Origin: Chiloscyllium plagiosum
Lineage: Eukaryota
DNA: 52,363 nt
Reading direction: 5' to 3'
Assembly: GCF_004010195.1 (NCBI RefSeq)
Contig: NC_057718.1
Span: 44,304,949-44,357,311, forward strand
Shown here: positions 1 through 52,363 of the stretch, in pieces
Layout: each line of letters starts with the position of its first letter
Numbering within the stretch: the first letter of the stretch is position 1
Made by a program: the position numbers and the translations under genes
Notes under the pieces: model-generated
Told to the model about the DNA's origin: nothing
Seen by the model: the letters and a program-made list of their open reading frames with translations, nothing else
Databases searched by the model: none

Positions 1-9
1 ATGTACTTG

Positions 10-125
10 CTGGGCCTCACCAATTGCACCCATGTATCCACCAGTGTGCCCAGTGACTGCCTCTTCAAATTTATCAGCAGGAAAGACTTCCATTTCCTCA
101 AAGTCTATTTGTCTGCGACCATAAT
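10..125 (+). mobile_element. PIF/Harbinger transposase (DDE nuclease) remnant
   Basis: Translation NCTHVSTSVPSDCLFKFISRKDFHFLKVY..VCDH resembles the Harbinger motif IDCTHV..AP......F.NRKGFHSLNVQLVCDH. Confidence 0.6.
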
Positions 126-859
126 ATTAAGGTAACTGTTGTATCTCTGGTCTTTGTGCAAGAGGTAGAATTTGTTTTATTCATTTGCAGGATGGAAAGG
201 TTGCTGGCTAGGCAGCACTTATTGCCCACCCCTAATAGCCCAGAGGGCAGTTAAGGGTCAATTATGTTATTCATAAAGTTATGGCAGTGAACTGTTTTCT
301 GAATATTTTCCCTGGATTAATTGTCACACTGCCATCATGTGCTGATTAACAATGGATCAGTCTATTACTCTGCCAATCACATGGAGAGATGCAATAAAAA
401 CATGCAATGAAACTTCAGGAGAAATGTTTATCCAAATTAATGTGAAAGAAAGAAGAACTGGAGTGAATCATGCTGAACTGAAATAGAAGAGGGTGAAAAG
501 GGAGTTGAGGGGAAAAGATTGAGATCAGAACACAGAGTAGCATCACTCTGTTCAAACAATACTGACAGATTGTTCCTGAAAATATGAAAGAAATTGGTTA
601 TGCAGAGAAAGCTGTTCTGAAACCAAGCAATATCTTGGTAGAACCAAGATTTGACAGGTAGGAACAAATCAAATCAATGAGGCACAGAAAGGAAAAGAAG
701 CAAACTGAATATCCTATGCCATTGAAACCGATGGTCTTGCTTTCCTGGGGTTGCACAGCTGCAAAGATCTGCAACTGGTCTCAGTAAATCATAAGGTAAA
801 AGATCAAGATGGAAAGATCCATCATGTACTGTATAATACTACCAAAATAGAATCAGATG

Positions 860-1535
860 ACATATATTAGACCAACCAAGATGAAGAGTTACAGATGCTC
901 TCTCAGCAAGTGATCCAGAGATGGCCTGACAAGATACATCAACACAACAAGCAATATGGCCATACTGGTCTATCAGAGATAAAATCTCACTGGAAGGTAC
1001 CAGTCAGAATGAGAATAATCATTCCCAAAATGTTGCAGGAAGCATTCCTCTAAAACAAATATGAAGTCTACATGGGAACAGAGAATTGTTAACTCAAAGC
1101 CAAATCAGTTCTTTACTGCAAAATCTTCTCCATAAAAAATGCTGAAATAATAGTATCTACATGCAATGTATGCCAGAAGTGCAGAAATACACAACAGAAG
1201 GAAGAAATAATAGCTTCTAAAGTGCCATTAAGATCAAGGCATTCCATAGGAACAATTCAGTCACACGCAATCAAGAATAGTATCCTGTTATTGCAGACTT
1301 CTATTCAAAGTGTCATTTTATCCAAAAGGTGAAAGAACTGAGAGATACAAGTTACCTTAATATTATGAGTTTGATTCAGTGAGCATGTGATTTGTGAAAG
1401 AGTAATATATGTTATAAAATGCAAAGCAATTCACATCAAGAGAATGGAAGGCATTTGCTGAGCAGTATGTGTTCAACATCATCAGCTCATCCTCACATTA
1501 CTCAAGGGGAGAGCAGTTTATAGAAAGACATGTAC
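860..1535 (+). mobile_element. Degenerate Ty3/Gypsy pol (integrase region) remnant
   Basis: Frameshifted blocks DEELQMLSQQVIQRWP, YWSIRDKISLEG, RIIIPKMLQ...MGTENC*LKAKSVLY, CNVCQKCRNTQQKE, ADFYSK, FSEH, QFTSREWKAFAEQY...SSSHYSRGEQFIERHV follow the order of Gypsy zinc-binding and rve motifs. Confidence 0.75.
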
Positions 1536-1559
1536 TGTGGTCTTTTGGCATTTAAATAA

Positions 1560-2420
1560 TATTTAAGATCTCAACTATTCCTGCCAAAATGCATAAACTT
1601 ACACCTTCCCACATTATATTCTATCAGGTTAGTTTTTGTCCACTCACCTAAACTGCCATATCCCTCTGTAGACCCTGTGTCATCTTACCACTTGAGGAGA
1701 AAGTGAGGTCTGCAGATGCTGGAGATCAGAGCTGAAAATGTGTTGCTGGAAAAGCGCAGCAGGTCAGGCAGCATCCAGGGAACAGGAGAATCGATGTTTC
1801 GGGCATAAGAAGGGCTGAAGAAGGGCTTATGCCCGAAACGTCGATTCTCCTGTTCCCTGGATGCTGCCTGACCTGCTGCGCTTTTCCAGCAACACATTTT
1901 CAGCTCATCTTACCACTTGCCTTCCCACAATTTTTGTGGCATCTACAAACCTGGCTTTAGTACATTCACTTTCCTCATCCAAGTCACAAATTCATTGTAA
2001 ATAATTGTTGCCCCAGTATTGATCCCTGCAGCACTACACTTAACACAGATTGCCATCCTGAAAATGACCCCTTTATCTCAACTCTCTGTCTTTGTTAGTT
2101 CACCAGTTGTTTATCCTAATATATAATAAACTACCTTCAGCACCATGGAATCTTACCATTGTGTCCTAATTTTCATTACCTTGTCAAATGCTTTCTGGAA
2201 ATCCAAATATATCACATCCACAACATAGGAACAGAGAAGCAGGAAGAGGCCATTCAGCCCCTCAAGTCATTCAATGTGATCATGTCTGATTTCCCCTTTA
2301 TCTATCCTATTTGTTACTTCCTCAAAGAACTGTAATAAATTTATAGGGGATGAGTTTCCTTTCAGGAGGCTGTGCTGACTTAGCTTGATCATATTATATA
2401 ATTCTAAATGCTCTGCTTTT
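1560..2420 (-). mobile_element. Old CR1 LINE fragments (RT region), interrupted by a palindromic Penelope-terminus element
   Basis: Reverse strand shows degenerate SGVPQGS-like (~2015-2040) and FVD/FADD-like (~1938-1955) motifs plus CR1 tail-like sequence. Confidence 0.55.
1695..1906. mobile_element. Palindromic short Penelope-terminus (pLTR-like) element with hammerhead core motif
   Basis: 81-bp inverted arms at 1729-1809 and 1826-1906 with one mismatch. TSD atcttaccacttg at 1682-1694 and 1907-1919. CTGAAGA-A-GGGC-TTAT-GCCC-GAAAC-GTC at 1815-1842. Confidence 0.8.
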
Positions 2421-2789
2421 ACATCATATTAAGCACATACAGCCCTGCCACTACACAATTTAATAAAAGTCATTTCCTTGTAATTCTTTCATTGTGAGAT
2501 AAACAAAGCATGTGCAAAAAGCAAAAAGAAACTAATTTTGAAGGATCCACATGATTTTAATCAAAACCTATATGGTTATTTGAAGACTTTTCAAGGACTG
2601 CTCCTCCTTCAGTTGGCCATTGTAGTGCTTGTATTTCCTGGGGTAGGATAGGCTGTTTGTTGTGCCTTCCTATCTCTTCTCTGTTCTCAGGCTGCTGTTC
2701 ACTTTTCCTCTTCCTATTACACTACCATGTACTCTACCAATGACCACCTTATCCTTATTTTCCAACTACTCTCTCAATATTTATCATTC

Positions 2790-2975
2790 ACTCAACACCA
2801 GCAATAAAAAAACAGAATATTTGGTCATTATCACATTGCTGTTTGAGGGCTTGCTGTACACTTTTTAGTTGCTGCCTTTCCTGCATTATAAAAGCGATCA
2901 TTCTTCGAAAGCACCTCACTGGTTGTAAAGCACTTTGATAGTACCAGGCTCTATAAAAATGCCAATTATTTTCTT
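2790..2975 (+). mobile_element. Deu-domain SINE (SacSINE1/AmnSINE-like) fragment
   Basis: ggtcattatcacattgctgtttg...gctgcctttcctgcattat...ggttgtaaagcactttg resembles the DeuSINE core and tail as recalled; similar copies at ~6080 and ~17690. Confidence 0.5.
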
Positions 2976-3679
2976 TCTTCTCTTTTCCACTTTTATCACC
3001 ACAATATTGTTACTGCAAAATCTTTCCTCTCCATAAACTGGCCGTATGGATTTTCCACATTTGAGGAATTATGCTTCATCTTCAGTTGTGCCACAGTGAT
3101 GGGTCCCTGACCTGTACTGAATGTCTTTGGGTGAAGTTTATTTGTACTTCATGTGGTAACTTCTCTGCATTCACCTGAAGCTATTGGCATAAAGGCTAGG
3201 AAATGGGAAACACATTGTATGGCATATTCCATCAATTGAATATAATTATGACATTTACGTAACCTCACTTCTTCTAAAATACTGGAAATGGCGGAGGAAG
3301 CAGGAAACTGGTAAAACAGCTCCTAAAGAAGTTCTGTCATATTTTTAAAAGTCAACATGAGCCAGTGCACAACCTAAGCCGTACTGATTTGTTTCCTTAG
3401 ATACTACTCAGTTTTTAACTTCTGCTAACTTTATTGCAAAGTATTAAAGAGAACAAAATATTTGATTGACTCACTGTCTCAAGGCTGATTGGAAAGCATT
3501 CTCTTTTGAGATTAGAAATGTCCCCAAAACTTCAAAAAGAGAGAAATTATGCATGCTCTGCCTGCATATAAGTTTAACAATCATGAGGTCGTAGAACAGA
3601 AAGTATTGGAAATAAATCAATTTGTTCAAAGATGTGTTCTTTATCTAAACTAAACTTTGCTATTTTCTACATGTCAATG

Positions 3680-3865
3680 GAAGGAAGTGCAAATTGAAGC
3701 TTGCATGACCGTTGGTTATGCTTCCAGCGAATGGGCCTAAGCACAAACTCTAAAAGCTCACCTATTATGCAACCCAGGCCTGTCACTGAGCTGCAGACTG
3801 ACAGAAAAGGAGTGTTTTTAATATCATGGAGTAAGCCCACACAGCCCAATAGTGAAATATTGTGT
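3680..3865 (+). pseudogene. USH2A: Usherin (USH2A) pseudo-exon, 5' part of the exon homologous to human exon 64 (FN3 repeat)
   Basis: Manual translation from 3681 gives KEVQIEACMTVGYASSEWA*AQTLKA, then a 1-bp frameshift at ~3759, then PIMQPRPVTELQTDRKGVFLISWSKPTQPNSEILC. This matches recalled human YEIRIQACTTLGCASSDWTFIQTPEIAPLMQPPPHLEVQ...SLLWTGPLQPNGKVLY. Stop TAA at 3738-3740; the expected acceptor AG reads TG (3678-3679). Confidence 0.88.
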
Positions 3866-3871
3866 ATTTAT

Positions 3872-5298
3872 GGGTGAGGTGCCTGATGACTGGAGGGTAG
3901 CTAATGTTGTACCTTTGTTTAAGAAAGGTTGTAAGGAGAAACTGGGGAACCATAGACCTGTGAGTCTGACTTCAGTTGTGGGTAGATTGTTGGAGGTGAT
4001 CATAAAAGATAGGATTTAAGGACTTTTAGAGAAGCAAAAATCGATTAGGGATAGTCAGCATGGTTTTGTGTAAGGAAAATCATGCCTCACAAACTTGATT
4101 GAGGTTTTTGAGGCAATTACCAAAAAGGCTGATGATGGCAGAGCAGTAGGCGTTATTTATTTGGATCTTAGTGAAGCCTTTGACCAGGTTCCACACGATA
4201 GACTAATTAGTAAAATTAGATCACATGGGATTCAGAATACATAATTGCTTAATGGCTGGAGACAGAGAAAAATGGTGGAGGATTGCTTTTCGGACTGGAG
4301 ACCTGTGTCCAGCAGCATTCCACAGAAATCGGTTCTGGGTCCTCTTTTGTTTGTCATTTATGTAAATGATTTGGATGAAAACATAGAAGGCATGGTTAGT
4401 AACTTTGTAGATGACACAAAATTGGTGATATAGCAGCTAGTGAAGAAGATTATCAAAGATTACAAAGGGATCTTGATCAAAAGGGTCAATGGGCTGAAAA
4501 ATGGCAGATGGAGTTCAATCTGGACAAATGCAAGATATTGCATTTTGTATAACAAACAAGGATACAGTTTATACAATTAATGCTAGGGCCTTGGGAAGTG
4601 TTGTAGAACAGAGGGACCTAGGTGTGCAGATACATAATTCTTTAAAGTTTGCAATATATAGTCAGGTTGGTCAAAAAGGCATTTGGCACACTTGCCTTCA
4701 TTGCTCAGTCCTTTGACGATAGGAGTTGGGAAGTCATGCTGAAGTTGTACAGGACCTTCTTGGGGCCTCTTCTGCAATATTGTGTCCAGTTCTGGTAGCC
4801 TAGTTATAGGAAGGATATTATCAAGCTGAGGAGAGTTCGGAAGATATTTGCCAGGATGTTGCCAGATATGAAAGGTCTGCGTTATAAAGAAAGGCTGGAT
4901 AGGCTCGGACTTTTTCACTCGAGCATAACAGGTTGAGAGGCGACCTGATAGAAGTTCATAAAATAATGAGAGGTACAAATAGAGTTGATGGTAGTTGTCT
5001 TTTCCCTAAGATGGGGACTTTCAAGACTAGGGAGCACATTTTTAAGGTAAGGGGAGAGAGATTTTAACAAGACATATAAGGCAAATATTTTACACAGAGG
5101 GTGATTCGCATGTGGAATGAACCTCCTGAAGAAGTGGTGGATGCGGGTACAATGACAACATATAAAAACATTATAGGAAAGGTTTGGAGGGATATTGACC
5201 AGGAGCAGGCAGGTGGAACCAGTTTAGTTTGGGATTATGTTCGGCATGGACCAGTTGGACCGAGAGGTCTATTTCCATGCTGTATAACTCTTTGACTC
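3872..5298 (+). mobile_element. 5'-truncated CR1 LINE (RT domain plus 3' UTR) inserted within the USH2A pseudo-exon
   Basis: DWRVANVVPLFKKG...RPVSLTSVVG, QHGF, PQKSVLGPLLFVIYVNDLD, FVDDTK, YCVQFW, and a 3' tail ...ccatgctgtataactctttgactcta; multiple stops and frameshifts. Confidence 0.93.
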
Positions 5299-5424
5299 TA
5301 TCAACTATACAGAAGAAAAGAAATGCATTCCTCAAGGGATATAGCATTGGTTTTTATTTACAATGGTTCCTCCATGTTATTTCCAGATACAATGTTACTT
5401 CCTTAAACTGCATATTAATATCAG
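5299..5424 (+). pseudogene. USH2A: USH2A pseudo-exon, 3' part of the exon-64 homologue (resumes after the CR1 insertion)
   Basis: Translation YQLYRRKEMHSSRDIALVFIYNGSSMLFPDTMLLP*TAY*YQ, then GT donor at 5425. Matches recalled human YELYRRQIATQPRKSNPVLIYNGSSTSFIDSELLPFTEYEYQ with the same phase-0 boundary. Stops TAA at 5404 and 5416. Confidence 0.9.
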
Positions 5425-6079
5425 GTAAAAAGCACTTCTTAAAACAAAAATCAGAAGCATTGTCATTTGAATGTTGACTCCATATATTTTGCATGTTTCA
5501 TTTAGCACTAATTAAAATAAGGTCTTCTACATCAGGTGCCTTGAACGCCTACAAAGTGGAGAAATGAAGATCAGACGCATAAACATTAAATGTCTTCTTC
5601 AAAAAAAAACTTGGTTCTAAAAATCACCATCACAAAGGTAGCCAGATTGTCAAAGATCTCTCTCAGGAACTATCTGATTCCTTGATGTATTTATTTTATG
5701 GCAATTTGTTTTCTTTGTTCTCAGGTGCAAAATATAAAATGTTCTTCTTCTTTGTAGGAAGGAATTAGAAACAGACCATAAAAACCTGAGATCAGTAATC
5801 CTATTATTGATTGTACCATAGCTCATATAAAACAGAAAATGAAAAATATTGAAAAATGAGAGACATTGTAGCATCTTAATCTCAACAACATGCTCTGTGT
5901 TGATTAATTTGTCTTCAGGACAAATTGGTTGCCTTTTAATGCTTGCAAACTCATGATCTAGATAGGGAATGATTTTATGTCCAGTGCAATATTAATGCAG
6001 TCTTTCTTGATATTTCTTGAACATTGAAAAGGGTTGTAGCATCTCTGGTTCATTGAGAACATGTTATTTTGTGACAAGT

Positions 6080-6245
6080 CTCAGCAATATTTATCCTTTA
6101 ATCAATATAAAACTAAAACATATTTCTGATCATTATATAGCTTCGCTGTTTGTAAGAGTAGCTGTGTGCAAATTGGCTGACATGTTTCCCATGCTGATTA
6201 CTTTTCCAGAGATCTTAGTTGGTGGTACAGCACTTTGAGACATCC
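6080..6245 (+). mobile_element. Deu-domain SINE fragment
   Basis: gctgtttgtaagagtagctgtgtgcaaattggctg...cagcactttgagacatcc, similar to the copy at 2790-2975. Confidence 0.45.
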
Positions 6246-6260
6246 ACACAAAAAAAATGT

Positions 6261-6437
6261 TTTTTTTTTAAAGTCTGGTTATTTCTGAATTCTCAGACAA
6301 TACAACTACTGGGTCATGAGAACTGAATGTTCATCACAAAAAATAATATAAAATGAAAATCTATTTTTTTAAAGTCTGGTTATTTTTGAATTCTCAGACA
6401 ATACAACTATTGGGTCATGAGAACTGAATGTTCATCA
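6261..6437. repeat. Direct duplication of ~75 bp (period ~101 bp) abutting an assembly gap
   Basis: aaagtctggttatttYtgaattctcagacaatacaacta(c/t)tgggtcatgagaactgaatgttcatca occurs twice; the second copy ends at the N-run. Confidence 0.85.
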
Positions 6438-6855
6438 NNNNNNNNNNNNNNNNNNNNNNNNNNNNNNNNNNNNNNNNNNNNNNNNNNNNNNNNNNNNNNN
6501 NNNNNNNNNNNNNNNNNNNNNNNNNNNNNNNNNNNNNNNNNNNNNNNNNNNNNNNNNNNNNNNNNNNNNNNNNNNNNNNNNNNNNNNNNNNNNNNNNNNN
6601 NNNNNNNNNNNNNNNNNNNNNNNNNNNNNNNNNNNNNNNNNNNNNNNNNNNNNNNNNNNNNNNNNNNNNNNNNNNNNNNNNNNNNNNNNNNNNNNNNNNN
6701 NNNNNNNNNNNNNNNNNNNNNNNNNNNNNNNNNNNNNNNNNNNNNNNNNNNNNNNNNNNNNNNNNNNNNNNNNNNNNNNNNNNNNNNNNNNNNNNNNNNN
6801 NNNNNNNNNNNNNNNNNNNNNNNNNNNNNNNNNNGGAGGAGGCAGGAAAAGGGAT

Positions 6856-7250
6856 TGTGGTTAAATTTTATATAATTGTTTAATTTATTGTGTAATGAGT
6901 TAAATAAGGGGAAAGCAAACTTGGGCAGAGTGTAGTAAGACGTTCCCTAAGGCAGTTTGCTTGGAACGATTAACTTGGAGGTTCGGGAATATCTCTGCCT
7001 GCTGATATATAAATGATGGTCTCTGGGAGGAGCTAGTCAGTTTGTTGTTTGTTTTCAGTTCTACAGTCCACAGCCATAATGCATAGAGCCATTTACTACT
7101 TCTTTAGAGATAATGTCTCTTTCTAGGGTTAATGTAGTTAACTAGCCTTAAGCTTTTAAAATTTATTTTGCAGTATGTAATAAACTTCACCTTGATAATA
7201 AATTGTATGCCTCCTCCTCTGAAGACTTCTTTGTGGTTAACTCTTCACCA
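6856..7250 (+). mobile_element. Possible LTR (3' or solo) of an LTR retroelement
   Basis: Purine tract ggagaggcaggaaaaggga immediately precedes TG...; internal TATA-like gatatataaa (~7003) and AATAAA (~7179); ends ...cacCA. Confidence 0.35.
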
Positions 7251-8273
7251 CTTAATGCTAGTAAGCCTTGTAAATAGATATTAAAGCAAGAAGTAATGGC
7301 AACAACAACAAAGAAGATCCTACCATAACCAACAGCCACAAGCACCTCTTACAACATCCTCATCTCCAATGCCTAAAGATATATAAGGTCAGAATTAATA
7401 ATGGCCACATTCTGTGTTGCAATTACTAAATCAGTCACTTTGTTAAAAGAAAGATCACTTTCATGTTGACTACACCTATTCTATAAAGGGTGCATTATGG
7501 TAATTAATACATACATTTCTCTCTTTATATTGAGGCCCACATCTAGTGACAAAAAATCATAAAGATGACCGGAAAAGCTCGTCAAAGAATTTAATCTTCT
7601 ATAAATTGGACTTAACTCTAAAATTAAATTATTGAAATCCTATCTGGAAGGATTCAGTTTTTTAAAAAAACTCCTGAATTCTGTACAATCCAAAATCATA
7701 ACCGTACTGAAAAGAATAAAGATGTTCTACTCTGTGGCAGAATATAGTAACTGCGACATCGGGACTCTACCTTTTTTATGCAGAAACCCAGATCTATGAA
7801 GAGAGACAGAAGCTAACTTAAAGTTGTTGAAGTATGAAATGTTTCCATTATCAGCTAAATGCAAATTTTCTAATTCTTCCTTTGCTCCAAAAACCAATAT
7901 AAATCAAATTTATGAAACACACAAAAGGAACATGGCTGATCATTTACCTGATTTTCTCGCCTTATCTCTATGTCACTATCCATATCCTAGTGTCCAGAAA
8001 CACATTGAGCACGTTCAAGACAAAACTCAATGATTAAGTTTCCACTGCCCTCACAGTAGAAAATGCCAAAGATTCCTCATCCTCTGAGTAAAGAAATGCC
8101 TCCATGTCTTAATTCATCCACCTTTTATTCTGAGATTATGCCCCAATTATATCCCCATCCAGATGAAACATCACATTTAAATCCACCCTTCAGGCACTAA
8201 AAGATTTTGCAAATTTCAATGTGATCGCCTCTCGCCTTCAAAACTGAAAAATATGCAGGTCTGATTTTATCAA

Positions 8274-8428
8274 GTTAAAAATCACACAACACCAGGTTAT
8301 AGTCCAATAGGTTTAATTGGACTCCTTCTTCAGGTGGTTGTCCGTTCCGAAAGCTAGTGGGCTTTAACCTGGTGTTGTGTGATTTTTAACTTTGTGCACC
8401 CCAGTCCAACACCAGCATCTCCAAATCA
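8274..8428. mobile_element. Second family of palindromic short Penelope-terminus-like element (internally deleted copy)
   Basis: Inverted arms aaaaatcacacaacaccaggtta / taacctggtgttgtgtgattttt; 12-bp TSD tgattttatcaa at 8262-8273 and 8429-8440; same family as 42756-42976. Confidence 0.75.
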
Positions 8429-9245
8429 TGATTTTATCAATCTCTCCTCATAAGATGAACCCACCATCCCAGGACTTATTTTAGTGGGCCTCCATTGCTC
8501 TCCTCTACGGCAAATGCATCTTTTACTAGTTAAGTGACCAAAACTATACTTAATACTCAAGGTGCAGTCTCACCAAGATATATAATTGCAGCAAAACTCC
8601 TTTACTGCTGTACTCAAATCTCCATGCACTGAAGACTAACAAAACATTTGTCTTTCTAATTGCTGACTGTACCTCTATGCTACCTTTTAGTGATTGATGA
8701 AAAAAGACATTTGAGTCCCTTTTGACATCAACACTTCCCAATCTCTCAACATTTCAGAAATATCCTGTCTTTCTGGTTTTTTTGCACCACGTTAACACAT
8801 ATTCACAGTAGAATGCATCTGTCATATTCATCCTTATTCACATAGTCTGTCCAAGTGTCATTGAAATCTTCTTGCATCCTCCTTGTAACTTAAATTATCA
8901 CCTAGTTTTGTGCCATCAGCAAACTTGGGAAATATTACATTCGGTCCTCAAGTCTAAGTCATTTATATAGATTTGGAACAGCCATGGTTCTAGCACTGAT
9001 TTATGTTGTACTCCACGAGTAACAGCCAGACATCATGACAACTTCCTGTTCATTCCTAAACTATGATTATATTTTTCTCTGTTAATCAAATCTCAATCCA
9101 TAAGTTTATCAACACTATTCTGTGTGTTCTAACTTTATCTAAAAATCTTTTCTGTGGGACCTTATCAAAAGCTTTCTGAAAATCCAAATACAACCACATC
9201 CATTAATTCTCCTTTATCTATATAGCAAGTAACAATTTCAAATTA

Positions 9246-9398
9246 CAGAGGAAACTTGATTATCCGAAAGACACAGTTAATTGAATTCCGAATAGTGAAA
9301 TGCTAGAAAACATAGTTTAGCCAAGCATCGGCACATTGTGATCTTGCTGAATAATCTGTTATTCGGATAATCGAATGCAGGATAATGAAATTCTTCTG
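9246..9398. mobile_element. Tc1/mariner (Tigger-like) MITE
   Basis: TA|CAGAGGAAACTTGATTATCC ... GGATAATGAAATTCTTCTG|TA: imperfect TIRs with TA duplication, inserted in the CR1. Confidence 0.7.
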
Positions 9399-11104
9399 TA
9401 CTCCAATAGGTTTGTCGAACATAATTTCCCTTACATATTTCCATGTTTACTCTGCTCAACAATAGTATTTTCCAAGTTTCTATAATCATACCTTTAATTG
9501 TTTTAAACGTTTTCTCTTCTACCAAATGCAAACTCACATGTTTGTAATTCTCCATTTTCTCTCTCCCTTCCTTTTCACAAAATGAGATTACACTTGCTAT
9601 TTCCAGTCTACAGGGAACTTTCCAGAATCTAAAGGATATTGAAAGATAACTAAGAGTGTACCCATTAATTCTATTGCTACCACTTTCAACTCTCTGTGAT
9701 GTAGCTTATCTGTTCCAGTGGATTTGTCAACCATCAATCCAGTTAATTTTACTCGTACTAACTCTTAAATATTATTAATTTTATTCAAATTCCTCATTTT
9801 CACAAGTCCTTAGCTTTCTGAGCATTCCTGAGAGATTTTCCATATCAATCTCTATGAAGATGAATATAAACTAATTGTTTTGTTTCTTTGCCCTTTCTCT
9901 GTTCTCCATTACACATGTTCCTGCCTCCACCAATAATTGAACCACGATATTCCTTGCTAGTATTTTCCTTTTCCACAAACTTAAAGAAGCTTTTACAGTT
10001 CACCTTTATCATTCATGCTAGCTTACATTCATGTTCTCTTTTCCCTCTATCAGTTTCTTGGTCACCATTTGCTGGATTCTAAAATGATCTCAATCCTTGG
10101 GTTTACCACTTTTTCTGGCAAATGTGAGAAATTGTTTGATCTAATGCAATCTTTAACTTTTTGTAAGCTAGTTGACTCACCTTTACTGTTGGGTTTCTGT
10201 GGTAGGAGTAATGCATTTTTTTTGTAAGTCATCCAATGCTTCTTACTATCATCTTTTTGTTTATTTTCCAATTCATCACAGCAATTTGTCTCATCTTTAT
10301 TATACTCTTCTGTCAGGCTGAATCCTGCTGTATGCTATTCAGTGCATAAGTAAAACTATGTTTAGTCTATATTATGCTGTTAAATCTTCAGACAGTGGAT
10401 TAGTCCAGATGCTGTAAATCTTAAATAATACTGTCATAATTGGCCCTTAACTGACCTGTTCATAAATAGATTTGTGCAGTGGACAATTAACCTCCTTTTT
10501 TTTCTGTTGCAGATAACATAACTCAAACCATTGAAATCTGCAAGTATCAATTAAACCTGAAATACAGTAACCTGCAATAATCATAATCATTTTGATATTT
10601 ATTTTGATTGCAACTCCCTTTGTATTTAGCTTTTAATATTTAATATGGACAAAGCTGAATTTGTAAAATAATGTATTATAAACTAGAATTAATAAAATAT
10701 CAGGCAAGTGGATAAACTGTTGCATCACTTTTAAAATATTTTAAAAATACCCTTGTAGATGTCAAGCCTTTCCCAGAAGAGTTTGGGTAATTTTCTGACT
10801 AAGGTGGTTAAAGGTGCAGGGGAAAATTGGATTAAATCCATTTTCTAGCACACCACTCATGATGCACAATTACCTAATGCCAGATTTCATTGAGGCGATT
10901 GGCACAAGCCCATGAGGAACCTGTTGATGACTGACTGCAAACGTGGAAGAGAATCCAGCAGTGTGTGTGTGTGGCCAGTGCATACTTCAGTTACCTGGAC
11001 ATCTTAAGCGCAGCTTCTCCTTCGAGAAAGGAAGTAGCATTATTTACTCAGAAACTGCTATTGACTGTCTATGAGGAAACTGGTAATACAAAGAAGCCTA
11101 CCAA

Positions 11105-11315
11105 ATGGAGCCACGGTCCAGGGAGAGGACTCACAGGTTTTCTGATGTGGCACTGGATTCATCAGTGCAGAAGGTGGAAGGAAGGGAGAAGCAATGTTTC
11201 TGAAGGTAGCAAGGTGACCCTCAAGACAAACCCTGAGAAGGAAATGGGAGCAGCTGGCCAAGGAAGTTAATTCTCCAAGAGATAACCTTAGAATTCTTGA
11301 GTGGTGACAGAAGCC
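11105..11315 (+). mobile_element. Harbinger Myb/SANT-like ORF remnant
   Basis: MEPRSRERTHRFSDVALDSSVQKVE, then after a frameshift EAMFLKVAR*PSRQTLRRKWEQLAKEVNS; resembles the Harbinger DNA-binding ORF pattern (RFSD.ALE.L...W..VA.EV). Confidence 0.5.
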
Positions 11316-12265
11316 TGTAAGTCTTAAACATGTGGTTAAATGACTTCATTTTCACATGACATCTCTTAATCATCATTCCACCTAACCTCATGATGCTCAA
11401 TATACCTTATCACCATCACCTCCCTATCAGGAATGTCCAGCAATCTGAATTCAGGCCTAACATTCAGATACTCCATTTTATGCTTATGTACTTTACAATT
11501 CTGCCAACCTCAAACTGCCCTCTTGCTGTTTCCACATGTCTCCAGTTATTGATCCAAGACAGGTACAACACCCAAAGACATTTCAGACAATAATAAGCAT
11601 TCTTCCTTGTCTCTTGGAGGACAATGTGTCCAAGAACAAAGGGAGTCAAATAGATCCAGATCAGGACAGGCACACCTCCACTAACAGAGGCCTATGGAGA
11701 AGATGGTACTCCCCATCATGGGATGACTGATGCCATTGAATCTGGCACTGTCAAGAATAGTCAAGATGATGATGCTGCTTTTCAAATCATACCTCACCCT
11801 CATCCTTACTTCTGACAGGAAGTGCAAGCCGTAGATAGGGTGACCATGCACCTCTAGCTTTCCAACCCTTTCATTAACCCACTCTTCTTTTCTGCTTGTG
11901 AATTTCCAAATAGCCAAGAACTACCATCCAGGAACCCACTGTAGCTTCATGTGTAGTTCAGGATCTACACCTGACTAAGGGTTGAGTTACAATGGCTAGC
12001 TCAGATACAGTGTGGTACATAACTTCGAAGGTGATATAGAAATGGGGACCTGCATGGATGGAGTCACTGGGCACAAACAGGCTTCAGCCAGTCTACAGAG
12101 AAAGGAGGGTTAGTGTGCCAAACCATCAGACAGTGTGTTCTCAGGCAAGGAGTCCCAGACAAGGAATGTCAGGTGAGGACTACAATTGGGTGATGTACAG
12201 GAGATCATTGATAGTCACATACACCAAAATGCTTGGTGCACTGATAGATCTGCCAGATAGGGAAG

Positions 12266-12707
12266 ATCATCAACTTACCACAAAAAGACATGACCCACTC
12301 TCACTAGTATCTTGACATATAGATGAGGAAGGATACCAATGTGGGACAACACATTCATCCTAGAACAAACCAAATAGAGACACGCGCGAGAATTCCTAGA
12401 AGCATGGCACTCCAACCAGAACTCTATCAACAAACACATTGACTTGGATCCCATTTACCACCCTCTGAGAAAATGAACAGGAAATGAGATCACTGCAGGA
12501 GATTACATCACCACAGGAAGTGACATCACTGACTCAAGGAAACCTAAATGCATAAATAAAAAGCAGGCCATACCACCAGTGCTTTACCGGAGGCTCACTG
12601 ATGAAGCTACCTAGTATGATGATGAAACATCTGAAAATGAACCTTCCAGCTCAACGAGCAAACTTACATCCAGAATCTCAACCTGAGATACAAATCTCAA
12701 AACCCGT
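12266..12707 (+). mobile_element. 5'-truncated Penelope-like element (GIY-YIG C-terminus plus terminal repeat)
   Basis: HQLTTKRHDPLSLVS...AREFLEAWHSNQNSINKHIDLDPIYHPL; degenerate CTGATGA...GAAAC at 12598-12628; 12-bp TSD cagatagggaag at 12254-12265 and 12708-12719. Confidence 0.85.
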
Positions 12708-12724
12708 CAGATAGGGAAGTGTTT

Positions 12725-13020
12725 CACGGACTATCAGGGTGAGTCCAGGATGGTATGTTGGCTCCCTGGTGCCAGTATTAAGGATATCACAGAATGGCTA
12801 CAGTACATGTTGTTGGGGGAAGGGATAAAAGCCATATGTCATGATCAACATCTGTACTAATGATAAGGTAGCAGAAAGGGGTATGTGATCCTGCAATCAA
12901 AATTTATGGAACTGGGTTGAAAATTTAGCCAGCAAGGCTTTAAAAGTAGTAAGCTACTGATTATTTGCCGTGACTACAGAAATAGGACGAAAAGGCAGAA
13001 GAATACAGAGCTGAAAAATG
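12725..13020 (+). mobile_element. CR1 ORF1 (SGNH esterase-like) remnant
   Basis: SRMVCWLPGASIKDITEWLQYMLLGEG...TND, typical of CR1 ORF1 esterase. Confidence 0.7.
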
Positions 13021-13025
13021 GTGGA

Positions 13026-13346
13026 GGGGCAGCACGGTGGCTCAGTGGTTAGCACTGCTGCCTCACAGAGCCAGACACCTGGGTTCAATTCCCGACTCAG
13101 GCGACTGACTGTGTGGAGTTTGCACAAAATCCCCATGTCTGCATGGGTTTCCTCCGGGTGCTCTGGTTTCCTCCCACAGTCCAAAGATGTGCAGATTAAG
13201 TGAATTGGCCATGCTAAATTGCCCGTGTTAGGTAAAGGGGTAAATGTAGGGGAATGGGTGGGTTGCGCTTCGGCGGGTCGGTGTGGACTTGTTGGGCCGA
13301 AGGGCCTGTTTCCACACTGTAAGTAATCTAATCTAATCTAATCTAA
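13026..13346 (+). mobile_element. Full-length HE1-type (V-SINE) tRNA-derived SINE
   Basis: A box tggctcagtgg, B box ggttcaattcc, V-domain gggtttcctccgggtgctctggtttcctcccacagtccaaagatgtgc, CR1-like tail, and (AATCT)n end. Confidence 0.9.
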
Positions 13347-13377
13347 AAGTTTCAGATTCATTGGAAAAGGTTTGAAG

Positions 13378-13503
13378 CCTTGAAAGGTTTATACCCGAAA
13401 CTTGGATTCTGCAGCTCCTCAGAAGCTGCCTGACCTGCTGTGCTTTTCCAGCACTACACTCTCGACTCTGATCATCAGCATCTCTCAATCCTCACAGTCT
13501 CCC
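13378..13503 (+). mobile_element. Degenerate copy of the short Penelope-terminus element (family of 1695-1906)
   Basis: cccgaaac...gctgcctgacctgctgtgcttttccagcac...cagcatct...cctcacagtctccc. Confidence 0.7.
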
Positions 13504-13509
13504 AGGATA

Positions 13510-14270
13510 CAGGTAGTGTAAACAGTATGGTGAAAGCATTTGTAGATTATGTTTATGAGAAATTCTTACAGCAACAAGGCAGGAAACATTGTTAAACCTG
13601 TTTTTTGGGAATGATATGGGCCAAATACATCACACATCAGTGGGGAGACCATCTAAGAGATGGTGTTCATTATATCATCATTGGGATGATGGTGGAAAAT
13701 AACAGTGGTCATCCACTATAGGCATCCACTATAGGAAAATAACAGTGTTCATCCAGTAAAAGGAGCAGTTGAACCAATTAATGACCAAAGATATGATTTA
13801 CACATGGAGATAAGAGGTGTGGCTGTATTATCATGGCTGAATGCTTCGAATCTGTCTCTATATATGAGGCAGATAACTCCCTAGCCACAGTAGCACAGGA
13901 GGAAACCCAGTCACAAGAAGAATTTTAAATTGATAAAGAGTTTATTGGATAAGCTATTGATACTTAATGTTGACAAGGCACCAGGACCAGATGAAGTGCA
14001 TTCAATTATATTGAAGCGAGTGAGAGGGGAAATTGAAAACCTCCGATCAACAATTTTTCAATCTCCCTCAGATTTAGATGCTGCCAGAAGACTGGAGAAT
14101 TGTGAATATTTTACCTTTGTTCGAGAAACAAATCAGTCTATTTAACTTAGTTGGTGGGGTAACTGGAACAATTATTCAAGATAGAATTAATAGACAAATG
14201 GCAAGATATTGGTTGATTCAGAAATACCAGCATTGATTTGATAAGGGAAAATCCTATTGGACTAATTTGC
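13510..14270 (+). mobile_element. Old CR1 ORF2 fragments
   Basis: LNVDKAPGPDEVHSIILKRVRGEI and a downstream QH-like RT entry region, heavily mutated. Confidence 0.6.
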
Positions 14271-14429
14271 TTCCGAAGGCAAATACTGCCAATCTCTCAG
14301 TGTCACAGTAGAGCTCAATTTGAGATTATGAGATCCAGGTTGGCTGCCATCCTGTCAGGGAATGGCTGTGAAGTGCAAAAAGCCATCAGACCTCTACCCC
14401 GGCTCAGAAAGCTGCCTTCCAACAGGTTT

Positions 14430-15400
14430 GTTGTGGTTCTGTTTGCCGAGCTGGGAATTTGTGTTGCAGACGTTCGTCCCCTGTCTAGGTGACATCCTCA
14501 GTGCTTGGAAGCCTCCTGTGAAGCACTTCTGTGATATTTCCTCTGGCATTTATAGTGGTAATCATTAAAAACACAGAAATAGAGAACACACACCGGATCA
14601 TCAATGCCACACTCTCAGGAATCCGATTCACTAGAGAGGAAGAAAAGGACAACCAACTCCCATTCATAGACGTGATGGTACAGAGAACACCGAACGGAGA
14701 ATTCACCACAAAGGTATACAGGAAAGCCACACACACAGACCAAGTCCTGAACTACGAAAGCAACCACCCCAACACACACAAAAGAAGTTGCATCAAGACA
14801 CTGTTCAAAAGGGCCACAACACACTNNNNNNNNNNNNNNNNNNNNNNNNNATGAGTGCTATGCCTCTAGGAATTCCCTGGCTGTTCTCTGTTTGGCTTGT
14901 CCTATAATAGTAGTGTTGTCCCATTCGAATTCATGTTGCTTGTCATCTGTGTGTGTGGCTACTAAGGATAGCTGGTCATGCCGTTTTGTACACCAACTAG
15001 CCACGAAACGACATGACCAGCTATCCTTAGTAGTCACACACTCAGATGCCAAGCAACATGAGTTTGACTGGGACAACACTACTATCATAGGACAAGCCAA
15101 ACAGAGAACAGCCAGGGAATTCCTAGAGGCATGGCACTCATCCACAGATTCAATCAATAAGCACATCGACCTGGACCCAATATACCGACCACTGCAACGG
15201 ACAGCTGGAACTGACAACTGGAAGCGGCAGGGACAAACCACTATAAATGCCGGAGGAAATATCACAGAAGCGCTTCACAGAAGGCTCCCAAGCACTGAGG
15301 ATGTCACCGAGACAGGGGACAAAACGTCTGCAACACAAATTCCCAGCTCGGCGAACAGAACCACAACAATGAGCACCCAAGCTACAAATCTTCTCACAAA
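14430..15400 (+). mobile_element. Penelope-like retroelement with inverted terminal segment, RT thumb and GIY-YIG C-terminus (contains a 25-N gap)
   Basis: IRFTREEEKDNQLPFIDVMVQRTPNGEFTTKVYRKATHTDQVLNYESNHP; AREFLEAWHSSTDSINKHIDLDPIYRPL. 14430-14559 is the reverse complement of ~15237-15368. 14-bp TSD cttccaacaggttt at 14416-14429 and 15401-15414. Confidence 0.9.
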
Positions 15401-15744
15401 CTTCCAACAGGTTTCGAATATTGCTGACCTGCTCCCCTGGGAGAGTGGCAAGTGGTATTGGTTGCAAGAGGGAGTTAGTATCTAAAATGTCTAACTTATA
15501 TCATGAGATTAGCTCCACATATTTCCTGTTCCTAGGAAGAGCAAACCTATGTTAAAGTCCAAGTTGTTCTAGTTATAAATCCATGCAGTTAACTGTGATG
15601 TGAACTTAGTCTTAAGTTGAGACTGATGTCTCACAAGAGACAACCACTTTTCCCTGATGTAATGGAACTAGCTATTAAGTATTACGTAATGAACCATTAA
15701 TGTGTATGAAGATTGAGTTTTTTTTCTGCGAAAGATTTCATATG

Positions 15745-15880
15745 GGAGAAAGTGAGGACTGCAGATGCTGGAAATCAGAGCTGAAAATGTGTTGCTGGAA
15801 AAGCGCAGCAGGTCAGGCAGCATCCAAGGAGCAGGAGAATCGACGTTTCGGGCATGAGCCCTTCTTCAGGAATCATCTTC
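15745..15880 (-). mobile_element. Short Penelope-terminus element with intact hammerhead core
   Basis: Minus strand reads gattc-CTGAAGA-A-GGGC-TCAT-GCCC-GAAAC-GTC-gattc; TSD aagatttcatatgg(g) starting at 15732 and 15881. Confidence 0.8.
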
Positions 15881-16143
15881 AAGATTTCATATGGGGAACC
15901 TTCCCCATAATACCCAAGGCATCCCAGATAATTCTTGAGAACACACCTTTAATGTAGTAGTATCCTTGTACATGAAACACAGAAAGTTAATTTGCTGGTA
16001 GAGCAAGAAATTGAATGCATATGATACGTTAACTTTTGATACAACAGGATTAAAATATGAGTAAAGAAGTCTTATTATAATTATGCAAGGCATTGATGAG
16101 CCTACATCTGGGGTCCTGAATGAAGTTATGGTCTCCTGATCTA

Positions 16144-17526
16144 AGAGTCATAGAGGTGTACACCACGGAAACAGACCCTTCGGTCCAACTGGTCCATGCC
16201 GTCCAGATATTCCCAACCCAATCTAGTCCCACCTGCCCGCACACAGCCTACATTCCTTCAAACCCTTCCTATTTATATAGCCATCTAGATGCCTTTTAAA
16301 CATTGCAATTATACTAGCCTCCACCACTTCCTCTGGCAGCTCATTCCATACATATACCACTGTCTGCATGAAAATGTTTCCCCTTAGGTCTCTTTTATAT
16401 CTTTCACCTCTCACCCTAAATCTATGCCCTCTAGTTCTGGACTCCCCCAACCCAGGGAACAGCCTTTGTCTATTTATCCTATCCATGCCCCTCATGACTT
16501 TATAAACGTCTATAAGGTCACCCCTCAGCTTCCAACGCTGCAGGGAAAACTGCCCCAGCCTACTCAACCTCTCCGTGTAGCTCAAATCCACCAACTCTGG
16601 CAACATCCTTGTAAATCTTTTCTGAACCCTTTCAAGTTTCACAACATCCTTCCGATAGGAAGGAGACCAGCATTACACACAATATTCCAACAGTGGCCTA
16701 ACCAATGTCCTGTACAGCCGCAACATGACCTCCCAACTCCTGTACTCAATACTCTGACCAATATTGGAAAGCATACCAAATGCCTTCTTCACTAATCTAT
16801 CTACCTCCTACTCCACTTTCAAGGAGCTATGAATCTGCACTCCAAGATCTCTTTGTTCAGCAACACTCACTAGGACCTTACCATTAAGTGTATAAGTCCT
16901 GCCAAGATTTGCTTTTCTAAATTAATTTATCTGAATTAAACTCCATCTGCCACTTCTCAGCCCATTGGCCCATCTGATCAAGGTCCTGTTGTAATCTGAC
17001 ATAACCTTCTTCACTGTCCACTAAACCTCCAATTTTGGTGTCATCTACAAAGTTACTAACTACACTTCTTATGCTCACATCCAAATCATTTATATAAATG
17101 CCGAAAAATAGTGGACCCAGCACCGATCCTTTTGGCACTCCACTGGGCACAGGCTCCCAGTCTGAAAAATAAACCTCCACCACCATCTTCTGTCTTCTAC
17201 CTTTGAACCAGTTCTGAATCCAAATGGCTAGTTCTCCCTGTATTCTATGAGATCTAACCTTGCTAACCAATCTCCCATGGGGAACCTTGTCAAACACCTT
17301 ACTGAAGTCCACACGGATCACACCCATCACTCTGCCCTCATCAATCCTCTTTGTTACTTCTTCAATAAACTCAATCAAGTTTGTGAGACATAATTTCCCA
17401 TGCACAAAGCCATGTTGACTATCCCTAATCAGTCCTTGCCTTTCCAAATACATGTACATCCTGTCCCTCAGGATTCCCTCCAACAACTTGCCCACCACTG
17501 ATGTCAGACTGACTGGTCTATAGTTC
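16144..17526 (-). mobile_element. 5'-truncated CR1 LINE, relatively young (RT plus 3' UTR)
   Basis: ORFs 16917-17555 and 16223-16642: NYRPVSLTSVVGKLLE, QHGF, DFSKVFDKVPH, GVPKGSVLGP, FVDDTK, LERVQKRFTRM; gactct tail. Confidence 0.95.
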
Positions 17527-17679
17527 GTCAGGTAAAAGATCATAGTATCATACACTGATGCAAGATATTGAACAAACCTAGATTGCTGTTAAGTCTTTCA
17601 ATTTTTAGAATGAGTTGCAGGTTTTGATTCATTACTATGTAAATCCCAGAACTTCTTTCAAGTCACATTCACAAGATAA

Positions 17680-18000
17680 CTTAAGGTTTGAAATGTAATC
17701 AGTATTGTAATGAAGGGAAAGTGATAGCCAATTTACATATAACGAGCACACAGAATGGGATAATAGGAGAAAGTGAGGACTGCAAATGCTGGAGATCAGA
17801 GTCGAGAGTGTGGTGCTGGAAAAGCACAGCAGGTCAGGCAGCATCCAAGGAGCCGGAGAATTGACGTTTTGGGCATAAGCCCTTCATCAGGAATGAGATC
17901 ATGATCAGATATCTTGTTTTTCTGTGATGTTATTCTAGGGATAAACATTTATTGGTGCATTTTCTGCAAAATAAGGTCTTGAGAGCTTTTACATCCACCA
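17680..18000 (-). mobile_element. Deu-domain SINE fragment interrupted by a short Penelope-terminus element (17765-17892)
   Basis: Reverse of the gctgtgtgcaaattggctg core flanks a ggagaaagtgaggactgc...gcccttcatcagg insert with an imperfect TSD (gaatgggataat / gaatgagatcat). Confidence 0.6.
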
Positions 18001-21000
18001 GGGTGGACAGACAGAATCTCAATTTATTGTCTTACCTAAAAATGAAGGTTCATGAGACTGTTTCCTGGAATGACGAGATCATATTCTGAGAAGAGATTGA
18101 GTAGTCTCGGCCCATGTTCCCTGGAAGTGATCAAATTGAAATAATTGATTCTTAGGGGACTTGTTATAGGCTGAGAAAATGCTTTCTTTGGGTGAAAATT
18201 GTTCATCCTTGAGATCTGTGGATAATCATTAAGTATATTCAAATCAGAATACGATAGATTTTTGGATACTGTGAATTAAGAGGGTATGAAGATTTTAGTG
18301 GTTTCTACATGTTTGTTGACATAATATTTACCATAAAGTCACAGGTTCTGGTTGCAGATTTACTAAGAAAGTTAACTATTTAGGTGGCTACAATATCACA
18401 TTGTCTGGATTCTATGCTTACTAATGTTACTGTTAATTACATATGCATAGTTGAAAACACTACACTGACTCCATGACACAAAGACAGTGACTGAAAGTGA
18501 GGGAAATACCTTTATGCCCAAACATCACATGATGTAATGTAACTGTCTTAAAGGAACTGGCCTTGTCTGGTCTGGAATCTATACCATAATACAACAGGAT
18601 CATTTTGGAAGATACTGTTGCATTCTTCATTGTCTCATGAGATTTGCAGAGATGATAACTCCAGGCTATATGTGTACAACAGGAGTTTTATTAATGTCTG
18701 CTTTCATGCTTATAGAAGCCTGCCACAGTTTAATTTATTTTTTGCAGTAATCACATGCAGGTTTACCTAATGAAACAGAAAACAGAGAACAAATATAAGA
18801 CACATAATGTAACATTTGACAATTAAGCAATTGGAAATGACAATTGGAGTTGAGGTGGAATGTCAGCCATGATCTTATTGAATGGTGGAGAAAACCCAAA
18901 AGGCTCACTCCAACTCCTGTATTTATTACATTCATGATTGGACCTCCATGGTCCAAAATAGAAAAAGATGTGCCAGTTTTCATGTTCCCATCTGCCTACT
19001 CTATGTGCTTGTGCCCTTAAACGTGGTACATATGCTGAAAGTGGCCACAAGATGATCAGTCACCACCTTTCAGGTGTGACATCTTCCATAATGTAATCTC
19101 TAGTGGTGATACAAAGCCACACTTTGCAGTGACTGTTTTATAAAGAACTGAGAACAATAGTTGTTAGACTCTCAAGATGTGTTGGAAAAATAAAAACATT
19201 TAATATGACAACTTTATACATTTTCTTTGATGCTAAAAATATATCAATGTTCAGGCAAGTTCCAATTAGGGTTTAGTAATCAATGTCTTTAATTTCATAT
19301 CACAGAGTCAACTTTCTATAGAGACTTTTGTTCTCCTTTTAAAACAACTTCTTACTTTTGAATCTTCTTCAGCACCAACCCTCACCATCCCCTTGTCCCA
19401 ACAGTATAAGTGCTGCTGGTTGCCTATTGGGTTAATATGAACTTCATTTTTTTTCTATGCACTTCATAACAGATGAAGACAGCAGACTATGAGCATAAAA
19501 TCATTTTATCTTTGCAGATTTCTTCAGAGTGCATAATTCTTTTTAAACATCAGCCGTGTATGTTTCCACAAGGGGAAGAATTTATGCCAAGGTTGTAGAT
19601 AAGCTGATATAATTTTGCTGATTATTTCTTCTTATTTATGAGGCATAATTTATGAGGCTTCAACATCAAAATAAAATGAGTGATGAATACCTATAGCTGA
19701 AGTAATAAATCAGGCACAGTGAAAGCAGGGATGATTTTGATCGAATCTATTGAATTAGTTGCTGCCCTCAGCCATTATAGGTATCGGAAAGACCTTTTAA
19801 AGTCTGCCAGACTGTCTCATGGGAATGTGATAATCATCCCATTACAAACCCATAGGAAACAAATTATAAACATACTGTCTGTCGGAGTTATGACTGCTGA
19901 TTGCTCTTTTTAATAAATGAGTTTGAAGTTAAAGCAAATTCAGTCTCAGCTGTAATAATACGCATCTTTATTTTTGTATGACAGAATTGTAAAAGACTAA
20001 AAGCTTTTATGCATTGTGCTTTAAAATTTTTTTTTAATCATTTTTGTTAAACATTATCTTGTGTCTTTGGGAGAAAGTATATAATATCATCTGCTGAATA
20101 AAATAAAAGAGTATTGAAAATGTATTTACAGAATGTAACATACAGTCAGTCAGTTTGTATATAATTTTTCACTATTCTGGTTTACAATATTCTACTCATT
20201 TCACAAAATATCAGTTCTGCCCATATCAAGATGTCTAAACAAAAAGTACAGGAGGAGAACGGTGTTTTCAAAACCAAAATGAGACTGATGGCTTCATCTC
20301 AGAAATCAGAATGGTAGTTTATTTAAATTTCATGTGATGATTCTAAATTCGAACAGCATTATTTGTGTTACCTTAGGCAAGCAAAAAAACTATTAGGCTT
20401 TGTCAATTTTATGTAAAAAAACAAATGCAGTGGAGGCAAATTTTATACTCCAACTGAGGCTGTTTAAAATTAAATGTGTTAAATTATGTGATTATTAATT
20501 GTCGGTAATTAAAAGTAAAATAAAATAAAAGTATAGAAAACAAAACTATTACAGTATAAAAATAACACTGTATTGAAAGTCACCTTTCTCTAAATCAAAG
20601 ACAAAAATTGTGAAGACAAACTAATTAACAGTAGAGTTACTAAAATACATTCAACCTCATACTATTTACATTGGTCTAAATCTTGTTAAGCTTTACAAAC
20701 TGGTAACTTAATATTTTACAATCAATTAGCTTTGTTATTTTTGATGAAGTAGTATTTCCATCGAAATAGGGCCTGCCAGTGTTGAGAAACAAACCGTTTA
20801 TTCACTTATGTCAAAGTGACTCATTTTTATGAGTGCGGGTTGGATTCAATGCTGAGCCTTCGAAATACAGGATCAGCGTAATCGCATACTATGCAACCAA
20901 AATTACTCTTTCCAGTATGGAATGTTGTGAAAATCTATTTAAGATTCAGATCCACATGTTTCTCAAGAGTATTTTTAAATATATTATTCCTTTTTGAAAA

Positions 21001-22764
21001 CAATTCAACAGGTATAGAAGGTCAATAGTAGTATAGAGAAGGTATATTCCGTGACGTACTTCGAGATAATGCAAAATAAGAGTGGCTAAAATTAGTTTGA
21101 AGAGAGATGTATGGGAGAGGGAAACAAGGCCAGGAGAAATGCTTTTATTCACAGGGTTAGTGAAATGTGGAATGTTATGTCATAGTGCATTTCTGGGTAA
21201 AGAAGATTGCATCTTTTAAAACATAAAAGTGAATAAATAATTGAATCAGAGAAAAATACAGAGCTGTGGGTAGAGAAGAGTAGTGGAATTAGCTTCGACA
21301 AGTGACCTTCTTTTACACTGTCAAAATCTTTGGTTCTCAATTCTATAGGAGTGAAGGCAAAAATCCTAGGTAGATTTAAGATAAAGGTGTTTGACATGGA
21401 TGTGAGCTGAAACAGACCAAATGGCTTCCCTCTCTCATATGTATCTTGTAGTTCAGTTGTCCAACTTGCACAGATCTAATCTCAAGTTTTGGTTTTATAT
21501 AACTTATTATCGTTATCATAGTACCCGTTAATTCCATAGACTGCAAAGGCGAGATTTTAACTCACTCAAAACTCTGTCACTTACACAAAATTTAAATCAG
21601 ATCAATTGCTATTATCTACACCGGGCAGAATCATTTCCATCTAGAAGATTATGATAGTTCAGATAAGAAACTGCATTTTCTAAGCAAGTGTCATTGACTG
21701 TGATCCTCTTTTAACAATTATACAAGAAGTTGCAGATATACATATGATTTTATTTCTGTTGACTAGCAGCAAGCCAGTCCTCACAATTAGTGCTCATTTG
21801 TATGTATGGAACATAGATTAGCAGCTTGTGACTGCTGGTGAAAATACTATTGGGCAAAAGGCTTGATAAAATAGTCACCTGAAAGCTACAAGGCTGTTAA
21901 TTGAAATGTTGAAAAATGAAGTTTAAAAAAAAGCAGTTAACATTGATTGTGTCTACATAGTAACATATGATCAGTGGTAATTGAAGAAGAACCCTCTTAA
22001 TTACTCTTTCTTTACTGATACTAAATTTCCAATTTCTGTAGTACATTGCAATTTGTGCGTTTGTCATTGGTGTAGGTCCAAAGCATCGCATAATTAGGAA
22101 ATGTCCAAAATAATGGCGAGGATTTAGTCATTAGTACTTTTGTGTGAACTTGATAATAAACATGATGCATGCAATAAATAGAACATTTATCCATGAAACT
22201 ATTAGAAATAAATCTCCTGGGAAATTTATGACAGGTAATTTGTTCTCTGCAGGACCATACTATTAAGTTTATCAAATAGTAAAATCTTTTCCTCTAACAT
22301 TTAGGTAACCAATAGCTTGGAACTCCCACTGACTAAAATTATTGTAACTATAATGCAGTTTCTCAAAATAATCAGACTACCAAACTGAAAAGCCCTAAAA
22401 TCCCATGATTCAGGGAGGGTGAAAAAGGACACCATCATCTTTGAGTGGATTAGTTCCACTATAATTACAGCTCCACTTTTATTTTACTTCAAGGAAATTA
22501 TCATTTTGAATGCTGGTGGTTGATGGCATGTGATAGCATAAAGTTATGTCATGGCATGTACTACCAACACACAAACCCACACCCCCTTCCCCCTCCCACT
22601 CCACACCGAAATCAACTAAACTTGAATAAGGGACAGTTTCTCATTCTCAAGATGGAACATCAGGTCACACTGTTCCCAATGGAGAATGATTTAGGTGGCT
22701 AAAGGCCTAATTTGATAGAGGACAAATTCATTCTTATCACCCACTATATAGGTCACTATTCACA

Positions 22765-22960
22765 GAACCATCATGGTGTTACAGCATAGAAGGAGGCCAT
22801 TCGGCCTATCATGCCTGCACCAGCTCACCAAATGAACATCATTTACTCATGCCGATCTCATGCTTTTTCCTCACATCCTTGCTCATCATTTTTGTCCAAA
22901 CAATCATTCAATGTTCTCTTGAATGCCTGAGTTGAACCTGCCTCTGCCACACTTCCTCCA
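22765..22960 (-). mobile_element. CR1 3'-end fragment
   Basis: acagcatagaaggaggccattcggcctatcatgcctgcaccagctc...ttgaacctgcctctgccacac. Confidence 0.6.
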
Positions 22961-24572
22961 TAAACATGGAGGAAGTGTGCCTGAAACAGGTATTAGCTTC
23001 TTTGTTTTTATTAACAGGAATCAGTATACCTTCGTGGGGCATCCATTTAAAAAAATGATCACAACTGATGCATCTTGTGTTGTGAATAGAATTTACAGTA
23101 CAGAAAGAGGCTATTCAACCTGTTGTGATTGTACTGGCTACTGAAAGAGCTATCCAACTAGTCCCACTCTCCAGTCCCATCAGAATATCAGTTTCTTCAG
23201 GTGCATAGTACTAAAGGAGCCACTGCTGGTTGCTATCAGATTGTTAACTTTCATGGAGCATAGATTTGTTGAGTCAAATAACCTGATTTTAGGTAGTAAA
23301 AGGTTTGCAATTTTTGTACTTTATTAAGGAGCTAGGAGGATTAAGAATGTACAATCCCTTCACAATTGCCTCTTCCCACAACAATAAAATTGAAACCTCA
23401 GCTGACATTCCAGCCTGTTGTTTGCATTTCCCCCACCCACCCCACTAGTCCCACTCCTCTCGCCCTCAGGACTGACCTGGATCTTAGGGAATGTTATTTG
23501 TGTCCAAATCTTACAGTGAGCAAGCAAGGAGGAATGATTAATCCGTGTTACTGCCATCTGTCATGCGAACTGCACTGAGATTGCCCTCCGTTCTTCCTAC
23601 CTTCCAAATTCTTAGCCATTGTATTTAACACAATCTCTGACATGATTAGTGGTGGAAATAATGATTTGTAATCAGGGGATCAATTACCTTCACCAAGAGA
23701 CCCATCTGTTTGACTGGAAGCTGAAGATCTTTAAAAGATTTTTATTGGGCCTTTCTCTTTGCCGTTAGAGCAATACTATTCCAACATTTGAGTTGAGTGT
23801 TCTTCATGAACTCTTGCAGCAGTCATGAAAATACTTGTTGAATCAAAAGATTTGGGACCAAATTGCAAAACCTAGTTCAAAATATTTTCATTTATATCGA
23901 AGCTAATCATTACATTTGGATTCATAATAATGTTAACTTTTTCAGGGTTGAAGTTCCACATTGTGTGCATTGAAGTGCCTTTTAAATAATGTAGGTCTGT
24001 CACGATCACAAAGAAAACATTTTCCAGTTTCATTAGCATCTACAGAAAGTAAACACTCTTTGCTCATTCATTCGTAAATACAAGTTCTGTGGGTTTGGAC
24101 TCAAATAGGTCATTGTTGCCTTAGATGTGAAGGATAGAAGTGACTGCCCAATGCTATGATGCACTCTTCCAGAGATGAAATAAGATTGCTGTGTCAAGAT
24201 AAAGCTAAGCATCAACATCAGCGCTCACGAGCATTCACACACGTCTTTGTGCAGCTGTAATTATTGGCTATGGAGTGGAAACTCTTTTCATTTCTTGGCA
24301 GTGAATCAGAGAGACAGAAATCAACAGTGCTGTTGATTCAAGTGGGCTGAGTTTACTAATGCATTATAAAAGCAGGCACAATGTGCCACATTCAGTTTTG
24401 CTGATTTTGGTCTCATGAAAAAATACTGGATAGAAAAAAAAACTTTTAGTGGATGTTTTATTAATTTATAATAAATAATGACTTTGTATGAACTTACACA
24501 ATCTCACTAATGTTTCACTGTTTTTGAGTTTACCAGACCTATGTAAAGCCCAGAAGTTACAGTTTGTAGTCC

Positions 24573-24745
24573 AAGTCATAGAGTCATAGAGATGTACAGC
24601 ATGGAAACAGACCCTTCGGTCCAACCTATCCACGCTGACCAGATATCCCAACTCAATCGAGTCCCACCTGCCAGCACCCGGTCCATATCCCTCCAAACCC
24701 TTCCTATTCATATGCCCATCCAAATGCCTCTTAAATGTTGCAATT
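24573..24745 (-). mobile_element. CR1 3'-end fragment (young family)
   Basis: gtcatagagtcatagagatgtacagcatggaaacagacccttcgg...; encodes FKRHLDGHMNRKGLEGYGPGAGRWD. Confidence 0.9.
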
Positions 24746-25059
24746 CTGACAGAATTTATCAAGTTAAGTGGAACTAGGGTCTGCTACATATAAGGTGGTA
24801 TTTCTTCTGAAAATGATATTGGGTCCAGATCACATTGACATTCCTTTCCCTTCCAGCTTTCTTAAGAGCCAGCTCCAAATCCAACAGGACACTACTTCAG
24901 CCATAAAAACATGGAGCTAGGAGTTCTGGATTTCTTCTTTCCCAGTAGTGCACAGATTTAGGGTCACCAAGGTGAGTATGCAGATGGAAGAGCTTCTTCC
25001 ATGAAACTGACAAGAAATAGTAAGAGAACATCAGCTGCTTTCTACTCAGCTGCATGCCC

Positions 25060-25270
25060 CTGCACAGGGCAGACTGGATGGATATCAAAAGTCACCTGGA
25101 AGAAGACAAGACCTCAAATATAGTGTCTACAAGGGACTCATACTCTGAACATCTCTGAGGACTACAGTCTCAAGAAATTGAGGCTCTGTGGCAGGCTACT
25201 GCTGACATCAGTAACAGCTGAACAGATATCACCATTGGTCTATTACTGGAGGGCCACCATGCTCAGCCCT
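25060..25270 (+). mobile_element. Possible Harbinger transposase N-terminal remnant
   Basis: RRQDLKYSVYK...ISEDYSLKKLRL resembles the Harbinger YR...SYL.LSE.QCLRRLRL motif; weak. Confidence 0.3.
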
Positions 25271-26116
25271 GGTATGGGTCTCAGTCTCTCACCAAACTGT
25301 ATGCTGTCTTCAGCTGAGACAAGAGAAGACTGAGGGATGTGAGAGCTCATGATGACTTATGTGCAAAGGAGGAAAGACACCATTGATGAAAATTAACTAT
25401 GGGAGGTTGAGGATGACTGAGCTTTAGCCATTCAGATGGGGATGTGAAGCACCAGGAGAGTGAGAAGTGAGTGGATCTGCAAGGTTTCTTGTTCTGAGTA
25501 ATACTGTGCAGGAGAATGCTAGGAGAGTCAGAGTGTGATGGCTAGCACCTAAAAGTGCTGTGCCACCAGCAGTGATCCTCGACTCATTAGGTACACTGTG
25601 TCCAGCATAGATGGAGTACACTTTTCCTGCTAATTCCTCGGCACTTCTATCTATATCTACTTTGTTGCAGTGGTTATCCTCTTCCTCCAATTTTTGGGAG
25701 AGTTCATTTCACAGCAGCCCCTCAGATTCTTCAGCTGGTCCTCAAGTTCTAGGGCCATTCTTCCCGGAACCTGGCCTGTTTAATTAGAAATCCTTTCTTT
25801 GACAGATTGGACATGTATTTTTCTTCCTGAAATTGGTTGGAAAATCTAAAGAAGTGATATTAATGCTGTCGCTCTGGGAAAGAGCCTTGAAATTTTGGAC
25901 AATTGCCTTCTCATCTAAGAAATTCCAGGAGAGACAAAAGCTATTAGATCCTGATCCACAACGCATTTATATGTCTGCTACTTGGTTGTCCTGTGCTTTG
26001 GCTATTGGTGGGCCCATTGGACAAACGATGGGGCCAGGGTCAGGGTTATGCCAAGACCCTGAGCAGAGACTTGTATAGTGGCCCCTGTTTTGTGTCCCTG
26101 GACCTGCATACAATGG

Positions 26117-26267
26117 GTAAAAACAATGACGGAAGATGCTGGAAACCAGAGTCTAGATTAGAGTGGTGCTGGAAAAGCACAGCAGTTCAGGCAGCATCCG
26201 AGGAGCAGTAAAATCGACATTTTGGGCAAAAGCCCTTCATCAGGAATATCCTCTAGAGAATCTAGAC
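26117..26267 (-). mobile_element. Short Penelope-terminus element (variant subfamily)
   Basis: gatgctggaaaccagagtctagatt...gcagcatccgaggagcag...gggcaaaagcccttcatcagg; 14-bp TSD cctgcatacaatgg at 26103-26116 and 26268-26281. Confidence 0.8.
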
Positions 26268-26565
26268 CCTGCATACAATGGTTGTCCATATAAGCTCTCC
26301 AGAGGAAGCAAAATCATAGCTTGGAAATGCCAGTCAGCCCTTTAAAGAGGCCTTGGATCTGGATGAGGAATAACTTGGGGATATGGGAGAGGGTAACAGT
26401 GAGTGAAAATACAGGTAATTGCAACTGGGTACAGGAAGGATGGGTCATGCTTAGTAGTGATTACAGAAGATTTGGGAGGATAGAAATCAGGATCAGGTGG
26501 CTGTATTGGCTAGAATTGAAAAGGTAACTATGCCAATCACATTTTGTTGGGAGATAGTAACCATT

Positions 26566-26655
26566 AGGAAATGTGAGGACTGCAGATGCTGGGGAGTCAG
26601 AGTTGAAAAGAGTGGCATTGGAAAAGCACAGCAGCATCCCAGGAGCAGGAGAGCC
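26566..26655 (-). mobile_element. Truncated short Penelope-terminus element
   Basis: aggaaatgtgaggactgcagatgctgg...ggaaaagcacagcagcatcccaggagcaggag. Confidence 0.65.
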
Positions 26656-27760
26656 CATTGACAAGTAGCCATTGACAAGAGTATGGGCAGGGCAATGATA
26701 ACTGGTAGCAATCCACAAGATTTGATTGTGGCTCTTCCTGTTTTACATCCAGTATAGTCAATTTTAAATTTGTGCTGTTTGTTGCTGTCTCCAGTCATCC
26801 CTTTAGAGAAAGTGCACTAGATACTAGTATCAGGAAAACTAAGGAAGGTTGATTGTAGGCCTTGGAAAGATTATTGAGTGAGAGAAAGTAGCAAGGTTAT
26901 GGAATAACTTTTAAAACAAAGCTGAAAATTTAATTTTGAGATAGCAAAGTATCAAAATCAGTGAAGTGTTAGACAACCTAGACTTGTTGGAGGATGTTGT
27001 CAGTAGAACTTTAAGTAAGTTGATATTTGCCAAGTTTTGAGGAAATAACAATTATTTTCGATTGGAAAAAGTTTGGCAGGAAGCAAACACTATTTATATA
27101 TATTTGAATTACAGCGCATTTGGTCTAATAAGCTTCCAACAATTTCTGGATAAACTATAACATTGCTGCCATTAACACTTTGCCTTATCACTCATTCATC
27201 AGAAGAGTTTTAGAAACTAGGAATATAAATGGTAAATAAGTGCTTTATATTCCTCACTGAATAAAAGATGTCAACACCATCTATTGTACAAAGCATTCAT
27301 TCGAGACTGTGCTAATTTTCTGTGTTTGAAAGAAGTTGGGAACGAACGTGCTCCTGCTGAAAATTATTCACCAGGTCTCTTTTCAAAGCTGTTTTGATCT
27401 ATCATCCTGATTGATCACTGTGTAATTGGCTTTTATTGAACCTAATTTAACCCTATAAACTCATACATCTAGACTGTCCATTTGCTCTGACATGATACAA
27501 ATTACTTACAAATGCATATGTTGACCCATACCAGCTTTGACAGTAATCATGTTTAATTATACTAATAGTTTCTGATAAATTTGATTAGAGAATGGTACAT
27601 TTGTTTAGTCACTTCTTGATGAAGCTAAAATTTAATTTTCCTTTGCCAGCTTCTAAAGCATATTGTGAAAATAAATGCTGACTTTTTTGCATAGCATGCA
27701 CAACATTCAATTTTTATATTTAGTTTGCAGCCAGTATTTTGTGCACAGCTATCAGCTATT

Positions 27761-27828
27761 AGGGTGCCACAGTGGCTCAGTGGTTAGCATTGCTACCTCA
27801 CAGCACTAAGAACCTGGGTTCAATTCCA
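27761..27828 (+). mobile_element. HE1 SINE 5' head (tRNA-derived part only)
   Basis: gtggctcagtggttagcattgctacctcacagcac...ctgggttcaattcc. Confidence 0.8.
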
Positions 27829-28112
27829 ATCATAGAATCCCTATAGTGGAAGTAGGCCATTTAACCCATCGAGTTCATACCGGTCCTCTGAAGAACATTC
27901 TGTGACCCACACCCCCTAACCTATCACCCTCCATTATCCATCTAATCTGCACATTTTTGGACTATGGGAGGAAACTGGAGCACCCAGCTGAAACCCCTGC
28001 AGACACAGGGAGAACATACAAACTTCACATAGACAGTCACCTGAGGGTAGAATCAAACCCATGTCCTTGGTGCTGTGAAGCAACAGTGGTAACCACTGAG
28101 CCACCATGTTCC
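27829..28112 (-). mobile_element. HE1-type SINE
   Basis: Reverse-strand tail, V-domain and tRNA head (ctgcacatttttggactatgggaggaaactggagcacc...aaccactgagccaccatg). Confidence 0.88.
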
Positions 28113-29324
28113 ACCTCACCCCTGCCCCCCGCACCCCCCACTCCCACCCTCCCCAATTGGGAGGAGGAAAATACAAAGCAGATATAAAACAATGCTGTGC
28201 AGGGAGATATGACTGGAACCAATTTTGACTCAAAGGTCTTGTCGAGATGTTGCAAACATCAGGGACATGTGACCCATGCAAAGGTTAGCTGAGCCCTTCT
28301 AACCCAGCAGGCTCTAAAATTCACTTTGAGATACCATGCATATGTACCAGTTGAAGACATGCCATTGAACTGATCCATTCTTAATTGCAATGACTGCTGC
28401 ATATCTCAATAGTGGTCTCATTTTGAAGGAACCTTGCTTCTTTTCCTTCCTTTCTAGCTTTACCACTCAGGAACAGAAGCCTACCTGTCTGGATAACACT
28501 AGTGTGTTCAAAGAGAAACACTGTGCATGTTTACCATGAAATGAAACCCCAGTGAATCACTCAGCAGTCCCCTCTGACATAGTGATTCTATTGTTGAGTG
28601 CCAGTTCAGGGATCAGCAGCATCAGTGCAGAGAACCCTCCAGTGAACGACCCTGCTGCATGGATGATCCCTCAGTACAGAGGGTTCAAGAAGGTCACTAT
28701 ATTATTGACTCCTCGCACCCCCTGTCCCCATTGGTGACTGCCTCAGTTCTTGGCTGGGACTCCTGTTTGCAGGATGATAACATCAGCTGGACACAACTGC
28801 ACCCACTTCTATTGCTTGGCCCCACTAGTGTTACTGACTAGTCAATGCTGTAGAAAACTGCATGCAATCTATGCTGTTCCTTTATCTGTTCATGCTGCTG
28901 ATTCTCTCAGAAGTTGGCCCACTTTCTCAATGGAGGAGCTTGCTTGTTCACAATACTGCACCAGGGTGATGCACAGGAGCTGGCTTTGGGAGACACAAGC
29001 AGGAGCTTGTGAGAACTTGTCTGTGACAGCAGAAGTCTCTGCAATGCTGTAGCTTTCCAATGCTGCTGCTCTTTGGCATGCTGTCAGTGACAGAGAAGTA
29101 CACTGCAGCCCAACCCACTGTCACCTTCTCCCACTTGGTTCTGTGAGGCCATCCTGGTGAGTTGTTCCCTCCCACTCTACTGTATTGATAATGACAAGGG
29201 GGAGCAGCACCTTTCCTGTGTGAACCCTCTCCCAGGAATTAGGTCTCCTTTTATCCTCAATGGACAAAAGAGAGAAGGGTAATGCTGATGACAATCACCA
29301 GTGCTAGCTGCCCATTCTCAGACG

Positions 29325-29543
29325 AAGCTTCATGCAACAATGCTGCTGGGTCCTTCACACTACATCTCTATGGCTGACTCTTTTAGCCACTTTGAGCCAT
29401 GCCGTTTGCTTGGCTGGATAACTTTCTCCCAGTGCACCCTGGAAAAAACCTTCATCTTCTGCCTCATAGGCAGGAGGACCTCAAGATCAACAGCTATAAA
29501 GTAACGGGGTCAGACAGGGCTCTGTGTCTCCTCCTTTCATCTG
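29325..29543 (-). mobile_element. Harbinger Myb/SANT-like ORF remnant
   Basis: Minus-strand PRYFIAVDLEVLL...TAWLKVAKRVSHRDVV*RTQQHC resembles F...DLEVLL...AW.EVA..VS.....RT..QC. Confidence 0.5.
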
Positions 29544-30789
29544 GTGTTTGCATCTTATTTCCAAGTTTCTACCTTAATAAAGGCTGCACTCCAGAGTCCC
29601 TTCTTCTATCCCACACTCGCTGCTACTAATTGGTTGTCCAACCTGCCTTCCAGCCAATTAGCAGCCCAGCTCTGTGAAAATCATGGGCTTTGACTACTTT
29701 TTCCTCTTTGTCTGGTGTTGGCACAGGGTAGGGGCAAGTTTGTGTTGGTGGTGGTGGAAAGTTAAAATCCAAAGATGGTTAAAATGTGTCAGGTTTCTAA
29801 CCCTGAAACATGGTCCAGTATCAGAGTGCAGATATTTAAATACCTGATTTATACTGGGTATGTCTCACTTGGACATTAGTGTCACTTGAGGCCTTAAGGT
29901 ATATCCTTTCTGAGACGTGATTTCTATCATCTTCCACCTTTCCATCAGTGTCCATGGTGATGCACTCTGCCTATCTTACTTGCCTTGCCCACTCCTTACT
30001 CCTTCAACACATAAAGATATCCAAACCTACTCTTTCCATAACAATTATCTTATGCTCTACATATACCTGAAGAGCATAACTTCACACATGGAATCAGATG
30101 ATGAGTACTCTTTTTGGAGGAAGGCAGTCCTCAGTAAAGAGAAATAGCCAGGACTCGTGTAAATCCATGACATTGTATAATCTGACACTTTCTGAGGAGC
30201 AGACATTGCAGGTTCATAGCTGGAGCTCAGGGTAGGTGACAGGCAATGTATTTCAGAATTTGTGCAACATTTTTTTCTAATACCCATCCTATTAACCCAC
30301 AAATGCAATCTGATCCATGTACATTAAAAGCTTCATACCAACCATCTGATGAAAGCTATGTTTTGGACATTTTCCTTTTTTTTTAATGGAGAGTGGCAGT
30401 ATATTCCTGCTTTCTCATATAAATACAATAGGAACCATTTCTCAATTCCAATCCCAAATATTCAAAAAACTTGAGTGTCTGCATGATTAAACTCAAGACA
30501 GCCAATTAACAGACCACTTCTGGATCGCCATCCAATTAAGGACAAATATGAACTGCACAGACAGGAGCTCCACTGGGAATATTCACGGCTCTAGACTGCA
30601 GGCGGGGCTACTGGAAAAGGGTGCTGCCACTGGAGGTAGGGCACTGCGAGGGTATGGATGGAGATACCCTGTACAGACATTTGAATGCTCAAAAATAGAC
30701 TGGAACCAGCACTGCTCTGTCATCATTGTGGAAGGGAAACCCTTCCAGAAAATGTCCAGTAATTCTGTCCACATCCGGCACTTCCTCAG

Positions 30790-30990
30790 GAAATTCATTC
30801 CACACGTGAACCAACCTCTGTGTAAAAGGTTTGCCCCCACGACTTTTTAAAATCTTTCTCCTCTCACCTTCAAGACATGCTCCCTAGTTTTGAAATCTCC
30901 CATCCTATGAAAAAGACAACTGCCATTAATCCTACTGTATACCCCTCATAATTTTATAAACCTCTATAAGGTCACTTTTCAACTTCCTAT
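30790..30990 (-). mobile_element. CR1 3' fragment
   Basis: aattcattccacacgtgaaccaacctctgtgtaaaa...cccctcataattttataaacctctataaggtcac. Confidence 0.75.
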
Positions 30991-31451
30991 GTTAAGGAGA
31001 AATACCCAGAAAGGTAGTTCAGCACAACTCACACTTGCTAACATGAAAATGGTACCAAGTAGCAGGTTCCAGTATCTGATGGACTTGTCTTCGCATTAAA
31101 TAATTAATTAGATATTAGATGACATACTAGATGCTGCATTTAGTTTCCTATGTGAAGCTCAGGTAACAAATGGGCTGTGCAGGGATATGGGGCTGGAAAT
31201 TCACCTCAGGAGTTAATGAAATTAAATATAAGGTGTTCCATGTAACAGACAGCTGATTCAATACTGCCTATTTTGCACCAGCACCTGAGAGAAATTTCTA
31301 CCATGCAGTCTTGCTGGCCGACAAGTCAAGCAGGTTTACAAATATATAAATTCATCATTAATCACAGAAGATGGGGAAAGTGGTGAGAGGACTGGAAATG
31401 GGAACTGCTTCTAAAGGTAAGTCTACCAAGTGGTCTTGCGTCTGACAGAAA

Positions 31452-34400
31452 TGTCTGTATCACCATACAGATTCCAGACCAGACAGTCATGTACCTTTAA
31501 GACATTACAACAGGTGGCATGCCAGTATAACCATACTCACTTCTCTGTATGTGATGGAGTCAGTGTAGTGTGTTCAGTCAGTTAGCTATGTGTGTGTAAT
31601 GTACAGCAATATCAGTTACCTCTGGATCCAGACTAGATATGTCTAGGTATCTGCAGAGTTAGTGTTGTTAATAAACTTCAAGACACCTGTCTGTCTTATT
31701 AAGAAAACAAATTTCTGGGGTACATATTTTGTGAACTAAAAATAGAAAACTACAAAGTACATCATGGCAGTGGTAAATGAGCACCTGAAGTGAATTAGTG
31801 AAAAGTGGATGCTCAAGGCTGAAAAGGTGACAGCAGTGTGTCAGTTGTGGAAAGTATTTTTTTGCAAGTCATAGAGGTGTGTGGCATGGAAACGTATTCA
31901 TCCAGCAGTCTGAATTCAAAACTGAAATTATAACCACAACCAAAACTAAAGTGATACAACTGAAACTAAAGGCTAAAAGGCTGAAGCAGAGTGGGTATTG
32001 TACCAAACATGAGAAGCGACTGCTGGTCAAATTTTTAACAATTGGAGTTTAAAAGGACAGCATCAATGTAAGAAAGAGACACTACAACGTAAAGCGATAG
32101 AAAAAATATTTTCTAGGCTATAGAGGCTATACCTGCATTCAGAGTCATTTGGTTTATCAAATTCTTCTTTAAATTGGCACAAAAATATAAAAAGATGTGT
32201 GCGACATCATCACTACTTCTTTCTTGACACAAACAACACCCACGGCCACAAGCCTGCGTCTTTTAAAGGAGCAGAAATGTTTAAAGCAACAGTAATAAAA
32301 GGATCAGAGAAGCTAACAAAAAAATGGAAAAGCACTGCATTGCAAAACAGATTGTTACACCGAAAGTTTGGAGAACATAAAGCTGCACAAATAAGATTAA
32401 AAGCATTTAGTGTTGATTAAAAGTAAGGAATTTGATTTCACTGAGGTTAATTTAGTTAAAAGGATTGCAAGTTTCCACATCCATCAAATCCTTCAGAAAA
32501 GCAATTCTGCATTAACCCACTGACTCTACTAGAAGGACACGAATTTGAAGCAATTGTAGCCAGCCAGCATCTGCAAGTGCTTGTCTCTGAAAGAACTATT
32601 GCAGTCATCAACAGGTTCTGTAGAACATCCAAATCTCATGTGCAATATAGCTTGTCTCTCTCATCAAAAGAGTGTCCAGCATATTATGACATATGCAAGC
32701 TACATTCACAAGAGGACCTTGGGCCAAAGCATGTAGGAAGTCCAATAGCTTGGAGAAAGTAGAACAGAATGCCCCACAGCAGCACGTGAAGAGCAGCCAA
32801 CCACGGAACAATGCCAAAGAGCCTTCCAAAATTCTGTTCATGGCATGGAAACATGTCAACAACGTCCAAAGAGCAATCACAATGTCACAGCATGCAGACC
32901 CCTGCCAGACATTTGTTCAATTTGACACACCACATGGGCACAGTCAGAAAAGCTGAAGCCTTTACCTCCACTCAAGTGGTATACCCAAAAAGCAATAGAT
33001 AACATGCAGCATATGCCAAAATAGATACTGGTGCCAGTGCAAAGATAATTTCATTACGCATTAACAAGAGATGTTAACTAATAGAAGACAGAATTGGGAT
33101 AAAGGGGGCATTTTCAGGATGGTAATGCCTAACTAATGCTGAGATCACCATTATTTATAATACACATTAATGACTTGCATGACAGAATTGAATGTACTAT
33201 CACCAAGTTTGCTGATACCATCAAATAGATGGGGAGGCAATTAATGAGGATGACAGAGAGAAACTATAGAGGGATTAAATAAATTGGCATAATCTTAACA
33301 GAAGCAATATAATGTGGGAATTGAGAGATTATGCATGTTGGCAGAAAAAACAAAAGAGCCGAATATTATTTACATGGAGAAATACTGCAGAGAGCTGGAT
33401 TTGTGGGTCCCCTTCCATGATTTGCAAAAATGCTTGCATCCTAGTTCAGTAGCTAGTAGGGAAGGCAAATGTACCACGGGCCTTTATTTCAAAGGGAATG
33501 GAATACAAAACAGGGAGGTTTGCTAAAATTTTACAAGGAAGTCATCAAAACCATAGCTGGAGTGCAATGAATCATTTCAGTCCCCTTATCTAACGAAAGA
33601 TACACAGGCATTGGAGGTAGTCCAGAGAAGGTTCACTAGGTTAAATCCAGTTATAGAGGGACTGCCTTATGAGAAGAGGTTGAGTATTTTAGGCTTGTAC
33701 TCTTTGGAGTTTACAAGAATGAGAGGAGATAATTACGAAAACATAAGATTGTTGAGGGGCTTGACAGAGTAGATTCAGCAATGTTGTTGCTCCTTATGGA
33801 GAATCTAGGTCCGGGAGGGGCATAATCTCCCAGTAAGGCCTCACCCGTTTTATACAGAGATATGGAAGATTTTTCTGTCAGAGGATAGTTATTCCATGGG
33901 GATCTTTACAATCAGGAGCTGTTGAGGCTGGGTCATTCAATATATTCAAGTCAGAGATTGATTTTCAATTAGTAAGAGAATTAAGGGTGATAGCGACAAG
34001 CAGGAAAGTGGAGTGAAGGATTATCTGATCAGCCATGATCTTACTGAATGGTGCAACAGACTCAATGGACCAAATGGCCTACTTTTGCTCCTACATCTTA
34101 TGATCTCATGGCCTTCTTTCCAAACTGCATTTCATCAACCACCTGTCACACAAGATGTCAACTCAAATACCAAAGACATTGTGCCAGCCAACAACACACC
34201 TCAATGACAAGTGATACAAATCCATCCATAACAGCAGATAGCGCATCATAGAGTGAAGCTATACAACCAAGTTGTACAGAGAAAGTATATTTACATGCAT
34301 TCTTGTGCATTTTGCAGCAGAAAAGAATTTGTATTCTTTAAAGATAAAACAAGGGATTTTATATTAATGCATAGATTCTGGACCAGACAGGCCTGTACCT

Positions 34401-34545
34401 TTTAGGCACTTGCATAACATGTGACAATCTAACACAAAGATTGTCTTGTCTAACACTTTTTCTTCAGTCACTCACTCTGTGGAGTCAGTGTTTGGTCAAT
34501 CAGTTGTGTAAATTAAGAACACCAGACACTAGATTTAGTGGAATT
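31452..34545 (+). mobile_element. Old internally deleted Ty3/Gypsy LTR retrotransposon (gag zinc knuckle, protease, two diverged LTRs)
   Basis: KECPAYYDICK...TRGPWAKACRKS (degenerate CCHC knuckle, ~32668-32745) and AKIDTGASA (protease DTG at 33024-33032). Similar blocks gaccagacag..tgtaccttta/t and ggagtcagtgt occur at 31477-31580 and 34381-34505, with purine-rich aaagataaaacaaggga before the second. Confidence 0.7.
33070..34112 (+). mobile_element. Old CR1 LINE 3' portion nested in the Gypsy element
   Basis: KFADT, EVVQRRFTRL, LGLYSLEF motifs; tail gatcagccatgatcttactgaatgg...aatggcctacttttgctcctacatcttatgatc. Confidence 0.85.
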
Positions 34546-36380
34546 TTGTAGATGTCTGAGTGACATGAGATATAGTGAGATATGTGTCAGAATCGAGCAA
34601 GATGGTGGGTGAGGCTTATCTTGACACTAATATTATCCCACCCCATCTTTTAAGCTTTTCATAAGCGGCATGGCAAGATTCTACCTTGACAGCAGTGAGT
34701 TGCCATTTGACCGATATTAACGTGAGTTGAAATCCTTGTTGATGACCCAACTTGCATCATTAATAATCAGGTTGCAATCTTACAAACTTGCCCAACAAAC
34801 GAGACACTAGGCAAACCTGACATGGAAACTATAGCAGGTGTTTGGTGGATTGAGCTCAGTGCTTGCTTCAAATGACTTCCATGTTGGACACTGCACACCA
34901 ACATCTCAGACCATGCTCAATGGACATTTGCAATACTCAGCCCACATTTATGGACACGGGCATTTGACATATGCCAGCCTCTAGGAACCTTCATGGCACA
35001 TTCTGCTCTACTTACAGGATGCTTCTGTACTTGAAGGCTGCACCACAGCCTAACAACTCTCATTTTAATGTTGCTACAAGGACACTGTTCTCAGGGACAC
35101 ACACCCAGCTAATGGAGGCTGCATTTCTGAGCTGTTCACTTGCTGTCATAATGTTCATTTAATCTGTATCTCCCTGGATGCTCACAGCATCCTTGCCTTA
35201 CATTGTCTTGTCTTGCCATTTTGCATTTTGTCCCCTCAAAAAAGATACCAGGCTCATAGTATTATTGTTTTGCTTTGCCATTTAGTGTAGACAGCCAGCC
35301 AGTCAGAGGCTTGTCAAGTTGTCAGCAGAGCTCAGTCAAGACCAGGGGTGACCTTCACTCAGGGAATCCTGCACAGTAAGTCAGCCTCTAGAGGGCAGCC
35401 TCCGATATCAGTCTAGGTCCTACTCAAGGAAGTCAAGTCAGGAATCTTTCCTGCTAAGAGATGAGTAGCCAAATGATGGGCTGCAAACCATGCTCCTGGT
35501 ATGAGAGAGAAGCATGTATTATGGAAGATGAAAGTGGATTGCACAGCTATTAATGGTGCAGTTGTGGAGGTTTCCGAAGCATTTGAACAGGCAGGTCAGA
35601 GGCCATGGAAGGTTAATGGTGTTGGAGTCGGACTGAATGAGAACATGTGGGGCAGATGTTGATGGAAATAATGAGAATGGTAGATCATGAGCCTTGGTGG
35701 GAGATGGGTACAGTGATAGAGTAAGGGTGAGGAATCAGAGAGAAGATGGTGGAGTGGGGAAAGTAATCAGCCTTTCTACAGTGCTGGCTGTTTCTCCAGA
35801 GCCTGAGATTAATTTTACACTGGTGGCAATCTCACACCAGGTGTAGTCTGGTGTTGTGGTCTCGATTGTCAGTCCTGTGGACTGAGGGATGTCCCAACTA
35901 TGCACCAGCCAATCCAGCTCAAGGATTCTGCCCACAAATCAAGGCACTGACTTCCCATCTGTTATGTCCAGGGCCACTATCAGGAAACATGCAGGGCAAC
36001 TCCAGACTTACAGGGCTTGCCGGAATTTTAAAGATGGTGCTTGGATCAGGGATTTTGGTCAGTTCCAGGATAATCAGTGAGTGAAACAGAGATTGTGGTA
36101 AGATGGGGCAGAAATTGGATGTGATACCTACCATCAGGGAGGGAACAGAAATCAATACAATGAGATTGATAAGATTAGGCAAGAAAATGCACTCAACCTC
36201 ATGGTGAAAATCTCTCCAACAAAATCAACACAACTTGAATTAGCCAAAAAACTGTAAGATGCAGACTTATGTGGGTAAGTCTGTGATGTTGTAGCCACAT
36301 ATACAGATAGTGTTGTCAATAAATGCCATGATATCTGACTGAACAACAATTCTGTGGTATGTGTCATACAGATTGACATA

Positions 36381-36600
36381 CAGATTGTTCTGCTATAATA
36401 TGTGTTTTGTTAATGCGAATTCGCTGTAATGCGATTGACGAATTGGGGGTGTTGTTTCTAAAGCACAAACGTTTCAAACGTGTGTTGGCTGTAACACAAT
36501 TACATCACCAACACTTTAAACGCTGTTTCCAAAGCACCATTTTTCTATAATGTTGCAGTTGCACAAGAACACAACCATCGCAATATAGAAGAACCACCTG
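36381..36600. mobile_element. Tc1/mariner (Tigger-like) MITE, 220 bp
   Basis: TA|CAGATTGTTCTGCTATA ... TATAGAAGAACCACCTG|TA (TIRs 14/17 identical), with TA duplication. Confidence 0.75.
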
Positions 36601-38700
36601 TACAGAAAACTACAAAGGACATGAGGTCCATCCTGGCGATTGTTGTGCCTCAGCCACATCCACATCATCTTTTTCTAAAGCTTTTAATTTATACCTGGAT
36701 TTTGTTTTCATCTATTGTGTAGGTAACACAACAATCTATGAGCTCCTGGTTGTAGGGAAGGCCATCTCCTGACTTAGCAAACAATGGGCAATGTCGTGAC
36801 ATGTTGTTCTTGTTGCAGCCACAGTTCTCCTTGCAGTATGATCCAACATTCAGGTGGATATTAGGTTGCGAATGTATCTCATTGAGTTGCAGTTGTCACC
36901 CCTAATTCAAATAGAACCAGCCTTCTCCAATGACACTCCCATTCCTTGACATTTAAACAGGCTTCTGCTTCACTCTCTTCTTTCTTCATGAACATGTATA
37001 AAAATATGCCATAGAAGACTGTTCTTCTGTTAATTAAAGGGTTTTGAGGTAAAAGAGTTTCCCAACTTTCCTAAAAAAAACTTTGTCAGTGTCTCTATTG
37101 CAATAAGTAATTCAAAAACTGTTCATCATACGATGACTGAAAATCGATCTCTGCACCTTTTGACAGATGTCTCTTTAAACTTGTAGGTATTTGAAGTCAT
37201 GGAATTGTTTTAATGAGGATAGTCTGCACTTGGTCAGTGAATAATGGAAAAAGTGTAAATATGGCTACAGTCAACAGTATCTTTTCAGGGTCCTTTAAAT
37301 TAAATGAATTTGTACTTCAAACACAGTGGAGCAGCTGCAACCACCCAACTCAGGCCACAGTTGGCAGTCTTTTAAATACAAAAGGGGCAGGTGCCTGACA
37401 TGAGGACTTTTCCTCCATATTGTACCCCTAGAAATAGGTAAGGGTGTCTTAAGGTTTAAGACTAACAGACTCAAGGTGCTACATGAAGGGAAATTGATTC
37501 CATTCAATCAAAGTCAATTGATGAGACCATGAAGGGAAATGCAGAATAATTGATTATTTTTTGTGTTTATTATAGGTATGAGTCAAGGTTGAGGAATCTT
37601 GCTCATTGCCAGTTTTACAATTGACTACCATTTCCTTCTTTTAATGATTTTACTATTCCCTCAAATAACCTACCTTAGTTTTATGTAATATACATAAAGT
37701 AGTGCTATAACAGTCAAATTGCTGCTTTCACAAGACAGCAAAATATCAAGTTTTGGTCTTACACTCTTCACTATTTAATTAAATTATAATCTCTTTCTAA
37801 TTTTACGGCACTTTCTCATTAGGTCGAATTCATTCATTGTCACTTCTTTAGATATGAGCTAATGCAAATTCCTCAGATTTAAGGAATTTAACAGAAAATA
37901 ATAAAGAATTCCAGAATAATTTCATTTAATTAATAGTTAAACCTAATTTATTGCACTTTAATAGGAGAATTGTACGACTAAACTTTAATCAAATTGATGA
38001 ACTGACAGGATAGACTAGAAACCCAATGCTCCTTGTTAAACATCTGCCAATTGGTAGAGATCCATTGGTGCCATAAATCACATTGTTCTATTAAACCAAA
38101 GTGATAAACCTAACACACATCTATTTGGTAGAGTAAAACTCGAGCTGTGTGTGTATTAGATCAGCACATAGATCACAGTGCAACATCTTACTGCCAGCTG
38201 ATAGACCACAGTGTAAGTCTGCATTAAATTAACATCTCCATGTATTAATCTCATGACCCTACTAAATTAGTATTCATTCTGCTGTGGTTACTATCATTTG
38301 AATGTACTGCTTTTTGTTGAAATAATTGAATACCAGTGGCTATTCATTTTCTTATTTGTCACATTTCTGTTTATGAAAATTCTGAATGCATACAGAAACC
38401 TGTCACTGTCGATGGCAACCTGTTTGTAACAGTTACTTAGCATAGAACAAGACACAGTGTTTTTAAAGAAATTAAATATTTGATAAAAGGGATTATCATG
38501 TTAGTATAAAATATGAAAATATCTGTCAAGATAGAGTATGGTCATTGAGCACCTTGAACTCCATAGATCTACAGCTCTATGTGTTGCAGAAGTGCAGCAG
38601 AATGGCTAAAAATTAAGATGGTGCCCAGACACCCTGATACCTGGTACTGCATTGTTTTCCAAAAAATGCATTAAAAGGGTCCACACACTTAAAGAAACCA

Positions 38701-39225
38701 CATAGAGTCATAGAGTCATTCAGCATAGAAACAGACCCTTCAGATCAACTCATCCATGTCAACCAGATATCCCAATCTGACCTAGTCTCATTTGTCAGCA
38801 TTTGGCCCATATCCCTCTAAATCCTTCCTGTTCGTATACAAATCCAGATGCCCTTTAAATGTTGTAATTGTATCAGCCTCCACCACTTCTTCTGGCAGCT
38901 CATTCCATACACGTAACACTCTCTGTGTGAGAAAGCTACCTCTCATCTTCAACTTATGCCCTGTAGTTTTGGACTCCTCTACCCTCGGAAAAAGACCTTT
39001 GCAATTCACTCTATTCACACCCTTCATGATTTTATAAACCTCTATAGGTCACCCCAAAATCTCCGACACTCCAGGAATTAAAGTCCCAGCTTAATCAGCC
39101 TCTCCCTATAACCCTCCAGTCCTGGCAACATCCTTGAAAGTCTTTTCTGCACCCTTTCATGTTTAGCAACACCCTTCCTATAGAAGGGCTACTGGAATTG
39201 TATGCACTATTCCAAACGTGGCCTA
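38701..39225 (-). mobile_element. CR1 3' fragment
   Basis: catagagtcatagagtca tail; FLTQRVLRVWNELPEEVVEA...FKGHLD. Confidence 0.92.
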
Positions 39226-41274
39226 TATAGCTGTTTTATGACACGTGAAAAGAAAACTTAGGGAATGCATATGTAAAATCTGTCACCCAGCAAGTAGCCT
39301 AACACTAGACAGGCAGTAGATAGAAAGAATGTCTTGATGGTTGAAAGTTGAAATGACTATGATCAGAAAAGTGGATCTAATTGAGGAGCAGAATACCTTC
39401 CTATTCACATGCATGGATCCTGGGACATACCATGCAGAGTCATTTGTACTCAATCAATTATTCCTTGCACTCTTACTCCATGGAGAAAGAGTTGGAATCA
39501 ATTTTCCTGGAGTACCAAAACTTGAGGATGTCCCTGATGCTGCAGATTACAAACCATGTTATGTCATCTAAGTAATTTGTTGCAGACTGAAATGATCCTT
39601 TCCCACTGAAAATCAGGGCTACAGTGACTTAGAGATCTACAATTTAGGGCTATCTGTACTCTAGTGTGGAGCTTCAATTGACTATGCAATGAGTGGAACA
39701 GTTCTGTGTTTGCTTCACTTATGAAAAGAGGGTGCCGGATGCATTACTCCTCTGTGTGGTTGAGACATAGCAGTTGGTTCCCGAAGACAGAAAGCATGTT
39801 GGGTTGCCCTAATTCTCTCCTGCAACTTTCTTCTTCCAGTCATTGCTGGATTGAATGGCAATGGATTAGGGTTGAGAAGTCAAATGGTCAACACGTGCTC
39901 CTAATTCATATGTTCGTATGACTTACCCTCGCTGGGGTAACTAATCCTCATTCTCTAGATCAAATGATAAACTCAGCAGAACTCCAGTGACAGCAGCAAC
40001 TGCATCAAACTATAATGACAGAACAATACTACATGTTCAGAATGTAGCGAAAAGACATTTTAAAGAAATATTCCTCCAGCTAAAACAATCAAATGCTGGT
40101 CTNNNNNNNNNNNNNNNNNNNNNNNNNNNNNNNNNNNNNNNNNNNNNNNNNNNNNNNNNNNNNNNNNNNNNNNNNNNNNNNNNNNNNNNNNNNNNNNNNN
40201 NNNNNNNNNNNNNNNNNNNNNNNNNNNNNNNNNNNNNNNNNNNNNNNNNNNNNNNNNNNNNNNNNNNNNNNNNNNNNNNNNNNNNNNNNNNNNNNNNNNN
40301 NNNNNNNNNNNNNNNNNNNNNNNNNNNNNNNNNNNNNNNNNNNNNNNNNNNNNNNNNNNNNNNNNNNNNNNNNNNNNNNNNNNNNNNNNNNNNNNNNNNN
40401 NNNNNNNNNNNNNNNNNNNNNNNNNNNNNNNNNNNNNNNNNNNNNNNNNNNNNNNNNNNNNNNNNNNNNNNNNNNNNNNNNNNNNNNNNNNNNNNNNNNN
40501 NNNNNNNNNNNNNNNNNNNNNNNNNNNNNNNNNNNNNNNNNNNNNNNNNNNNNNNNNNNNNNNNNNNNNNNNNNNNNNNNNNNNNNNNNNNNNNNNNNNN
40601 NNGATGGGTAAAGAAATTGAGGGTTTGGTTAAGAATAAAAAGCAAGCATATGGGAGATATAGACAGGATAGATCGAGTGAATCCTTAGAAGAGTGTAAAG
40701 GCAGTAGGAGTATACTTAAGAGGAAAATCAGGAGGGCAAAAAGGGGACATGAGACAGTTTTGGCAAATAGAGTTAAGGAGAATCCAAAGGGTTTTTGCAA
40801 ATACATTAAGGACAAAAGGGTAACTAGGGAGAGAATAGGGTCCCTCAAAAATCAGCAAGGCGGCCTTTGTGTGGAGCCGCAAGAGATGGGGTAGATATTA
40901 AACGAGTATTTTGCATCAGTATTTACTGTGGAAAAGGACATGGAAGATATAGAATGTAGGGAAATAGACAGTGACATCTTAAAAAATGTGCATATTACAG
41001 AGGAGGAAGTGCTGGATGTCTTGAAACATATAAAAGTGGATAAATCCCCAGGACCTGATCAGGTGTACGCTGGGACTCTGTGGGAAGCAAAGGAAGTAGT
41101 TGCTGGGGCCCTTGCTGAGATATTTTTATCATCGACAGTCACAGGTGAGGTGCTGGAAGACTGGAAGTTGGCTAACGTGGTGCCAATGTTTAAGAAGGAT
41201 GGTAAGGACAAGCCAGGGAACTATAGACCAGTGAGCCGGATGTCAGTGATGGGGAAAATCCTGAGGGACAGGAT

Positions 41275-41600
41275 TACTTAGAGTGTGGAAACAGGCCCTT
41301 CAGCCCAACAAGTCCACACCGACCCGCCGAAGCGCACCCACCCAGACCCATTCCCCTACATTTACTCTCGCACCTAACACTACGGGCAATTTAGCATGGT
41401 CAATTCACCTAACCTGCACATTTTTGGACCGTGGGAGGAAACCGGAGCACCCGGAGCACCCGGAGGAAACCCACGCAGACAGGGGGTGAATGTGCAAACT
41501 CCACACAGTCAGTCACCTGAGGCGGGAATTGAACCTGGGTCTCTGGCGCTGTGAGGCAGCAGTGCTAACCACTGTACCACTGTACCACCGTACCGCACAC
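41275..41600 (-). mobile_element. HE1-type SINE nested in CR1
   Basis: Reverse complement of the 13026-13346 family; flanked by caggat at 41269-41274 and 41601-41606. Confidence 0.9.
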
Positions 41601-42755
41601 CAGGATGTACCTGTATTTGGAAAGGCAAGGACTGACTTGGGATAGTCAACATGGCTTTGTGCATGGGAAATCACGTCTCACAAACTTGATTGAGTTTTTG
41701 AAGAAGTAACAAAGAGATTTGATGAGAGCAGAACAGTGGATGTAATCTATATGGACTTCAGTAAGGCGTTCAACAAGGTTCCCCATAGGAGACTGGTTAG
41801 CAAGGTTAGATCTCATGGAATACAGGGAGAACTAGCCATTTGGAACAGAACTGGCTCAAAGGTAGAAGACAGAGGGTGGTGGTGGAGGGTTGTTTTTCAG
41901 ACTGGAGGCCTGTGACCAGTGGAGTGCCACAAGGATCGGTGCTGAGTCCACTACTTTTTGTCATTTACATAAATGATTTGGATGTGAACATAGGAGGTAT
42001 AGTTAGTAAGTTTGCAGATGACACCAAAATTGGAGGTGTAGTGGACAACAAAGAAGGTTACCTCCGATTACAACAGGTTCTTGATCAGATGGATGGAGTT
42101 TAATTCAGATAAATGTGAAGTGCTGCATTTTGAGAAAGCAAATCTTAGCAGGACTTATACACTTAATGGTAAGGTCCTAGGGAGTGTTGCTGAACAAAGA
42201 GACCTTGGAGTGCAGGTTCATAGATCCTTGAAAGTGGATTTGCAGGTAGATAGGATTGTGAAGAAGGCATTTGGTATGCTTTCCATTATCAGTCAGGTTA
42301 TTGAGTACAGGAGTTGGGAGGTCATGTTGTGGCTGTACAGGACATTGGTAGGCCACTTTTGGAATATTGCGTGCAATTCTGGTCTCCTTCCTATCGGAAA
42401 GATGTTGTGAAACTTGAAAGTGTTCAGAAAAAATTTACAAAGATGTTGCCTGGGTTGGAGAATTTGAGCTATAGGGAGAGGCTGAAGAGGCTGGGCTGTT
42501 TTCCCTGGAGCGTCAGAGGCTGAGGGGTGACCTTATAGTGGTTTACAAAATTATGAGGGGCATGGATAGGATAAATAAACAAAGTCTTTTCCCTGGGGTG
42601 GGGAAGTCCAGAATTAGAGGGCATAGGTTTAGTGGGAGAGGGGAAAGATATAAAAGAGACTAAGGGACAATGTTTTCACACAGAGGATGGTACGCGTATG
42701 GAATGAGCTGCCAGAGGAAGTGGTGGAGGCTGGTACATTTGCAACATTTAAAAGG

Positions 42756-42976
42756 TAAAAATCACACAACACCAGGTTATAGTCCAACAGGTTCAATTGG
42801 GAGCACAATAGCCTTCGGAGTGCCGCTCCTTCATCAGGTGATCAGCCACAATCACCTGATGTCGGAGCGGTGCTCCAAAAGCTAGTGCATCCAATTAAAC
42901 CTGTTGGACTATAACCTGGTGTTGTGTGATTTTTAACTTTGTACACCCCAGTCCAACACCAGCATCTCCAAATCAT
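42756..42976. mobile_element. Palindromic short Penelope-terminus-like element (family 2) with degenerate hammerhead cores on both arms
   Basis: Inverted arms ~42756-42840 and ~42853-42936; 13-bp TSD aacatttaaaagg at 42743-42755 and 42977-42989; CTGATGA-A-GGAG..CTCC-GAAG on the minus strand and CTGATGT-C-GGAGC..GCTCC-AAAA on the plus strand. Confidence 0.8.
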
Positions 42977-43299
42977 AACATTTAAAAGGCACCTAGATGA
43001 GTTTATGAATAGGAAGGGTTTGGAGGGATATGGTCCGGGTGCTGGCAGTTGGGACTAGATTGGTTTGGGATATCTGGTCGGCATGGACGAGTTGGAGCAA
43101 AGGGTTTGTTTCCATGCTGTACATCTCTGACTCTATGCCTTAGAACAGACGTAAGATGATAATGTGATGGGTTTTATGCCTATGAAAGTGGAGGGGGCTG
43201 CACAAAAGTTAAGGGGTGGAATAAGGTAGAAAAGATTTAATGGCAATTGAACAAAACGGAGTGATAATGTTTGTCTGTAGTGAATGTGAATGGAAGAAC

Positions 43300-44155
43300 A
43301 ATGAATGGCTACATCCATAGCAAAAACATGCGAAATAAGATTTAAGACCAACACATGGCAGTCATATTGATGAACTTAGTTGAGTCCAAAAGGCTGTAAA
43401 CTATCAAATTGAAAGACAATGTGTTGACCTTCAAGTTTGTGTTGAGCTTAACAGCAATTCAATGATAGAAATGTGAGCCGAGAGCAAGGTGGTGAATTAA
43501 AATGGCAAGCAACTGGAGGGATAGCTTCTGTGAAGTGGTTACCCAATCTATGTTTCATCCCCCAAAAATAAAGGAGAGCCTTTGTGAGCAGCAAATACAG
43601 TTCACCAAATTGAAATAAGTAACTGTAGATTGTTCCTTCACCTGGAAGTAGTACAGAGGCCTTGGATGCTAAGGTGTTACACCTTCAGTTGTTATATGGG
43701 TGGATGTGCCAAATTGTTGAGGGTGATTGACGAATGAATCAGGATGTCTTGGAGGGAACAGTTCTTTCAGAAGGGGAGGAGGAGGAGAAGTGTTTGGCAG
43801 TGGCATCAAGCTCAGTGGCAGAAATGGTAGACAATGATCTTCTGAATATAGAAGCTGGTGGGGTAGAAAGTGAAGACAGAGAAAGCTTTATCACAGTGCG
43901 GGAAGAGAAGGAAGGGAAGACTGAGTACAGACCAGTAGTAAATGGATCAGACAATATTAAAGGCTTTGTCAACCACTGCTGGGATGAATCTTTGGTCAAA
44001 GGTTTGCTGCTGTGGAAGCTAAAATAATCAGAACAAATATAATGGAAACAAAGAAACTGGGAGAATGGATTGGACTCTTTATAGTGAGAAGGCTCTGAGG
44101 TTGTTGTGATAGCTGTGGGTTTTGGTGGATTTACAATGGATATTATAAACTATGA
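43300..44155 (-). mobile_element. Old degenerate Penelope-like element (RT thumb plus GIY-YIG endonuclease)
   Basis: Minus strand: NIHCKSTKTHSY...PFSQF-like, IQKII..DATAKHF, and FQVKEQSTVTYFNLVNCICCSQ (compare FQV.Q.FTC.S.NLVYCI.CS.C..LYIGET). Confidence 0.65.
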
Positions 44156-44159
44156 CTGA

Positions 44160-44470
44160 GATGGGCTAAAGGATGGGCAGGATCAGGAGCTCAATAATCC
44201 AAGTCATGGGTTATCTAGGTGAGATAGAGAAGGCAATAGAAGAAGAAGGGAGGGCTGTAATGTTGATCAAGGAACCAGTTAGAGCAGACAGGAGGGATGA
44301 TGTTTGGAAGGATCATCAAATGAAGTTTTATGTGTCGAGGTAAAAAGCACAAAAGGGACAAAAACGCTGTTAAGTGTGGACCACATGCTCCCAAACAGTC
44401 AGGAAAAGATAAATTATGTAATCAAATTTCAGAGAAATCTCAGATTTTAACTTCCCAAATATTAACTGGG
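44160..44470 (+). mobile_element. CR1 APE endonuclease fragment
   Basis: ELN.P...RDREGNRRR.GG-like motif and DFNFPNINW. Confidence 0.6.
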
Positions 44471-44471
44471 A

Positions 44472-44968
44472 CAGAAGGGGTTCAGAAAAGACTTACAAGG
44501 ATGTTGCCAGAATTGGAGGGCTTGAGCCATAGGGAGAGGCTGAATAGACTGGGGCTATTTTCCTTGGAGCATTGGAGGCTAAGGGGTGACCTTACAGAGG
44601 TTTATAAAATCATGAAGGGCATGGATAGGGAATAGTCAAGGTCATTTCCCCAGGTTAGGGGAGTCTAAAACTAGAGGGCATAGGTTTAAAGTAAGAGGAG
44701 AAAGCTTTAAGAGGGAACTAAGGGGCAGCTCTTTCACGCAGAGGGTGATGCGTGTATGGAATGAGCTGCCAGAGGAAGTGGTGGAGGCTGGTACAACTTT
44801 AACATTTAAAAGGCATCTGGATGGATATATGAATAGGAAGTGTTTCAAAGAATATGGGCCAAGTGCTGGAAAATGGGACTGGATTAATTTAGGATATCTA
44901 GTCAGTGTGGACAAGTTGAACTGAAGAATTTGTTTCCGTGCTGTACATCTCTATGAGTCTGTGACTAC
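44472..44968 (+). mobile_element. CR1 3' fragment (young family)
   Basis: VQKRLTRMLPELEGLSHRERLNRLGLFSLEHWRLRGDLTEVYKIM; tail ctgtacatctctatgagtctgtgact. Confidence 0.93.
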
Positions 44969-45084
44969 ATGTGTAAGGTAGGATGAGAATAAAATGCTTA
45001 ATTTGCAACCAGGGAACTTTTTTTAGCCAGTTCTTGGAAAGTCCAACAAGACAAGATCCATTTCAATATTCAGAAACTCAATGA

Positions 45085-45770
45085 CTTGGTATTCACAGTC
45101 TTTTGCAGCAATGAGTTTCACAGATTCACCATGCTCTGGCTAAAGAAATGTCTGTTCCTCTCAGTTCTAAAGGCTTATCTCTTCACTCTGAGGCTTGGGC
45201 CATGATATTTCCTATTAGTTGAAACACCTTGGCCATGCTATCCAGGCCTCTCAGTATTCAACAAGTTTCAATGTGATCTCTGTCATCCTTCTAAACTCTA
45301 TCAAATACAGACTCAGAGTCCTCAACCACTTCTCATATAATAAGTCTTTCATTCCTGGGGGTAAATATCCTCCGGACCTCTTCCAAAGCTAACACATCCC
45401 TCCTTAGATATAGGCCCAAAACTGCTCAGAATATTCCAAGTGTAGTCCGACCAAAGTCTTATACAACCGCAGCAGTATGTCCCTGCTCTTGTATTCTAGC
45501 ACTCTTGAAGTGAATGGTGACATTATATTTGCTTTTCTAATTGCTAACTGAACCTACATTTTAATCTTAAGAGAATCCTGAACTAGGACTCTCAAGTCCC
45601 TTGTGTTTCAGATTTCTGAAGCCTTTCCTCATTTAGAAAATAATCTACACCTCTATTTCTCCTACCAAAGTGCATTTCTCTCACTTTCCATCTGCCACTT
45701 CTTTGCCCACACTACTAGCCCATCCAGGTCCTTTTGCAGCCTTCCACCTCCTCAATGCTACCTGTCTCTT
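45085..45770 (-). mobile_element. Old CR1 fragment
   Basis: Reverse-strand LVGLHLEYSEQF-like and RTERN..FSQSMVNL motifs. Confidence 0.75.
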
Positions 45771-45941
45771 CAATGAAGGCGTAACAGTAAGGGAGTATTT
45801 AGAAAATAGTGACCATATTCAGTTGGATTTTGGATATTTATGGAAAAGCATAAGGATGAGCAGGGAATAAAAGTTCTAAACTAAGAAAAGACTAATTTTA
45901 CTTATATGTAATACAATTTGGCCCAGGTCAACTAGAAGCAC

Positions 45942-46636
45942 TAGAGTCATAGGGTCATAGAGTCTTACAGCATGGAAACAGACTCTTCAATCCAACAAGT
46001 CCAGGCCAACCATGTTCCCAAACCTAACTAATCTCACTTGTCTGCATTTGGACCATATCCCTCCAAATCTTTCCTATTCATGTACTTATCCAAATGCCTT
46101 TTAAATGCTATAACTGTACCTACATCCACCACATCCTCTGGAGCTCATTCCACATACGAACAACTTTCTGTATAAAACAAAATCACCCTTCCTGTCCTTT
46201 TTAAATCTTTCTCCTCTCACATGAAAATATGCCATCTAGTTTTGAACTCCCCTACTCCTGGGAATAGACCCTTGCTATTCATTTTATCTACGTACGTCAT
46301 GATTTTATAAAGCTCTATAAGGTTATCCCTCAAACTCCTACGCTCCAGTGAAAAACAACCCAGCCTATCTTTATAACTCAAATCTTCCATATCTGCACCT
46401 TCTCCAATTTAATAATATCCTTCCTGTAGCAGCGCAACCAGAACTGTACACAGTACTCTACAAAAGGCCTCACCAATGTCCTGTACAAACTCCACATGAC
46501 AGCCCAATTTCTATACTCAATGGTCTGAGCAATGAAGGCAAGCGTGCTAAATACCTTCTTAACCACCCTGTCTATATGTAACGTAAATTTCAAATAACTA
46601 CGCACCTGAACCCCTAAGTCGCTCTGTTCTACAACC
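45942..46636 (-). mobile_element. CR1 3' fragment
   Basis: LYRTLVRPFVEYCVQFW; agagtcatagggtcatagagtc tail. Confidence 0.9.
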
Positions 46637-47169
46637 CAGTAACATGATCAATCATAAGTCATGCTTGAAATGGAAACAATTCCTCCCCAATCTAAAATGT
46701 TTAAGAGAATGATCATAGTTTATTACAAAATAAAAAGTTGGCCTGCTGGGCAGAAGTAACATTTTTTTATAAGGAATATAAGGTAATCCACTGCCCCATT
46801 TTAAAATAAAATGAAATGCCACACGGTTATGATCTTGTTTCTAAAGTTTCCTCTTCAACTTACCATAGTGAAATCAATTGATCTCCCACTCCGTCTCAAC
46901 AGCTGTGTTTTAATGCAACCAATGCATTATCCCCACAACTTGGGAGTAAAGAATCTCAATCTGTTGGGCAAAAAAAGGGAGGTAATTATTATACAGTTCC
47001 TTCTGTATTAATTTGGTTGATATGGTTATTTCTGAACCACCTTATAGTCCAGTAAATGTAGAAAAAACAGAATCTGAGCAATGAAAGGTATTTAAGGAGA
47101 AAATAGTGAGAGAAGAAAACGAATATGTCCTCATAAAGTCATAAGGTGGTGTTGTGTATTTATGCAACT

Positions 47170-47810
47170 GAGTAGAATAGAATACAATACAATAGCCTTT
47201 ATTGTCACATGCACGCAAATGAATGCAATAAGAGGTTTTTAATGTCAATGCTTTGGTGCCATCTTGAATACTGGGTACCTAGGTACAGATACTTTAAGTG
47301 TTTGTTACAGAACTGAAAGAGTAGAAAAAAAAAAGTTCAGCATAGGAATACAAAGTTTTAAAAAGTACTTGACCTACTCAAAGACCAGAATAAGAATATA
47401 GAAGTACCTTTAAAAGTACTCAAATTATTGTCCTTTTCACTGGGTCCATGTCCACTGGGCTTCAGAACACGAGGCCTTGCTGCCTCCATGCGCTAGCCTC
47501 CGGCTTGGACTCACCTCCTGGATTCAACTCCAAGGCCGGGCCTGGACTGCCTCCCACTCTGGGCTCTGTTCTGCAACTCGCCTCCTGTGCAGCATGCTCT
47601 CTGATTCATCTCCCATGCCAGGTTGGACTCAGACTTGCCTCCATTCTCCATTCCCTCTGGGTAAATTTAAAAACTTTAAAGTTGGTGGGTGGGGGCAAAA
47701 AAACTGCAGAAAAGAGAAGAAAAGAAGGAAAAAATGGCGAATATATTGGACTGTCATTAAGAATCTGCTCACATGATGTGATGATGATATCAGCCATTTT
47801 GGAGGAAACC
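47170..47810 (-). mobile_element. Unclassified non-autonomous retroposon (tail tgtgacaataaag...ttcta), related to 50590-51546
   Basis: Minus strand shares tctgtacctaggta...aagatgg(c/t)(a/g)cca and tgtgacaataaag...attcta with 51440-51546. Confidence 0.55.
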
Positions 47811-47959
47811 AGTTTAGTCCAGCATGGTGTCTTGTAGGGTAGGCACCTCCTTAACAAAAGCTATTGTTGTTTTAAACACTGCAGCCCCTTGTCCTTTTTG
47901 AATCATGACAGGTGTGACCAACCATAGGCATAAAGGGACATTAAAGTGAAGATTATTAA

Positions 47960-48975
47960 AACAAATAGAAGCTTATGACAGATAACAAGGGCTCAAAGTG
48001 GATTATAAAAGGTACAGGAAAAAAGGAAATTAGGGAAACAAAGCAATGCATGAGGAAGCATTAACAGGTAGACTACAGGGAAATCCAAAGGGTTTTAATC
48101 TCAAAATATATAAAGAACAAGAGAATAACTCAGAAAAGAGCAGGGTCCATTAGGGACCAGAGAGAAAATCTGTGTATGTGGACACCAAAGGAGAGGACAC
48201 ACTCCCCAATGAACACTTTGCTTCAGTCTTCACAATAGAAAAGGATCACGCAGCTACAAACATCTGGGTGAAGGACAATGCTATATTAGAAGAAATTAAG
48301 ATAGGGCACAAGGATATGCTAGTGGTTTAGTTGTCTTAAAAGCGAATAAATCTGAAGGGCCAAATGAGATGCATGGGTGTTCAGGGAGGTAAGGGAAGAG
48401 ATATCAGAGTTCCTGGCAATAATTTTTAAAACTTCTCTGGTAACAGTTGACGTGCCAGAGGATTGGGGGATGACTAACGGTATCCCATTACTAAAAAAAG
48501 TGAGAAAGGGACAAACCAGAAAATTATAGGTCAATCAACCTAAACTCAGGTGATGAGAAAGTTATTCGAAGGAACTCTGAGGGACAGAATATGTCTGCAC
48601 ATGGAGAGACACTGATTAATTTGTTATCATTCATTTGTTAAGGGAACGCTGTGTTTGACAAATTGGATCAAATTTTTTGAGGAGGTAACAGGGGTCTTGA
48701 CGATGGTGATGCATTTGATGTGGTCCACAGGATCTTTAGATGAGGTGTTCTGTGACTGACTGGTTGAGAAAGCAAGACCAAAGTAAGATCAATGAGATCC
48801 AAGGCAAAGACGCATATTGTGTCCCAAATTGATTAGAAGGTTGGAAATTGAAGGTGATGATAGAAGGATGTTTCTGTGTCTGGAAATCTAATTTCAGTGG
48901 AGGTCCACAGAGTTTGCTGTTAAGGCCATTACTATTTGTGGTGTATATTAATGGTTTGGACTTAATTGTAAGAAG
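47960..48975 (+). mobile_element. Old CR1 ORF2 fragment
   Basis: GNPKGF, FASVFTIEK, VPEDWGMTN, PENYRSINL, FFEEVT motifs. Confidence 0.8.
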
Positions 48976-49904
48976 CTTGGAATCAAAAGAGTTGTGAATG
49001 CAGTTGGAAAGAGACTGAATCAGGAAGATAAAATAGAATTAATACAGGAACAAATAAGTTCAATGGGGCAGGATCATGCTGAAACAATGTCCTGTTTGTG
49101 AATTTTGAGAAGGAGGTAGAAGTGGGTTGTTAGGCTATGAGGTGGGAAGCATTGGGAATGAACTAATGTCAGTGAAATTCCTGGAAATAATGGCTTGATA
49201 TTTGGTATTGATGTTATCATCCAGGAGGAGGTACAAAGAAATATCTGAGAGTTCGCATTCAGCTCAAGTTGGCATTCAGTTGGCATTTGCAAGGTAGAGG
49301 TCAGTTTGCTGTATAACAACAGCACCACCCTTTTCAGTAGGTTTGGTAACAATGTCAAGATTTGACCTGAAAGAATGAGTTCACGATGTTCAGAGAGAGA
49401 CAGGTTCAAATAAATGAAGAAATTAAAATAGCTCCTGTCACACTGCCCTTTCTCAATGAAAAGACCATTAGACACCTAATGAAGGCAAACAGGTATAAGG
49501 AGAATATTGAGGCAAGATGAAAGGATCCACTGGTTGGTCAGAGGACTGGTGTCTTTACCAAACTGATTCTATATTTTTTGAACCTCTAAACCCAGATCAT
49601 TTCTCAATTTTGTGCTTTAAAACATTGCAATAAAAATATGAAAAAAATAAAAAGATAAAAAAATTGAAAGTAAAAGGTAACAGAAGAAGAATCCTGTGAC
49701 TTGTGGAGTTTGTTATCATTATGGTGGGGTCATATAGGATAATATTTCCAATGTAGTTGGCTATGTACTATAACAATTAGTGAAGTAAGGTCCAATTTTG
49801 CCCTGTAGGCCTTCTCTCATGTAATAAATTGTTTCCTGATGCTAAAGCATGACTATTTAATAGAGTTTGTGTTCTTTCTACTATAATCTTTCTTTAACCT
49901 TCAG

Positions 49905-50117
49905 GTATGTTCAGTGAATTCTGGAGCATAAACATCGAGTGGATGAACTCGTTCTGGAACAGAGCAAGCCCCGCCTGAAAGCCTGTCTCCTGCCAGCTTT
50001 ATTTCAGTGGACTTAAGCTGAGCAGCAGGAAAATTCACTCCTCCTACCCAACCAAATGGAATTATCAGCTTGTACAGGTTGTTTGCTGACAACCAGACCA
50101 GAAATGTTGACTTATTG
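49905..50117 (+). pseudogene. USH2A: USH2A pseudo-exon homologous to human exon 65 (FN3 repeat)
   Basis: Polypyrimidine tract plus CAG acceptor ending at 49904 and GTAAG donor at 50118. The 71 codons read VCSVNSGA*TSSG*TRSGTEQAPPESLSPASFISVDLS*AAGKFTPPTQPNGIISLYRLFADNQTRNVDLL, aligning without gaps to recalled human VWAVNSAGKAPSSWTWCRTGPAPPEGLRAPTFHVISSTQAVVNISAPGKPNGIVSLYRLF. Stops at 49929, 49944 and 50019. Confidence 0.92.
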
Positions 50118-50589
50118 GTAAGCACCAGTATTGTTGCTTTTATCACTCCTGCAGCTGCAAGGAGGAAGACAAACTAAATACTCATTTATTTTTATTTTAT
50201 CCAAAATGTATATCTGGCATATGCCTCACCATACTTTTAACAATAGTTTAGCATGCCTCAGATACCTTTATCAATGGATATTTCAGGGTCAGTTTATCCC
50301 AAATTGTCTCAACCTCAGCAATTTGGGCAAATTTTCAATCCATTCCTTAACTGCATTTAATCAGTCAATATAAATCAGCAACTTGCTGGAAGGTGGGGGT
50401 CAAATGTCAGTGAGGGACTATGAGGGACCAAAAGTGTTACTTGCTGGTACAAATTTAAATCCCGAGGGTTTGAAGTATGGTCTTACACTAGTTTGTGAAG
50501 GAGAAGCCCCATGTGTATCTGGTGGAACCAAAACAGGTATTAAAATCATTCATAGGACTTAAGGCCTTAATCATGTTCTGAAAGTTCTG

Positions 50590-51546
50590 ATATCAGCATG
50601 GACTCCCAGCCTCAGCACAGACTTCCAGCATCAAGAGTTTCAAGTTGAAGCCAGCACAGACTCCTGGCCTCAGCACAGACTCCCAGCCTCAACATGGACT
50701 TCCGGCCTCAGCATAGACTCTTGGTCTCAGCACAGATTCCTACACTCAATACGGACTTCTGGCCTCAGCACGGACTCTCAGCCTCAGCACAGACTTCCAG
50801 CCTCAAGAAGAAGCCAGCACAGACTCCCGGCCTCAACGTGGACTACTAGCCTCAGCATGAACTCCTGGCCTCAGCACGGACTTCCGGCCTCAGCAAGGAC
50901 TTCTGGCCTCATTGTGGACTTCCAGCCTCAAGAAGAAGCCAGCACAGACTCCCGGCCTCAAAGTGGACTTCTGGCCTCAGCATCGACTCCTGGCCTCAGC
51001 ACAGACGTCTACTCTCAGTACGAACTTCCGGCCTCAGCATGGACTCCCAGCTTCTGCACAGACTTCCAGCCTCAAGAAGAAGCCGGCACAGACTCCTGGC
51101 CTCAACATGGACTTCTAGCCTCAGCATGAACTCCCGGTCTTAGCACGGACACCCAGCCTCAAGGTGAATCCAGAGTGAAATCCCATCCTCAGTGTAGGCT
51201 CCTGGCCTCAGCACAGAATCCTGGCCTTGAGAGCCTCAAGGTGAGGCCAGGTGTGATGGGGAGGCTAGGTGCTGGCATGGACTGGGTTGGAAGAACTATT
51301 ATTCTGAACTTTTTATTTCTTTGTTTTTTTACTTTTTCCTACAATTTTCTATTTTTGTACCTAAGATGGTGTGAAGATCTGTAATGCTGGACAGTTTATT
51401 TTTTTATTTTTCTAATTTTTTCTAAGGATTTATGCATAAGAATCTGTACCTAGGTATATTTGTAGCAAAAGATGGTGCCATAAGTGCTGACTTGTCAACT
51501 TTTCACCTACTTGTGACAATAAAGCTAATTCTATTTCTAATTCTAA
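50590..51546 (+). mobile_element. Unclassified non-autonomous retroposon that appears to carry the minisatellite
   Basis: The array runs into a T-rich segment, gtacctaagatgg motifs and a tail tgtgacaataaagctaattctatttctaattcta; an inverted relative lies at 47170-47810. Confidence 0.5.
50594..51228 (+). repeat. 19-bp minisatellite (about 30 units) with higher-order structure
   Basis: Unit CAGCACAGACTCCTGGCCT and variants; 11-bp spacer CAAGAAGAAGC after runs of 8, 6 and 7 units. Confidence 0.92.
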
Positions 51547-51549
51547 TCA

Positions 51550-51725
51550 TTGGAAACAGTTTGGGTGGAGGGAAGAAATAGAAAAGGAAGTAATTAATTA
51601 CTGGCAGTGGTTTATGTCCCACCTGACAGTAGCTACATTGTAGGACAGAGGATAAATCAATAAATATTGAAAACTAGTAAGAAAGGTACTGCAATAATCT
51701 TGCAAAAGTTTAATCTACATATAGA
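51550..51725 (+). mobile_element. CR1 endonuclease fragment
   Basis: AVVYVPPDSSYIVGQRINQ...KKGTAII...FNLHIE. Confidence 0.6.
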
Positions 51726-51804
51726 AACTTAGAGTCATAAAGCATGGAAACAGACCCAACTATCTTACTGCAGACCAGACATCCCAAACTCACCGAGCCT
51801 CATT

Positions 51805-51826
51805 GAGAGAGAGAGAGAGAGAGAGA
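51805..51826 (+). repeat. (GA)n microsatellite
   Basis: About 11 GA units. Confidence 0.9.
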
Positions 51827-52363
51827 AACTGCACAGTTACTGCCTTTGCTGTTTTTGAATTCATGTATCACTGGTCATCAGAGTGCATCTGGGAAAATTA
51901 ACAAACAGTGAATTTCACAACTAATTTTGGAGGAACCGGTTTGGGCGAAGTTCACAACACAGAATCAGATAAGTTGTTTTAAGTCTGTCCAAGAGAAAGG
52001 CTGTATTCGTGAGTACAGTGGGTTCTTTCTTGATTATTTGTTTTTGGAGATAAGTCTCTTGAAAATATAAGCCATAACTATTAATTTAACCAGGTGCAGT
52101 GTTTTGTAGAGGAATAAGACGGTGTTATTTTCTGGGTTTGTAGATTGTGAAGGATCAAAAATGGCCTTTGCAGTGATATGTACTTCTTGTCAGATGTGGG
52201 AGTTTAAAGAGAGTTTAAGGGTTACTGCGGATTATATCTGCCATAAATGCTGTTGGATGTGAATCTTATCAGATTAAGTGGATTGGTTGGAGACACAGAT
52301 AGAAGCGATGAGGAATTTGCAACAGCAACAGTATGTGATGGATGGCAGTTATAGGAAGAGGGG
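51827..52363 (+). mobile_element. CR1 5' UTR and start of ORF1 (zinc finger / leucine zipper), running off the window
   Basis: From ATG 52161: MAFAVICTSCQMWEFKESLRVTADYICHKCCWM*ILSD*VDWLETQIEAMRNLQ (CxxC...CxxC plus heptad repeat). Confidence 0.8.

Follow-up and report, generated by a model that had tools for sequence, protein, structure and literature searches.

Probable decay of the usherin gene USH2A along almost its whole length, with an apparently preserved 3' end, in a galeomorph shark

Usherin exon remnants in the window

The window, by which we mean the whole 52,363-nucleotide stretch of DNA analysed, carries two remnants of USH2A exons on the + strand. Exon A is present in two parts: a 5' part (3680-3865) with FN3 sequence, which aligns with Cetorhinus usherin up to residue 4687, and a 3' part (about 5296-5424, +), which aligns with Cetorhinus residues about 4688-4735. 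Exon B (49905-50117, +) comprises the end of one FN3 domain and the start of the next. The two remnants are separated by an intron of about 44.5 kb (5425-49904, +), join in phase and correspond to consecutive residues of Cetorhinus usherin (4651-4735 for exon A, 4730-4791 for exon B). Exon B exhibited 63% identity to residues 755-825 of a sawshark usherin-like protein (E 4e-24), and its best named match is a shark usherin-like protein. Judged by these alignments, the match of both exons to usherin is far above chance. A preliminary description of this DNA had read the two segments as consecutive, in-phase usherin exons, which the Cetorhinus and sawshark alignments bear out; we also looked for a better match to another FN3 protein, and usherin remained the best, with all other loci matched in the genome at most 44% identical and laminin-, titin- or other FN3-like. 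A Pfam search with exon B alone, a query too short and too broken, returned no family.

All six in-frame stops given in the preliminary description were recovered: TAA at 3738 in the 5' part of exon A, TAA at 5404 and 5416 in its 3' part, and TAA at 49929, TGA at 49944 and TGA at 50019 in exon B. The 1-bp frameshift placed near 3759 was likewise seen in tblastn, where pieces in two frames switch between 3758 and 3761 (frame 3642 to frame 3641). Exon A ends at a donor gt (5425-5426), and exon B retains both splice sites (ag at 49903-49904, gt at 50118). At the exon A acceptor, where AG is expected, we observed TG (3678-3679), as had been described, although the ancestral boundary at this position is inferred from alignment alone; a pyrimidine-rich tract lies 5' of it, and the usherin alignment of exon A begins at a split codon at 3680.

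The two parts of exon A are separated by a 5'-truncated and decayed fragment of a LINE (non-LTR retrotransposon; about 3866-5295, boundaries uncertain by about 8 bases, +), which contains stops and frameshifts of its own. The proposed LINE insertion was supported by Pfam (RVT_1, E 2.2e-23, profile positions 3-162 of 205, stops read through as X), and no target-site duplication of 6 bases or more was found around it. The intron between exons A and B contains a second RT fragment on the - strand (16920-17588), as well as assembly gaps at 6438-6834, 14826-14850 and 40103-40602. Open reading frames of at least 180 amino acids in the window were rejected as gene candidates, being mostly artefacts of N runs; one is the second RT fragment, and one is without a family.

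In contigs from an independent sample of the same species, we observed 0 differences over positions 49500-50058; this makes the three exon-B stops genuine, as opposed to errors of the assembly. In two related species, with a divergence of 2.0-2.3%, we counted 20 and about 21 substitutions (one main-contig substitution possibly being unlisted for the latter), with the three exon-B stop codons unchanged in both. This read and contig check, which covered exon B, shows that the exon-B lesions are fixed and common to the two related species. A single-cell RNA run (about 2 in 100 of the run) made contact solely at an A-rich tract (49629-49664), with loose ends, and is uninformative on expression; none of the listed sequence sets containing the stretch is recorded as RNA.

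Decay along the USH2A locus

Usherin remnants lie in protein order on a single contig (G000:C9:43.413-44.396 Mb, about 0.98 Mb), on which about 60 exon remnants were found, with residues 20-5221 placed sequentially; an unplaced contig holds one exon. The remnants are collinear, exon by exon, with chimaera and shark usherins. The domain set seen at the locus includes the laminin N-terminal domain, laminin-EGF domains, FN3 arrays, the transmembrane helix and a DTQL end, with the LamG region seen solely in table matches. In-frame stops and frameshifts recur from the first coding exons as far as about residue 4812 (of 5221), together with internal deletions, the loss of cysteines and one or more LINE insertions.

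We inspected base by base five N-terminal exons and the sequence from 44.105 Mb onward, except C9:44357312-44370152. All five N-terminal exons contain in-exon stops, one of them is frameshifted as well, and conserved cysteines of the EGF domains have disappeared. For the greater part of the N-terminal and middle exons we relied on the tables of the genome search, in which 10 of the 17 collinear C9 matches for residues 1-1600 and 10 of the 14 for residues 1601-3230 contain stops, counts that may include intron flanks. The exon on the unplaced contig, obtained in the search with residues 1-1600, is decayed (60% identity, one TGA). Across residues 3152-4791, there are 26 stops and several frame changes in 1467 aligned codons. 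One upstream exon carries 6 stops at 38% identity; some others lack stops and reach 72-88% identity. Six stops fall in the 1.25 kb exon at C9:44295182-44296432.

We used the rate of change at invariant sites in protein alignments as a proxy for neutral evolution. The remnant is 65-67% identical to four intact sharks, which are 84-87% identical among themselves over the same region. Of the upstream sites invariant in four sharks and the chimaera, 239/896 are changed in the remnant, versus 2.8-5.4% in intact sharks (leave-one-out), a substitution rate about 6-fold that of the latter. We conclude with considerable confidence that USH2A is a unitary pseudogene along almost the whole of its length of about 1 Mb, and that the window is part of the ancestral usherin locus in a galeomorph shark. 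The long transmembrane isoform of 5,200 residues, which the preliminary description had considered dead, cannot be made, and neither can the N-terminal secreted short isoform; because the lesions reach the first coding exons, the short isoform is dead too.

It is very unlikely that the locus instead arose by duplication, or is an artefact of assembly or haplotypes, with a working USH2A absent from the assembly. Such a copy could have been missed in an assembly of 101,977 contigs, from which sequence could be missing and in which one exon sits on an unplaced contig, and the genome searches used a stricter filter that may miss weak matches; however, the remnants form a single collinear locus with gene-typical intron sizes that runs into intact 3' exons, the unplaced exon is itself decayed, and the stops recur in the other sample and in two other species. 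Furthermore, a search with residues 1-5221 under this strict filter found neither a second exon set nor a better or intact usherin copy, which had also been looked for as a possible explanation of the lesions, elsewhere in the 3.56 Gb assembly, and usherin is single-copy, isoforms aside, in the vertebrate proteomes among the best 120 of 250 matches. Continued use of the gene through exon skipping, stop read-through or editing is more improbable still. The stop-free upstream exons would be compatible with it, and FN3 exons are often in phase, which makes skipping possible in principle; yet most of the examined exons are hit, including signal/LamG-like, laminin N-terminal and EGF exons that cannot be skipped without loss of the fold, and the frameshifts, the 6-stop exon, the LINE within an exon and the elevated invariant-site rate throughout all argue against it.

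The terminal exons

The last seven exons have kept all of their splice sites and contain 409 open codons ending in DTQL, which we take to be the PDZ-binding motif of usherin. With one alternative exon included, all eight terminal exons are bounded by ag and gt in fitting phases, so that all 16 splice dinucleotides are kept. A single TAG, near residue 4812, occurs at codon 8 of the first terminal exon and is followed by the 409 open codons up to the conserved stop, which keeps its position after DTQL; the transmembrane helix is preserved as well. In the last five exons, 7/179 invariant sites are changed (3.9%), versus 239/896 upstream (Fisher 9.5e-14), and intact sharks exhibited changes at 1.4-5.4% of invariant sites in the same comparison. 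The first two terminal exons show intermediate decay, with changes at 14/94 invariant sites, among them a conserved Cys and residues of the FN3 core, in addition to the one stop. The preliminary description had taken at least the long transmembrane isoform to be dead at this locus; the decay extends to about residue 4812, whereas the 3' end (last FN3 domain, transmembrane helix and PDZ-binding tail) is undecayed in sequence and looks constrained.

For the last five to seven exons, which comprise the final FN3 domain, the transmembrane helix and the DTQL tail, the chance that purifying selection still acts is about even. Their product may be a short membrane-anchored protein still able to bind PDZ scaffolds, in which case the extracellular link functions would be left to ADGRV1, or would be dispensable in this lineage. 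The corresponding scenario, in which the full-length protein was lost across the whole carpet-shark order and a working 'mini-usherin' (last FN3, transmembrane and PDZ-binding tail) is made from an internal start, is one we put forward tentatively, at somewhat below an even chance.

An equally tentative alternative is that the gene is dead throughout, right up to its 3' end: constraint may have been lost there later, a C-terminal isoform having long survived and then died, or the conservation may be non-coding, owing to regulatory elements or an overlapping transcript. The two decayed first terminal exons and their one stop, the TAG at codon 8, speak for this alternative and therefore make a later loss possible instead of present function. 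The open frame is also a limited guide; that of the last five exons would arise by chance with P of about 0.04 at d = 0.13, which is only modestly unlikely, and a short neutral period (d = 0.02-0.035) makes zero stops in 409 codons unremarkable (P 0.2-0.4). No transcript evidence was found for the terminal exons. In contrast, the invariant-site rate of the last five exons matches that of intact sharks, the splice dinucleotides, phases, transmembrane helix, stop position and DTQL are all kept, and non-coding constraint alone is not expected to keep both frame and amino acids. For the working 'mini-usherin', we found no natural C-terminal usherin isoform in the literature; the accessible portion of PMC12969115 describes fragments of ADGRV1 alone.

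Distribution of the loss and comparison with known systems

Annotation models give a full-length usherin in at least seven sharks of four other orders (Heterodontus, Cetorhinus, Carcharodon, Mustelus, two Scyliorhinus species and Heptranchias) and in the chimaera Callorhinchus. Intact usherins include those of Cetorhinus maximus (XP_078412490.1), Mustelus asterias (XP_078086591.1), Scyliorhinus canicula (XP_038667644.1), Heterodontus francisci (XP_067901794.1) and Callorhinchus milii (XP_007902721.1). The chimaera usherin has 4760 residues, and that of the sawshark is a split model. No batoid usherin was present among the best 120 of 250 matches, which is weak evidence. The loss in a shark proposed in the preliminary description therefore stands for this shark and two close relatives and does not extend to sharks at large: the USH2A loss is lineage-specific. 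Of the partner genes named there (ADGRV1, WHRN and PDZD7), an ADGRV1-type locus in this genome appears intact.

In the tree, the remnant branches off as the sister of Cetorhinus+(Mustelus,Scyliorhinus) (support 100 and 95), its branch measuring 0.394 compared with 0.06-0.10 in the sisters. Neutral decay since inactivation may amount to about 0.13-0.2 substitutions per site, which would exceed the divergence per lineage between the three species more than 10-fold and would thus make the inactivation old. It probably occurred early on the branch separating this lineage from lamniform and carcharhiniform sharks, a position in the tree where a carpet shark would be expected.

USH2A is mutated more often than any other gene in Usher syndrome and is also a leading cause of recessive retinitis pigmentosa. 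A lineage of free-living vertebrates long without full-length usherin is a natural knock-out, which can show compensation, ADGRV1 being apparently present, and differences in the ankle-link and periciliary complex. If the 'mini-usherin' reading is true, the function of the membrane-anchored tail is separable from the formation of ankle-link and periciliary fibres, and a vertebrate can hear, keep its balance, sense with its lateral line and see normally when the usherin ectodomain is missing. A rotten ectodomain beside a pristine anchor and tail would mark the part of usherin still under selection, which bears on shortened therapy constructs. In work by Liu et al. (2007, PNAS), Ush2a knock-out reportedly led to retinal degeneration and cochlear hair-cell defects.

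By the protein names among the matches listed, usherin is kept from cnidarians to mammals, and USH2A is described in the accessible part of PMC7617844 as flanking ERR-gamma in jawed vertebrates. A full-text literature search found no published report of this USH2A loss, and the accessible parts of PMC13723404 and PMC7617844 carry no mention of a shark USH2A loss. The remnant shares with the usherin of other cartilaginous fishes its exon and domain order and its single locus, and it groups inside sharks in trees; the difference is that most of its exons upstream of about residue 4812 have a broken frame.

As far as the accessible parts of the sources go, the loss resembles that of short-wave opsin in cartilaginous fishes (PMC12361510) and of noggin1 in elasmobranchs (PMC10869764), in which a widely kept vertebrate gene is also missing or dead in a chondrichthyan lineage. 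Those losses cover all or most cartilaginous fishes or elasmobranchs, whereas the USH2A loss is confined to one shark lineage, has left a readable pseudogene of one megabase and concerns a structural protein of hair bundles and photoreceptors. Zebrafish and mouse Ush2a mutants with phenotypes are described in the accessible portion of PMC12969115, and full-length usherin is absent in these engineered animals as it is here; unlike their loss, which belongs to the laboratory, that of the shark is natural, old and fixed in a free-living species, with the 3' anchor and tail exons preserved.

Identity and lesions of the two exon remnants

The translation of exon remnant B (window positions 49905-50117, +), with stops written as X, was used as a protein query. 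Its top named match was a 'usherin-like' protein of the sawshark Pristiophorus japonicus (63% identity across 71/71 residues), in agreement with the preliminary description, which had assigned the window exons to usherin (USH2A). This 1201-residue protein represents the C-terminal quarter of usherin; in the Callorhinchus model (4760 residues) it matches residues 3582-4659. Exon B is flanked by ag and gt, and carries a TAA at 49929 and TGAs at 49944 and 50019. In exon remnant A, the 5' part (3680 to ~3865, +) contains a TAA at 3738 and a frame change between 3758 and 3761, the 3' part (~5296-5424, +) contains TAAs at 5404 and 5416 with gt directly after, and between them lies a 5'-truncated LINE fragment (~3866-5295, +; Pfam RVT_1, E 2.2e-23) with stops of its own. 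The six stops, frameshift and LINE insertion previously claimed were all recovered at these places, and the claimed in-phase junction holds, since A and B align to consecutive usherin residues. The TG described in place of an acceptor AG does precede 3680; the dinucleotide itself is thus confirmed, and it can reasonably be read as the former acceptor of exon A.

The 44.5 kb intron also contains a second reverse-transcriptase fragment (16920-17588, -; RVT_1, E 3.9e-24). The window has assembly gaps at 6438-6834, 14826-14850 and 40103-40602, and a 188-residue open frame (50563-51126, +) shortly 3' of exon B, for which a family search returned nothing above threshold.

Decay along the whole gene

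A search of the 3.56 Gb assembly with the sawshark protein gave 22 matches, 13 of them on C9, the contig containing the window (C9:44304949-44357311); 12 of the 13 were collinear and 7 contained stops, and the remaining 9 matches had identities of 33% or lower. We then inspected C9:44104949-44304948 base by base, and tblastn with chimaera and basking-shark (Cetorhinus maximus) proteins revealed 28 pieces in protein order (residues 3152-5120). Projected on the basking-shark protein, 26 stops fell within 1467 aligned codons before residue 4792, and within-exon frame changes were observed on C9 (e.g., 44150999, 44223524 and 44250286) as well as in the window. One exon remnant (38% identity) carried six stops, as did a 1.25 kb exon that had additionally suffered several deletions. 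Genome searches with residues 1-1600 yielded 17 collinear matches (C9:43.413-43.682 Mb; stops in 10/17), and with residues 1601-3230 another 14 (C9:43.741-44.093 Mb; stops in 10/14). One further decayed exon of the N-terminal part was found on an unplaced contig (C96568:17790-17999, -; residues 312-381, 60% identity, one TGA); its position on this small contig instead of C9 suggests that the assembled locus has a local gap. All five N-terminal exons inspected had in-exon stops, one had a frameshift, and conserved EGF cysteines were substituted; the stops and frameshift therefore disable the short secreted isoform along with the long one, whose death had already been claimed. Neither full-length nor short usherin can be made from the C9 locus.

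An intact USH2A elsewhere in the genome, for which the preliminary description had allowed, did not emerge: usherin protein searches across the 3.56 Gb found no better copy, and the other matches were laminin-like, titin-like or other FN3 genes with identities of 44% or lower. Another contig (C7:43017919-43061151) has FN3-rich open frames, as long as 5734 residues, that match usherin weakly (25-30% identity) and resemble a giant exon of titin type.

Age and distribution of the loss

Sequencing runs from three organisms contain the exon-B stretch, and four runs were compared over 49500-50500. A contig from a separate study of the same species showed no differences over 49500-50058, so that all three exon-B stops match in an independent sample. 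Related species B, covered over the full kilobase, had 20 substitutions, all of them outside the three stop codons; related species C had ~21, of which one may be unlisted, with none in the exon-B stop codons among those listed. As these codons are unaltered in three species, the stops are older than the three-species split. The upstream stop density (1.8% of codons) corresponds, in a simple mutation simulation, to ~0.13-0.2 neutral substitutions per site, and the three species differ pairwise by 2.0-2.3%; this suggests that inactivation predates their divergence by an order of magnitude. A single ancient loss would have occurred in the common ancestor of the three species at least, and probably in that of a larger clade.

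Annotated full-length usherin models exist for Heterodontus francisci, Cetorhinus maximus, Carcharodon carcharias, Mustelus asterias, Scyliorhinus canicula, S. torazame, Heptranchias perlo and Callorhinchus milii, and a split model exists for the sawshark. Among the protein database matches listed, there was no carpet-shark usherin, nor any from batoids (skates, rays), compared with seven sharks and the chimaera present. Stegostoma and Rhincodon are represented by PTPRQ proteins in another set of matches, and their proteomes are therefore in the database; the missing carpet-shark and batoid usherins among the matches listed are suggestive only. Maximum-likelihood trees (X at stops; upstream and C-terminal parts separate) placed the remnant as sister to Cetorhinus+(Mustelus,Scyliorhinus), with Heterodontus and Pristiophorus outside (support 100 in the upstream and 95 in the C-terminal tree), which is the known position of carpet sharks. 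Its upstream-tree branch was 0.394, versus 0.06-0.10 for sister tips.

At C2:47484767-47751745 (47.48-47.75 Mb of another contig), we found eight Calx-beta matches, seven of them stop-free, and one EPTP match, a pair presumably unique to ADGRV1. By this shallow test the ADGRV1-type locus looks intact, giving no sign of this usherin partner being lost alongside.

The 3' module and its significance

Downstream of the window, the terminal USH2A exons (C9:44371665-44395562) contain no frameshifts. A single TAG stands at codon 8 of the first (C9:44371665-44371903), past which there are zero further lesions to the gene end; this exon is followed by C9:44372817-44373034, 44376063-44376239, 44382079-44382162, 44383823-44384052 (with the transmembrane helix), 44394372-44394587 and 44395473-44395562, with an alternative 72-base exon at 44386120-44386191. 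The ag and gt are kept throughout with compatible phases, and the spliced exons give 409 open codons, finishing at the conserved stop after DTQL. Upstream (residues 3152-4791), the remnant shares 65-67% identity with intact sharks, versus 84-87% among the latter; in the C-terminal exons the values are 81-86% and 85-93%. Among sites invariant in four sharks and the chimaera, the remnant is altered at 239/896 (26.7%) upstream, 14/94 (14.9%) in the first two terminal exons and 7/179 (3.9%) in the last five (last five versus upstream, Fisher p = 9.5e-14), with intact sharks at 1.4-5.4% in leave-one-out comparison. Freedom from stops (at d = 0.13, P ~0.005 over 409 codons and ~0.04 over the last five exons) is weaker evidence by itself than this contrast. 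We read the sequence pattern as purifying selection on the last FN3, membrane anchor and tail, still acting or until recently. There is perhaps an even chance that a short anchor-plus-tail product would persist and continue PDZ scaffold binding.

Full-text literature searches found no published report of USH2A loss in sharks, and for usherin, pseudogene and gene loss together only a cavefish paper. The shark loss is a lineage-specific unitary pseudogene, an event type already known; its interest lies in which gene is hit and in the sharp boundary of the preserved 3' module.

What the first reader, a model, noticed from the sequence alone, without database searches (positions are those of the whole stretch)
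3866..5298. CR1 LINE inserted in the middle of a USH2A exon, a datable inactivation marker
The exon reading stops at …PTQPNSEILC (3865) and resumes at YQLYRR… (5299), exactly across a ~1.43 kb sense-oriented, 5'-truncated CR1. Sequencing error cannot produce this. The CR1 copy has its own stops and frameshifts, so the insertion is not very recent. No clear TSD is visible, at most tat.
Basis: seen in the sequence. Interest (0 to 1): 0.75.

Follow-up and report, generated by a model that had tools for sequence, protein, structure and literature searches.

The report
Old retrotransposon splits dead usherin exon
An old jumping-gene copy really does split one exon of this shark's broken deaf-blindness gene USH2A and is shared with close relatives, so it sets a minimum age for the gene's loss, but it is one of many breaks and probably not the first.

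Summary
Confirmed. A sense, 5'-truncated CR1-type LINE (about 3869-5301) sits between adjacent codons of one usherin exon: the halves map to residues 644-712 and 713-754 of a sawshark usherin-like protein. Misassembly is refuted. Contigs from a run filed under another study than the best holder bridge both junctions, as do contigs of organism B (2-4% diverged); organism C's contig ends 25 bases inside the CR1 tail. There is no frame-preserving TSD. The 'tat' is a 3' overlap between CR1 tail and target, normal for CR1. The gene is dead anyway: 6 stops in 173 codons over two exons, a frameshift, no acceptor AG where expected. Clocks give about 0.10 substitutions/site for the CR1 (upper bound about 0.14) and about 0.14 (0.08-0.22) for gene death. 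These cannot be separated (p=0.09-0.47). So the insertion is an old null lesion that gives a minimum age for the loss, roughly 60-210 My at borrowed shark rates. It is not shown to be the cause (about 5%). The scan already noted this USH2A loss in four other windows of this genome. Eight literature searches showed no report of it.

The parts
3680..3865 (+). 5' half of a USH2A FN3 exon (equivalent to human exon 64; number and start position rest on a recalled exon length). Stop at 3738, 1-nt deletion near 3750-3757, 9-nt in-frame gap near 3811, no AG at the expected acceptor (3678-3679 read TG).
3866..3868 (+). Three bases of unassigned origin at the 5' junction (untemplated, or a decayed TSD)
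   Evidence: paralogous contigs start matching at 3869-3874 (table 8)
3869..5298 (+). 5'-truncated CR1-type LINE, sense to the gene: RT part and C-terminus of ORF2 (to about 5220) plus short 3' UTR. Stops at 4017, 4071, 4796, 5065, 5077, 5196; deletions near 4242, 4416, 4547, 4651, 4910, 5172. In the exon's frame a stop comes at 3875.
5288..5301 (+). Octamer tail of the LINE. Its last three bases (5299-5301) are also the first codon of the right exon half (3' overlap).
   Evidence: 7 copies aligned; loose ends at 5301
5299..5424 (+). 3' half of the same exon, stops at 5404 and 5416, GT donor at 5425
49905..50117 (+). Next USH2A exon, AG/GT intact, stops at 49929, 49944, 50019

Best explanation
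A CR1-type LINE inserted by target-primed reverse transcription into a USH2A exon (inferred mechanism). Its octamer tail probably paired with a TAT at the nick, which left a 3-base overlap and no clean TSD. Reverse transcription stopped near the start of the RT domain, so the copy was dead on arrival. The insertion is a null lesion on its own: it puts a stop 4 codons downstream (shown). It was fixed long before organisms A, B and probably C split (sharing shown for B, likely for C). It most likely landed early in the decay of a gene already released from selection, so it gives a minimum age for the loss of long usherin and a clean presence/absence character, not a proven cause.
For: Collinear halves. 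Both junctions bridged by X4 (organism A, study P2: 3126-3902 with 1 difference, 5223-6200 with 0) and by X9 (organism B: 3000-3903 with 38 differences and 15 gap letters, 5234-6200 with 19 and 10). X16 (organism C) has a contig that ends at 5274, inside the tail. Tail overlap is as described for CR1 in PMC6007223 (passages). Independent decay: 6 stops in 173 codons; 27 of 92 residues shared by sawshark and desman are changed, against 4 of 69 on the sawshark side (p=4e-5). Point estimates put gene death (0.137) at or before the insertion (0.103 from stops; at most 0.126 from conserved residues; at most about 0.14 from dN).
Against: The two clocks overlap fully: Fisher p=0.42 for conserved residues, p=0.09 for stops, p=0.47 for all lesions. 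Frameshifts are denser in the CR1 (6-7 in about 1350 nt) than in the exons (1 in about 530 nt). The order 'gene first, insertion later' is therefore a prior, not a result. No empty site was seen in any species: no 3865-to-5299 joint is among the 15 of 1225 joints shown. Organism C falls short of the tool's 31-letter rule for bridging. No CR1 subfamily consensus was available.
Confidence: 0.8

Rival explanations
1. The CR1 insertion was the founding lesion that killed long usherin; all stops came later.
For: The insertion is null on its own (stop at 3875). Its age cannot be told from the age of gene death. It is far older than the 2-4% split among A, B and C.
Against: About 7 lesions per 530 nt scaled to a roughly 15.6-kb coding sequence (length recalled) means about 200 lesions, any of which could be first. 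The point estimates favour earlier gene death. Earlier scan notes report decay across upstream exons too (untested here).
Confidence: 0.05
2. The insertion is a late passenger, much younger than gene death (less than half its age).
For: Stop density is 2.6-fold higher in the exons (6/173 against 6/445; p=0.09). The stop-based estimate for the exons reaches 0.3. The closest long paralogous contigs differ by about 11-15% (table 8), which could mean only 6-7% per copy.
Against: Conserved-residue erosion is similar (27/92 against 25/107). The CR1 carries 12-13 disabling lesions. The 85% likeness cut-off truncates the contig comparison.
Confidence: 0.14
3. Assembly artefact, or two halves of different exons.
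For: The window has N gaps nearby (6438-6834). No laid contig spans the whole insert.
Against: Both junctions are bridged in organism A (study P2) and in organism B. The halves are adjacent residues in two reference proteins.
Confidence: 0.01

Closest known systems
CR1 non-LTR retrotransposons of vertebrates (PMC2612034, PMC6007223, PMC13343379; passages read)
   Same: RT-bearing ORF2 end, short 3' UTR, terminal octamer repeat, copy under 2 kb, 3' tail overlapping the target by a few bases. CR1-group elements make up 22-34% of elasmobranch genomes.
   Different: The octamer unit differs from the avian one at some positions. It belongs to a different subfamily from the other copies in the window (about 30% apart). 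Clade placement against reference CR1s was not tested.
Usherin (USH2A): sawshark usherin-like P0003, desman usherin P0004 (source-given names)
   Same: Collinear FN3 exons; 109 of 173 codons identical to sawshark.
   Different: Six stops, a frameshift, a missing acceptor and the LINE insertion.
USH2A divergence in blind mammals (PMC4948712, passages)
   Same: USH2A is listed among genes with increased divergence when vision is lost, so relaxed selection on it has a precedent.
   Different: Those are blind mammals, and the passages show divergence, not a LINE insertion. No phenotype was tested for this animal.
CR1 presence/absence as a dated marker (waterfowl LDH-B intron, PMC2612034, passages)
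   Same: A shared insertion scored across species to bracket a date.
   Different: That one is intronic and 9-11 My old; this one is exonic, in a pseudogene, and much older.

Membership tests
CR1 LINE | Reverse transcriptase domain in ORF2 | tested here: met
   RVT_1 pieces in order in 4 of 5 insert fragments, each below the cut-off. A 69%-identical copy scores E 3.9e-24 and matches RVT_1 clusters in the Atlas.
CR1 LINE | 3' terminal octamer repeat instead of poly(A) | tested here: met
   Shared octamer tail in the 7 copies aligned. No AATAAA or ATTAAA in 3866-5500.
CR1 LINE | 5' truncation and short 3' overlap with the target | tested here: met
   The copy starts just before the RT domain. 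3-base overlap at 5299-5301.
CR1 LINE | Apurinic endonuclease domain and ORF1 | not testable with these tools
   Absent from this truncated copy; no full-length subfamily member was available.
CR1 LINE | RT groups with the CR1 clade, not L2, Rex1 or Zenon | not tested
   No reference CR1 set available. The label rests on the tail, recalled likeness, and the reported lack of L2 in galeomorph sharks.
USH2A orthologue | Best match to usherin, collinear over consecutive exons | tested here: met
   4 hits among 14 candidates; the best identity (63%, full cover) is sawshark usherin-like. Both exons map to one contiguous stretch, residues 644-827. P0003 and P0004 are 52% identical.
USH2A orthologue | Conserved synteny | not testable with these tools
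   No genome is held for this window. Earlier notes claim it, unchecked.
Unitary pseudogene | Several independent disabling lesions and relaxed selection | tested here: met
Unitary pseudogene | No intact copy elsewhere in the genome | not testable with these tools
   No G000.
Founding (causal) inactivating mutation | Older than or as old as every other lesion | tested here: inconclusive
   The clocks overlap. No outgroup with the empty site.

The most novel reading that the evidence does not exclude
A single CR1 insertion more than about 100 My ago was the lesion that abolished full-length usherin in this shark lineage. It lies one exon upstream of the point where earlier scan notes say a conserved membrane-anchor-and-tail part begins, so it would mark the switch from long usherin to a tail-only product in a living vertebrate lineage.
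Probability: 0.05. Interest if true: 0.75.

Novelty: new member of a known kind. Interest (0 to 1): 0.42.

Why it matters
LINE insertions in dead exons are ordinary, above all in genomes where CR1-group elements are a quarter to a third of the DNA. This one is useful because it is null on its own, old, and easy to score. Its presence in a species proves the long usherin was already lost or was lost then, so it puts a floor under the age of a USH2A loss that my searches did not find in print. Human USH2A loss causes Usher syndrome type 2 (established knowledge), so a lineage that has lacked it for tens of millions of years or more would be a natural knockout. That interest belongs mainly to the gene loss, which the scan has already noted elsewhere in this genome.

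Tried and rejected
No whole genome is held. The homologue search with the right exon half found no candidate. Searches used the wrong frame of the second exon and are void. PDB searches gave only weak FN3 hits or none. Pfam did not recognise the four exon pieces. An Atlas look-up of the second exon was not obtained; its identity rests. An exact CR1 pattern found nothing in metagenome or genome contigs, so no subfamily consensus could be had. No RNA holder was listed; run X19 (organism D) covered the CR1 part and almost none of the flanks, which says nothing on expression. Organism C has no cover at 3107-3534 and 3749-3855; a hole proves nothing. Whether the stops at 3738, 5404 and 5416 are shared could not be read: 40 of 352 difference rows were shown, including 18 of organism C's 25, and none fell at those places (a weak hint only). 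'tat' as TSD: rejected, neither candidate keeps collinearity. G-to-A hypermutation of the copy: rejected, 75/317 G against 25/127 C changed, so base composition explains it. Premature polyadenylation by the insert: no canonical signal. The bootstrap crashed and was redone for dN only. Rfam: no hit.

Full report
Observation. The left exon half ends at 3865 and the right half begins at 5299. A homologue search with the next exon gave 4 proteins among 14 candidates; the closest was a sawshark usherin-like protein, P0003 (63%, full cover), and another was desman usherin, P0004. On the window these map to 3669-3862, 5299-5433 and 49902-50123, one contiguous stretch of P0003. Codon line-up puts 3863-3865 on residue 712 and 5299-5301 on residue 713. 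The halves are one exon, with a GT donor at 5425. The human exon number (64) and the 3680 start are recalled, not tested.

The insert. Four of five fragments match RVT_1 in order on the + strand, each below the curated cut-off. The insert is 69% identical over 1.1-1.4 kb to two other copies in the window and shares their octamer tail. The CR1 label rests on this tail and on recalled likeness; clade placement was not tested. Homology starts at about 3869-3873. The tail continues into 5299-5301, which is also the first codon of the right half. Such overlaps of one to several bases are described for CR1 (PMC6007223, passages). The two 'tat' candidates for a TSD give -1 or +3 bases against the references, so no clean TSD survives. 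In the exon's frame a stop comes at 3875, so the insertion is a null lesion by itself.

Is it real, and who shares it? One search listed 24 runs from four coded organisms; I laid 4. X4 (organism A, study P2; the best holder X1 is in study P1) has contigs over 3126-3902 (1 difference) and 5223-6200 (0). X9 (organism B) has contigs over 3000-3903 (38 differences, 15 gap letters) and 5234-6200 (19, 10). All four bridge a junction by more than 31 letters. X16 (organism C) has a contig that ends at 5274, 25 letters inside the tail, which suggests the insertion but is below that rule. No contig spans the whole insert, and no empty-site joint is among the 15 of 1225 shown. B and C differ from A by 2.0-4.2% and 2.7%. 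B has a 5-base deletion of its own at 5313.

The gene is dead on other grounds. The two exons hold 6 stops in 173 aligned codons, a 1-base deletion near 3755, and no AG at the expected acceptor. Of 92 residues shared by sawshark and desman, 27 are changed here; of 69 shared by the window and desman, 4 are changed in sawshark (p=4e-5).

Order of events. The CR1 copy has 6 stops in 445 ORF2 codons, plus five frameshifting deletions and an 18-base loss that probably is two events. Under an assumed HKY model (kappa 4), gene death falls at 0.137 substitutions/site (0.078-0.218). The CR1 falls at 0.103 from stops (0.035-0.28) and at most 0.126 (0.08-0.19) from 25 of 107 conserved residues. Its dN branch is 0.14-0.17 in three trios that span three subfamilies and 0.20 in a fourth; these include master-lineage change and are upper bounds. 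None of three tests separates the clocks: p=0.42 and 0.09, p=0.47 (exon length entered as about 535 nt, acceptor loss not counted). Stops lean towards earlier gene death; frameshifts lean the other way. With about 200 lesions expected over the whole gene (scaled; length recalled), I put the chance that this one came first near 5%.

Absolute age. Whale and zebra shark differ by dS 0.061-0.111 over about 50 My (PMC13100897, passages), or 0.6-1.1e-9 per site per year. On that borrowed rate 0.07-0.13 is about 60-210 My. The epaulette shark's low mutation rate (PMC10587355, passages) agrees in direction. The rate of this lineage is unknown, so the figure is rough. I did not identify the species; 'shark' rests on the sawshark match, and 'carpet shark' comes from earlier notes.

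What is known. Searches for USH2A or usherin with shark terms gave 0 papers. One search gave 21 (20 listed; listing only, none on this by title or abstract start) and one search gave 5 unrelated. 'USH2A, gene loss, inactivating mutations' gave 0. One search gave one paper, which lists USH2A as diverged in blind mammals (PMC4948712, passages). One search found no 'USH2A' in the whale shark paper's main text. The library lacks most subscription papers, and supplements of shark genome papers, which I did not see, may list the loss. Four earlier scan reports on other windows of this genome describe the dead gene, and two say the last exons are preserved; I tested only the decay of the two exons in this window.

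Verdict. It is an ordinary kind of event in a noteworthy pseudogene: a sound minimum-age marker, not a demonstrated cause.

Noticed in passing
window 41272-41592; similar copies at 13034-13328 and 27936-28115: A 320-base repeat, probably a SINE (inferred), nested inside another CR1 copy.
   Followed up: no
window 14522-15274: RT-end-like frames of a different retroelement, Penelope-like by recall, with an internal inverted duplication around an N gap. No Pfam hit for the piece scanned.
   Followed up: partly
window 50593-51150: Array of a 19-base unit, about 23 copies, with 125- and 144-base higher-order periods, just downstream of the second exon.
   Followed up: no
window 6263-6336 and 6364-6437: 74-base duplication at 97% identity abutting the N gap at 6438-6834, possibly an assembly artefact.
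   Followed up: no
P0003 (sawshark usherin-like, 1201 aa): Only the C-terminal part of usherin, with ends that do not align to desman usherin. This may be a split annotation or a disruption in that species too.
   Followed up: no
window 5313 and 5340-5367: Organism B has a 5-base deletion and organism C at least five substitutions in the right exon half, consistent with continued decay after they split.
   Followed up: partly
window downstream of 50117: Earlier scan notes say the last exons of the gene are preserved. If so, the dead/preserved boundary may lie just after the second exon here; no further exon was found before 52363.
   Followed up: no
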